Below are positions 1 through 64,000 of a DNA stretch of 64,000 nucleotides, piece after piece. The position numbers were made by a program, and so were the translations under genes. How positions within the stretch are numbered: position 1 is the stretch's first letter; each line of letters starts with the position of its first letter. The notes below the pieces were generated by a model, which saw only the letters and a program-made list of their open reading frames with translations, did no database searches and was not told where the DNA came from. Source of the stretch: Tubiluchus corallicola (lineage: Eukaryota > Animalia > Priapulida); NCBI GenBank assembly GCA_030141605.1, contig JAQGDQ010002382.1, positions 124,001-188,000 of the forward strand. The letters are read 5' to 3'.

Positions 1-406
1 ATACATTTTAACCATTTTTCAAAACTTATTAGAGATTCTTTTATTAATCATGTTTTACTGTAACACTATAAAGAGATAAAAAAGTTGAATTTGAATTGTG
101 ATATAGGACAGGTCTAATAGGAGCAGATGTCGTACAATGATATAATTTCAGCAAACATTCATAAGAAAATTAGCCGAATAAATAATAGTTTGAAACCATG
201 CTACACCAGTCAGTAATATATAAAGGATATGAAGAATATGATCCATATGCCAATATTATAATCTGCATTTATGGCACCACTGAAGTGTCATGTTATGCAG
301 TCGGGTCGTTGTTCTTTTGAATGAATGCCAGTTTATGGACATTTAAGCAATCGAGCTGCTGACAAACTAAAGGACAAATGTCAGCAGCTAGAACTATGAT
401 AAGATA

Positions 407-1480
407 AGATAAGATAAGATGATATTTATTTTCATCGGTATGATATAAACAGTACATATTTGTAAAACATGAGCTTAAAGCTCGTAAACCGATATCAAAC
501 ATAATGTATATGAGCGATAACATGGTAATAATATGTACTTCTTAAAATCTTTTGGATGCCACCAGAGGTATTGGTACAAGAAAAATTTATAACTACATAA
601 AAATTTTAGGCAGTAACATTTTCTAAAATTTACACAAAAAGCTATCCAGGTCAATAAAAAATTTTCCTGCCAACATTTCAGCATTTAATTACGACTTAAC
701 AAAATTGGGAAGTTCGCTGAATTTACAAATGGCACATTTACATGATACACCAGTCCATGACTTAATTAGACGTTTAAATTCCCCAAGATTTTCGGCCATT
801 CGGAGACAGTTTGGTAATTCATTCCACAATGTGGCTCCATAATAGGAGAAACTTTTCTTGCCATATGTAACACCATCATATGTAGGGTGTTCTGCAGTGT
901 TCATTTTTCTGAGGAAGTAGCGGTTTTGCTTTCGTTCCTCTCTATCAGTCCATAAAGATAGGACGGGCAGTTTTTGGACAAAATCTTGAATACTTCGATA
1001 GCAATGAGAAGTTGAAGAGACACAAAATTGTCTTTAAACAATAGATTTTCGTAGGTACTTTCAAAATCAGGTATGCTTTAGCTCCTTTCGACTGGCCTTC
1101 TTCCTTTAGCTTAGTTGATTAGCCCCGTCTTCATCTTTTTAGAAAACACATTTATCACAGTTTCACCACCAACATCAAATGCTATACTCGAAAGCAGATC
1201 TAACTGGTAATAGCTATAGTTTTAGTTCCGCTTGATTGTGCCAAACCATATGATCAGAATCAGCGTGCTTCCTCAAACGATACTTTCCTTCCAGCGAATT
1301 TCTCAACTCCCGTGCGCCATCTGCCGGCAGAAGTCGAAAAAATTTCGCGCATGCTGCAGGTATATTGAAGCTGCCTTGCTTTGCGAATTGCTGAAAATGA
1401 AGCTGTTTCCGTGGCAACGGCAAGGTGCGTGTTGGTGTGATCGCGTAGGGAATTACATTATTCCCGTTTTGGTTTGGTTA
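407..1480 (-). mobile_element. Degenerate LINE (CR1/L2 group) 3' fragment
   Basis: ORF 689-904 YGKKSFSYYGATLWNELP...LGEFKRLIKSW resembles the CR1/L2 ORF2 C-terminus. On the minus strand, AATAAA (about 426-431) is followed by a (CTTAT)n tail at 407-420. Upstream boundary is approximate. Confidence 0.7.
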
Positions 1481-2090
1481 TTGTTGTATGATATATGACA
1501 AAAAATGCAATAATGCTGATGAGCTTTTGTCACTTTAGTGAATTAACGGCCAAAACATGAAATGCAACAATTTGCTTATAAAGGTAGGCATTGTTTTGTG
1601 TCTAAAAATTCTTTTTATTCTTAAAGTTTTATTCTTATTCTTTGTACATAGTCATGTCCTTGTAATTATTGTTATCATAAATTCGGTATTAATTGTAATT
1701 ACTACCAGGGTTTGTCTCGGTGTACTCGCGTTACAAAAGTACGTATCATTTAGCTCAAGAAATAAAATTTGATTGCCTTATATAACCACTAGTACGCTTT
1801 ACTATGTGTTTAAAGCATTTGGATTAAACATGAAAAGGTTAAAAGTTTGTTAGTTTCGCATTAATAAATGCGCAAATTCACATTAACTACGAAGTAGGCT
1901 TATGAAAACCAAAAAAATACACTTGGATATGAATATGGGCTCTTTTTACAAGTCCAAGCATTTTGGCTCGACACAAAGTCTTAAATCCATGATACGGTAT
2001 CACATATATTCGCTACTTTATGAACTATAGGCCTACAGTATCATTCACTTTCCGATTGGTTTCAGAGCTACATTTGTTTTAATTAATCAT

Positions 2091-2473
2091 TAGGGGTGAG
2101 CATCGAACGTTCGAGTTCGAACTCGATTCGAATCCAAAACTGTAGATTCAAATAATTCAGCACTTCAATCACATATGTTCCTGATCACTAAAACGATTGA
2201 AACAACATGCAATTAGCGTAATTTAGCAGTGATTTCTGTGCACAATTTTAAACAAATTACTAGTCGTTTTATTGCAGAACAAAATCTAGTGATACACATG
2301 ATCTTTGTAAGACTAATTTTTACTGGTGGTTCGAAAACTTGTTCGAAAATCATTCAATCTCAATTCGACTTCAGTTCGAATTTGAAACACTGAAGTTCGG
2401 TTAGATTCGAATTCGAAAGTCAGAAATTCGGTTCGATTCGAATTCGCTTTCTGGTAGAGAATGCTCACCCCTA
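2091..2473. mobile_element. Non-autonomous hAT-like MITE
   Basis: Perfect 13-bp TIR TAGGGGTGAGCAT...ATGCTCACCCCTA. 8-bp TSD TTAATCAT (2083-2090) / TTAATCAC (2474-2481). Both arms carry subterminal TTCGA(A) repeats. Confidence 0.85.
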
Positions 2474-3299
2474 TTAATCACAAGCTGCTGCCTGCGCGTA
2501 GTGATTTAAGATGTTACACTCGTGACCAAAAGGTCGCCAGTTCAAATCCAAATTCAGTCAGGACTTTTATATTTCTTTCCTTCAGTTAAGTTTGTTCCAA
2601 AATTTTAACAACCTTACCTTTGCTGCATAAGTTTTGATAATCTTTAAACTGTGATCGTAGACAGTAAAAAATTGTTTATTTACTAAATAAACATCAACAC
2701 AAAACTAACAGCTGAACAGCTTACGTACTTAGTGAACTTTTTAAGAAAATCAACATTTTCATTATCAGTCATTTGCAGGTTACCAATTAATGCGATTATC
2801 TGAGGATATAAAAATGTTATAAAATTTGTTACATGATGGATTATTTATCATACAGAAGATGTTTTTGAAGTTCCAAAAAAAATTCAAAACTGTATATGTT
2901 AAACATATTAGAAACATCAGAATTGATATAAAGTAAGAATGATGAATTTCATTTATCTTTTTCATTTATATATACACTGGTACAGAGTAAAGCATTTTAC
3001 ATCATACATAAAATCAGTGTACAACCAGTCAGTGACAGACTGATGTACACTATGTACAGTTGTGTCAGTCAGTCTAAGTTAAAAATCATAAGAATAAAAA
3101 CATTAAAATACAACATTACATAACTACAAATTTATCTACATGACGACATGATAGTGACTTATGAAATATGGTAAATTTTAATATTTTTTGATACTTTTTG
3201 CTACTTTTTGCCATGCAAGTTTCCGTATGAGTCGCATATTTTTATAGTATAGACACTTATATTATGATGAATTTGTGAGTCTAGAGCGTTATGCGTTTT

Positions 3300-3950
3300 T
3301 GATATTCTCAATTATTGATGAATTCTACTTTATCGCTTTTATGTAAGGGTCTTTTGTGAGTTAGCAGTTTGTTTTTAGTTCTGTTTTAAACGTTGTTAAT
3401 CCGTCTTTTGATTTTCTACTTAAGAGTGCTGAATTCCATAAGTTGATTTTTGTTTTGCTTATCGAATTGTGTCCATATTTTTTGTAAGTAACTGTTTTAG
3501 ATTATAGGTGCGTTCGTTTTTATGTTTATCGGGGTAAATAATAAACCATTTTCTTTGAAAACTGGAATTATATCATTTATATATTTAAATAGAAATATTA
3601 AGGAATGGTAATAAATGTTTGATTCTATATTGGGTATTCTTAATTTTTTTCTATTAGTGGCTGAGTACATATGGTGTTAATTTATTTTCTTAGAAAAGTG
3701 GCCTAGTACATGTTTGAGCGCATAATTTTGAGTTGTATCTAGTCTACCTGTTTGGGTTTAGAAATGTTTTCAAGTAGATGGCAGCCATAAGTTAAATGAG
3801 GCATTATTAATCTTTTGTATATTAGTAGTTTGATTTCAATAGTAACTTTGGTATCAATAATAAGCTGTTTAAATATTAAACGTTCCCCAGCTTCCTCAAT
3901 TCCAGAGCTCTCTGTTCTATTTTTGTTTAAATTTAATTTTGCTTTCAATG
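3300..3950 (-). mobile_element. Highly degenerate LINE (Jockey/I-like) RT C-terminal fragment
   Basis: ORF 3739-3948 contains KLLIYKRLIMPHLTYG, matching the post-RT K.L.Y...I.P.L.YG motif. Boundaries approximate. Confidence 0.5.
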
Positions 3951-5015
3951 CGATCTTGACTTAAAGAAGCTGGTGTCCAAAAATAACAATGAAAATTATT
4001 ACACATAGTTTTTGTCAATTTTTTTTGTCATAAAGATGTAATATATTTTGTTTCAATGTATGCAATATTAATTGATTGCACTACAGCCCAACAATGATAA
4101 TGGTTATTACTGTGTGAGTAAAACTAGTAATTTTCTCTTAATAATTTGCTGTCCAAAAATTTAGATATATAAAAATTTAGCTGAAAGGAAGATGACAGTT
4201 ATAAGGCAACGACATTTTATATAACTGCTCGTGGACCAAGTGTGTTACATACCAGGTAATCAAATTTAAAAACAAATAAAACTAATAAACCATTAAATGG
4301 TCATAACCGTGGTAAAATCAGTGCAAAGGTACAACCCCGGATGATAAATGGACAATTTGTCAAAAACGAACATTTAATGACGTTTTCAGTAAGTAGGTAA
4401 ACGCAAAGAAAAGCAGCAGCTAATATATTTTATTCTATACAATTTTATGCTGTGTATAGTTTTTAGGCCACGCCTATGTAGGGTATAATTATATTGCAGT
4501 TCGGTTAATTACAAGTTTAGCAAGTTACATGCTGTACTTCTACTTGCAGTATTATTTATGATAATTGTCCATAATAACAAATGTATTGCAAATGACAGCA
4601 TAATGCTGCTTACCATCAACAAAGCTACAACGCTGGAATTATGAATCTGTTGTGTAACAGCTATGCAATACACACTGCCAAAGACAAACACTTGCTGGTT
4701 ACAGGTTATAATAATAAATAAAGAATAACCCATTCTTCAAGTTTCACTCGTTTTTCACTGTCATTTTCTGTTAATCTACCCAGCAATAACCCTAAATTAC
4801 ATGAGTCAGAGACACGTAGGGGTTTTTGCTTTTCTAGGCCAACGAATGCAGATCATTTTACCTAGATTATGACTGAGTAACACATTGTAGCCAATCTAGG
4901 TACTATTTAGTAATATTGTGCAATTTTTAAATGTTAGTTTGGACTTTAGAATACCCGTATGAATTAAGACAGCTAAATTAAGTAGCGCTGTAAATAAACT
5001 TGCAAGAAAAATATA

Positions 5016-5089
5016 TGGCCAGTACGGGGGTCGAACCCGCGACCTTAGCGTTATTAGCACCACGCTCTAACCGACTGAGCTAACCGGCC
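5016..5089 (-). tRNA. tRNA-Ile (anticodon AAT)
   Basis: Minus strand reads GGCCGGTTAGCTCAGTCGGTTAGAGCGTGGTGCTAATAACGCTAAGGTCGCGGGTTCGACCCCCGTACTGGCCA. It folds into a full cloverleaf with intact A and B boxes, anticodon loop CT-AAT-AA, and a downstream T5 Pol III terminator (5007-5011). Confidence 0.95.
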
Positions 5090-7084
5090 AAGTATACTAA
5101 CAGGAAAGCAATAAAACTTGCTGAAACATCGCTTACTAACAGATAGCAGTGCACATGCGCTTTCGCAATATGTACTATGCGCAGAATCATTGTACAGAAT
5201 TTATATCGCTCCCCGCGACCTACGTCGCTGGTTGTTCAGCTATTTACTAAAAATTGTTCTTGCATAGTGGCTGCAGTAATCGCTAGCCACTGGCAAATGT
5301 TACATTTACTGTGTTAATTATTAAGCTAATAATTTATTGTAGCTAACTACGTAGTGTGTTCAAATATTATCATATAAGAAGTTTTAACTTTCTTAAAAGA
5401 ATTATTAATAATTTTTATACGATTCGGCACACTTGTTCAAAGCCAAAATTCAGCATTTAGTCTAAGTTAGGTATAAGTGCTTTCAGTGCACTGTTCCTGC
5501 GACATAGGCCTATTAATTGTATTTATAGGCCTAATTATATTACTAAATCGAATAACAGTCAATAACAGTTCTGTGTATAACAATATAGGTACTACCTGGT
5601 ACATACAAAAGAAACAAAACTGAATTAAACGTTTATGAGAAAATAATTACCAAATGTCACGTCACTAGTTTAAACAGACAGAAGCACAAGTAAATAAAAA
5701 AGAAATCTGTAAAAAAAAATAACAAAAAACTTTGTTAAAGGCTAGTAATGAAAATTAATAAACCTATGCAAAAACCGTGATAAATGAAAGAGGAAAACAG
5801 GGAAGGCAAAACGAAAAAACGGCACCTATGAAGTGGTACTTTTTTCTGTCGTATTTATTCGAGATAATTACACTGATATAGGAACAAATTTTCAAGTTTC
5901 ACTCACAATTATCAACATAACTTATCTTGCCTATTTTAAATTTTTCTAGTGCTGATGACACCATGACGGCATAGGCGAACGGGCCGATTTTTTCAGGAGG
6001 GAGGGTAAGCCACTTTTGCCGGAAAAATTCAGGGTCACCTCCGCGTCGGGAATTGCCTCACCACACCCCATGATAAAAAAATGTCCGAATTTCGGGCACT
6101 TCATTTGGCAGCATGGAGAAATTGCGAGATTTCCTTTTATGAAAAATATTATTTTATAGTAATTTCGGTGCCCGAAAAAAATGTGTTTGCCCGAATCCGG
6201 GCGGGGGAGGCTGCAGACAAACAGCCACCCCCCACCCCCAACCCTTGCTCGTGCACGTCGGCTGTATTGTTTAAGAATTTTGTGTTAAGCCAATGATACA
6301 CGGCCGCCACAAGACAAACCGGCAGACGTCGGCCGTGATAAAATGACCGCCCAAATTAGACTACATTAATTTCAAATCAAAGATGAAACGCGGAGTTTAT
6401 GGAAGTGGCCGTGAAGACAGCAGCCGTTCTAAAACAGAAATGAGTTCTATTTTGTACAGTATGCACCAGCCGGCCAAGGGTTTTATCCAATCAGGGATCA
6501 GTATTCCAGCATTGGTTTTTGCTTTTCCCGCGACGTATTGTAACACGGTATGCATGAATGCTGTACGTATAATAGATAGATGGTTTATGTTAAGTGAATT
6601 TAACTTAAGCCTGAAGAATACTTGCATCATGCATTTAACAGAAGCCATGTAACCATTTAAACTTGATTTAATAAGTTCACTATTTTACTTGACAAAAATT
6701 CCGCAGTTTTTAGCGTAACCTTATGCAACGGTTCAATACTATGCAAGATGTATTTCCGTTTTTCCCACTTAAATTGTAATGTGATGGTCGATATCAGAAA
6801 ACTTCAGAATTTTTCAAAAACCAAACCGAATCGCGGATGTATGGCTGAATTTCAGTAGACTCCGGGCCAAATCAGGAGGATGGCAACCCTAGCAGTGATA
6901 CAAAAATTGAACTTAAAAAACAAGATAACCCACTAAACAATTGATTATAGATCTAAATTTCAACGTTAAAACACTACCCATGAGTACTTAAAACTAAACA
7001 GTGACGAAATGTTTGGCTGTACGGTCGTCATTAATGCTGCGCTCCCTTCTACACGGACGGCTGCGTATCAGATCTTTCGTTAGT

Positions 7085-8727
7085 TTGATTGAATGATTGA
7101 ATATCTTTATTGACATAAACATATGATAATAACGATGTAATAATTCATGTGTTAATTAATACTGTAAAATGTTATTAAAGCTGTTTCCAGCCCACTTGGG
7201 CTTACAAGTCAATTTCATGAAAATTTATCACATAATAACTGTGCAGTTCATTTACATAGAATATCAAATAAAAGAATATATATAATATGGAATTTTAACA
7301 TATACCTGAATGGACAAGTCATGTATTAAATATATATCTTGCTTTGCCTCATTCTAAAAATCTTATAAGCATATTTTGCAGTCCTAAGGACATTCTCTTC
7401 TGACATAATATATTTCCATTTATTTACATTATCTAATTGTTCCGGGTCCATGTTAATATCTTGGAAAAATTCTTCTCTCTCTAGTCTATAATGTGTACAA
7501 ACAAACATAAAGTGAGATTCATCTTCTACATCTCCACAGCAACATATCTTACACAAACGTTCACCAACCTTAACATTTCTAAACCTACCATGCTCCAGTT
7601 CCAGGGGAAGAGTACCACTTCTTAGCTTTGCAAGCACAGACCTGTATTTTCCTTGCATATTAATATAAACATATGGTTCTACTCCAAAGCTGTTCTTATA
7701 CAATATATATGTTCTAAGTTTAGGGTAATCTGCATTTTTTGCTTTCCAATCAACACATTGTTTCTCATACAGCTGTGCCCATGCTCTGCTAAGAGGTACA
7801 GTATCCATATTAACAAAAGCTTGCTGGAACCCTGCTTCCTCTAGGACTTTAGAAATTTCATATGACCAACCAACGTTGGTATTACAGTCCCAAAGAAATA
7901 TTCTCTTAACAAGTCTAGAATTATCAAGTGTTAAAAGACGATTCCAATACCTTATCATAGATGACTTTCTTCTAACTGAAGATGGTGACCATCCCATATC
8001 ACCCTGTATACATTGATTAGCAGCAAAATTATGAACACCAAGAAATATTCTTAATGCCTTATTCTGGACAGTATCAATTTTAGGGTACTTGTTATATCCC
8101 CATACTTCTGAACCATAATCAAGTATAGGACATACACCTGCATTGAATAACTTAGTAAAAGAATAATAACCCAGCCCATTTAACTTTTTATATTTACCAA
8201 TCAAGGCATCCAGTGCTCTACTGCCTGAGTCTGCCAGTACTAGTGCTGTAACCTTATAATCTAAATGTTCATTAAGATAAATCCCCAGATACTTATACCT
8301 ATCTACAGTGCTCAAAATCTGATCACTAAGTTTAAATAGTACATCAGTTTGATTCACTTGGGGTTTTCTGAAATGGACAACATTTGACTTTTTACTGTTA
8401 AATTTGATTCTCCATTTCTTTCCCCACTCAGTGATCTTATCTAACATTTTCTGAAGATCTTCTTCAGATTCTGCTAAAATTACAACGTCATCAGCATACA
8501 TTAAAATACAAATCTTATCATTACCAACAGGAATACCAATATTTAGGGACTTTACATCATCTGCCATATCATTTATATACCAGCTGAACAGGGTTGGTGA
8601 CAAAGTGTCTCCCTGCCTGACACCATATTCACATTTAAATTTATCAGTGAGGATACCATTTAGATTCACAGCACTATAGGTATCTGAAAGAATATTCTTA
8701 ATGCTGCTATACATTTTGCCATCCACT
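7085..8727 (-). mobile_element. 5'-truncated non-LTR retrotransposon (RTE-X-like) with 466-aa uninterrupted RT/C-terminal ORF (7326-8726)
   Basis: RT motifs GVRQGDTLSPTLF, YADD and YKYLG. C-terminal LRSGTLPLELEHGRF...RLCKIC...EDESHFMFVC zinc-knuckle region. The 3' UTR ends in AATAAA plus a short (TCAA)-type tail near 7085-7110. Confidence 0.9.
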
Positions 8728-8777
8728 ATTACATGTTAGTAATAAAATAATTTGTTCGTAATTTGTCTGTATTAAAG

Positions 8778-8895
8778 GAATAGCTGGTATTCAACATAGG
8801 GCAGATCCAGACTGCTACTTGTTGCAGAGCCAGAATTCAGACCACACCTGTTTGTCAAGGATAAACCTGTGAGACGAGATAGTGAAAAAATACAG
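8778..8895 (+). other. Probable 5' UTR exon of the Ly6/uPAR gene
   Basis: Flanked by tttgtctgtattaaAG and a consensus CAG|GTAAGT donor. The next acceptor ttctgtAG (9365-9366) lies 30 nt before the ATG. Confidence 0.4.
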
Positions 8896-9396
8896 GTAAG
8901 TAATTCTACCTCTGCCTGCATAATCAGATGCACACCGTGGATGTCTCTACGACTTAACCAGACTAGGTCCCTCAACGACTTAGCGAGAGAAATAACCTGC
9001 GAATGGCGCATCATTTTACTAAATAGGTCGAGTTCTATGACTGCTTAACCATGGCTTCGCATTATCTACGAAGCTCCATTTAACCATTATTATTGCCCTA
9101 AACATAGTCTGTTAATTTATTCATTATGATTCATAGAATCGGTTAGTAGATTATATTGATATTAAAGCATGTTTTTTGGTATCTGTGAGAAATTCACGAA
9201 TCCCACTTCAAACTTTTCAAGCTAATGAACATAAATAAATCAAAGTTCTTGTAACGCGTTTTCATCATTGATGGTTGCACAAATCATGTTGATGTCAGAT
9301 AGCAACACTTAACAAGTATGTCAGATAACTTAATTAATAAACATTTTCATTGTGGTAGTTCTGTAGATTGCTGATGCCGATAGCTTAGCCTTCAAG

Positions 9397-9451
9397 ATGT
9401 TTGACAAGAAAGTTGCTTTGTGTCTAACATTGTCCATTCTCTGGCTGCAAA
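9397..9451 (+). CDS. Ly6/uPAR (three-finger, quiver/sleepless-like) protein, coding exon 1: signal peptide
   Basis: ATG in aagATG context. Encodes MFDKKVALCLTLSILWLQ, followed by a phase-1 donor A|GTAAGT. Confidence 0.8.
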
Positions 9452-9692
9452 GTAAGTAACTCAGCATAAAAAAGTTGTTTTTGATTTTGGTAAATTTGCT
9501 AACCTTTAGTCGTAACTCAAGCCGGTCGCCTGATAGTGATTCGACTCTCTACTATAGACTTTATAATGGTGGTCAGAAAATACTAAATTTCAAACGTTGA
9601 CTCTCACGTTTTTATATAATTTCCAGTGTACTTCAGGACCGAGTAACGTCTACACTAGCTCAGCAATTTTGGAGGAGATAGATTATACAGAC

Positions 9693-9910
9693 AGAAAAAT
9701 ACTAATTTTAGAAGTTTAGTAGAAAAGTACTAATTTTAGAAGTTTAGTAGAAAAGTACTAATTTTAGAAGTTTAGTAGAAAAGTACTAATTTTAGAAGTT
9801 TAGTAGACAAGTACTAATATTAGAAGTTTAGTAGAAAAGTACTAATTTTAGAAGTTTAGTAGACAAGTACTAATTTTAGAAGTTTAGTAGACAAGTACTA
9901 ATTTTAGAAT
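9693..9910. repeat. 28-bp minisatellite, about 7.8 copies (AGAAAAGTACTAATTTTAGAAGTTTAGT)
   Basis: Direct tandem units with no spacers, in intron 1 of the Ly6 gene. Isolated similar units occur near 9574 and 10151. Confidence 0.95.
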
Positions 9911-10642
9911 TTTAAGTTTTATGACCGTTGTTAGGCATTTTTAACGCACAGCTATAGGTCAGATCCTACCTGCTGTGTAAGCTTTGTTCGAATCGTTTCA
10001 GAGATATCGGAGAAAGAGCAAACAAACACAAACAGTCAGACAGATAAAAATTCTAAATTTTGACTCCTACAACTTTTAGATAATTGTTCATTGTATCACA
10101 ATATCCAGTTGCGTCTTCACTACCTCAGGAATAGAGATAGATTTTGAAGTCAGAAAAGTACCAATCTTAGAAGTTGTTTTTATGCCGCAGGTAAGCGATC
10201 GTTGTCAGCATGGCCCCACAGTTTTTTACTGTATAACAAGTGTTCAGGCTGGCTTGGTTGCTTGCTTGGTTGGTTGGAATTGTATCAGCCGTCCCCGAGG
10301 AGTAGCGTGCAGAGGTAGGCAGGAAGGCGGGCGGACAGACAGGCGAACAGACTGATGCGACTGAGAATAAAAGTTGGCTAAGTTGTGTTGTCTAATAGGT
10401 TAATTAGAGAAATGATAAACGGTATGAAAGCAATGTCAAAGCTTGAAAAGTGCGAAGAGAGAGAAAAAAGAGAAAGAGAGAGACAGATAGAAAGAGAAGG
10501 AGAACAGAAAAGGGAATAGAAGAGATGGTAAAATAATAATTTTTTGTAGTAAAATTAACAGGTAAGTTGCAATTTATATCTGTCTGTAACAAATTATGGC
10601 TCACCTACTGAGACGGAACTAATGTTTATTTTTGCTTTGCAG

Positions 10643-10845
10643 CACTGTCATATACAACCGAAGGAAGCTCATCAAATGCAAGATATGGAATCCCTTTATT
10701 AGACTTTGAAGATTACTTGCAGTGTTATGAATGTGAAGTATCGTTTCGCAAGACGTACAATACGAATGATACCTGTTTTAGTGAAGATAGACTCATCAAT
10801 AGCAGCTATTGGGTATTTTGCCCGAAAAAGTACAATACCTGCCAG
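10643..10845 (+). CDS. Ly6/uPAR protein, coding exon 2
   Basis: Acceptor tttgctttgcAG. In phase with exon 1. Encodes ...DYLQCYEC...TCFS...FCPKKYNTCQ. Phase-0 donor CAG|GTAACT. Confidence 0.9.
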
Positions 10846-11049
10846 GTAACTACTATAGTTATTACTAATGTGTTATATGTGGGTCTTAAACGTCATAGTT
10901 AATATCTATCCTCTGGGTAATTTGCTTATGACTGTTCTTGCAGCTTCAAATTTGCATGTTACAGACATTTCTGCAGACAAGTTCTTTACTTTGCTGAGGT
11001 GACTTGAACTGCCCAAATTAATACTATAATTAATATTCAGCACTAAAGC

Positions 11050-11300
11050 AGGTTAATAGCTGAGTGGTGACGTTCGTGTGTCTCACGACCGAAGTTACGC
11101 AACGCTACCGCCTGGGCTCGAATTCGATACTTGCCCTTGGCCATATATCACTCTCCATAGTGTTTTTGGTTGCTGGCCTTGTGCTTTTGTATCAAAACAT
11201 GGCTAAGACGCCCCTTCTGGTTCAGTAGCTCACTTGGGTTGCACTTAAGGTTACTGACACGAGGTAAGACGCCGATCTCGCCATAAACACCACCTTAAAG
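11050..11300 (+). mobile_element. tRNA-derived SINE
   Basis: A-box-like TAGCTGAGTGG and B-box-like GGGCTCGAATT, followed by a non-tRNA body. No cloverleaf. Confidence 0.5.
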
Positions 11301-11631
11301 TGATCCCGCTGTTTAATGCTGCATTCCTGCTAGCATTGCTCCGCATTATGCAATACAATAATGTATGAGAAACTTATCATTGCTGTTGTTTTTCCGGCTA
11401 GTGAAGCGAATGATGTTGCACAACAAAGCCACGTTCACACCTCGAATTCGCTCCGGCAAATCAGAATTATACGAACCCTTGTGCAAGAGGTGACATGGTT
11501 TGGCAATTCGTCACTACACTTGCAACAAAAAGTGTTTATTTTATGCCTTTTTATTACTAATATCAAATCTAAAATTTATATCACTTTCAATTGGCATAAT
11601 TATTAAAATTTATTTTACGTTATTTTTGTAG

Positions 11632-11862
11632 ACGGAGAGAAGAGAAGTGAATGGGGTTCTTGTTCTCCTCCTGCGGAGATGTGCTAAAGAATGTGAACCT
11701 GGCTGTGAGCTGAGTGGTTATGGAGTGACAATAAAATCATGCATTTCCTGTTGTAATTCAACTCTTTGCAACGTGGACAATTTTGCCTTACTGATGTTGC
11801 CGTCCAGAACTACGATAACAGCAGTGCTGCTGATGTTGTTATATTATGAATATTTAATTTAA
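11632..11862 (+). CDS. Ly6/uPAR protein, coding exon 3 (CCxxxxCN motif and hydrophobic GPI-signal-like tail)
   Basis: Acceptor tatttttgtAG. Encodes TERREVNG...RRCAKECEPGC...SCISCCNSTLCN then a hydrophobic C-terminus. The joined protein is 162 aa with 12 Cys in the mature domain. Confidence 0.92.
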   Translation, partial: TERREVNGVLVLLLRRCAKECEPGCELSGYGVTIKSCISCCNSTLCNVDNFALLMLPSRTTITAVLLMLLYYEYLI

Positions 11863-12918
11863 TTCCATTTCGTTTTACATTTTATTATGGAAACTGCCGT
11901 ACACAGCTCATCCTTACATTATGCCCCACATTGCTGGTACCGTGCAACCGAGAAAGCACTTTGCAAAACGGTTTTATGAAATTCCATGTAGCATGTAAAA
12001 ATAGTAGAACCTCGACAATTAAATTTGTAACCAAACATACGTTAAATGCCGTAAACTCAATAATGTTTTTCAACTTGTATAAAACTGTTATAAAAATAAT
12101 GTACCCTGAAAGATGTACATTTTCATGTATTATCTCGTAAGATTATGAAAGGCAGCTAACGATAATAAACTTAACTAAAGACTGCATAAGTTGTATAGAA
12201 AATACAAATCTTAATTTTTATCAAAGTATCAATTGAGAGAAACGTTAGAATATGTGGGGATCTTTTTAAATTAATTGCTTTGTCTTCTTGTATGAAAATA
12301 ACTTCACTACTTTTTTGTTGTTGTCAGTTTTTAATATATTTAATATACTTTTGCTAATAGTCTACTAACTTCTTTTAATTGAATCACTTATGTAACTTGA
12401 CTGTACACGTGTGTTCGAAAATAAATGATGTTAATAATAACAGTTTACCTGCTAGTCATAATGTTGCTGCTTCTGTTACTGGTGCTGCTGATGACGATGA
12501 TAATAATAATGGTGATGACATGATGGCATGTATTATGGCACTGGCGATGATGATGACACGACTGTGATAGTGATGGTGAGAGAGACAGTGATGATGACTG
12601 AGATTATGGTGATGAAGACGATGAAGACAATGACGAACGGTGATTAATTTCTTCATTTTACTGGCAGCACCAACAATAATTTAGTTAATTTTGAGTTCAG
12701 TTTGGTATCATGATATTATGTTATTAAACTTTAGTAATTCTATTTAGATGTAACCATATTGTAGTATCATTTTACATTAAGAAAGATTATACATTATATT
12801 TTGTGTATACTTAATGTTGCCATAATATTTTGCGATAAATTAAACATAATTTCTTTTTCTCTATGAAAGTTAACATGTTTCCTGACGAATGCTCGCTGGT
12901 AAAAAACATTGGTGTAGC

Positions 12919-13645
12919 TATTGCTAAAGTGTTTGCCTGTCACGGAAAGGTGCAAAAAAGTGACATTTGAATTACTCAGCACGTATATATTGCTAAAACT
13001 TTTGCTTGACACGGTGATGTACTGTTCAAAGTGACATTTGAATTACTCAGAGCGTATATATTGCTAAAACTTTTGCTTGACACGGTGAGGTACTGTTGAA
13101 CATTTGAATCACTCACAGCGCATACATTGCTAAAACTTTCCCCTGTCTCGGTGAGGTTCTGTTGAACATTTGACTCACTCACAGTGCATACATTGCTAAA
13201 ACTTTCCCCTGTCACGGTGAGGTACTGTTGAACATTTGAATCACTCACAGCATATACATTGCTAAAACTTTCCCCTGTCACGGTGAGGTACTGTTCAACA
13301 ATTGAATTACTCACAGCGAATACATTGCTAAAACTTTTGACTGTCACAGTGAGGTACTGTTGAACATTTTAATCACTCACAGCATATACATTGCTAAAAC
13401 TTTCCCCTGTCACGGTGAGGTACTGTTGAACATTTGAATCACTCACAGCGCATACATTGCTAAAACTTTCCCCTGTCACGGTGAGGTACTGTTGAACATT
13501 TGAATCACTCACAGCGCATACATTGCTAAAACTTTCCCCTGTTACGGTGAGGTACTATTGATTATTTGAATCACTCACAGCGCATACATTGCTAAAACTT
13601 TTGACTGTCACAGTGAGGTACAGTGAAAGTAACATTTGAAGCTGA
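12919..13645. repeat. 66-bp minisatellite, about 11 copies, overlapping the stop codon of the membrane-protein gene
   Basis: Unit CATTGCTAAAACTTTCCCCTGTCACGGTGAGGTACTGTTGAACATTTGAATCACTCACAGCATATA recurs at 13059, 13125, 13191, 13257, 13323, 13389, 13455, 13521 and 13587, with degenerate copies near 12988 and 12919. Confidence 0.95.
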
Positions 13646-14236
13646 ATCTGTGTCTCTAAAGTCCTCTGCCTGGCGAACAGCAGAACTTATTACTGGACAC
13701 GAGGACGCGTGAGCATCCCGTAGCTGCTGACGAAATGGAAATGTGGTGCCATGCTGTAAATTGTTTCTACAGCTTGTAACAGTTGGAGTGTCAACTGAAC
13801 TCCGTGTCGTCCGCATTGTATTCTGACTAGCACCATCACTAACTTCTAATACTACACGGTTTATATCACTTGTATCACTCGGTGTGGCTAGATTAACACG
13901 CGTTTCATTGTTCCTAGCTCCTCTGCGGTTGTCTGTTGGCGACGACCTTGATACGTACCGAGTTAAGGATGCCGGATTTAGTTTGATAGCTTCCTGATAT
14001 GGTGGGAGCACTCCACTTCCGGTGGACATTGTGGATTCCTCCCGAGTGAAAAGGCCGCGACGTTGAGCAATGACAGAATGACTTGGATTGATAATGCTGA
14101 TGGATCGACCAAGGACGGATGTAACTGGACGACTATGGATTAATGCTTGACTGTAAGACGGCGGAAGGTCCTGCGCCATTTGACCCTCCTCATGCGTTGC
14201 TGATGTATGGGCAACTGGAGAAACTTGTTCAAGGTA
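13592..14236 (-). CDS. Type I membrane protein, exon 5: cytoplasmic tail with PY motifs (LPPSY, LPPY)
   Basis: Acceptor tttttttgcAG|TAC in phase 0. Reads YLEQVSP...DLPPSYSQAL...VLPPYQEA... to TAG at 13592-13594. Composition is GC-richer and coding-like. Confidence 0.85.
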   Translation of the reverse strand, partial: YLEQVSPVAHTSATHEEGQMAQDLPPSYSQALIHSRPVTSVLGRSISIINPSHSVIAQRRGLFTREESTMSTGSGVLPPYQEAIKLNPASLTRYVSRSSPTDNRRGARNNETRVNLATPSDTSDINRVVLEVSDGASQNTMRTTRSSVDTPTVTSCRNNLQHGTTFPFRQQLRDAHASSCPVISSAVRQAEDFRDTDSASNVTFTVPHCDSQKF

Positions 14237-14476
14237 CTGCAAAAAAATTGTATATATAGCAAAAAAGTATAAAAACAGGTTATCTGGGTATGGATAGGTA
14301 TACACAGTGAACAATAAGTGGAACAGGCAAGTTTGACATTCCCTGGTGCTTATAAATGATGTCTTACATCAGTCCCCTCAGTCTTGGCACCTCCTGGGCT
14401 CAATTTAGGGTTTGTTCCAAGTTAACTTGTAAACTGAAGTTGGTATAGAGATAGATACAAACAAACAATACTACTA

Positions 14477-15009
<533 letters not shown>

Positions 15010-15237
15010 GTCTAAAAATCATTTGTTACAGGAAGTAGGCTGAACAATAAATGAATTTTGTAGATAAAACAGCGGTGTAGTTAACGGGCTGTTAGGGCTG
15101 CATTTCTATATAAAGAAAAACATATATCCGCTGCTTGCATATTCCACTATCTCTTAAGCGTTAGCATTTTTATAATTGAGTATAATCGCTCACTAACACC
15201 TATCTAACTTAGGCTTATTTAACTAATTAATAATTAC

Positions 15238-15350
15238 CTGTCCATATCGTCGTCTGACATAGAAACAAAAGCTGTAGACTAGAACGGCTACAAACGCCAT
15301 CGTAAAGAGTAGCAAAATCGTAGACTGCAGGCTCGTTGTCGAAGATTTAT
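15238..15350 (-). CDS. Type I membrane protein, exon 4: transmembrane helix
   Basis: Acceptor gcttatAG, phase 1 in. Encodes KSSTTSLQSTILLLFTMAFVAVLVYSFCFYV followed by the stop-transfer RRRYGQ. Donor CAG|GTAATT, phase 0 out. Confidence 0.85.
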
Positions 15351-15681
15351 CTATAAGCATTAAAAAATGTAATTTACAACGACTAATGCTTGGATATACT
15401 ATTTTAGAGGTACGTATTTGTAGTGCCATCCCGCTATTAGTATATAAAATGGAAAGCAAGTTAGTTAGTTCTCCAAAACGCTTGCTGTATATGATTTATA
15501 AAAGTTGGCGATAGATGACGCTGTACTACAATGTGCTTTGGTCTGAAACTGCATGCCAATGACAGCAAATGAATGTTAAATAATCGTTGCAATGTAAGAA
15601 TAAAGCAGTCAGTAAGACATCGCTTGCACGTATGTCTTTGTAAAAACGAGAAAATTATAACTAATAAACATAGATGCTCAC

Positions 15682-15774
15682 GTGTTGATTTTGTTGGTGT
15701 TAAGGTAAAATTTGCAGGCAGAGGAGTAGTTCCACGGGGTGGCACCAGTGTCACCTTACTATTGTTTTGTAAGC
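15682..15774 (-). CDS. Type I membrane protein, exon 3: Pro/Thr-rich stalk
   Basis: Acceptor atttcAG, donor C|GTGAGC, 93 nt, phase 1-1. Encodes (C)LQNNSKVTLVPPRGTTPLPANFTLTPTKST with N-glycosylation sequons. Confidence 0.75.
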
Positions 15775-16309
15775 CTGAAATCAATTTATAAATAATACGT
15801 AAATAAAAATATTCCACGGTAAAAAGTCATCATCAAAATACGATGTATTATTTAACAAAAATTGTCGAAACAAACAAGCCAAACAGGTTTCATTTCCGTT
15901 GTCTTAATTTAATCAGTTTCACATCTTGATCAGATCAACTATATTAACAGCTCAAGTAATTAATAGTCAGTAAGACTTAACTGGGGAAAAGGGGCGCATT
16001 TCTATATTAAGAAAAGAACTGAATGTCCCACCTAAGACGTAACTGTTTTTAATGGAGCAATGTCAGACGTTAGTCGTTATGACCCACACTGCGTAGGACA
16101 AATGAGAATAAAAAGGTTGACTAGGTCTTTTTTGTCATCGTGCTGCGTGGTTTTTTTTGAAAGAGGGTTTTTGAAAGACCACATCATTCTAGAATCCCAA
16201 GTTTATAGATTTTATCAAGTTTATAGATTTTATCATAATACACTAATGAAACCTATAAATCAATTTATGTAAACCCAAAGAAAAGTATGTGTCATTGCTT
16301 TGTACTTAC

Positions 16310-16474
16310 ACAGCAGTTCCGTACAGACATTTGAATCATTCTCACAGGAAGCATAGCAACCGCAACTTCCGGCCAGGCATTTTGGAAACAGATTCGACTC
16401 GATGTTCAACTTCACCTTGCAGACTCGCGCACAAAATAGACTGCAGAAATCGTCCCGGGTGCAAACAGCGTTTC
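16310..16474 (-). CDS. Type I membrane protein, exon 2: Cys-rich ectodomain
   Basis: Acceptor attttcAG, donor T|GTAAGT, 165 nt, phase 1-1. Encodes (G)NAVCTRDDFCSLFCARVCKVKLNIESNLFPKCLAGSCGCYASCENDSNVCTELL. Not in the ORF track. Confidence 0.82.
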
Positions 16475-16684
16475 CTGAAAATGAGTAATTTGGTAATTAC
16501 TACGGGGCAGGTAACTGATGACCTTTATGAACACATTAAGAGTAGATGGTAAAGAGACATTCCGAATCTCAGATACACGAATGGAGATTTTAAGGAAAAG
16601 CTATAGCTATGCACTACCTACTGATGTAACTATTATAGGCAATGAAACCTCATTTCTATTTCTTAGAAAGTGGATGGATTAAAT

Positions 16685-16715
<31 letters not shown>

Positions 16716-18061
16716 TACTGAAAAATTTATAATGGTTGTTGTAGGTATTTAAACACTGTCAGGGCTTTATTACTCTCATATTTTTTCAACAGTGAAATTT
16801 TACTGTGTACATATAGCAAATATTATGAGAAGAATTGTACCAAAATAGTTAAAGGAAAAAGTACCAAATAGGAAAACAGGGCGATGTTTCAAACTCTGCA
16901 TCATTTTGACCTATGATCTGACATATGTACTTTTTACCTGTATTGACAAGGCTATATATATATTATATAGGTTATAATTATATTAGGTTAGGTTATGTCA
17001 TGCAATGCTGAGTCAAGTCTTTTGTGTTATGTAACACAAAGTCAGGTCACATTCAGATAAACTGAAACAGCTTCTATGTCTTGTTTTGTCAAACTGCACA
17101 AAGGATCAAATGCAAAAACTCAACTGTTTATATATATATTAACCTATTATATATTTGGAATTCTCACTATTTCTGAATAACAATCTCTATGCTGTTTTTG
17201 TGAATGGGCTGAGTAGTCACCGTTGCATGCAAAGTTAAACAACTCGGGGCTTAGTTGTTAAATGGATGAGTGCCTGTTGCGGAAAAACTGCTGACGAGAG
17301 TTTCAACTTCTATTCTGCTCTGAAGTCGAGAAGTTGCATACGCATTCACATATAATTAAGACGCTTTGTCGGTTCAATGTTTTATCTTCAACGATTATAT
17401 ATATTTATACAAGCCAGCCAAAAATATAAAATTTTAAATGATCCTTGGTAATAAACAGCGTTCTGGCCCCGCCATGTCTGACGGTATTCTAGCAGGGTGT
17501 AAAGTGGTTCTAAAATCAGTTCCAACGTTCTCCAACTTTAGCAGATAAGTGACCCGAATACTAGGAAGCGGTAAAAGTGCCCATGTTTTTGGATCATATC
17601 TCGCTTTAAACCAGTTTCAGCAAACCAAAATTATTGATCATCTTTTTTTGTTACTTTGCAATCTGCGTCAGAGAATTTTTGCGAAGAATATGGCTTTGGT
17701 GGGATTGAAAAAATGCCGCTAAACAACCCTGCTTAAAACACGTGCTATACTTTACATCGAAGGCTGCTTTTTGAATTAGGATCCTATATTAAGTTAAAAG
17801 AACGCACAGAAGGGGCGCTAACTGGCTTGGACATCACTAATGACCACCATAGTAACAGGCGTTCCAGTGATCATTTGTTAAAGTGTTAAGAAGTGAATGA
17901 TTAGGACACTCGGGATACCCATAAAGCGAATTTACAACCATCAGTCGGTTGCCGTAACTCGGACAACGGACAGCTTTAGTGCAGGTATGTGATCAGGTGA
18001 CATTTTCAGCACGCACAGCAGCTGAATGGTCACGATATGTGCTTGGGTTACGGCATACCAC

Positions 18062-18300
18062 AGGAATAGCTCGAAGGTGCCGTCCTTGCTTCTGATGCGA
18101 GAAGTGGTGGGTTCAATTCCACGGCCGAGTCATACTAAAGACTTGAAAAATAGTACCGCATGTTCTTTGACCTAGCACGTGGAATAGTTGAAGTAACATT
18201 CGGGTAATAATAAACAATTCACAGCTTCAGTTGGAAGAATATCCTTGAAAATGAGCTAGATTCCGATCCCGTTGCAACAATCCAGACTTTTCAGTAATGC
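18062..18300 (+). mobile_element. tRNA-derived SINE, possibly MetaSINE-type
   Basis: TAGCTC A-box and GGGTTCAATTCC B-box, then GGCCGAGTCATACTAAAGACTTGAAAAATAGTACC, which resembles the Meta central domain as I recall it. Confidence 0.55.
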
Positions 18301-18483
18301 AGCACAAATTGGTGGGCATCCTGCTAGTTTTCTAAGAAGAAACTGCAGTAAGTTAGATACATAGTTTAAGCTTACTAAATGGAGTAAAAGAACTTGTTGA
18401 ATTGCAGAATTCACCAGAAGTTCTAGACCATAAATTTATCATGCTGCATTAAAGGTTAGAAATTGGTAAGTTCTGGTCTCCCC

Positions 18484-18509
18484 TCTCTCTCTCTCTTTCA
18501 CTCTCTTCC

Positions 18510-18556
<47 letters not shown>
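18484..18556. repeat. (CT)n microsatellite
   Basis: Directly visible. Confidence 0.9.
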
Positions 18557-18558
<2 letters not shown>

Positions 18559-19705
18559 ATCTCCCGCTCTTTCTCTTGCATCGCTTCATCCTCTCTTTTT
18601 GTATCTTTCTCTCTATCCCCCTCGTACTGTCTCTCTTCTTTCTCTTCCCCCTCTCACTGTCTTCTGTTCTCCCAGTGTTCCTTTTTTCTTTTTACTGTCT
18701 TTTGCTCCCAATCCCTGTAGCAACTAAAACTTACTTCACTGTCCTTGCAAAAACGTTAAGTGAAACATGGAATCTGCTCACTGTCAAATATAGTCATTCT
18801 AAATAAAGTGAGTACGTATTTTTTAACCTCACTTTTCTTAAACCAACAGAGGTGTTTTAGCTACTTTGTGTAAATTTGTTTATGGCAAACATCCTTTCTC
18901 ATGGAAAGAAACAGCTTCTGGCAAATTAGACTAATCATTTTCGTGGCGGTCTGCTTATCTTCACAGTAGGAGCGCACTCAGCTTCTTTGCACTGAAATAC
19001 CTGCTTCATCGTACTAACTAACGGTCGTGTCTCATTCTAGTCAATATACAAACAATGCCTACTTCATTAGCAGCATTACAAGTTTATGACAATCAGCGTC
19101 ACTTATTCTTGACCAGACACAGGAGTCCCTAAACGTAGGCCTTGACTAATGTTTACGTGGCAGCATCCATAGAGGTACACCCATTTACAAGGGCCATTTT
19201 TATCATCTTTTTCTCGGCAAACTTGCATTATGTGCTAAAAACTCATCGCCCAGGACCGGATTATGACCTTCCGCGCGCCTAAGCTAATGAAATTATGGGC
19301 CTCTATCAGATGGAGCCACCCTCTAAATCGTCCCACACCCGGTCTTGAACATTGTTTACTCGTGATATAATGCAGAGACACTTACATAGATTAAAGTGAG
19401 CTTATTGCAATTCTTTAAATAAATTAGATTAGCATTCTTTTGTTTGTTAATAAAAATATTCTTTAAGAAATGCCAGTATTTTACTATTTATTGCAAACCA
19501 AATTAGTACACATTTCAACATAACCGCAGTGAAACAACAGACTTTTTTACTAATGTTAAAATGGTAGCAAAGCTTGAAAGGTTGCAGCCTGTATTAGCCT
19601 ATAAAATAATTCGCCCTGCTCATTACTTCTTAATTAAGTGCAGTACTGAATATTCAGTTAGGACTTTATGAAATTATAACAGACTTTTTACAGTTTAACG
19701 CTTAC

Positions 19706-19766
19706 CTGTTATGAAAAGAGTCATCCATGTTGTAACCAAAGCTGTTATCGCCAAGCATAGTTGCAT
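19706..19766 (-). CDS. Type I membrane protein, exon 1: signal peptide
   Basis: Encodes MQLCLAITALVTTWMTLFIT, followed by a phase-1 donor G|GTAAGC. It joins exon 2 in frame (G+GA=Gly). Total CDS is 1077 nt, 358 aa. Confidence 0.75.
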
Positions 19767-21998
19767 AATAACCCGTTTTTATCTTGATGAATAAACTGCG
19801 TTATAAAATTTGCAGCAGCTGAAGGTTATTGTACAAATATTGTTGTTAATAAGCGCAAGGAACTTTCTTGTTTGCACATCATTTGTCCCATTGTGGTAAA
19901 GCTTATTTCCATGTCTTCAATAAAATATATAGCGTCACCTTAGATATTGTCACGTGTGGGTTACGCCTTTTAACGACCGAAAAAAGCGTCAACAGTAGAC
20001 ATGTTAGCGTGCTGTACTTTCCACAAATGAGATCTTCAGGCAATTTAGAAGTTCCACATGAACGGGCGTTCAGGTTTTGTTCGCCAGCGTCCAAGTGGAT
20101 TAAGCTTAACAATTTAACGTGGCTGGGAGGGTCGAGGGAGGCGAACACAAAACAACCTTAGCCTAGACACACGTAAAACTGGCCATCACGTTTTTAAATT
20201 ATGGTAAACATGCAGAAATTGAAATCGTAGTTGTTTGAAAGCAGAATTTATTAATGAAGATTCATTTGAGCTCATATATTTCCACTCGAATACCTAATTT
20301 TATGGGTCGCATGTAGCTATAAACTAATATCACCTTTCTGGCTAGTATTACATACTCGTACTATTCTGAATTATTTTTATTTATTTATTTATTTATTTAT
20401 TTAGTAAATGTAATTCCCTTTTAGGTAAGTTTAATAAATTACTTGAATTTTTAATTTTTGCTTTTCAGGCAGACAATGGGTTTTGTTGGATGACGTAGAA
20501 TGTCAAAAAGGTCACTAAGCCTTCTTTCACGATTACGTTCTACGTCTTTTAATTTAGATTTACGTCTTTGCAACTAATACGAAAATATTTCTCACCAGCC
20601 GAATAATATTGATTGCAACAAGCTAAATCAGATTTTGACGAAACTAAGAATCAATTTTCGCCATCTTTAAAATGTAACAAATGAATACGTTTAATTGTCG
20701 CTGATTCACAATTGAATATATTGTGCAAAATAAAATTTATTACAGGAAAAACAGTGTTAAAACTAATATATTTTTTGTAGTTTGCCACACTAAAACGTAA
20801 CATTGTGATACAAAATTAATAATTATGACTGGAATGAAAGAAGATGCGCCACGTGGTCTATGTGAAGTGCAGAAATCACAACTTGGCATCGCAAAAATTC
20901 CAATCTTGCTTGTCATTGTCTTTACGGCTATTGTTCAATCGGAAAACTGTACTTCCTCCCAATGTTTCCTCTATTATCCACGTCAGGCACATGAACTTCA
21001 CCACTGTCCTTTTTTGCTAAACACAAAAGAAACAAAATTATGTTTTATAAAACTTAAATTATTATTTTTAAAAATTACACATTCCTGATACGCCATTTTC
21101 AAATTGCCAAAAATAATCTGTTAAACTAAATTTTGTTTTCTAAACTCTAGTTTGTAATAATTAATGCAACAATAAGTGTTTTTGGAATGGCCGTAAAAGT
21201 TCCTTCTATAATCTATTCGTTCAATTTAATTGAAATTTATAAAAGTAGGCATTTGCGTTTTTGTGCTCGTCAGACATGCTTTTATAATATCATGCTGATT
21301 TTGAAAAAAATTGAATCCAAATTTTATTTTTGAAGAAAATTTGAATCCAAAAAGCAAATTTTACTTTTGCACAGGCTTCACCCACACTTTTGTGTAGCGC
21401 TTTTACTAAAACGTATTCTCGCGTTTAAAGTTGAAAAAACAAAAAAACTTAAAGCATTAAAACCAGAAAAAACGCATAAAAATTCTCTCTACCAACGATC
21501 GAACTATGGGCCTTCAGGTCAAAAACAAATAGTCTCATAACCGCATGATTGAGCTGTGATACAGTATCGGTTTTAAATCTTTTCAAATTTTCCTTCCTAT
21601 CAAATTGTTAATTTGATTAGTGATAATTACTCTCTGTTATTTACATAGTTTTATCTTAGCTCTAATTACTTTTCAGTGCATGCAAGAAGGACATTAATTA
21701 GCACTGAATTGCGTTATTATTGCTACACAAAAATAAAAACATTCCCATACGAAACCTTCAATTTTTTTCGAAACACTGAAGCTTGTTTCAGACATGTGAC
21801 CTGGTGAACGTGCTACAAAAGTACCTGTAGAACACACCTATAATAAATAAAATAAATACGCACACGAGTTAGTTATTTAGCAACAGTCAAGAACCGTTAG
21901 TTAAAAAATAACGAGTTAATAACAACAATTTTTAACAATAAGTTAATAACACGAATTTTCCTATCTTTACTTAAGTAAATGTTTTTCTTACGTTTTAA

Positions 21999-23167
21999 AG
22001 GACAAGAAAAGGTGTACCTGAAGCAGGTTTCAGAAAAATCGCCTTAAAAAATTATATTACTTTATAGCAATTTTATGCCTATATCTTACTCGCACTGAAA
22101 GTAATTTTGATTTGTTTTCATTTTAAATTTCCCGCAATACTATTCCGAAGTCGCCATTACATGACGTCATGCACCAAACGTAAATCAAGGGAAGAAAAGG
22201 CAATGTTAAATTATATCTCAAAAGACTTTCCGTGCAAATCTATATTACTTAGATTTTCGCTTACCTGCTAGAGAGATTTATGTAACTAGAAAAGAAAATT
22301 ATTAATTATTTAAAATGTTTTCACCAATTGGTAAAATGTAGCTGACTCACCCTACAGGGTGCACCACTCACTAACAAAAAAACGTATTTTTAATCTTATT
22401 GACAAGACATAGTAATTTTAAATTTTATTTAGTTAGTGACTTGCGCGCTACGAATGCTCTGATTATTTTTTCAAACTTTACAAAATGTTATCTAAACTTG
22501 TTTCAAATGACCTGTCGTGAAAATGGCTGCGTCTAACGGTCATCGCGGGAGTTTAAATTTACAGGTTTTATACAGCGTGACTGCCGATTGAAGTCCTGCA
22601 TGCAAAAAGGCAGCATGTAAGCGAAACAAAATTTCAAAACGAATTTTTCAAGCTTTATGTTTATGAAGGGTTCTCTTGTGCTTTAAGCACCACACCGCTT
22701 GATTAAGTTCTTTCGGTAGACAATGTTTTGCAGCCTATACTGCCTTATTGCACACAGATGTTATATTAGCAATAATACTGTATAAAACATGTAAATTTAA
22801 ACTCCCGCGATGACTGTTAGGCGCAGCCATTTTGACGGTAGATTGTTTGAAACAACTTTAGGTGACATTGTGTGAAGTTTGAAAAAACCATCAGAGAATT
22901 CGCAGCGCACTCTTCTGTTACTAAACAAAAGACTTAATTACTTTACATTACCAATAAAATTAAAAATACGTTTTTGATAACTTAGTGGTGCATACTGGGC
23001 TGGTGAAACACTGACGATTTACCAGTTGGAGCAAACATTTTAAATTGCTAAAAAATTTCTTTTCTAGTTACATAAGTCCCTCAAGCAGGTAAGCGTATAG
23101 CTAAGTAATATAAGTTTGTGTGGAAAGTTTTTGTGAACATTCTTTAAAAATGTTTTTTCTTCCCCTT
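21999..23167. mobile_element. Non-autonomous DNA transposon (Kolobok-like) containing a long imperfect palindrome
   Basis: Begins TTAA|AGGACAAGAAAAGG, the same start as the copy at 63126. Arms at about 22187-22580 and 22778-23167 are reverse complements. Other copies lie at about 27.0, 45.0 and 63.1 kb. Confidence 0.7.
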
Positions 23168-24276
23168 CAACATTTTTTGCTGTTTCAAGGAAATCAATGT
23201 GCACCACACGCTTAGCACACATGGAACTAATGGAAGGAATTCAGCCAAACGAGTCAAGAACCAAACTTAGAGTCCTGGTTGCACCATTTGAAAACTAGGG
23301 CAGAGGCGGGCCAAACTGCTGGTGAAATTGAGGAAGCGCTTTTACATCTCCCTGGATATTCTGACATTTGGCACCGCTTCACTTAAACTTTCATAAATAC
23401 TTTTTAAGAAAAAGCTTTCTTCCGATTAAAATTTTTCGTCTATAAATGGTAGTACTAAACTAGTCATCTAGATAATTTAGTAAAAAAAGCAAGCGAAGGC
23501 AATTAGCTGATCGAGCGCCCGAAGTTAAGCAACAGCTGATCCTGAGCAGTAAATGAATGGATAATCAATATGAAAATTGGTTCTGCGGCTTCTTCTGCTA
23601 TATTTCCCCGGCTCTTTTCCCTGCTGAAGAGAGGTACAATCGCGTCCATCTTAGAGGGCTGTCTTCGATAATAAGCAAGATCCCGTCCAGTCACAACAAT
23701 TTATAATAATCATTTGAACGCACGAAAGAATATTATATTAAAAAGTGTGAAAAATTTCAAACCACCGCTAGGACTCGAACCTAGGACTTATGCTGTCCAG
23801 GCAGCTATACTAGCCGCTACACCACAAAGGCACTTGACCTACTTGACGGCACGTATGCTACTAGTTGTATATGAATGAGGAATTAAAGTCTACATTGTAC
23901 CACATAGTACAAGATCAATTCTATGAACGCCCGAAAGCTGGTATAAATTATCCCTTCATCGGGATTCGAACTCATAACCTACAATCCGGGTTGCTAACCA
24001 TTACGCCACAGAGAGATTTTTCAGAATAAAAAAAATACACTGGACGATGAAAAAGGTAACTAGCAGGTTGACCTAATTAGCAAACGCCAAAAGACAAGAT
24101 ATTAGACAGGTTTCCATCATTTGTAAAAAATGTGGCACATGTTTTTCCTTCCATACAGGTGCTGCCAATGAAATTAGTATTCATCAGTTTGTTAGATTTG
24201 AGTGCACGCATGCGCAAGTCAACTCAAAAATAAATGTAAAGACAAGCATAATAATTAGTAAGTTACGGAGGTAACC

Positions 24277-24315
24277 TTAGTCATCAGAATACCGACCAAC
24301 CAAAAGCTGTACTGC
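24277..24315 (-). CDS. Candidate short terminal exon for GPCR cassette B (AVQLLVGRYSDD*)
   Basis: Acceptor aatctacAG in phase 0, matching a possible CAG|GTATTG donor at 24769 after NSTQ. The ending resembles cassette A's KDDV*. Confidence 0.35.
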   Translation of the reverse strand, partial: AVQLLVGRYSDD

Positions 24316-24593
24316 CTGTAGATTTTTGCATCAGTAGATTTAGTATAATAAATGCATATTATGTTAAAAGTAATTTTTAATTTTTTTGTGCGTATGCGTT
24401 GAGAAGTTATATTTTGTAATTGAATTTTAATTTTACCTATGTAAATTTTATGTCTTTTATTCACAATTTAAAAAATTAACTCTTGTAATAGTAGTTTAAC
24501 ACTATTGCCTACAACAGGCATTGAGTGGTTACACATATAGTATTTTCACGTATTTTATCACACCTGTAAATGTGTAGAACTTATGCAATAAAG

Positions 24594-24643
<50 letters not shown>

Positions 24644-24735
24644 CACTGCTGTGATGGCAGTGCTAATCGTGCAAAGTTAACAGCGCAGTTCACAGCGGGT
24701 ATTGCTCTCCTCAATTTTTCCCTAGTTCTTATGCA

Positions 24736-25435
24736 TTAAATAACAGCATATTTTAAGACTAACAATACCTGAGTGCTATTGGTTAATCTGCCATTGTAGT
24801 ATTTAGTGTTCCTGTCGTGTGGATATCGCAATTCGCCGCAGCAGCTCCTGCTTTTCAGGACAGCAATGAAACCCAACCGGAACTTCCGGTTCAGAAATCC
24901 GTACAGGACCGGATCAATCCCACTATTCGACGTGGATATCCATTGGCATATGGGTATGAGCAGTGCCAGCTGCGCATTGTTATCGGAGACAACTCCAAAA
25001 TAAACAAACGCAAACGTCAAGTACAGTGGCAGCCAACTGAAGGCGAACACCATCACAACGACTAGGACCATTTTTGCAAGTTTGAGCTTCTGTTTTCGAA
25101 CCAGCGTTTCCAAGTCACGTGTTTCACCAATCACGGGACGTCGTAAGACGTGCAGAAATATCAAGAAATAGCAAACACTTATGACAGCTAAGGGAACAAT
25201 GTAGCACTGCAAAGCTACAACGCACAAGAAGTACCATTTTGCTGCAGCGGGATCGTGCCATCCGAATTCGCCACAAACTGACAGTAATTGACCCTTGAAT
25301 ATTATATCTACGGCATCGTAATACAGCAACCAAGGAATGAAGGTCAGGCAGGAATATATCCATATAACAGCAATGAATCGTCCCGCTGCCTTCGTCGTCA
25401 TCTCATACTTCATCGGATAAACAATAGAAATGTAT
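24736..25435 (-). CDS. SIFamide/NPFF receptor-like GPCR, cassette B exon 3B (end of TM3 to TM7 and C-tail)
   Basis: Acceptor atttccAG|A completes E-R-Y. Contains TM4 W, TM5 CYIVPL, TM6 FAFSWLPLY, TM7 NSGIDPVLY and helix 8 FLNRKFRLGFIAVLKSRSCCGELRY, which resembles arthropod SIFamide receptors. Frame is intact. Confidence 0.92.
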
Positions 25436-25513
25436 CTGGAAATATAAATCTCATTATTTTTGCAATACAATAATTGCCAACAGGTGTCTCTAGTGAGAAA
25501 TCCTTTTCAAGAC

Positions 25514-26176
25514 CAGGGCCGGATTTTAATTTTGTAGGCCCCTGGGTTACAGATACATGAGGCTCCGGCCCCAGTGACAATTAAAAAAAGCGTGAATGTT
25601 GGATTCTTCAAATCAGCTTATTCAAATTCTACAAAATAATGCCAACATTAGGCCCACGTAGATGGGTGAAAGTTTAACACAACAAAAAGAGAAGAAATAT
25701 TCTGATATTTACAAAATTAAAACATGGAATACATACGAATTACAATAAATTGTAATTTTGTCACAGGAGGTGACCTCAATTCCTCTAAAATTGTGTCATT
25801 GTAATCAGATTGCTAGTGTATTTGGCAGTATCAATGAGTTCAAATAATGAACAAGAAAACAATTTCAGTGTATTATTACACAGTATATTAATGCATTCTC
25901 TAGCAACTTTTCACAGTAATTTACTTTCACTTAATTTCTGGAGGCCCCTCAACTGGCAAAGGCCCCTGGGCTGCAGCCCATAAAGCCCATGCTCTAGTAA
26001 CTTTTCACAGTAATTTACTTTCAGAATCTCTGGAGGCCCCTCAACTGGCAAAGGCCCCTGGGATGCAGCCCATAAAGCCCATGCTCTAGTAACTTTTCAC
26101 AGTAATTTACTTTCACTTAATTTCTGAAGGCCCCTCAGCTGGCGAAGGCCGCTGGGCTGCAGCCCATCTGGTACTG
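25514..26176. mobile_element. hAT-like MITE with an internal triplicated segment of about 95 bp
   Basis: Imperfect TIR CAGGGCCGGAT / ATCTGGTACTG. 8-bp TSD TTCAAGAC (25506-25513) / TTAAAGAC (26177-26184). GGCCCCTGGGCTGCAGCCCAT-type subterminal motif present three times. Confidence 0.75.
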
Positions 26177-26529
26177 TTAAAGACAATTAATGAGTTTTGA
26201 GAACTCAGCTGATTCACGGCTGTTTCAACTAGAAAATGCTCACTAAGCAGCATTAGGTTTTATACTGTACTGTGTTATACTAGCTTTAAAAATCTTTGCA
26301 TGTTTGTTAGAGATTTCGTCGTCTTTAATATAACATCAATAATTGATTCATTAAACCACCATGCATCGTCTCCCAAAAGACAGTCACCAAACTAATTTTC
26401 TTACTTATTTAATCGTTGGTAAAGAGCAAACATGACTGACTTATTCCTTATTCATTATATTAAACACTTACTGATTAATAAGACCAGATTTCAAAAGCAA
26501 GCCTCCCTTGCTCGTGTGTATTTGCTTAC

Positions 26530-26629
26530 CTCTCTACAGATATGGTAGCCAGTGTGTTCACGGAAGAGGAAACGGAAACAGCTTGAAGCCAGACAACTGT
26601 TTTGCACGCCCCATCCGAGAACGGATAAC
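26530..26629 (-). CDS. SIFamide/NPFF receptor-like GPCR, cassette B exon 2B (ECL1 and TM3)
   Basis: 100 nt. Acceptor ttcttttaaAG, donor AG|GTAAGC, phase 1-2. Encodes (S)YPFSDGACKTVVWLQAVSVSSSVNTLATISVE(R). Confidence 0.9.
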
Positions 26630-26996
26630 CTTTAAAAGAAAGCTTGTGCTAGCAAACTAGAGTTTAGATCTATTACTGTATTAGTAAGGTACTAATTATA
26701 TCTTTTATTTATCATTACTAATTGTTTTGTCTGTATTCAGGTTTTGTGGTTTTCTGCCGAGGAAAGCGCCAGTGATGCAAAGACGACAGATATATTTTAT
26801 TCAAATTTGAAAGTAGCTAATGCAAGAAAACACTTTTCATAACAAAAGTTTAAAAAATCGTCTTGAAATTTTATATCACTTACATGCTGATTGTAAATTA
26901 AAGTACAAGAGAACACTCTTCATAAATAAAGCTTAAACATCGTCTTGAAAGGTCATATTGCTTACATACTGTCTTATTGCATACAGGGCTTACGTT

Positions 26997-27370
26997 AACA
27001 GTAGCGCTGTATAGAGCTCGTAAATTTAAACTCCCGCGTTAGGCGCAGTCATTGTAATGTCAGTCGTTTGAAACAAATTTAGATAACATCGCATAAAGTT
27101 CGAAAAAATAATCAGAGCATTTGTAACACGCTCCTCGCTAACTAAGCAAAAGTATAAATTGCTTTACATTATCAATAAGATTAAAAATACGTTTTTGGTG
27201 AATCAGTGGTGCACGCTGGGATGGTGATGCAGTGCCATTCCACTAGTTGTCGCGAGCATTTAAAATTATTAAGAAATTTCTTGTCTAGTTACATTTGTTT
27301 TTCAAACAGATAAGAATGATGCATACAGAAGTAATGTAACTTCATATCATGGAAAGTTCCTAGAGACATA
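26997..27370 (-). mobile_element. Arm of the same Kolobok-like repeat family, reverse orientation
   Basis: Aligns by eye with 22778-23167 (GTAAATTTAAACTCCCGCG...TTTGAAACAA...TCTAGTTACAT). Confidence 0.75.
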
Positions 27371-28159
27371 CTGTACTTTAAAAACCGTTTTGATTCTCGT
27401 TAAAAAATTTATTATGAGGTTTTCGGTGACCGCATTGGTAATTTTATTTCATGATATGATATGATGTGATTAACATGGTAATGTTATAGCAAAGAATGTT
27501 TTTTACTATAATGTTTACGAACTGTATTCTGTACAATAATAATTTGCTAATAAAACACGCTTCATTTCGTCAGTCACAAAACAGTTCAGGTCGTGGCATC
27601 ATCCTGAATTCTGTTTGTCAGCTAAATCGATCTAGATTCGCCCTGCGTTATGACTTTCACTTAACGCTACACAAATAATTTACATATTTCATTATTGTTG
27701 TGACTAACCGACTGACTCAATACTATCTGAGGTTAATACAGCGCCCTTTTCGCCTAGAAATATACTGTTTTTTATTTTGTATTAATTTGCATTTAATAAT
27801 GGATAAAGTTACGATGATTTTATGCATGAGATGAGTTTTCTTACTGCAGTTACAAATGTTTGCGGCCTAAAATGTTTCACTGTTTACCTGTGTTTGTCCT
27901 GCACCTCCTATTAACACCGTGTATTATTTGAAATTAATTAAGATTGAACAAAAGATGGCGCTTCTATCAAAGAATTGAAACTTGAGTAGTTTTGTTACGT
28001 TAACGCCAGTGACGCACTACAAGTCCTTTTTTGTAACTTTTGTCAGCAAACAATGATGAATTAAGAAAGAATAAATGGCTTCCCATTCTTTGGGGCAAAA
28101 ATCTTGTGCATATGTCATAGATAAGAAAAAAATTAAATGTTCAAGCAGAAAGTCAGTCT

Positions 28160-28560
28160 GTGTCACCAGAAAATCATCGACTCTGCCAATCGGTTAGTAG
28201 ATCAGCTAACCATCTACTTTTCAACCTGGTAATCGATGAACTGATCTCGAAAGTCGGTTCTCGATTTGGCTATGGGATCGACGAATACCAAGTGGCTATA
28301 GTTGGTTTTACCGATGACCTAGTCCTAATCTCAGCCTCGAAACATGGCATGGGAGTTTTGTTGGAGACAGCCAATGGCTTCTTCACGAAACGAGGTATGA
28401 CACTGAACGCCAACAAGTGCAAAGCCATGAAGCTAGTCAAGGCATACCAGCGAAAGGCTATGAAAGTGTTAATAGAGCACACATGGAAGATCTGCCAGAC
28501 TCCTATTCCAATGCTGGGAGTCAGTGATACGTATAAATACCTGAGAATCCCCATGACTGC
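28160..28560 (+). mobile_element. R2/NeSL-type (RLE clade) non-LTR retrotransposon RT fragment
   Basis: LLFNLVIDELI...IVGFTDDLVLIS...GMTLNANKC...YKYL, corresponding to degenerate RT motifs 4-7. Confidence 0.75.
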
Positions 28561-30470
28561 CAACCTGTCTAGTCAACCAGCTGAGCAAATTTATTTATCA
28601 GAGAGTCCAAAGATATACCATTTGTGCTGGTGCAGCATGTAACCACTAGCGTGTGTAAAATTTAGAAAATCACGCTTAACTTCTGAGAAAACAAAACAAT
28701 AATAACAGATATGAGATTAATACTGTTTCACTTTTATATTTCACAAATATGAACTTTCACTTCATAAACAATGACGTCAGGATTCGCCAGTTAAAATAAT
28801 CCAATCCAGAAAAATGTGACACATTAATGATAAAACAGTATAGATCTTAAATGTACCACAAAAATACTGGTACTTATGTAAGTGATTTCTAGTGATGTTG
28901 ACTTTTCAGCAGTATCAGTCCTGCGTGACTTATAAATGAACAGTCAATCGCAAGGTACAATTATACGAGCTGTCATAGAAGAAATAAACTGGGGAAATAA
29001 ACCTGTTAAGCAGTAACTATGACATCAGCTACCGTTCTGTCGGTTTCTCCAATCATTGGCACCTAGTAAGAAAACTACGTCTCTAGGAATGGCAACTTAA
29101 CTTTATGATGCGTCCTTAAATGTCAATACCTTATTTTAAACTAAGTGTAAAGAAAGTGTATCAAAAAATGATGACACTATTTGCAGCAAGATAGAAAACC
29201 AAAAATGGCAGACGGTAATAACTTTATAATTTTATAACTTTATAACCTAATTTTATAATATCAGCAGTCAATTGACCAAGATACTCATAATGACGAAAGT
29301 TTAGTTCATACTTGATTTAATACTTTTTGCAAGCTATATTATTACTGTCTTGTGTAGGATCTAACTACAATGATACAGAGCCATGTAGTAATGGTTTTTA
29401 ATTCATTTGTTGCCAATTCCAAAACCAAGTACAACATCCGGACAAACTGCAGAGCTGATTCAGTCAAAAGAAGCTGGAAAGTATTGCAACTTTAGAATAG
29501 AGAATGCACATGAAATATTTCTTACTATCTCATGGTCACATCCCGTAGAGCAGACTAAAAATTATATCGTTAAGCATAATCAATGAAAAACAGTGACAAC
29601 ATATGATACCACTAACATCAACATAGACCTAAATCAGACAGTGAGGGCAACTCAAAAAATACACTGGTCTTGAAAATATAATTTTTCAGATTGCTTCAAA
29701 CTCCATTGTGATTTATATCTTCCCTGATACCTGATAACTTAATAACAACATTCAAATATTGCACAAAGGTAACATCACATTATATTAGATAGTGTAATAT
29801 AACAGGCAGCTACAACATCGTAAAGATTGCTCATACTGCCAAGTGTTAACTAAACAGGCTACTAAACAAGCCTGCTCAATCCATCAGTTCATTTATTACA
29901 AGTACACTTCTATATTCCATACTCATTACACTAATGTGTACAATCATTTTCATTGTCAACTAACTTCAACCTAGGCAAGATCAGAAGACAATATTTGGTC
30001 ACATGCTTGTCGCTACAAAATTTTCCAATCGTGAAGACAATAGCACAAGTTTCATTTGCTTTAAAATTGGTGCAATAACATCTTTGAACTTGTGAATGTA
30101 ATATAGCGTGTTTTATACAAATAGTCTGTGATTCACTTCATGACCAAGAGACCATCACAAAATTCGGCTCACATTCCAGTATCTGCAAATAGGATTATGA
30201 CAAGTACACTATTTGGGAATAATTTAACAGATGTATTGGTAATCTTGGAAACTAGTCACCATTCGAGTTACAAAGCGAACACATCACACTTAGCCCGCAC
30301 ATTGTGCAGAAAAACGTTCTCTTGTAAATTTCTCTTCTGTTATTGTTGCTGGTAACAAAAAAGCAGCTCCGTCACATGTAAGAAAAGTACCAAGTAGACG
30401 CCATCATGCACAACCATCAATGACACTAGCGACATGTGGAGCTGCTTTCAGAAACTCCTCTTCATTTTCT

Positions 30471-31206
30471 TCACACATCGTCTTTCAAAGTCGCCATACA
30501 GTAATCTACATGGGTCTGTTCAGAAACGATCCTCTGACTATTTACTGCAGATGTGGTATAGTGTCCTATCCTGTCTCCAGGATACTTCAGCTTCTTACAA
30601 CAAGACCCACTCATCACTATGGCTTTGAACCCTTGCCTGTATTTTCGGTTTAAGTAGGCATAGATGCACGGATTAATACAACTATTTGCAGTGGAAACCC
30701 ACTGAAGGACGGGAACAGCGTGATTGACGTAACTTAGTGCCACGTCATCAAAACTGTTGAAGTAATAGCCGATGAAGATGGCGTACAAAGGTAGCCAAGA
30801 AATGGCGAAAATCAAGACTACCACCAGAAGCATTTTGATGACTTGGATCCGTTGGCGACGGACAATATTCTCATACTCTCGAGCATCGCCGATTAAATCT
30901 CTTTTCCACACAGCCAAGAAAATGTTCATGTAACAAAAACTGATTGTTAAAAGTGGGGCAACATAGCAGAGGATGAAGACATTGAACAACAAATTCCACT
31001 TCATCGCGTGTTCGTACCCGTTCGGCCATTGTTCCATGCAGTAGCGTATGATTACTTGGCGATCTGCTGACGGATTATCAGTTATTTGGAAAAAAGCAAA
31101 CCATGGAATAAAAAACGCCCCGGCGCAAATCCAGATGGCAGCACAAGCTTTTCTAGCTGTCCTCAATGTCATCTGAAATTTCATTGGGTGGCAAATGGCA
31201 AAGTAT
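30471..31206 (-). CDS. SIFamide/NPFF receptor-like GPCR, cassette A exon 3A (end of TM3 to TM7 and C-tail)
   Basis: Acceptor tttttccAG|A completes D-R-Y. Contains ECL2 Cys (YCMEQW), TM6 FAISWLPLY, TM7 NSCINPCIY and YLNRKYRQGFKAIVMSGSCCKKLKY. Minus-strand AATAAA at 29892-29897. Confidence 0.93.
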
Positions 31207-31500
31207 CTGGAAAAATAACAATAAAGACAAAGTTATATGAAACTTGTTGGCTGATTGGAGTTGAACATATGTCAGATATAGCGGGGTTTTAACAAAACGG
31301 AGACAGGCTAGGAAATAGATAGAAGGTAACTACAGTTAGCAAACACTGACTAAACTGAAAAAGTTAACAAAAAATGTCTGACCATTAAGTTGGATGTTGC
31401 TGATGACTTCATTCAATAAAACTATTTTCAATCCTGTAAGACGGCAACTTACTTTGCAAGACTACATTTACAAATGTCAGTGCCACTTTTGCAGGCTTAC

Positions 31501-31600
31501 CTATCAAGAGAAATTGCCACCAAAGTATACACAGATGTCGCCACCGACAAACCCTGAAGCCATGACACCAACTTGCATGGTATCATGCCGAACTGATAAC
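31501..31600 (-). CDS. SIFamide/NPFF receptor-like GPCR, cassette A exon 2A (ECL1 and TM3)
   Basis: 100 nt. Acceptor tgtattatAG, donor AG|GTAAGC, phase 1-2. Encodes (S)YQFGMIPCKLVSWLQGLSVATSVYTLVAISLD(R). Confidence 0.92.
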
Positions 31601-33339
31601 CTATAATACAAAACACTCATGTTATAATAATAAACTAACAAAAATATCATTATGCATAAAACGATTATGCATAATTATACATAAATTATAACACTACATC
31701 AGCATAATTAATGTTAAACAATGCTAAACAATGTTAAACCCACAATAATTAATTAGCTATTGTCGTTGCTTATAGTTTTTGATCACATCAGTCAGTTAGG
31801 CACCTTCACAATAATTAATGTGTTTTAAAAAAATGTAAAACAAAAAGCAATTGTCACAATGCGATGTAATGTAAAATTTATTTTAGTCGTAATTATAAGC
31901 ACTGGGCAACTACATTACGACTGTAACAGTCAGTTACACAATAATAAGGCTTTCACAGTTTCGTTGTGCGCACGCGCAGTTGTTGTAGGTCGTAGGTTAA
32001 GTGTACCACAGCAACCCGTCGTATCTACAATCGTCACGTGACATGTGGGTAAAGTAAAGCCCAGTTCAGTAACGTCAGTGTTTTCGTGGACTTCACTTAA
32101 CTGTGCAATAGTCTGTGCGGGATCTTGTTTGGGAACAAGAGAAAATGAATTAGAATTAATTACTAATCCAATAGCATGGACTGCGAGGTGTGGTCAAGTG
32201 AACACAAATGCGTTGTCTGGTACATTTAACCTTTGACCTTTCCACGATCATCATCAATCGCTGGAACTGCGAAAAGGCTTATTAACTGACTGTACAAGCT
32301 ACTGCTATTACTATAGCTAATGCTGCTATAACTGCTACATTACCATTGCTATATAATAAACTAATTATATTAATTAATTAGCATAATTTAATTATTAGCA
32401 GTTTTCTGTATTAGTAATTATACCAATTAATCAGACCAACACTAGCAGTTAATTATCAGTATTATAATAATTCTCAATTGTTAAAACCTAATAACACTTA
32501 TTATTATTATAAGGCATAATAATTCCGTTTTGTGCAATACAACACACAATTTAACAATTGCAGACTTATCATCATCAAGTTTACAAAAATCATGGCATGT
32601 AAATTCCCTGCTCACAAATAAAAAATTAAACACAGTTAATCATGCTTTTGTGTTTAAATTAATTGTATTTGCGGGCGCTTAGAACTGCAAGAATGTGTTG
32701 GTGACATGCAGTCCACTGCACCTACATGCAGTTTACATGCAGACACGTGACATGCATGCGATAGTTGTTCTGAAACGCATAATAATTAATATGACGTTGA
32801 ACGTTGGAGGTCTGTTTAATTTCTCGCAGCTTCAAAATGAAGCCATTAATTAGGTCGTCATTGCAGCACGATAAGTGCTCGGTTCAGCTAGAGATAATGA
32901 CTTATCTTCATTATGTTAGTACGATGTGACGAAAATTACGTGTTTATTAAGCGAAAAACCATCACGCATACCGTAGATGTCAAAACCAGAAGTGCCCATT
33001 CTGAGAAAAGTAGGAAAAAATTATGGCAAATAATCATTTGCGGATGTCGTAGTAGCCAGTTAGTAAATGAATCAGCTACACATAGTGATGATAACTGTTT
33101 ATTTGGTATAATACAAAATGTAAAGGCATAACAACTCTTTTTGCAGTAGAACTTGAGTAAACACTTTTGTATCCAACTTATACCTGATGTAAAAACTATA
33201 CAACTGATTATGTTATAAAGTCACAATGATTGTATGTTAATGCATGCCCAGTTGGTTAATGGAATAAGTAGCATAAATATGAACAATTCTGACAATTTCT
33301 CAGTCAAAAAAGCTTTTGTCGTTTTAACTTTAACACTCA

Positions 33340-33539
33340 TAGCTAGTTTATTGGACAACAAGCGTATTTTCTGTTGGGAGGTTGCGGGTTCGATACTACG
33401 GTGGGGTAATACAAACACTTTTTACGTGGCACCTGCCTGGGTGGATTAACGATTCTGTAATGTAGCTGTAGTTGTTATTTACAGCCGCTGATAAACGCCT
33501 AGTGTTGTCTATTGAGTTTAAAACCATCTTTAAATAAAG

Positions 33540-33622
<83 letters not shown>

Positions 33623-33659
33623 TATTACTATTATTATTACTATTATTATTATTATTATA

Positions 33660-33731
<72 letters not shown>
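33340..33731 (+). mobile_element. tRNA-derived SINE ending in AATAAA and a (TAT)n tail (33541-33731)
   Basis: TAGCT A-box-like start, GGTTGCGGGTTCGATAC B-box, body, then the simple-repeat tail. Confidence 0.6.
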
Positions 33732-33733
<2 letters not shown>

Positions 33734-36600
33734 AAGAAAAGCAAGGCCCTCTAGGAAGTTGGGCTTATTTCAAAAATGTTAGAAAGATTTAGTAATAAAA
33801 TTGCTATAAGTGCTTCGTGTAATTAGTAAAATCTCCTTAAAATCGCGATCATTTCACGGTTGGGCGCTGCTATTTTTAAGGCCTGTTCTTCCCCTAATGA
33901 CATCGTTCATCAAAAGCAGCCCACTCTTATTTGCCGTCAAAACTGTAAGTTTTCATAAAAAATTATACAGCTAATTTTTTGATATTTTTGTTCGAACATT
34001 AGGTATGCTGCAGAAGCTTGAATTAGTTTATGCAGCGCGTGCTTACGGAAACTTACGATGCGCTTACGAAAAGTCACGAAGTCCACCAGTTACGCCACAA
34101 TTTCAAGTGAACGGTGGCAACCACCGCGCCGGAAAATTTCAAATAAAGCGAAAGTAAAAATTAACTTTATGCTTTATAGACAATTTTTGCAATTTTACTT
34201 CTTATATTTTTCTACATTTAGGTGATAGCAGTAAAATAAACCCAACATGCTAAGTGACTTGTCATTTCTTTAAAGAAAATAAGCCTAAAGGTAAAGACGA
34301 ATGATGAAATATGCTTAGCTTTAGCAGGCAGCAACTTTCTTACACAAACTGTCACTAATAACATGTATTGTTATGGTCACAGCAGCCCCGAGCATTTCCT
34401 TTATTCGAGATTTAGTAAACTTCAGCGTTTCTTACGTCTGTTGAAAAGTGCAGATCGAAATCCATTACGCTTGTTTGATGCTTCAGCGGTGTGCCTTTTC
34501 TAATTCACTTATCAGTCTGAAGCAGCGGAAATAAATTATGAGGAAAAGTTTACGCGGTGTGACGACACAATTACAGAGTGAGTCCACAGAATGGTGATGC
34601 TGCGGTCAGTGATTCCCAGTCGTCCAAATATTTTTCTTGAAACAACCGGTGATTTTCACTGAGTTGGTTGTTCTGAGATGAGGGAAGCAGAACAGCCGAG
34701 TGGCCACGGCGTGTACTTCGCGAGCAAGGCTAAGCCACGCCAGGCAGATGAATCAATCACTTGTGACCGCTTGTGTTCCATACTCTCTCTTGGCGGTTTC
34801 ATTGGCCATACGAACTGTGGATGTTTACGTTCGAAGACTAGACGATTTGAGTGCAGTGAGATGCAGCCCCAGCCGATTCAGTCCAACCTCATCCTAGCAG
34901 GTTAACTTCGTAATGAGTCACAAGGTGCAGAACGGTATAAAAAATAAAATACTCTTGGTAAAATGGCAAAAGGCAAGAAGGTCTCAGCTGGCTTTGAACC
35001 AGGTGTCTTCAGGTACACAGGTACTGTTCTTGCTGTCATCGCGTAATTTTCGTTGATTTAAAAGTGAACTCGGTAGAACTGAGAAACTTTGGCCCACCTT
35101 ACAGTGAGGAGCATTCCTTGGGGCATTCCTCATGGAACACATTGTTTTTTATGGCGCATTTCATACAGACGTCTCATGTGGAAATCAGATAAAAAAGTTT
35201 GGGATTCGTGAAAACAGTACGGATAGCAATCGCAGCACGAGTGGACCATTTGTGTGGCAAGTTAACCCCGTAGTTTAAGAAAAAACGAAACCAAAACCAG
35301 GTTTTGTTTAATTTTCTGCATTCTGAGTAAAACGTTCAAATTTTTGATTTTTACAAAAACATTGGCCTATGAACGTTTTAAACTGAATTCACTTTTTTTA
35401 GGAATGGTAGCCTATTTAAAAATGTACAACATAAATATTATTTTTGCCTAAAAGAAACGTCAATATGTGTACTTAGTTATACTTATAAAGCTTTTTCATA
35501 ATATATTTACTTTTAGTCTAAGTATCATGATGTAGCCAACATTGTTACAATTGTGTTTTTGAAAGCGTCATTTTCCTTGCGTCCTCAGTGTGAAGTGGGC
35601 CTTAGGAATTTATGTTCACCACGATCAGTGTTCTATTTTTTCGTTTTTGTAGTTGTTGCTATGGTCACGTTGTTGTCGTCATTGTCATCATCATCGTCAT
35701 CGTCATCGGAGCCTTTCAGACGTTTAGACACTACAGAAAGCAACATCATTTATGGTGCTCTCAAACTACACATATTGGTAAAGGGGTAAAGTTGCACAGT
35801 TCACATCATGCCGAGATATTTTTGGTTTGAACTTGTCGTAAGTCGATAGATTGACGAACAAGAACGAAGACAACTCCTATAGAAAGCGAATACAGCCGCC
35901 AGCGGCAATCTAGGATAAATATCCCCTTGGAATCACTTAAGCGAGCGCCGAAGTAACGCGCTCAGTAATATTTATTTTGGGCAATACATTTTAGCTTGTA
36001 ATTAGCTGTTTCAAAAATGCCATCTGCAATCGTAATATAAGATAATACTGTAATTAAAAATGTAACATACGTATTTTGTGGAATACGTATACATTAGTGC
36101 TGGATCCTGCATGCAATAGCCGCTGCTACAAAGTATGAGAAGCATTTTCATGCACTAATTTAAAAATGTGGTAAAGGCATGCTTATTATTCGTAATATAT
36201 AATGCAGTGCCAGTGCTATACATGTATAAATAACAACCAAACGTACCCATTGCAGCAGAAAGCGGTAACTTGCAGACGGTGTACAACCATAATCTCATTG
36301 TCCAGGTAAAATAAAAAAAATCTGGAGCCATCCACAAACGCACGTCGAACAGCAATAAAAACCGAGGGTAGAAAAAAGGAATGCAAACCAAAGCAATAGA
36401 AAGCACATAAGCACGAAACAGGTGCGAGCCACAACATCTAGATTAAAATGCGAAAAATTGTAGCATGTTCTGAAAAACTTGTAGGGGCTTTGTGACAGAT
36501 ATTTAACTATGGTGCAGGCTGTGTGTTTTTGCACCATCACAATTTTAAAAAGATGTAAAATAACCACATTTTAAAGTATATCACACTTAATACGCAGGAT

Positions 36601-36850
36601 ACAAACGGAGGTGTACCACAAGGATCCACTGTAGGACAACTGCTTTTTCTTAGCTACATCAATGATCTCTTTCTTATTACTGATTTCAGTACATATCTTT
36701 TTGCTGATGACAGACCCCTTAATCAAATCCATCCACTAATTCATTTCAGTTCCAACATCACAATAACAGAGAGCTAACTGGATAGAAGCATACAAATTAT
36801 CAGCTAATTACACCAAAATTAAATATATGATACTAATAAGCAGCAAAGGA
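36601..36850 (+). mobile_element. CR1/L2-type LINE RT fragment
   Basis: Hand translation gives GGVPQGSTVGQLLFLSYINDL...YLFADD. Confidence 0.8.
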
Positions 36851-39800
36851 TGTCTCTATTGGTGATCGCAAGATGTAAGGCATTCGCAGTACGGAGCACA
36901 AAAATAATTGGGAACAGATGCCCCTGTACGGTAAGTAGGTGTTTGTCAGGTGATGGATTGACTTCAAAGCCTTAAATACAGTCAGTTAACTTACGATCTT
37001 ATACAACTTACGTGCCCTCTTGGCTGGTTGCTCGTTGTAACTAAATTATCACTAAGCCCCCGGTTCATTTGTTCATGCTATGTTTCAGTTTATTGCTTTC
37101 TTGCCTGCTTTATAAAACCTATGCGAGCGAATGCAGTAATAAGAAGCAAAAAAATTTGCGTTTTGCCAAAAATAGCTGAACTAGCAGTGCTGAGCTATAT
37201 GTAATAGCTTTTTATAGTAGCTATTTAAAACGCAAAATTCGCCCACATAAATGGGTCACTGCAAAATTTTATACAAGGTGTCTAAAAAGTCAGTTTTGTA
37301 ATTTTCGTGTAATTTAAGCAGGATTTCAAGTTTCTAAAAGTAGCAATAAATTACTCAGGATCTTCGTTGGCTTCAAGCTACAACCAAAGAGCGTGGACAA
37401 AAGAAGCTCGATTCTAAATTCAGCAAGATTGGTGGATACTGTTTGACAGAAAACTGAATTACCTGAAGAAAATTAAATTGCGTGAGGAATGGTAACGAAA
37501 TCAAGTCTCTTCATACGCCAGAAATTATTGTGAAACGAAAATTTTCCAATAAAAATCAAGACGAGTTGATTCCACGACAGAATGGTATTTGGTCAATATT
37601 AGCTTTTTGTTGAACTGAGCTGTTTTGTTTTGCTTAAGTTATGCTGTTTAACATAAACAGGCTTTTCCACTGTTTTTTGGTACTCCAAAAATTTATAGCA
37701 ACAATAGCTATTGTGATGACTTGCAATAGCTATTATACTAAAACTAACGCTTTATACACCGTGTATGCATAGCTATAATGAAACCTAAAGGTAAGAATAA
37801 CAGGGTAGTAATCATTGCGCACATCAAAGTCATCCATAAAAGAAAGACCTATTATAACGTAGGTCAGAAAAGTATTGTACACATACTTAAAAGTGCAATA
37901 GAAGTAATCTTGGCAGGTTATACTGAAAGGTGCTAATAGTTATTATTATAAAATACTATTAAATGATATTTTATAATATCATATATATATAATATAATAT
38001 CGTCTTTGTTTGTTATTGTTTAGGTCATTAATTAAGTCTTGTCCATGTTGAGCTTAGCTCATAAGTTAATTTCTTCTACTACGCTCATAGCACTGCAATG
38101 CAATGTTAATTTGTAATTGTATAACTTTTGTATTGTGCTAAATTGATGAATAAATTAATCTAAATCTAAATATGTTTTATAAACGTACAGGTTAACCAAC
38201 TAAAGTAGGTCCCCACTGGAGAGTGCTACGACACTCGTAGATTATTTCTACTAATGCCATCATGCATCAGGGATTTGTAAATTTAAATTTACAGTTTGCT
38301 GTAAAAATATAGTCAACCATTGGGACAATGAGCAACTGAGCTGTATATACTTCTAGGCACGTGTAAGTGAAATAAACTGGGAACCATTAAAGTTTTTGCT
38401 CCTCTGTGTGTGTGTGTGTACTGTAGACAAGCATAGAAATAGAATTATCATTTTTGTGAAGCTCAGACGCTTCTGATGCAGATCTCATTTGAATTCAGAG
38501 ACGTGACCGTATTTTGCAAAACAAAAAAAAACTAGCTGAAGAGTCGATACGTCGCTTAACCAAACGTCCACAAAGCAGTCAGTTGTCAATACTCGTCGGT
38601 TGTAGTCACACTGTAAGTTCCAATATATACTAAAATTATCATCGTCGTCGTCGTCGTCGCCATCGTTGTCATCACCACCATCATAATCAATATTCACTAC
38701 CATGTGGCACCGCAACTAACACAAACATCAACGCCAACAACACTATCATTGCCACTAACGCCCCATGACCTTATTCAGCCACCATTTTTAATTTTGCTGT
38801 TTAAATTTTTAACACCAACGGCAGCTAGAATGTCAGCTGCATTCAGTACGATTTACTACACGATGTTCACAATATTATAACGCTTTGTTTCACTCTCCTT
38901 TCATCAACCCTACACCTGGAGTTTAATACTTTCATCTGAACGCACTGATTATTTTAAATTACCACACTTGTGTAAAAGATCACGTTTCTGTGACAGACTT
39001 GATTGTATGGTAAAGCGAGCGAGTCATCGTTTAATCATGACACCTGAGGCATGGCAGTGATTAAAAGAATTGTCAGTAGTAGAACTAAAAATCATAATAA
39101 AGGTCATTCTCACAGAAGCACAATGGGGAAAATAATTATACTGCAAGTCTGTAATTTGAGTGAAAGTCAGATTCAAATGTAAAGATGAATGATCATTGTT
39201 ATCTATGTATAGTATTAAATGTTGACTTCATGGTTGTTGATGTTGGCACAGCAGTTGCTGCTGCTGCTGCTGCTGCTGCTGCCCTACTTTTGCTGCTCCT
39301 GTTCCTGTTGTTTTTTGCTGTTACTGCCGTTGTTGCTGTTGCTGTAATATTCTGGAATTTGTGATTAAGTACGAACGTATTGCCAATGTCTAACTCGCTT
39401 TTGTACTAGAAATATTCAATCTGGGTGATGTACCAGACAGGCTGATGAAGTAGCTGTTATTGTTGGTGTTGCTGTTGTTTCTAAAATTCTATTTCAACTG
39501 CCTTTTTATAAATTTTGACGTCATTTTATGTCACAGTTTTCTGAAATTCTGTCCCTATAACAATTCTGCTTTTGCCGCTGATTTGCGCAAATCTTCATTG
39601 AAACGCCGCCTGGTGACAGTAATCATCAGCTGTCATTGGCACGGCCTTTGTTGTCATTATTCTTGAGTGACACTACAACAAGTCTACATAAGCCAAAAAA
39701 AATCTAAGTCCAAAAATGTATTAGAATGCGCAGTTAAGTGACGTTTCGTTCGAAATTCAAAAATTTTACATAATTCTAATAAAATACCTCCTAGTGTGCA

Positions 39801-40019
39801 TCATTCGTAGATAGATGTTGAAAATCCAAACTTGTTAGACATCTTATATGTAAAACCAAATTACCTGCAACACGTTTTAGTCATTGTGGTGACGTTTTTA
39901 CTGACAGCAGCAAAGGACACAGTGAAGCGGAATTTAGTGATGGCAGTGGCGTTTGCTGCAATGATTATAATGAAACTAGGGTAACAGTGATAATTACGAT
40001 GATGACGACGATGGTGATA

Positions 40020-40027
40020 TAATAATA

Positions 40028-40076
<49 letters not shown>

Positions 40077-40132
40077 CGATGATGATGACGACGACGACGA
40101 TGATAATGATGATGATGATGATGATGATGATA
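40020..40132. repeat. (GAT)n microsatellite
   Basis: Directly visible. Confidence 0.9.
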
Positions 40133-40385
40133 ACATAGTGATTTACATAATACATGTTATTGTAGCCTTAGTTCTGCTTAAGAATCACACTTTGCCAATG
40201 AATGCCGCTATCCCTCTATTATTCATAATATCATTGCGATTGCTGTTATGGTTTCTCCTAAAAGCTGTATTTTATTAAAATAAATTCATAACCTCGTACT
40301 ACTCAAATTATTTTATTATAAATTTATAGATGTGTCTGATGTTGTATTCTTTGATGTGTGGAAATAAATTCATAGTCATAATCAT

Positions 40386-40925
<540 letters not shown>

Positions 40926-43334
40926 ATGATAATGGTAATGCTGCTAACGATAAAGATGGCGATGTGGCAGTGGTTAAGATAACGACTGAAATTTATGACA
41001 CTTATTACAAATATCATATCACTTAGTTTAAGGGAATCAAACTGTGCTTAAAGCGAACATTTCCTAAGAAGGGCAGGACTAACCTGCCCCGCTAATGCCC
41101 TATACGGTTTTAAGCAATATAGGATTTTGCGGTTATTGTCTTACGTGATTGCCGAAAAAATTTCTCCTAGGCGGCCTCCCAGGGAACTCGGATTTCAGTG
41201 TTCAATAATCATTTCAACGCAACCTATTACGGCAAATTTCTATCATAATTTCTTAACGTTAAATGATTTATATTTGACATTTTGCGATATAAATCCCAAA
41301 CGACTACACTGACAATAGACGTTCAAAATCACCTTGGATTTTGATTGTAATACAATCTTTGCACAGTAACTTCATATGTTTTTACCCAAAATTGACATTA
41401 GAATATTATAATATAATTTTATCGCTGCAAACTGACAGTATTTAGACACTCCTTCTAGAAGTGAAAATTGCTAGACATCTTTGAGCGAAATATATGAAGA
41501 AGAACAGGTGGAAGAACAAGAAAAAGAACAAAAAATGAAGGAAGAGAAGGAGAAGGAGGGCTGGTCTTATATATGCAACTGAGGAAGCGCAGGGGTAGAT
41601 GGTTACGGTAGAGCCCTCTTCCCTCCTCCCATAGCAAGTAAGTAAGATCTTTATTTACCATAACAAATAATCGTAGCAAATAATTAAGAAACCTAATCAG
41701 TGAATGTTTTAAAAAACATACACTGTTAGAGGCAAATGAGACAATGGAAAAGCTAAACTACACGTACAAATAACAAAACAGAACTTTAAACTTAAAGGAA
41801 GACAGGATGATTTTTCATATACCACCCCATTTTCAAGTCTGATAAAACGTGTACATTTTAACACAATTAATACTGCAAAAGCGTTTCTGATAATTAAATA
41901 ATAGATTAAAAACTTAGATCCCAACTATTGATGACAGACACAAACTAACATAATTTTCAACAACAAAAATATTCGACGAGCGTGTTGCACGTGTTGGCGA
42001 AAGCGAAAATTGAACTGCAGTACTACCGTAAGATATTCAGAATTTCAAATTTACCGTTGTGCTCACGCATGAGCTGTCGAACGTGTGTAGTTCGTCACAA
42101 ACTAACACATCTGAACTGAGAGGTACAGCACCTGTTTTTGTGCAATGCGTTTCTAAAATGCAGGCGCTAGTGCCTCTCTAACTAGCGAATGGCGAAATGC
42201 GTGTAACAGCGAAGAACTAGTATCAAAAATGTGAAATTGTGTTTGTGTTGTAATAACTCTAGTACGTTTCCTTTCAATATTTTAAAGAATAGACTATTTT
42301 GACCTACAGTTTAAGATTGGGTCCGAATTTGCTTTAAACTTTACATATTAACAAACTGACTAAGATCAGGTATTGAATTAAAAATGAGTAGTCCTAGAAA
42401 CACGACCAGAAAGATCTGTTCATGTGGAACATGACTAGTAAATTCCCAACACAAGTGGGAGTCGAACCCAAAACCTTTGAATCAGCACACATAGAAAGAC
42501 GACCACTGCAAATTACTGTAAATAAATTTGATAAATAAAATAAACGAATTTGCAGATAAATACATAGAGCTTACAAAGAACACACTTTTGACTCCTGTTC
42601 GTTTATCTGCCGCCATCTTGTTGCAGACAAAGTTTGCTGGTATATCCCTCCAGTGACCCTGTGTTTCCACAAATTTCCCTTCTTTTTGTGGGAACAGCGG
42701 GAAAAATTGCTATTTAAATTTTGCGGCAATGGCGGCATTTCTATACACATTGATTGAGTTGAAATTTTAAATTATAAATTAATTCATAATTTAAGCGTTT
42801 GTTGATTATTCAGCGGTAGATCAAGAATTACTGGACATTTAAGAGAAATTAAACTTGGCACGATTACTGCGCCATTTTCAGTCATTTTTCCTTTGTAAAT
42901 AATTAGTCTTGTAAACAGAAATTCATCGACGTTTCGTTTCACGTTCAATGTCGCTAAATTTCTGTTAAATTTCTGTTAAAAAGAATAATAATTGCAACTG
43001 AGGTATACATTATGGGTATGCATATGGCCTTATATTTATTTTCTTAATACTAATGCCATTTTGACTTGGAATATTTGCCCATTGGACTATACATTTACTA
43101 ACCTTTTTTTAAATGTTTAGCTTACTAATCCTCTGTTCTTTGTGGAAATATTTATTTTATTTGTCATGCAGTAAATGTCCTAAATAGTGATTTTTAATTA
43201 AGCTTTGTTTATTGCATTTGTTTATTGTTTGTTTGTGGCATTTATTGTAGTATTAAAACACAAGGATTGTCAATAATTACTTTATGAGATCAGATCTATT
43301 AAACTAAGCAAAATGACAAATTTTCTTTTTAACG

Positions 43335-43765
43335 ATGCCAAGAAGCCTACAAAGCATCCACCACCACCATCATCCAATGAATCACACGTCCAGGGACATG
43401 ATTCTGCTCACCTCTCTATGCCAGGTCTCCCTGCTCGCCGCAGTGCCCCAAGTGCATTTATTTCTAAGGATCAATGCTGAAGTGTTTAAATCTTTCTGTG
43501 CAAAATCTAAATATGTTAACATTTGTCCCCTGCAGGTTTTTTAGCTGGTTCTATGGCTTGTTGAAGAGCTATCTTCACTGGAATATCATCAGGTAGTCTA
43601 AACATATGCCCAATCCATCTTAAACGGCGTCTTTTTATTTTTCTTGTCCAAGGTTCTTCTTTTATTTTTTTCATATAGATCTTTGTTTGAAATTTTCTTT
43701 GGCCATCTAATACCCAAAATGTTTCTGTAATTTCGCCTTTGAAACACATCGATTTCAAAATACGG
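43335..43765 (-). mobile_element. RTE-clade LINE 3' fragment
   Basis: FQRRNYRNILGIRWPKKISN (frameshift) KIKRRRLRWIGHMFRLPDDIPVKIAL. Short (GAT/GGT) tail near 43360. Confidence 0.8.
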
Positions 43766-44967
43766 CCACTCTTTCACTGCGCCAAAACAATGGTACAAAT
43801 CTTTTTGATTGCCGAAAGTCACTAAATCACTCACATTCAACTCAATTTATTCACACCTATTGTGAACTGAAATATACGTAAAATAAATAAAAATACATAG
43901 GATGTTTAAAAAATAAAGATATAGTGTTAGTTTCTTGCTTGAAATAGGTTTCAATTGCTTCTATTCGTGTTTCCGGAAGCTTAGTGCGTTTTCATTTCAT
44001 TTGATAAGTAAAAGTATGTAAATATGTTAAAAAAAACTCATTTCTGGTATTTACTGGTTTCGATACAGTAAGTTTATACAGCCAAATTCGCTTGTGCAAT
44101 TGAATAGAATTGATTCACGCGATTTCACGTTGTATATCACGCAATAAAAACTGTTTGTTTTGTCATTTATCTTGTATGTCTGAAATTGTTTCAACAAATT
44201 TTAAATCTCCATCAGAGCATACATTAATCAAAACGTCAAGGACCAATTATAGAAGTATTTACACTCTAAATCATCATCATCATATGCCCATTACGTCTAT
44301 TGTGTCTCTATTGCAGAACTCTAAAATAAAAGAAATCTTCTCTCAAGACAGGTAAACGCAGCAGTAATCAAGCAAAAAACTAGATACTGCTATGCCAGTG
44401 ACTTGTCAGTGATCGAAATAACACAATATGGAATATCTTCAAAATACTGAAATGGAAAAGCTTTATTGATTTGTTACTTTTTGAACGCTCTGCCTTTATC
44501 ACAACTCGATGACTTTAGCCAATCAAAACAAAGTCATTTTCTCATAACTAATAAAAAGAATAAATTCATGTCCAGGACGTTTTGCGCGTCTGAAACGACG
44601 CAGGCAGTTTTGCAAGACGTTTTAATACTTTTCCTCCTTTGAAGTCCGTCTCCTGTGGAATTTATAGTTCGCTTAATTGAGAAGTTGTTTGTATATGGTC
44701 TGCATACTGTAATAAATTTCCTTATTCAACTAAACTCCATGTTAAATTGTTTCGCAATTTCTACTAGCGCAGCATCAAAATAAATTGCGTATATTTTTTG
44801 CACGTACAATAATTCAAGAGAGTTGCAGCGTCGTTATATTTCTGCATGAGGAATTCATCTAAACAGATAAGTATTAGAACGCAATTTATGCGGTGAAATT
44901 GTTTACATCTTATAACTTTAATCGTCGTCGCCATCGCCGCCACAAGAGATGCCAAAGAAGAGCGCAC

Positions 44968-45345
44968 AAAGGGGAAGAAAGGGGAATTTTGAAGTATATC
45001 TCAAAGAACTTTCCACATAAAGTTTTATAACTTAGCATTACACTTACCTGTTTGAAACATTTATTATGTAACTAGAAAAGAGAAAAACTAGAAAATAATT
45101 TAAAATGTTCGCGCCAACTGGTAAAACGTCACTCCAGTGTGTATCGCTGATTCACTAGAAACGCATTACAGATTTTATTAGCAAGATAAAGTAATTTATA
45201 CTTTAGCTTAGTTAGCAAAGAATATGTTACAAATGGCTAGATTATTTTTACAAACTTCACGCAGTGTTATCTAAACCTGTTTCAAATGACTTTTTTTAAA
45301 TGGGTGTTTATATTTACAAGTTTTACTAAGCGTTACTGCTAACAC
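44968..45345 (+). mobile_element. Arm of the Kolobok-like repeat family, forward orientation, in GPCR intron 1
   Basis: AAGGGGAAGAAA...ATGTAACTAGAAAAG...GTTATCTAAACCTGTTTCAAATGAC aligns with 22187-22580. Confidence 0.75.
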
Positions 45346-45606
45346 TTAGTAATTTCTTCTTCTCCCTTCCTTCTTCCTATCCCTAATCTTACTATTTTTT
45401 CCATTCCATCATGTCTACTAACCCTAACCATTCTTTCGTTCACTCATTTGTGCCACCTTAACAAGCCAAGCTTTCAAGGTGTCATACGGCAACTCTTTTA
45501 TTTGGTTAATTTGACTTCATCAACGCTTTTTTACCTATACTGTTTCTTTTTGTTTCAATAATATTGCATGTTGATGTATTGTATATGTATTGCTGGAGTG
45601 AAATAA

Positions 45607-45712
<106 letters not shown>

Positions 45713-46381
45713 CACAAGCTCTGTTTACAATAATATAGCATGTAGGTGATACAAAATTACAAGACTAATTCTTTAACCTTTATTTCTGAAAAGTGTTTTC
45801 TTATGCTTTAAATAACCGTTTCCAACGTTTGACCGCACGCTAAGCATGACAGGTTTGATGAAACGTAAGGCTTCCGCCAAGGTATAAAATTTAAGAAAAT
45901 TAATCATCACTGAAAACCAATTCGACTAAAGGTTCTAAAATTTTATTAAAACTGATGAGATGTTGAACTAATTGAAAAAGGGGAACACATATAAATGTTC
46001 ACCGCTATCTAATAGACTTCTGAAACAACTAAAAACTTCACAAGCTTCCCTGTTACGGGCGTCACGTGACAGTCTGTACTTGTTACTTGCATGATATGAT
46101 GACGTTCACGGTGACATTCGTCGACAAGCACTGAACCGAACGTGTGCTTACAGACATCCCATAACTAAAGCCCTGAGGAGCTCGCAAATTCTGAATTAAA
46201 GTATATATACGTATTTGGCAGGAAAACGAAAAATTTTTGCAAACTATAAACCGCATTCAGTGAATTTGCAAAATACTGCAGCTTTCTTTGATACTTATTT
46301 AAGACCCATCAGACTTTCTGTTTTCATTATATATTTATTTATTTATTTATTCATTCACTCATTTATTTATTTATTTATCGG

Positions 46382-46531
<150 letters not shown>

Positions 46532-46654
46532 CATACATTCATTCATTCATTCACTCAGTCACTCATTCATTCATTTACATTTGTTTATTTATTTACTATT
46601 TTATTTATACTTTTAAACTAGTTTCCGAAGCTGGCAGGTCTTTCAAAAGAATAA

Positions 46655-46925
46655 ACAGAAATAGCTCAATCGGCTGCAAGCTGTTTTTCCATGTCGAAGG
46701 TTGCCGGTTCAATTCCGCGTTTAGCAGTTAGCTTAAAGCAGTTAGAAATAAAAACAATGTTTACTGGAACTTTCTTCATGTATTGAACAAACAGGGTCAA
46801 GTTTCTGCAACACAGAAAAAAGGTTAACTCCACCCAGCGAATATAACGACGCATATATGCTTCACCCAGGTATATCAGCCCGTCGGCTACATAGTGAGAC
46901 GGGGAGATGGAGACATTAACCCAGA
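46655..46925 (+). mobile_element. tRNA-derived SINE
   Basis: TAGCTCAATCGG A-box and GGTTCAATTCC B-box, followed by a non-tRNA body. Confidence 0.55.
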
Positions 46926-48033
46926 CAATCTAGAACCTGTAGTTGCTCAATGGCTGGAACCATGTACTCTGTGTGTGTCATATAATCGCTCATCTTAGAC
47001 AACTACCTAAATATTCTGACATCGACACATCATCGCTGACATCAATATTAGCACATAATGATACCGCTAAACAAGTGGAAAATGTACATAGATGTTCGTT
47101 GTTATTTAGTTTAAAAATAATTTATTATAGGATTGGATCAGACAGTTTGAACAACATTATTTAGGATCCTCATCACAACAGACTTTATACACTATTTACA
47201 AAAACATTTACAGTAAGAATAGACTATAACTACACAAGCTGACAAGTTTTACTACAAGATTACATTAGACATTAGTAGAAAATGACGGTTAGAAAATATT
47301 AATGTACGAATATTTAAGACTGATGCATTTCATATCAGATAGAAACTACTGGAAGCGTTTAGTACGTAATATAAAGTCATGTAGGCATTGGAATATTGTA
47401 CAGTTAGCAACATAGTTAAGTTCATCTTTTCCGAATAATAACAATTTCAACAGATCATTAGTTCCTAAGGCAGCTATATTAAGGTTGTCGGGCAGAAGTT
47501 GCTATTTCAGCGAATGCCTTTGTATATTTAGACATACGAAAACTATTTTGCATTACTATTGTATAATATTGCTGCGTATAATAGTACTTGCATTTTGCTA
47601 AAAGTGTTTTTTAATATGCACCCAGTTTGCATTTACGTGACGTCACTGATGTAGCAGTAAGGAACATGCCTTGTTACGAACTTCTTACAGCTACCTTGCA
47701 ATTTGTAATTTTATTATAATTTTGTTGGTCAATAAATTACATACATACGTAGGTAAGTGACGCCCGCAGCATTTTTGATACGCCACAAATTGCGTAACGT
47801 GCAATTTGCGCATGTACATTAAGTGCATTACTAAAATAACGCAAATGGATTATAAGGTAATTTCGATGCCATTTATGGCAAAACAGAAAGCCTATGCTTG
47901 CGGCAGGCTAGTGTTAACAATTTTGAAGTAATTCGACGTAAAATTTTAACATTTATGAAAATGTCGGTCTAATTAACTTAATTTATACAAGCGAACAAAA
48001 ACATAACTTGAGGAAATGAGTTAAAGTGTTAAT

Positions 48034-48258
<225 letters not shown>

Positions 48259-51200
48259 ACTTTTAAAACAGCAATCCGTTTTCAAAACACAAAAATTAAA
48301 AACAAAATCACAATTATTGTACATTAAGTTGTTTGTCTTTAAAACATTTGAAAGATCACGTTTCGTAAACAACAACACTGCGCATTACAGTCAAACTACA
48401 CTGAATTAAACTAGACGCATCGACGCATGCACACTGCCATCTGTTTGAATACGTAATTTCGCGTGCAATTTAGATTTTGTTTTGGAAGATTTTGCAAAAA
48501 AAGTTTCTAAAATATTGCTAAATTAAACGCCTCTGGGTCTGTTTTTGCCAGCGCAGACTCAAGGTCTTAAAATGGCTGGCTTAAAATGTGACTAGGACAA
48601 GAACAAACTAATTGGCAAAACTTGAAAAGGTTGGGCAACTAAACTTACACAGCTTATAACACTCAAGGGAAATAAAAATTTTGGAGGGATGCTCGGTGAC
48701 CTATGGTGGGTCAGTCAGGGTGGTAGTTGTTGGCTGCTTAAACTACAGGTGTTTGAAACTGAGTTACATAATAAAGTGTGTAGAGATTTAATACACGCCT
48801 CTAAATTGGTCACTCCAAGTGAGTGGGCGCGGCTGACAGAAGCCAAAATGTAAAATAAGGAGTCACAGGTTCGATGACCTGTTAAGAAATTACCAGCAGC
48901 CAAATTTTTGTTTTACAAAGTAGATACCTGAGGGCATTCTTATAGTAAACAGAGATTCTATCGAATAACGTTTAGAATTCAATAAGTAATTAAACAATGT
49001 TCAAGTCAGTTGACGGAGAAAGAAAAAACTTCAGAGACATTATACTGGGAGCCGACTAGGGCACAGATCCTAAATTTTAGACTAAGCTTTTCAACATGTC
49101 TGTGAGCAGAATCCGCCAGTCTTATTTAAACGAACCAACTGAGATTGCACCAGCAAATGGTGCATTATTACATATGTACCAGCGAAATTACATGTTCTCT
49201 TAGCAGAATTAGCCAGTTTTATTTAAAAGAACCAACCGAAATGCACCGACAAATTTGCAAAACATGCCGACACAAGAAAATGGGTTAACAGAAAAGACAT
49301 TTTTGACGTAAGCATACAGCTCGAAGACTTTGGGAGTCTGGAAAAGAGTTTCATAACCTATATTGGATAACTTATAAATCATATTCCTGGTGGCAATTGC
49401 CCGAAATGATACGTTGACGGTCGGTAATTTGGACAATACAAACGTCAAATATAATAAAAATGAAGTGGATAAATACATCAAAGTTTTATGGAGTAGAAAA
49501 ATACAACATGTAAACCAGTAGACCGGTAATCCGCAAGAGATAATTCCTGTGTGGCTTAGAAAATAATGACATTCGGACCATTTACAGAAAGAGAGACACT
49601 AATGTATATAGATATTGTAAAAGAACTAACCCAAAATGATCTTATAGTAAACTGATTATACAGGATACTGTGTTATATACGAATGACATTAGCTTAACAT
49701 TATTTATGTATGTAGAAGCTACAACATATACTATTTGTACATACAGTATAACATGTATAAACAATGTACGCAATTATTAGATATATAATTAGAATTAATA
49801 AATCATAATGCAGTATTGTTAGCTTGTTTAGTAAGAAATTGTAACTGTGAAGAATTTAATGTAAAAATTTATTCAATGTACATAATGTAAAGATTCATTT
49901 AACATTTTTGTACTTATGTGCCCTGCAAATAGCGGGCTTATTGTATCATTTTCAATAAAGATTTTTAATAATAATAATAATAACAATAATAATAATTCCT
50001 GGTGGGGGACACTTTCAGCAGGTCAACCAGCAACTTTTAGTTTGTGATTAAAAGTCAAAGGCCAATTCGCAAAATTACATCTCAAACACTAGAGGAATAA
50101 AGTTCAAAACTTAATAGTATTAAGCAACAGATTAGTGTGAGGACAGATTATAGAAGGAATCCCCGGCAGCACTGAATGTGTGATTGAGTTCAAAAGCTAA
50201 TTTCTCAACTGACAAATAGCTTAAACAGTAACGAAAACTCAACATGTGGAATAAAAGCAAGCCAATTAATAAGTAAATTGACGCGACGAAAATGTTAACG
50301 CCCTTCACTTGCAAGCCTTTGAGTTTCGTACAGTCTATCTGTGACGCTGCAGGACAGTGTCTTGCAACCCAGATCTATTTACTTCATTATTACCTGAACA
50401 AAATGTCGCAGGTTGTATTTAAGTACAGTGATCGGAAACATGCATTGCCGAATTTTGATGATTAATCGCTAAAATAATTTTTGCTTGAATTAACGACTAT
50501 GAATCCACTATGAGCTCATTGATTTGCCCTCACTGCCCCAAGTTTTTTTTAAATCAATTTGTGAAACGCAATGCTTCCTCGCTTTCCAGGTGCTAAACTC
50601 TGACCGTATAACAGACGTACAAACAAAGTCTTTTTCAACATTTTATTCGCGAAATATCACAATTACAACTTACGGGCAAAGGCTCGTGTTGCACAAGCTA
50701 AAGTTTTTAATCCTTTGGAGCTTAACGACACCACATTATTCAAAACTTAATAATGTTATTGAGCGCATAGCTGTGTTGTTTGAATACAATAGTATAGCAC
50801 TATTACTCTTCCCTCCATTTTGCAAAAAAATCTTTGAGAGGCACAATAAATGCAAGTTTAAAGCAGCGCAGAAAACATTTTTTAAATTTAAGCTCAAATG
50901 AGTCTGCTGTAATTGGCGTAAATTTAGCGTAAAATTGCTGAGATACATAATTACGGCACACGTTATAGACTGAACTATCACTACATACAGTGCAACACTA
51001 ATGTTAGAAAATTTTCTATTAAATACAATGGAATTCAATTGCTCCAGCTATTAAAAATGCCAACTCGCTGCCCATATTTAAAAAAATTTATAAATTAAAC
51101 TTACTTGAAACGTATAACTGATCACTCAATCATGATTTGTTGTTTTTCATTTTCAAAAACTTCCCCTCTAGTATAATAATATTTTTATTACTTCCCACCC

Positions 51201-52002
51201 GTATTTATATTTGTATATATTGTAATATTGTATCTGTATATATTGTAATTTTTTCGTAACTAATTCTAGTGGCCTACCATAAGCTAGCTTCTTAGGTCTC
51301 TAGCGCAGAATTCATGAATTGTATCATAAGTTTGTATTAACAAAAACTGATTATCGATGCACATGTAATGTATATGTATATGTTTATTGCGAAATAAATC
51401 TATTAAATCTAAAAAAAATCTGACCAGTTGCATTTTATCTGTGTTTTATCACATACGCGTGTGCATTGTTAAGTACGTATGAGATACCCGTGACGACCGC
51501 CAAAACGAACACAGCTTGTTTCACCTGCACAAAGCTTTTCATTATGGCATGGTATTTTAAATATGGTCTGGTTATCAGTAATATCTACATTTGGCACCCA
51601 ATCATGTGTTTCGTTCAGTCAGTGCTGCTTTAAATCTAGGAAGCCACAACAACAACGGAGCAATAATCATTTAACTAACCGAAGTCTAATACATTCTGAA
51701 ATGTAGCAGTTTAACTGCTGCCAGCGTTTAACCTTTTCCAAACTTAAATCATTTAATCCAGGCCATTATCCCGGGCCACAAATTTCCATCTTTATTGCTC
51801 GCCGCATAATAACCGCCTAACACCTCACGACAATTTATGTAAAATATAAGCCGGTGCCGACATTTCCGTTTGTGAGCACTATGCTGTGTTTTGTTGCTAT
51901 GCTGTAATGGCTGATGCAGTCTGTTCAGCTTGAGAAGGGGGATTGGGGAGCAGTGAAAGACAGAGACAGAGAAAGAGACGGAGAGACGGAGAGGTAGAGA
52001 GA

Positions 52003-52192
<190 letters not shown>

Positions 52193-52277
52193 AAAAGCAG
52201 ATATACCATTTTGTTTTCACAATAACACGTATAAAATAGACTAAACATGACCCATAAGTCCGAAGCGGTGTTTTATC

Positions 52278-52554
52278 CAGTGCCGTATTCACACTTGGTG
52301 AGGATATAAGCACTATATAAGGCTCTGAGGCCCTCTTTTTTTAAATTTCGCCAATTGGTCCCAGAAAACTTGAAAATATGCGTGGCTTAATTATTTATAG
52401 CAAAGAGAACAATACACTTGACTAAAACATTACTAAATTATTACTTAAATATAAAAATGGGTATAAAACCCAATCTGGAACCTTGTTGAGGCCCCATGTA
52501 GATTGTGAGGCCCTAAGCTGTCGCTTACTCAGCTGATACCTAAACCCGGCGCAG
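52278..52554. mobile_element. hAT-like MITE
   Basis: Perfect 8-bp TSD GTTTTATC (52270-52277 / 52555-52562). Imperfect TIR CAGTGCCGTATTCA / TAAACCCGGCGCAG. Subterminal GAGGCCC motifs. Confidence 0.75.
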
Positions 52555-54956
52555 GTTTTATCTTAGTCAGGCAAGTGATTAGTACGCATTCAACAAACGT
52601 GGGTGAATGCTAAGTTTGATCCCCTTGTGTTACATAACAGGAAATAAAAGTTTTGCTTATGAAATTTTTACAAATTACAGCAGGGTTCCAGAATTGGTCA
52701 GCTTCGACTTTAGAGGTCAAACAGATCATTCGGGAGGTCTAAAGTAGGTTTAAAAGAGGGTCGAAAACTGACATTCGTATAGAAAATAAAAATACATAAA
52801 ATACTAAGATAAAATATAATTTGTTTATACATTAATGCCTAACTCATATATAATCATAATTCATAAGTCTTGATTATCTATTTATTTTATATTCAGTTTG
52901 CTAGTACACAATGATATCCATATTATGTTGTTATTATTATGGTAATAATTTATGATTAATTGGAACCAAAAGGCAATGGACCGTTATAGTACCAATGTTT
53001 CTATATTTGGATAAATTGACTTACATTTTCTTTCCCTTTATCGTGTTCTATTATTTAAAAGACTCGATGTAATCATCATCAACACTGAAATCTTTTGATA
53101 TTTGAAATTTTTTTAGTTCATTTTACTTCAAAACTGGGTTGTGGCAACGTTAGATAGAGTGTCCCGGGCTTCCTAGTTACTTCATTTCCTGTCCTATTCA
53201 CTTACGTCATTTCCTAGTTACGTCACTTCCTGTCCTACTCACTTACGCCAGATTTCATGAGGAGGTCGGTGGTTTAAAGAGTTTGGTTTTCTAAACTACA
53301 GGCTGCCAGTGAGTTGACTATTTCAAATACATCGCTTTATATGAAGTCAGATGTCATTTGAAGATCACTGATGACAATTGGATATATTCACAAAATTAGC
53401 AGCAAGCTTGTAAAAAATTCTCAAGAATTATGAAAAAAAATTTGGTCTATCATCCAGCATGGAAGCAGGCATGCGCTATTTTTCTTGCGCTTGTAGTATT
53501 AGTCAGTCCAACACTCGCATTTGTATTAGGATTCATAATGATGAAATTTGAGAAAAGCAATATATGTAAAGTACACACAAATGAAACTTTGATGAAAATG
53601 CTGATAGGAGTAATATTATATGAAAGTCTAACGTCCGCGAGTCTACTTAGGGACACCCAATTGCCCTTGGACAGTTTCATAAAGCAAAATATATCGTTTA
53701 ACTGCAGGCAGCGGTTTTACGCATTATTAACTTTCTCCTCCTTCTCTGCTTTCTCCTCTTCTTCTGTGTCTCTTTTAAGGGCGTATAAACATAGTCAAAC
53801 TCCAAGTGTTCAGCAGAACTCGGGAAACTTTTGATTGGCCCCTAAAGTGGTATTTTTGTACGGTAATTTAGTTATTTGCTCAAAATATACAGAAAAATTT
53901 ACGCACGAAAAGAACATACGTACAAAACATATTCTGTATCTAAGTCAACATTTTTATTACGCTAGGTCTAACAACAGACAGCGAGTGCAAGTCTCCCCTT
54001 GGTGCTGCGGGCTGCCGTATCGGCTTTTAGTTATCCATATGCAACGGAATATTTTTCTGTTTCAAGACAAGTTTATACAGTTTCAAGACAAACTTTTATT
54101 GCTTGGAAACAGTTTGTACTTTGGAAGTTTAGAAGTGGGACTTTGCTTGCTTTGTTAAATTTAAGTTTGTTCTGAAATTAAATGTTTGTAGTGGATTAGC
54201 GTGCCCTCGTAAGACAAGGACAACATTTATTTGCTGTCGCTTGTTTAATAGACAACACTTGCACTAACAGTTATTTAGCGGCTTATACTTAAAACAATAT
54301 GGATAAGGACACTTAAACACGAATATGTAGGGTATGTGCCCTGACATTGGTAGCCGGTAGTCTCGAACTCAAGACTGCATGTCCGAAATCTAGACCAGTC
54401 GGCCAACCAACCCAAGACAATGCTGCTACGTCAATTATTACTTCGGGTCTTCCTTAAATTTTTTCCAACTTCTAATTTCTGAACACTCCGTTCAAGACTA
54501 GAATAATCTCCTCTCGATAAGAAGTTGACCAACAAGCACTTTCCACGATTTTTCGGGCGCCATAATTCAGTAAGCTCGCAAGACCATAAAAAACTTTTAG
54601 CGTCAAGTTTCAGCTTCTGTTTGCAAACAATATTATTTCTGAAAAATTGTATTCATCTTATTTAATCTTGCATAATCCTCGACAAATTTCGTTGAGCCAC
54701 TTCATAAAATAATCCTTGCTAAATCCGCCGATATTCTTTCACGGCGATCAACAGCAATCTTTCTGTCGTCATTAGTGGGTTCTTACTGCACAATAACTTT
54801 TTCATAGCGGATTATCAGAATGAATGTGATTGGAGCTTCCTCTGATTAGCAAAGGGAAGTCTTCCATTCTTTATGAGTGTTTGTTGTCGTGCAATCATTG
54901 ACTACTGCAGAGATTATGCAAAGAAAACTTAGCCTGGTGGATAAGAGTAGAATTTA

Positions 54957-55330
54957 TCATCATCATCATCATCATCATCTACATCATCATCATCATCATC
55001 ACCATCACCATCATCATCATCATCATCACCATCATTGTCATCGTCACCATCGTCGTCGTCATCGTCGTTTTCATCATCATCATCAACAACATCACCATCA
55101 TCATTACATCGTCGTCGTCATCGTCGTTTTCATTATCATTATCATTGTCGTCGTCGTCGTCATCATCATCATCATCCTCATCACCATTATCGTCATGATC
55201 ATGATCATGATGATGATCATCATCACCATCATTGTCATCGTCATCATCGTCGTCGTCATCGTCGTTTTCATCATCATCATCGTCATCATCATCATCATCA
55301 ACATCACCATCACCATTACATCGTCATCGT
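54957..55330. repeat. (CAT/CGT)n imperfect microsatellite
   Basis: Directly visible. Confidence 0.9.
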
Positions 55331-56923
55331 TATTTCGCGTCGTCACTATTGTTTTCGTCACTTCTCAGAACATTATTCCCCTATAGTTATAATATTGCTA
55401 TAATACGCAAAACCGTCTTACAACAACTATACCTCCTTCATTCTTTTTTCATCCTTCAAACATCAACATCACTCACCAATGTTTTCATCGTCGTCGTCGT
55501 CGTCGGTAGCTCATTGTCGATGTCATCTGTTCTTGTTATCATTGCCAGTAACTTTGTCTGTTTTTAATCTACCCTTTGCTAGTTTGGTTTTGTTTTATGA
55601 CGCAGATTTGCACGTTTATAGAAATACAATCTAGACGAGCGCATCCCTTCTCATTAAATGCAACACTTAGAGAGAAATGTGCTGGTAAATTGTTTCTAAA
55701 CAACCCTAATTGTTGAGTTGAACAAACATTAAAAGCCTTGTAGGTAAAGGCGAAATTACTTGCATTTGCACAATTATTTTAACATACAAACTACATGTAT
55801 TTTTACAAGCAAATGAAAAAAAATTGTAATCAAATCTTATCTCTGGCCTTCAGGTGTGAAAATAAATTGATAAAGTGGGTGTTATGGTGGCCATAAGAAC
55901 GGAAGAAACGTGATAATGGTAAAGGTACTTTCACATGCATACAGAATGTGCTGCGATGATGTCGATCGGGCAGACGATTATTCACTTGTTTCGTTGGAAG
56001 TACATTCCGTAAAAATATGAAAGCACCTTTAGTTATTATATAGTCAGAAATTTATTTTATCGTAAAAATAAGCTTCGATGAGATTGCTGTATTACAAAGA
56101 AAGTTCTTAGAAAACAAAAATATTGCCGCATGAAATAAATGTAATATCGCGCAACAAAACAAAGTTGCCAACGAAAGTGTTTTAAATAATTATCTGATAA
56201 AAGTAAACAAGTTACTATTGGATGAAGCTTGAAATATTGTCTAAAACAAATACTAGGCATCATTTCGAATTTCGAATAATGCTGGAAAAATATGCAGGTC
56301 ACGACAAGTGATCGTCACAACAGAATGTGCTTTTTCTGTTTTTTTTTCACTGAAAACTCAACAGTTATTTTAATTAGAATAAAACGATAATAGTCTTTAA
56401 AAACAAATTACCAAAAAGCTCCCTTCGCTTGTAAGCCTATAATTTCTCCAATGGGCTTTCTTGATTTTTTTCGGTGAATTTTTTCAACCAATCACCATTC
56501 TTACTGGGTAATGAGCTTGAGCTCTTACAAATTAGAAAAGTTTCACAAGAGTTCACTGCTGTACCTGAAGATTATAGTCCCTATACGACGTCCTCATAAC
56601 ATTAATTTTAAATACGTAATTGTTAAATTATTATTTAAAGATAGTCACGTGTGTCTCTTCTTTCCCATTATTGAACATTATTTTATTATAAACTAACACA
56701 TTCGTACAATAATTCAATTTTCATTCGTCTTAAATGCAAAATTTGATAATTTTTAATTACCTGGTACATGCGCATTAACTAATTAATTATATTAGTAACA
56801 ATTCTTACCTATGTTAGGGTGCAATGAACAATTCACCTTACAATAAGGCTACAGATGAATCTGCCATTGGCTCTATTTTAGTGTTTAAAATGAATGATTA
56901 CCGTTAGAAGTGTGCATACTTAC

Positions 56924-57194
56924 TTGCAAATAAACTATTGACTAGATTAAAAGGTAAACAGAAGAGCAACACCAATATGTCCGCCGCCGCAAGGTTAGCA
57001 ATGAAAAGATTGGTAACGTTCCACATGTGTGGACTTCGAATCACCACAGCTAACACAAAACTGTTTCCAACCACTCCCACAATGAACACTATCACGTACG
57101 CCATTGTTAGAAACACTATTTCCCAGTTATGGTCCAATTTTAGCTCCGTGCTGTAGGATAAGTTAGTTCTCGATATATCGGTGGAATTCGACAT
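56924..57194 (-). CDS. SIFamide/NPFF receptor-like GPCR, first coding exon (N-terminus, TM1, TM2)
   Basis: aaacATG with an upstream in-frame TGA (57300-57302). Encodes [13 protein letters not shown] (N-glycosylation sites), TM1 [24 protein letters not shown] and CLPFNL. Phase-1 donor A|GTAAGT. The exon's own acceptor ttttcttatAG at 57308-57309 implies an upstream UTR exon. Confidence 0.93.
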
Positions 57195-57732
57195 GTTTTG
57201 GAATAATATGGTCGCCAGTAAAAGCAAATTAACGTTCAGCGTCCACTGAAGTATGACTGCTGCCGCTAGCCACTGGTGATTAATGAAGAGACTGGTCCTT
57301 CAGGTCACTATAAGAAAAGAAAAGAACTTCGTAAAGAAGAATTTTGATTTTTTACAGCTTCCTACTAGATAAAAACTAGGAAAAATATTTATTAATGGTA
57401 AATGACATTAACATTATCGCGATTAACATTATCGTTTATTTTCATAAGCAGTTGTGTAATGCATCTTATATTATGTACGTATAAATAATGTAATGTACAT
57501 ACCCTCATAACGTTTCTTGTATATATTTCTTGCATATACAATATATATTGTATATATATACAGGGCCTAGTATATTTTTCACGGTCATAAACTCTAACCT
57601 CACTATCAACAACAATGCAAAAGGTAAAGAACAATGTTGATATCGATCCCTTCCCCAATTCTACCTAGCCAATCACAAGACAGGTCACGTGACTTTCACA
57701 GAAATTATACCTGGTTCTACATTATACATAAT

Positions 57733-57978
57733 GGTAATCCCCCAATTCGCCAGTTATCTTTTCGCCAGTCTACTTTTTCGTCAGTGCACTTTTTCGCCAG
57801 TCTACTTTTTCGCTAGTGCAATTTTTCGCCAGTCTACTTTTTCGCCAGTGCACTTTTTCGCCAGTCTACTTTTTCGCCAGTGCACTTTTTCGCCAGTCTA
57901 CTTTTTCACCAGTGCACTTTTTCACCAATTACTTTTTCGCCTGGCGAAAAAAGTAGACTGGCGAAACGATATACAATC
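57733..57978. mobile_element. Mutator/MULE-like non-autonomous element with 17-18-bp subterminal tandem repeats
   Basis: Perfect 9-bp TSD ATACATAAT (57724-57732 / 57979-57987). About 11 units of TTTTTCGCCAGT(C/G)(T/C)AC followed by two inverted units (CTGGCGAAAAAAGTAGACTGGCGAA). Confidence 0.75.
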
Positions 57979-59539
57979 ATACATAATAAACCCTGTCCTA
58001 GTAAAAGTTTTCAACAGAAACAACACTGCACGCGAGTTCTTCAAATGGAAAAAGAACTTTCTCTTGGAAATTCAACAATCTAAACCACACACGCAGCGCC
58101 GCCAAGCGTATCAGACGTGCAAGATTACACCATTTTCCTCTTCAGTGTAAAATCAATAAAAACTTTTCATCAAAATACTAATCATTAGTAGCTTCTCAAG
58201 AATCTGTAATTGAGTTCAATCACTGACTAGTGAAACACGGGATGAATCTAAAGCGGGCATTCTTGCTTTTTGGTCATTATCATGAAATCTATCAAACTGT
58301 AACGCTTAGCATTTTACATGCTTTATCTATTAGCTCTGACATTCGAAGCATTGCTGACAATCGTGTAACCTTACCATAAGAGTCTCAATGGAATTTGAAC
58401 ATGACAAGCAAATGTAAGTTCGCCTGTGTCAAAGACAAAAATCTCAACAGCTACTGCGCAGACGGAAAGATAACTATTGCGCATTTACTTTTAGATTTTA
58501 CAATGCCAATGTGTACATGTACATACAGAACAATATGTAATATACAAAGTTTATAAATCATCAGCACATGAAGACACAACAAGTCGAAATTGTAAGAAAA
58601 CTTGTGCAGAGTGAACTTAACAAATGAGTGGACACAAAAAAGATAATTTAAAAAAAGAAAAAATGGTGATGAAAAAAACACAAAAACGAGAAATTGGGAC
58701 ACAGACATATAAGTTGCCGTCAATATTAACTTTTTTTTGTCATAACTGACTAACTGACGCACTACCATCATTATCTTAATCATCGTCGTTGCCACTGCGG
58801 TCGTTGTGGTCACTGTTATCGTCAAAATAATTATCATCATCATCATCGTCATGATGCCGCCGCCGTCGTTGTTGTTGTTGTTGTTGTTGTCGTCGTCGTT
58901 ATCATCACCACCACCATAACCATCATTTTTCTTTTTGCTTCTCTTCTTTTCACAAATTTCGTTTTTTGTTTTAGCGTTTCTCTTTTTTAATAGCTAAAAA
59001 CACGTATCAGCAGCATCTGTATTATATTACTCTGATTTGCTTTGAGTGAATTAAAAACATTTGCCTTTGATTAGAGAATCCCCGTTCAAAAGAGGCATAA
59101 CAAGATTACTAGAGCAATCATAAAGAACGCAACATGGTAATTAACACGGTATTTTTGATTTGGTTTGTAATCATACCGCTTTATTGCTGAAAAAATAATT
59201 AAAACGATGAACGAGTATGAGTCATAAAGTCTAATTACACTCGACGCTTTGAGTGGGTCGGATACAAGTTCACTTTAGACTTGTCTTTTGTGACGGAACG
59301 GAAGTGTACGAGAAAATTAAAATTTAACGCGTTGCATAATAATTATATTATAATTAATTGAAGGCGTGGTACGTTTGAGTCGATCTAACCACGTGACTGG
59401 GTTTAAAATCAATCTAATGTTTCCAATAATATTCTGTTGTTAACTTCCAGCTATAGTGACTTTAATTTTCAATGTTTTATGTTGCAAAACATTTTTTGTA
59501 AACATTTATTTGAAATAATTGCCTTTAGCAAATAAATGC

Positions 59540-59930
59540 TGATCAAATTGCTTCAGGCTGCAAAATTTACAGGAGTGCAGTTTGACAGGAAAAACAAATC
59601 TATCACAAAATATACATAACTATTCCAATTGTTAATTATGATAATTAAAACGGTTAGATGAACCAATATATTGCTGCACCAGATCAAATAGAATGATGTT
59701 CTGTTCATAACTTAGTAGTGAACTACCTGAAAGAAAAACTGAAGTTTCTAATTGTGGGTTAAAGTTATTTATATTAAAAGGTAATGTGTTTGTTTGGTAT
59801 AGGTTTGTTAGTCGTTCTTTGAGGTCCTCTCTACTAGCAACATGCAAAGGGCAATCGAGCAAAAAATGTTTAATACTTTCAAAACACTTTAAATCTGAAA
59901 ACAGGCTACCTGTTGAAATTGTAGACATAA
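59540..59930 (-). mobile_element. LINE 3' fragment (C-terminal zinc-knuckle remnant)
   Basis: CFESIKHFLLDCPLH...R..L followed by LLSG/YI-like C-terminal motifs typical of CR1/L2-group ORF2 ends. Confidence 0.6.
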
Positions 59931-60422
59931 TTTAAGAGCTAGACACATTTTTTGCTATTGCTTCTTTTGCTGAAACTGTTGTTGTTACCACAGCTATTGT
60001 TGCTGCAGTTGTTACTGTCTTCTAGATGTGGCAACTGATTTTATTGGGGGTCCTACTCAGCAAATTTTATACCTATAAGGCAAAAATAAGGAACTTCCGT
60101 CTAAAAACAGTAACGAATATTCAGACATATCCAAACCCTAAGGTCCGCGCAGACATGTAAAACTTAAGAAACTGTTGATTAACTATCTGCATAACATTTC
60201 AACAATAGTTGATTCTAAATTAAAAGGTACGACTTATTTTGCTAAGAATTAGTGTATTCAATTAGCACTGTGAAACATATGTAGATGTGTTTGTCATAAA
60301 TTATGGTATTTTTTAATATACTGCGCTTAAAAAGAACCCTGTAATTGTAGGGACGTGTTCCTGTATGCCTTGTTTTTTTAATTGTGTCATTTATTAATTG
60401 TACTTGAGCTTATGTTTGTAAA

Positions 60423-60528
<106 letters not shown>

Positions 60529-61398
60529 TGATCTTTCATCGCTAAACAACATTTGTATTAATATTTCGAGTCTTTTAACTGCATAGATGGCTCCATTCGT
60601 TCACTTTTAAGCAGTTTTTGTTATTAAGGTAGCATATCACATTATGGTGCAGCTGCTACACCAATTGAGCTTAAATTTTGCATGGATTATATTGTAAAAT
60701 ATGCCCACAGTATAGTAAGAGAAGGCCAAAGATAAGAGTCGTTTCTCTCAGGTAATGCTGTAACGCTTCTCCACTTGATGTCGAGCTTACGCAGCAGTTC
60801 ATCAAAACTATTTGAACTCATCCGATAATAACTAAATTACTCGGATGAAGCCAGTAAAAGTGGTCATAGAGCTTATAAAATCGCCCTTTCACTAATCGCT
60901 GACTACCTCTTCAATCTTCATAGCGCCAGTTGCGCAATTTAAAATTGCTTGTCTGGGGGTGCGATTTTGGTGCACGAGTAAAATTGCTACAATTTTCGGC
61001 TGCACAACTTTTAATTGCGCAACTGAAAATTGCACATCTACGCGGGGACTAATAAGCTTGAAATTTAGTTCAACACGTTTGTTCTTCTCGTTATACAAAC
61101 GAGAAGTGAGGATCCCGCTGCTAAATGAACTGCCCCAGGCCTGCCCAAGCTCATATAAAGTAATTGATGAAGAATTTGTTAAATGGCGCACAAAACGGTA
61201 TAAAAGTAAAAATAGTGCGCGCACATCAATTCATGGTTAATTAAGCGCATAATTTTACAAGTTTTGCGCAATTATAAGGCAAGATTTTGCCAATTTTAAT
61301 GTAGCAAATGAAACGACATCGCAATAAACGTACCCAAGATTTTATACATTTCGTAATTAGAAATAGCAAATGAGTAGTACAAAGAAGCGCCTTTTTTA

Positions 61399-62235
61399 TT
61401 GTTGTTGTTGCTGCTGCTGCTACTACTGTTGCTGTTGTTGCTGTTGTTGTTGTTGCTGTTACTGCTGTTGCTGCTGTTGTTGTTGTTGCTGTTGTTGTTG
61501 TTGTTGTTGCTGTTGCTGTTGCTGCTGCTCTTGTTGTTTTTGTTGTTGCTGCTGTTGTTGTTGTTGTTGCTGTTGCTGCTGCTGTAGTTGCTGCTACTGC
61601 CGTTGCCGCTATTGCTGTTGCTATTCCTGTAGCTGTTGTTGTTGTTTTTGTTGTTGCTGTTGTTGTTGTCGTTGTCGTTGTCATTGTCATTTTCGTCATT
61701 GCCGTTGTTGTTGTTGTCACTGCTGCTGTTGCCATTGCCGCTATTGCTGTAGCTGTTGTTGTTGTTTTTGTTGTTGCTGTTGTTGTTGTCGTTGTTGTTG
61801 TTGTTTTTGTTGTTGCTGTTGTTGTTGTCGTTGTTGTTGTGATTGTCATTGTCGCCATTGCCGTTGTTGTTGTTGTCACTGCTGCTGCTGCCGTTGCCGC
61901 TATTGCTGTTGCTATTCCTGTAGCTGTTGTTGTTGTCGTTGTTGTTGTTATCACTGTCGCTGTCACTGTTGTTGTTGTTGTTGCTGCTGCTGTTGTTGTT
62001 GTCGTTGTTGTTGTGGTTGTTGCTGCTGGTGTTGTCATTGCCGCTATTGCTGTTGCTGTTCCTGTAGCTGTTGTTGTTGTCGTTGTCGTTGTCGCTGTCG
62101 CTGTTGCTGTTATTGTTGTTGTTGTTGTTGTTGTCATCGTAGTTGTTGCTGCTGCACATGCAGTTACCGCTATTGCTGTTCCTGTTCCTGTAGCTGTTGT
62201 TGTTTTTGTTGTTGTCGCTGTCACTGTCGGTGTCG
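61399..62235. repeat. (GTT/GCT)n compound microsatellite with higher-order duplicated blocks
   Basis: Triplet repeat in which the motif GCCGCTATTGCTGTTGCTATTCCTGTAGCTG recurs near 61605, 61737, 61896, 62040 and 62167. Confidence 0.9.
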
Positions 62236-62519
62236 CTGTACACGTTTAGTAGTTTTATTACCAGGTGTGGCAATAATGTGTATTTCTAGGACTGACTCTA
62301 ATAAGAAAGCTGCCGGCGATAAGTTCACGCCATGCTTAAAAGTAATTATTGAGAATTAGCGACGTTATTTAATTCTTAACTCTCAGTGGATGTTAAAGGT
62401 ACTGAAATGTTATCCTACAGAGCAAAAAGTAGATCTCGATGCGGTAATTTTCAAATCTCAGTCAGTAGAAGAAGCTCTTAACTTGAAAGAATTAACATTC
62501 TGTATATCGCGTATAATGT

Positions 62520-62560
62520 CGATAACGATAACGATAACGATTACCACAACCATAACCATA

Positions 62561-62595
<35 letters not shown>

Positions 62596-62755
62596 AACGA
62601 TAACGATAACGATAACAATAACAATAACAATAACAATAACAATCAAAATAGCAATAGCAATAGCAATAACGATAACGATAACAATAACGATAACGATACC
62701 AATACCGATAACGATAACGATAACAATAACGATAACTAACGATAATGACAATAAA
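62520..62755. repeat. (GATAAC/AATAAC)n hexamer microsatellite
   Basis: Directly visible. Confidence 0.9.
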
Positions 62756-63125
62756 AAATAATAATATGCCAAACAAATACGTACGAGAGAAAGAATCTCT
62801 ATCTGCATCCAATGAGCATTTCGCATTTACCCATATTTCTTTTGGCAGCACTTAACAACGCGCCATTAGGCTCTAAAATCGAATACAGTCTTTGTATGAA
62901 TAAGGATTTCTTTTTTCACTTGATTGAAAAAAACATCGTAAATTTAGTTGTCTTAATAATTGCCACTGTAACAGTAACATAGTGAAAAGGCCATATATGA
63001 CAGGGGTGGTGCCAAGAGCCAGAGTTGAAGACACCGGGGAAACCAAGCGAAGTGCAAGAAATATGATTTTGAGAATCTCTGTCTTAGTATAGTGATGCAG
63101 TGAATCGGCAGGCTATTTATGTTAA

Positions 63126-63740
63126 AGGACAAGAAAAGGGGTACCTCCCGTTGAAAGGATTTTTTGTTTGTTTCATTTCAAATACTCCCCCCCCCCCCCC
63201 CCCGACACTGTACCGATCGCGTCCTCATTACCTGATGTCATATATGCACAACGTAAATCAGGGGAAGAAAAGTACATGTTAGACTATGTCCCAAAAAACT
63301 TTCTATGCAAAGCTATGTTACTTAGCATTTCGCTTACCTGCTTAAATGACTTACGTAACTAGAATAGAAAATATTTAATTATTTAAAATGTTTTCACCAA
63401 TAGGTAAAATGTCGCTGTCTCACCCTCCAGGGTGCACCACTCACTAACCAAAAAACATATTTTTAATCTTATTGACAAGATACAGTAAATTAAAATTTTA
63501 CTTACTTAGTGACGTGTGCGCTACGAATGCTCAGATTATATTTCCAAATTTTACTCAGTGTTATCTAAACTTGCCTCAAATGACTTATCGTCAAAATGGC
63601 TGCTGCTAACTGTCATCGTGGGAGTTTCAATTTACATGTTTTATACAGCGTTAAGGCCGACGCAAACTCTGCATGCAAAAAGACAGTGCGTAAGTGGTAT
63701 AAATTTTGAAAACGAATTTTTTAAGCTTTATGTAAGTGGA
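63126..63740 (+). mobile_element. Copy of the Kolobok-like repeat family
   Basis: TTAA|AGGACAAGAAAAGGGGTACC start. Colinear with 21999-22670. Confidence 0.75.
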
Positions 63741-64000
63741 CGGTATTGTGGAGGGCACAAGGGTATCCCTTTTTTAGTTTGAGGAAGCTCAAATTTGGCC
63801 ACCTACTTTGTCACACATGCAAGTTAATATAGAAACTTGTGACAATTTTCAAAAAAAATATCAATCTGTACTAAATAGTTATGCACTAATATATATTAAG
63901 GTTCATTAATGCTGTAATTGTAGCTTATATACAGCTAGATTGAAATTCTAAAATTATATACGGTGTGTGATGAGTATCCCAGTACAATGAGTGGATGGTT

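What the first reader, a model, noticed from the sequence alone, without database searches (positions are those of the whole stretch)
24736..57194. One shared TM1-2 exon, two alternative TM3-TM7 cassettes: a SIFamide-receptor locus apparently diversified by mutually exclusive 3' cassettes
Seen: a single coding exon (57194-56924; N-terminus, TM1, TM2) ends in phase 1. Downstream lie two complete exon pairs, A (31600-31501 + 31206-30471) and B (26629-26530 + 25435-24736). They have identical architecture: a 100-nt exon 2, phase 1-2, both beginning GT-TAT so that A+GT gives Ser-Tyr, and an intron inside the Arg of D/ERY. Either join yields a full 7TM receptor (368 aa for A; about 356-358 aa for B). 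I found no TM1-2 exon in 26630-30470 or 31601-56923. The cassettes are strongly diverged by eye, yet both keep open frames and canonical splice sites, which argues both are under selection. Established: ecdysis-triggering hormone receptors use mutually exclusive 3' exons. I know of no such arrangement for SIFamide/NPFF receptors. Inference: partial gene duplication created two receptors with different ligand pockets (TM3-7, ECL2) and G-protein surfaces from one promoter, chosen by splicing versus polyadenylation (AATAAA at 29892-29897 after cassette A).
Basis: partly seen in the sequence, partly recalled or inferred. Interest (0 to 1): 0.88.

Follow-up and report, generated by a model that had tools for sequence, protein, structure and literature searches.

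The report
One receptor head, two alternative bodies
A neuropeptide-receptor gene, likely from a priapulid worm, has one coding exon for its first two membrane helices followed by two old, intact sets of exons for the other five, so one gene likely makes two or even three different receptors, although the splice to the second set is untested.

Summary
The anatomy is confirmed. On the minus strand there is one TM1-2 exon (57194-56924) and two exon pairs, A (31600-31501, 31206-30471) and B (26629-26530, 25435-24736). All sites are GT-AG and in frame, giving 368 and 356 aa. Four searches found no second TM1-2 exon, intact or decayed, in the 64 kb. The cassettes are 44% identical with saturated silent sites, yet both are open and keep the core GPCR and amide-pocket residues. 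So the duplication is old and both halves were selected. Both fall in a SIFamide-receptor clade with two Priapulus proteins (99/96). Three corrections: the shared 100-nt exon and intron in D/ERY are ancestral to the family, the AATAAA is at chance frequency, and a third in-frame product (exon 1-A2-B3) is possible. The join of exon 1 to B could not be tested with RNA. Best reading (0.6): alternative two-exon 3' cassettes, like insect ETHR and OAMB but swapping five of seven helices. Main rival: B has, or had, its own front exon that is missing from this window.

The parts
56924..57194 (-). Coding part of the shared exon: N-terminus (two N-glycosylation sequons at residues 3 and 11), TM1, ICL1, TM2; ends in phase 1 at a GTAAGT donor
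   Evidence: the only TM1-2 exon in the window
57195..57307 (-). Probable 5' UTR part of the same exon: strong pyrimidine tract and AG at 57309-57308, in-frame stop at 57302-57300, no upstream ATG
   Evidence: sequence; exon status inferred
31601..56923 (-). 25,323-nt intron, rich in microsatellites and dispersed repeats, with no TM1-2 remnant
31501..31600 (-). Cassette A exon 2 (100 nt, phase 1-2): ECL1 and TM3 up to the Arg of DRY
30471..31206 (-). Cassette A exon 3: ICL2, TM4-TM7, helix 8, tail, TGA stop
   Evidence: groups with P0013 at 98/96
29892..29897 (-). First AATAAA after the A stop (candidate poly(A) signal, not above chance)
26630..30470 (.). 3,841-nt spacer between the cassettes: A 3' UTR, a decayed LINE reverse-transcriptase fragment (28121-28642, +) and a high-copy dispersed repeat (about 26825-27370)
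26530..26629 (-). Cassette B exon 2 (100 nt, phase 1-2): ECL1 and TM3 up to the Arg of ERY
24736..25435 (-). Cassette B exon 3: ICL2, TM4-TM7 (DPxxY variant), helix 8, tail, TAA stop; possible internal donor at 24769|24768
24456..24461 (-). First AATAAA after the B stop (candidate poly(A) signal)

Best explanation
This is one SIFamide/NPFF-type receptor locus with a single TM1-2 coding exon and two intact TM3-TM7 exon pairs, and the single exon is likely spliced to either pair, giving two receptors with the same head and 44%-identical bodies. Shown: the exons, phases, open frames, absence of a second front exon in 64 kb, saturated silent divergence, and family placement. Inferred origin: an old tandem duplication covered only exons 2-3, or covered the whole gene and lost one front exon long ago. 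Inferred choice: splicing to the proximal acceptor (31600) and 3' processing near 29.87 kb gives receptor A. Skipping A2 and A3 and reading past that site to the acceptor at 26629 gives receptor B. Joining A2 to B3 would give a third, chimeric receptor. Inferred function: both bind C-terminally amidated peptides, because both keep Q3.32, V3.36, E45.52 and the SIFamide-receptor Gln at 7.39. They would differ in selectivity through ECL2 (4 of 25 identical) and ECL3 (3 of 14), and possibly in coupling through ICL2, ICL3 and the tail.
For: No other TM1-2 exon by four methods; the spacer before B is only 3.8 kb and is partly UTR and repeats. Fourfold sites are identical at 8 of 36 and second codon positions at 66%; in neutral simulation B stayed stop-free in 32 of 2000 runs at 0.1 and 0 of 2000 at 0.5 substitutions per site. 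Both cassettes keep the disulfide cysteines, D/ERY, CWxP-type SWLP, P5.50, helix 8 and the CC motif. A Priapulus RefSeq model (XP_014677779) joins a TM2 end like this exon 1 (14 of 20 identical, against 11 of 21 for the other Priapulus paralogue) to a body somewhat closer to B than to A (89/200 against 81/201). Exon 1 lies directly upstream of A, so both pairings have some support. An A-type body exists in another public record (P0013, 98/96). One contig of a run guessed to be RNA covers the A stop region with a two-base change that keeps Leu. Precedent: ETHR alternative 3' exons from TM4 to the C-terminus (PMC5572281) and the OAMB alternative last exon (PMC2650798).
Against: Whole-gene duplication occurs in this clade: Priapulus has two separate genes on different contigs with different TM2 ends, so tandem genes with a missing front exon are plausible. 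Only 6.8 kb upstream of exon 1 is in view and no whole genome is held. The matching exon structure is ancestral and says nothing about sharing. The grouping of B with XP_014677779 is weak (527 of 1000 bootstrap trees, against 410 for B with the A clade). None of 56 related loci showed a doubled cassette, though only 5 of 56 reach 10 kb and their organisms were not determined. B needs a 30.3-kb splice that skips two good exons and a poly(A) site, and no pairing element above chance was found near the splice sites. AATAAA is at background frequency.
Confidence: 0.6

Rival explanations
1. A and B are two ordinary tandem genes. B's own TM1-2 exon exists but is not in this sequence: it was dropped by an assembly collapse at a repeat in the spacer, or it lies upstream of position 64000 in an interleaved arrangement.
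For: Separate full paralogues exist in Priapulus. The spacer holds a LINE fragment and a high-copy repeat. No contig of run X1 spans the spacer in one piece.
Against: The window has no N and the X1 contigs listed in the spacer and over B2 match it with 0 differences (26427-26785, 27508-28116), though X1 may be the source sample. The spacer repeats are short and diverged. An interleaved exon would need an intron over 37 kb that contains a same-strand paralogue.
Confidence: 0.2
2. B was a complete gene whose promoter and front exon were really deleted not long ago. It is now an orphan or young pseudogene, at most leakily spliced to A's exon 1.
For: The A/B divergence and past selection are equally expected for two long-separate genes. 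A young orphan stays open with fair odds (229 of 2000 at 0.05 substitutions per site). B has DPxxY for NPxxY and an AT-rich, intron-like last 10 codons.
Against: The time window is narrow (32 of 2000 at 0.1, indels not counted). All three splice sites of B and the tested core motifs are intact. No remnant of a front exon is detectable. DPxxY is a common class A variant (recalled).
Confidence: 0.15
3. B is expressed without TM1-2, as a headless 4-5TM modulator from an internal promoter, or receives its front exon by trans-splicing from another locus.
For: An in-frame Met lies near the start of B3, and truncated GPCR modulators are known (recalled).
Against: The frame upstream of B2 is closed by many stops. 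B2 keeps the TM3 disulfide Cys, Q3.32 and a phase-1 acceptor, which serve only a full receptor.
Confidence: 0.05

Closest known systems
Insect ecdysis-triggering hormone receptor ETHR-A/ETHR-B (PMC5572281, passages; PMC8291126, passages)
   Same: One class A peptide-GPCR gene with a shared 5' part and two diverged alternative 3' modules, each with its own stop. The mosquito isoforms are 43.4% identical overall and differ 28- to 320-fold in peptide sensitivity.
   Different: ETHR swaps from TM4 onward through alternative exons 4A/4B in Bactrocera. Here the swap starts right after TM2 (five helices), uses a pair of exons, allows a chimeric third product and is in another receptor family. ETHR isoforms are cloned and assayed; these are not.
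Drosophila octopamine receptor OAMB-K3/OAMB-AS (PMC2650798, passages)
   Same: Alternative last exon gives two GPCRs from one head, with different signalling (Ca2+ or Ca2+ plus cAMP).
   Different: Only ICL3 and what follows is swapped, and it is an amine receptor.
Arthropod and lophotrochozoan SIFamide receptors; vertebrate NPFFR1/2
   Same: Tree placement, three-exon layout with a 100-nt exon 2 and an intron in the DRY Arg, and conserved amide-pocket residues (PMC12069643, passages).
   Different: Only about 40% identical. Long branches. Asn replaces Thr at 2.61 and the TM6-end Arg of arthropod receptors is absent. Extra SIFamide-like receptors in insects are described as a second GPCR (PMC4237046). 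No doubled cassette was found in print or in 56 loci.
Priapulus caudatus XP_014677779 (NPFFR1-like) and XP_014672862 (NPFFR2-like)
   Same: Members of the same 7-row clade (99/96). XP_014677779 has a TM2 end close to exon 1 and Ser-Tyr at the junction.
   Different: These are separate genes on separate contigs (73 kb and 156 kb longest contig). Their genomic layout could not be fetched.
Clusters of duplicated 3'-terminal exons chosen by multiple poly(A) sites (PMC3923563, passages)
   Same: Duplicated terminal exons with matching phases. The paper notes that such clusters are regulated by poly(A) choice and are easily confused with tandem gene duplicates.
   Different: Here the unit is an internal exon plus a terminal exon, covering about three quarters of the protein.

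Membership tests
Class A (rhodopsin-like) GPCR | 7tm_1 match and core motifs (GN1.50, D2.50, C3.25, D/ERY, W4.50, P5.50, xWxP, N/DPxxY, helix 8) | tested here: met
   Pfam above cut-off for exon 1, A3, B3; motifs in both joins; B has DPxxY
SIFamide/NPFF receptor group | Phylogenetic placement with named SIFamide receptors | tested here: met
   7-row clade (99/96) sister to arthropod SIFamide receptors (100/99) when rooted on five rows (three named mollusc/annelid, two unnamed); no other receptor family was a named outgroup in this tree; nine of the ten top hits looked up are SIFamide/NPFF-like, unnamed or hypothetical, none names another family
SIFamide/NPFF receptor group | Conserved introns after TM2 (phase 1) and in the DRY Arg (phase 2), 100-nt exon 2 | tested here: met
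   12 of 13 loci examined have the DRY intron; 100-nt exon 2 in L009 and L012
SIFamide/NPFF receptor group | Activation by a SIFamide/RFamide-type peptide | not testable with these tools
   Pocket residues Q3.32, V3.36, E45.52, Q7.39 kept in both; no assay
ETHR/OAMB-type GPCR genes with alternative 3' exons | One shared 5' coding part | tested here: met
   Only one TM1-2 exon within the 64 kb; outside the window not testable
ETHR/OAMB-type GPCR genes with alternative 3' exons | Two intact, in-phase, diverged 3' modules under selection | tested here: met
ETHR/OAMB-type GPCR genes with alternative 3' exons | Both isoforms exist as mRNA joined to the shared part | tested here: inconclusive
   The two runs on offer could not address the junctions
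ETHR/OAMB-type GPCR genes with alternative 3' exons | Swap begins at TM4 or later | tested here: not met
   Swap begins at ECL1/TM3 and uses two exons (compare). This makes it a variant, not a member
Ordinary tandem whole-gene duplicates | Each copy has its own TM1-2 exon | tested here: not met
   None for B in the window; assembly correctness not testable

The most novel reading that the evidence does not exclude
The locus is a mix-and-match peptide-receptor gene. One head exon is combined with A2-A3, B2-B3 or the chimeric A2-B3 to give three receptors with different TM3 and TM4-7 pockets, and further head exons may lie upstream, making a combinatorial GPCR locus conserved across priapulids. 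It would be a natural experiment showing that TM1-2 and TM3-7 evolve as exchangeable modules.
Probability: 0.2. Interest if true: 0.8.

Novelty: new variant of a known kind. Interest (0 to 1): 0.55.

Why it matters
If exon 1 is spliced to both cassettes, this is a deeper splice swap than the ETHR and OAMB cases I found in print: five of seven helices, both main extracellular loops and all G-protein-facing loops except ICL1. One TM1-2 would have stayed compatible with two bodies only 44% alike, which bears on how modular the 7TM fold is. It would be an independent origin of the ETHR design in another family, in a little-studied ecdysozoan lineage whose SIFamide receptors appear expanded (four body types among seven sequences). 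Gene predictors would annotate B as a truncated gene or pseudogene, so such loci may be undercounted.

Tried and rejected
RNA evidence: no RNA holder listed. Two runs were offered. X1 covers introns and behaves as DNA; its listed pieces over the cassette exons have 0 differences, so it may be the source sample. X2 (RNA only guessed) gave no cover on exon 1, A2, B2 or B3 and no junction; the tool filters animal reads, so this says nothing either way. X1 depth was higher around B (12-30) than around A (about 5), but was also low beyond B and is not a copy number; not used. Whole-genome search: none held. Protein search with B3 returned 0 of 367 candidates at 1e-10; with A3 2 of 106; with exon 1 6 of 248, all arthropod-type first-exon ORFs by sequence. 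No protein equal to either join was found. Docking/selector pairing near the splice sites: counts within shuffles in 3 region pairs. Counting residues exclusive to pairs did not resolve the origin: A+B 6, but A+P0023 7. AU test of an A+B clade: p 0.122, neither shown nor rejected. No fold or complex prediction was run, since halves of a split receptor would pass by likeness to solved structures. A splice from the possible B3 donor into the downstream PPxY exon was considered and dropped, because that exon fits its own upstream TM exon in phase. Literature: 10 searches listed no paper on this arrangement in SIFamide/NPFF receptors or on priapulid SIFamide receptors; only listings were seen for most hits, the library lacks most subscription papers, and no supplements were read.
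Full report
Observation. Exon 1 (57194-56924) ends in phase 1. A2 and B2 are 100 nt. The next intron splits the Arg of DRY or ERY. The joins give 368 aa (A) and 356 aa (B) without internal stops, and Pfam 7tm_1 matches exon 1, A3 and B3. The introns are 25,323 nt (exon 1 to A2), 294 (A), 30,294 (exon 1 to B2) and 1,094 (B); the A stop lies 3,841 nt before B2. A pyrimidine tract with AG at 57309-57308 and an in-frame stop at 57302-57300 fix the start codon and suggest a non-coding exon further upstream.

No second front exon. tblastn at loose settings found only the five known exons. A TM1-2 profile from exon 1 and seven relatives scored exon 1 at 3e-37 and the next of 3870 ORFs at 0.85; single-helix profiles gave nothing better than 0.21 elsewhere. 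Reading through stops (next best 0.16) and a DNA profile (0.26) found no decayed copy. The frames upstream of A2 and B2 are closed. No whole genome is held, so this holds for the 64 kb only, of which 6.8 kb lie upstream of exon 1.

Both cassettes are old and were selected. They share 113 of 259 aligned residues. Identity by codon position is 0.52, 0.66 and 0.34 over 239 codons, and 8 of 36 fourfold sites match, which is saturation. Neutral substitution left B stop-free in 229, 32, 2 and 0 of 2000 runs at 0.05, 0.1, 0.2 and 0.5 substitutions per site. Helices are 8/20 to 16/29 identical, ECL2 4/25 and ECL3 3/14; that pattern is usual for GPCR paralogues (own knowledge). In NPFFR2 the peptide amide contacts T2.61, Q3.32 and H7.39, the Phe sits on V3.36, L5.42 and W6.52, and the Arg binds E45.52 (PMC12069643, passages). 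By alignment (numbering mine) both A and B keep Q3.32, V3.36 and E45.52, have Tyr at 6.52 and the Gln at 7.39 seen in the arthropod receptors, and share Asn at 2.61 from exon 1. The deep pocket is thus common and the outer loops differ. Past selection does not show that B is used today.

Family and organism. The best named relatives are SIFamide-receptor-like proteins of arthropods and two Priapulus caudatus NPFF-receptor-like proteins. A tree of 22 rows (the two cassettes plus 20 of the proteins held, chosen as named or nearest) puts A, B, both Priapulus proteins and three unnamed Logan proteins in one clade (99/96), sister to arthropod SIFamide receptors (100/99). A fast tree with 176 of 184 proteins returned the same seven rows (support 81). 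The window is therefore likely from a priapulid or close scalidophoran (inference). A pairs with P0013 (98/96). B is unresolved: 527 of 1000 bootstrap trees join it to XP_014677779 and P0030, 410 to A and P0013. The end of exon 1 is closer to XP_014677779 (14/20) than to XP_014672862 (11/21), and the XP_014677779 body is slightly closer to B (89/200) than to A (81/201). This weakly suggests that an exon 1-type head with a B-type body is a real pairing. The two Priapulus proteins are separate genes on different contigs, so whole-gene duplication also occurs in this clade.

What does not count as evidence. In 12 of 13 related loci examined (13 picked from 56) an acceptor precedes the DRY Arg, and the two loci that include exon 2 have it at exactly 100 nt. 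Arthropod-type first-exon ORFs end at the same place as exon 1. The matching layout of A and B is therefore inherited. AATAAA occurs 1.39 times per kb on this strand, so one within 574 nt of the A stop is expected. None of 56 loci had a doubled cassette, but only 5 reach 10 kb.

Sequencing runs. Two were offered. X1 behaves as DNA. In X2, guessed to be RNA, one 189-nt contig lies with its first 80 letters on 30520-30441, across the A stop, with 6 differences; the two listed fall in one codon and keep Leu. That is a single contig from a diverged source and bears only on A. The junctions could not be tested.

Mechanism. The simplest reading is an old partial tandem duplication kept by alternative 3' processing. 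Proximal splicing and cleavage near 29.87 kb give A; skipping A2-A3 gives B. Because phases match, exon 1-A2-B3 is also open (356 aa), while A2 plus B2 would shift the frame. Clusters of terminal exons are thought to be chosen by poly(A) site use and are easily confused with tandem genes (PMC3923563, passages). No short pairing element above chance was found. Diverged inverted copies of a dispersed repeat flank cassette A (27062-27372 against 44993-45291, 70% over 318 nt; 26824-26888 against 45737-45802, 85%) and could loop it out, but the family is high-copy and itself palindromic, so chance is likely. I give this reading 0.6, a missing or outside front exon 0.2, a recent orphan 0.15 and a headless or trans-spliced B 0.05.

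Comparison. ETHR isoforms come from two alternative 3' exons covering TM4 to the C-terminus (PMC5572281, passages) and differ in sensitivity (PMC8291126, passages). OAMB swaps its last exon from ICL3 on (PMC2650798, passages). This locus works like them if the splice is real, but swaps from TM3 with a two-exon unit in another family. Insects' extra SIFamide-like receptor is described as a second GPCR (PMC4237046, passages). Ten searches listed nothing on this arrangement in SIFamide/NPFF receptors; supplements were not read and could hold priapulid receptor lists. An unchecked note from this scan describes the mirror image, two front exons and one body, in a receptor of this family in another genome (e1-9848907). 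It shares no look-alike words with exon 1 or B3. It is a lead toward a combinatorial locus and also toward the rival that another front exon lies outside the window.

Verdict. A real and unusual gene layout, a new variant of a known kind, with the key splice untested. Interest 0.55.

Noticed in passing
window 10612-11862 (+): Two Cys-rich exons and a hydrophobic end that look like a GPI-anchored Ly6/uPAR three-finger protein (Quiver/Lypd6-like); Pfam UPAR_LY6_2 E 0.0048, below cut-off.
   Followed up: partly
window 16474-16310, about 15400-15240 and 14236-13592 (-): Downstream neighbour: candidate Cys-rich exon, a single TM exon and a long cytoplasmic tail with two PPxY motifs, suggesting a Nedd4-adaptor-like membrane protein; no convincing Pfam match.
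   Followed up: partly
window 7326-8735 (-) and 28121-28642 (+): LINE reverse-transcriptase remnants (Pfam RVT_1); the second lies in the spacer between cassettes A and B.
   Followed up: partly
window 21994-23093, 26825-27370, 31951-32283, 44993-45802: High-copy dispersed repeats; 22378-22616 and 22737-22975 form a 239-nt inverted pair, like a MITE. Copies flank cassette A in inverted orientation.
   Followed up: partly
window 24769|24768 (-): Possible donor CAG|GTATTG ten codons before the B stop; B may have a further, unidentified last exon.
   Followed up: partly
proteins P0001, P0013, P0015, P0023, P0030: The SIFamide receptor appears expanded into at least four fast-evolving body types in the clade that holds Priapulus; XP_014677779 starts inside TM2 and is probably an incomplete model.
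   Followed up: partly
window 12963-13621, 9693-9914, 25894-26167: Minisatellites of 66, 28 and 92 nt; the 92-nt array lies in the B2-B3 intron.
   Followed up: no
window about 57695-57670 (-): A GTCACGTGAC palindrome and an ATTGG lie about 380 nt upstream of the exon 1 acceptor; motif labels (E-box, CCAAT) are recalled and untested.
   Followed up: no
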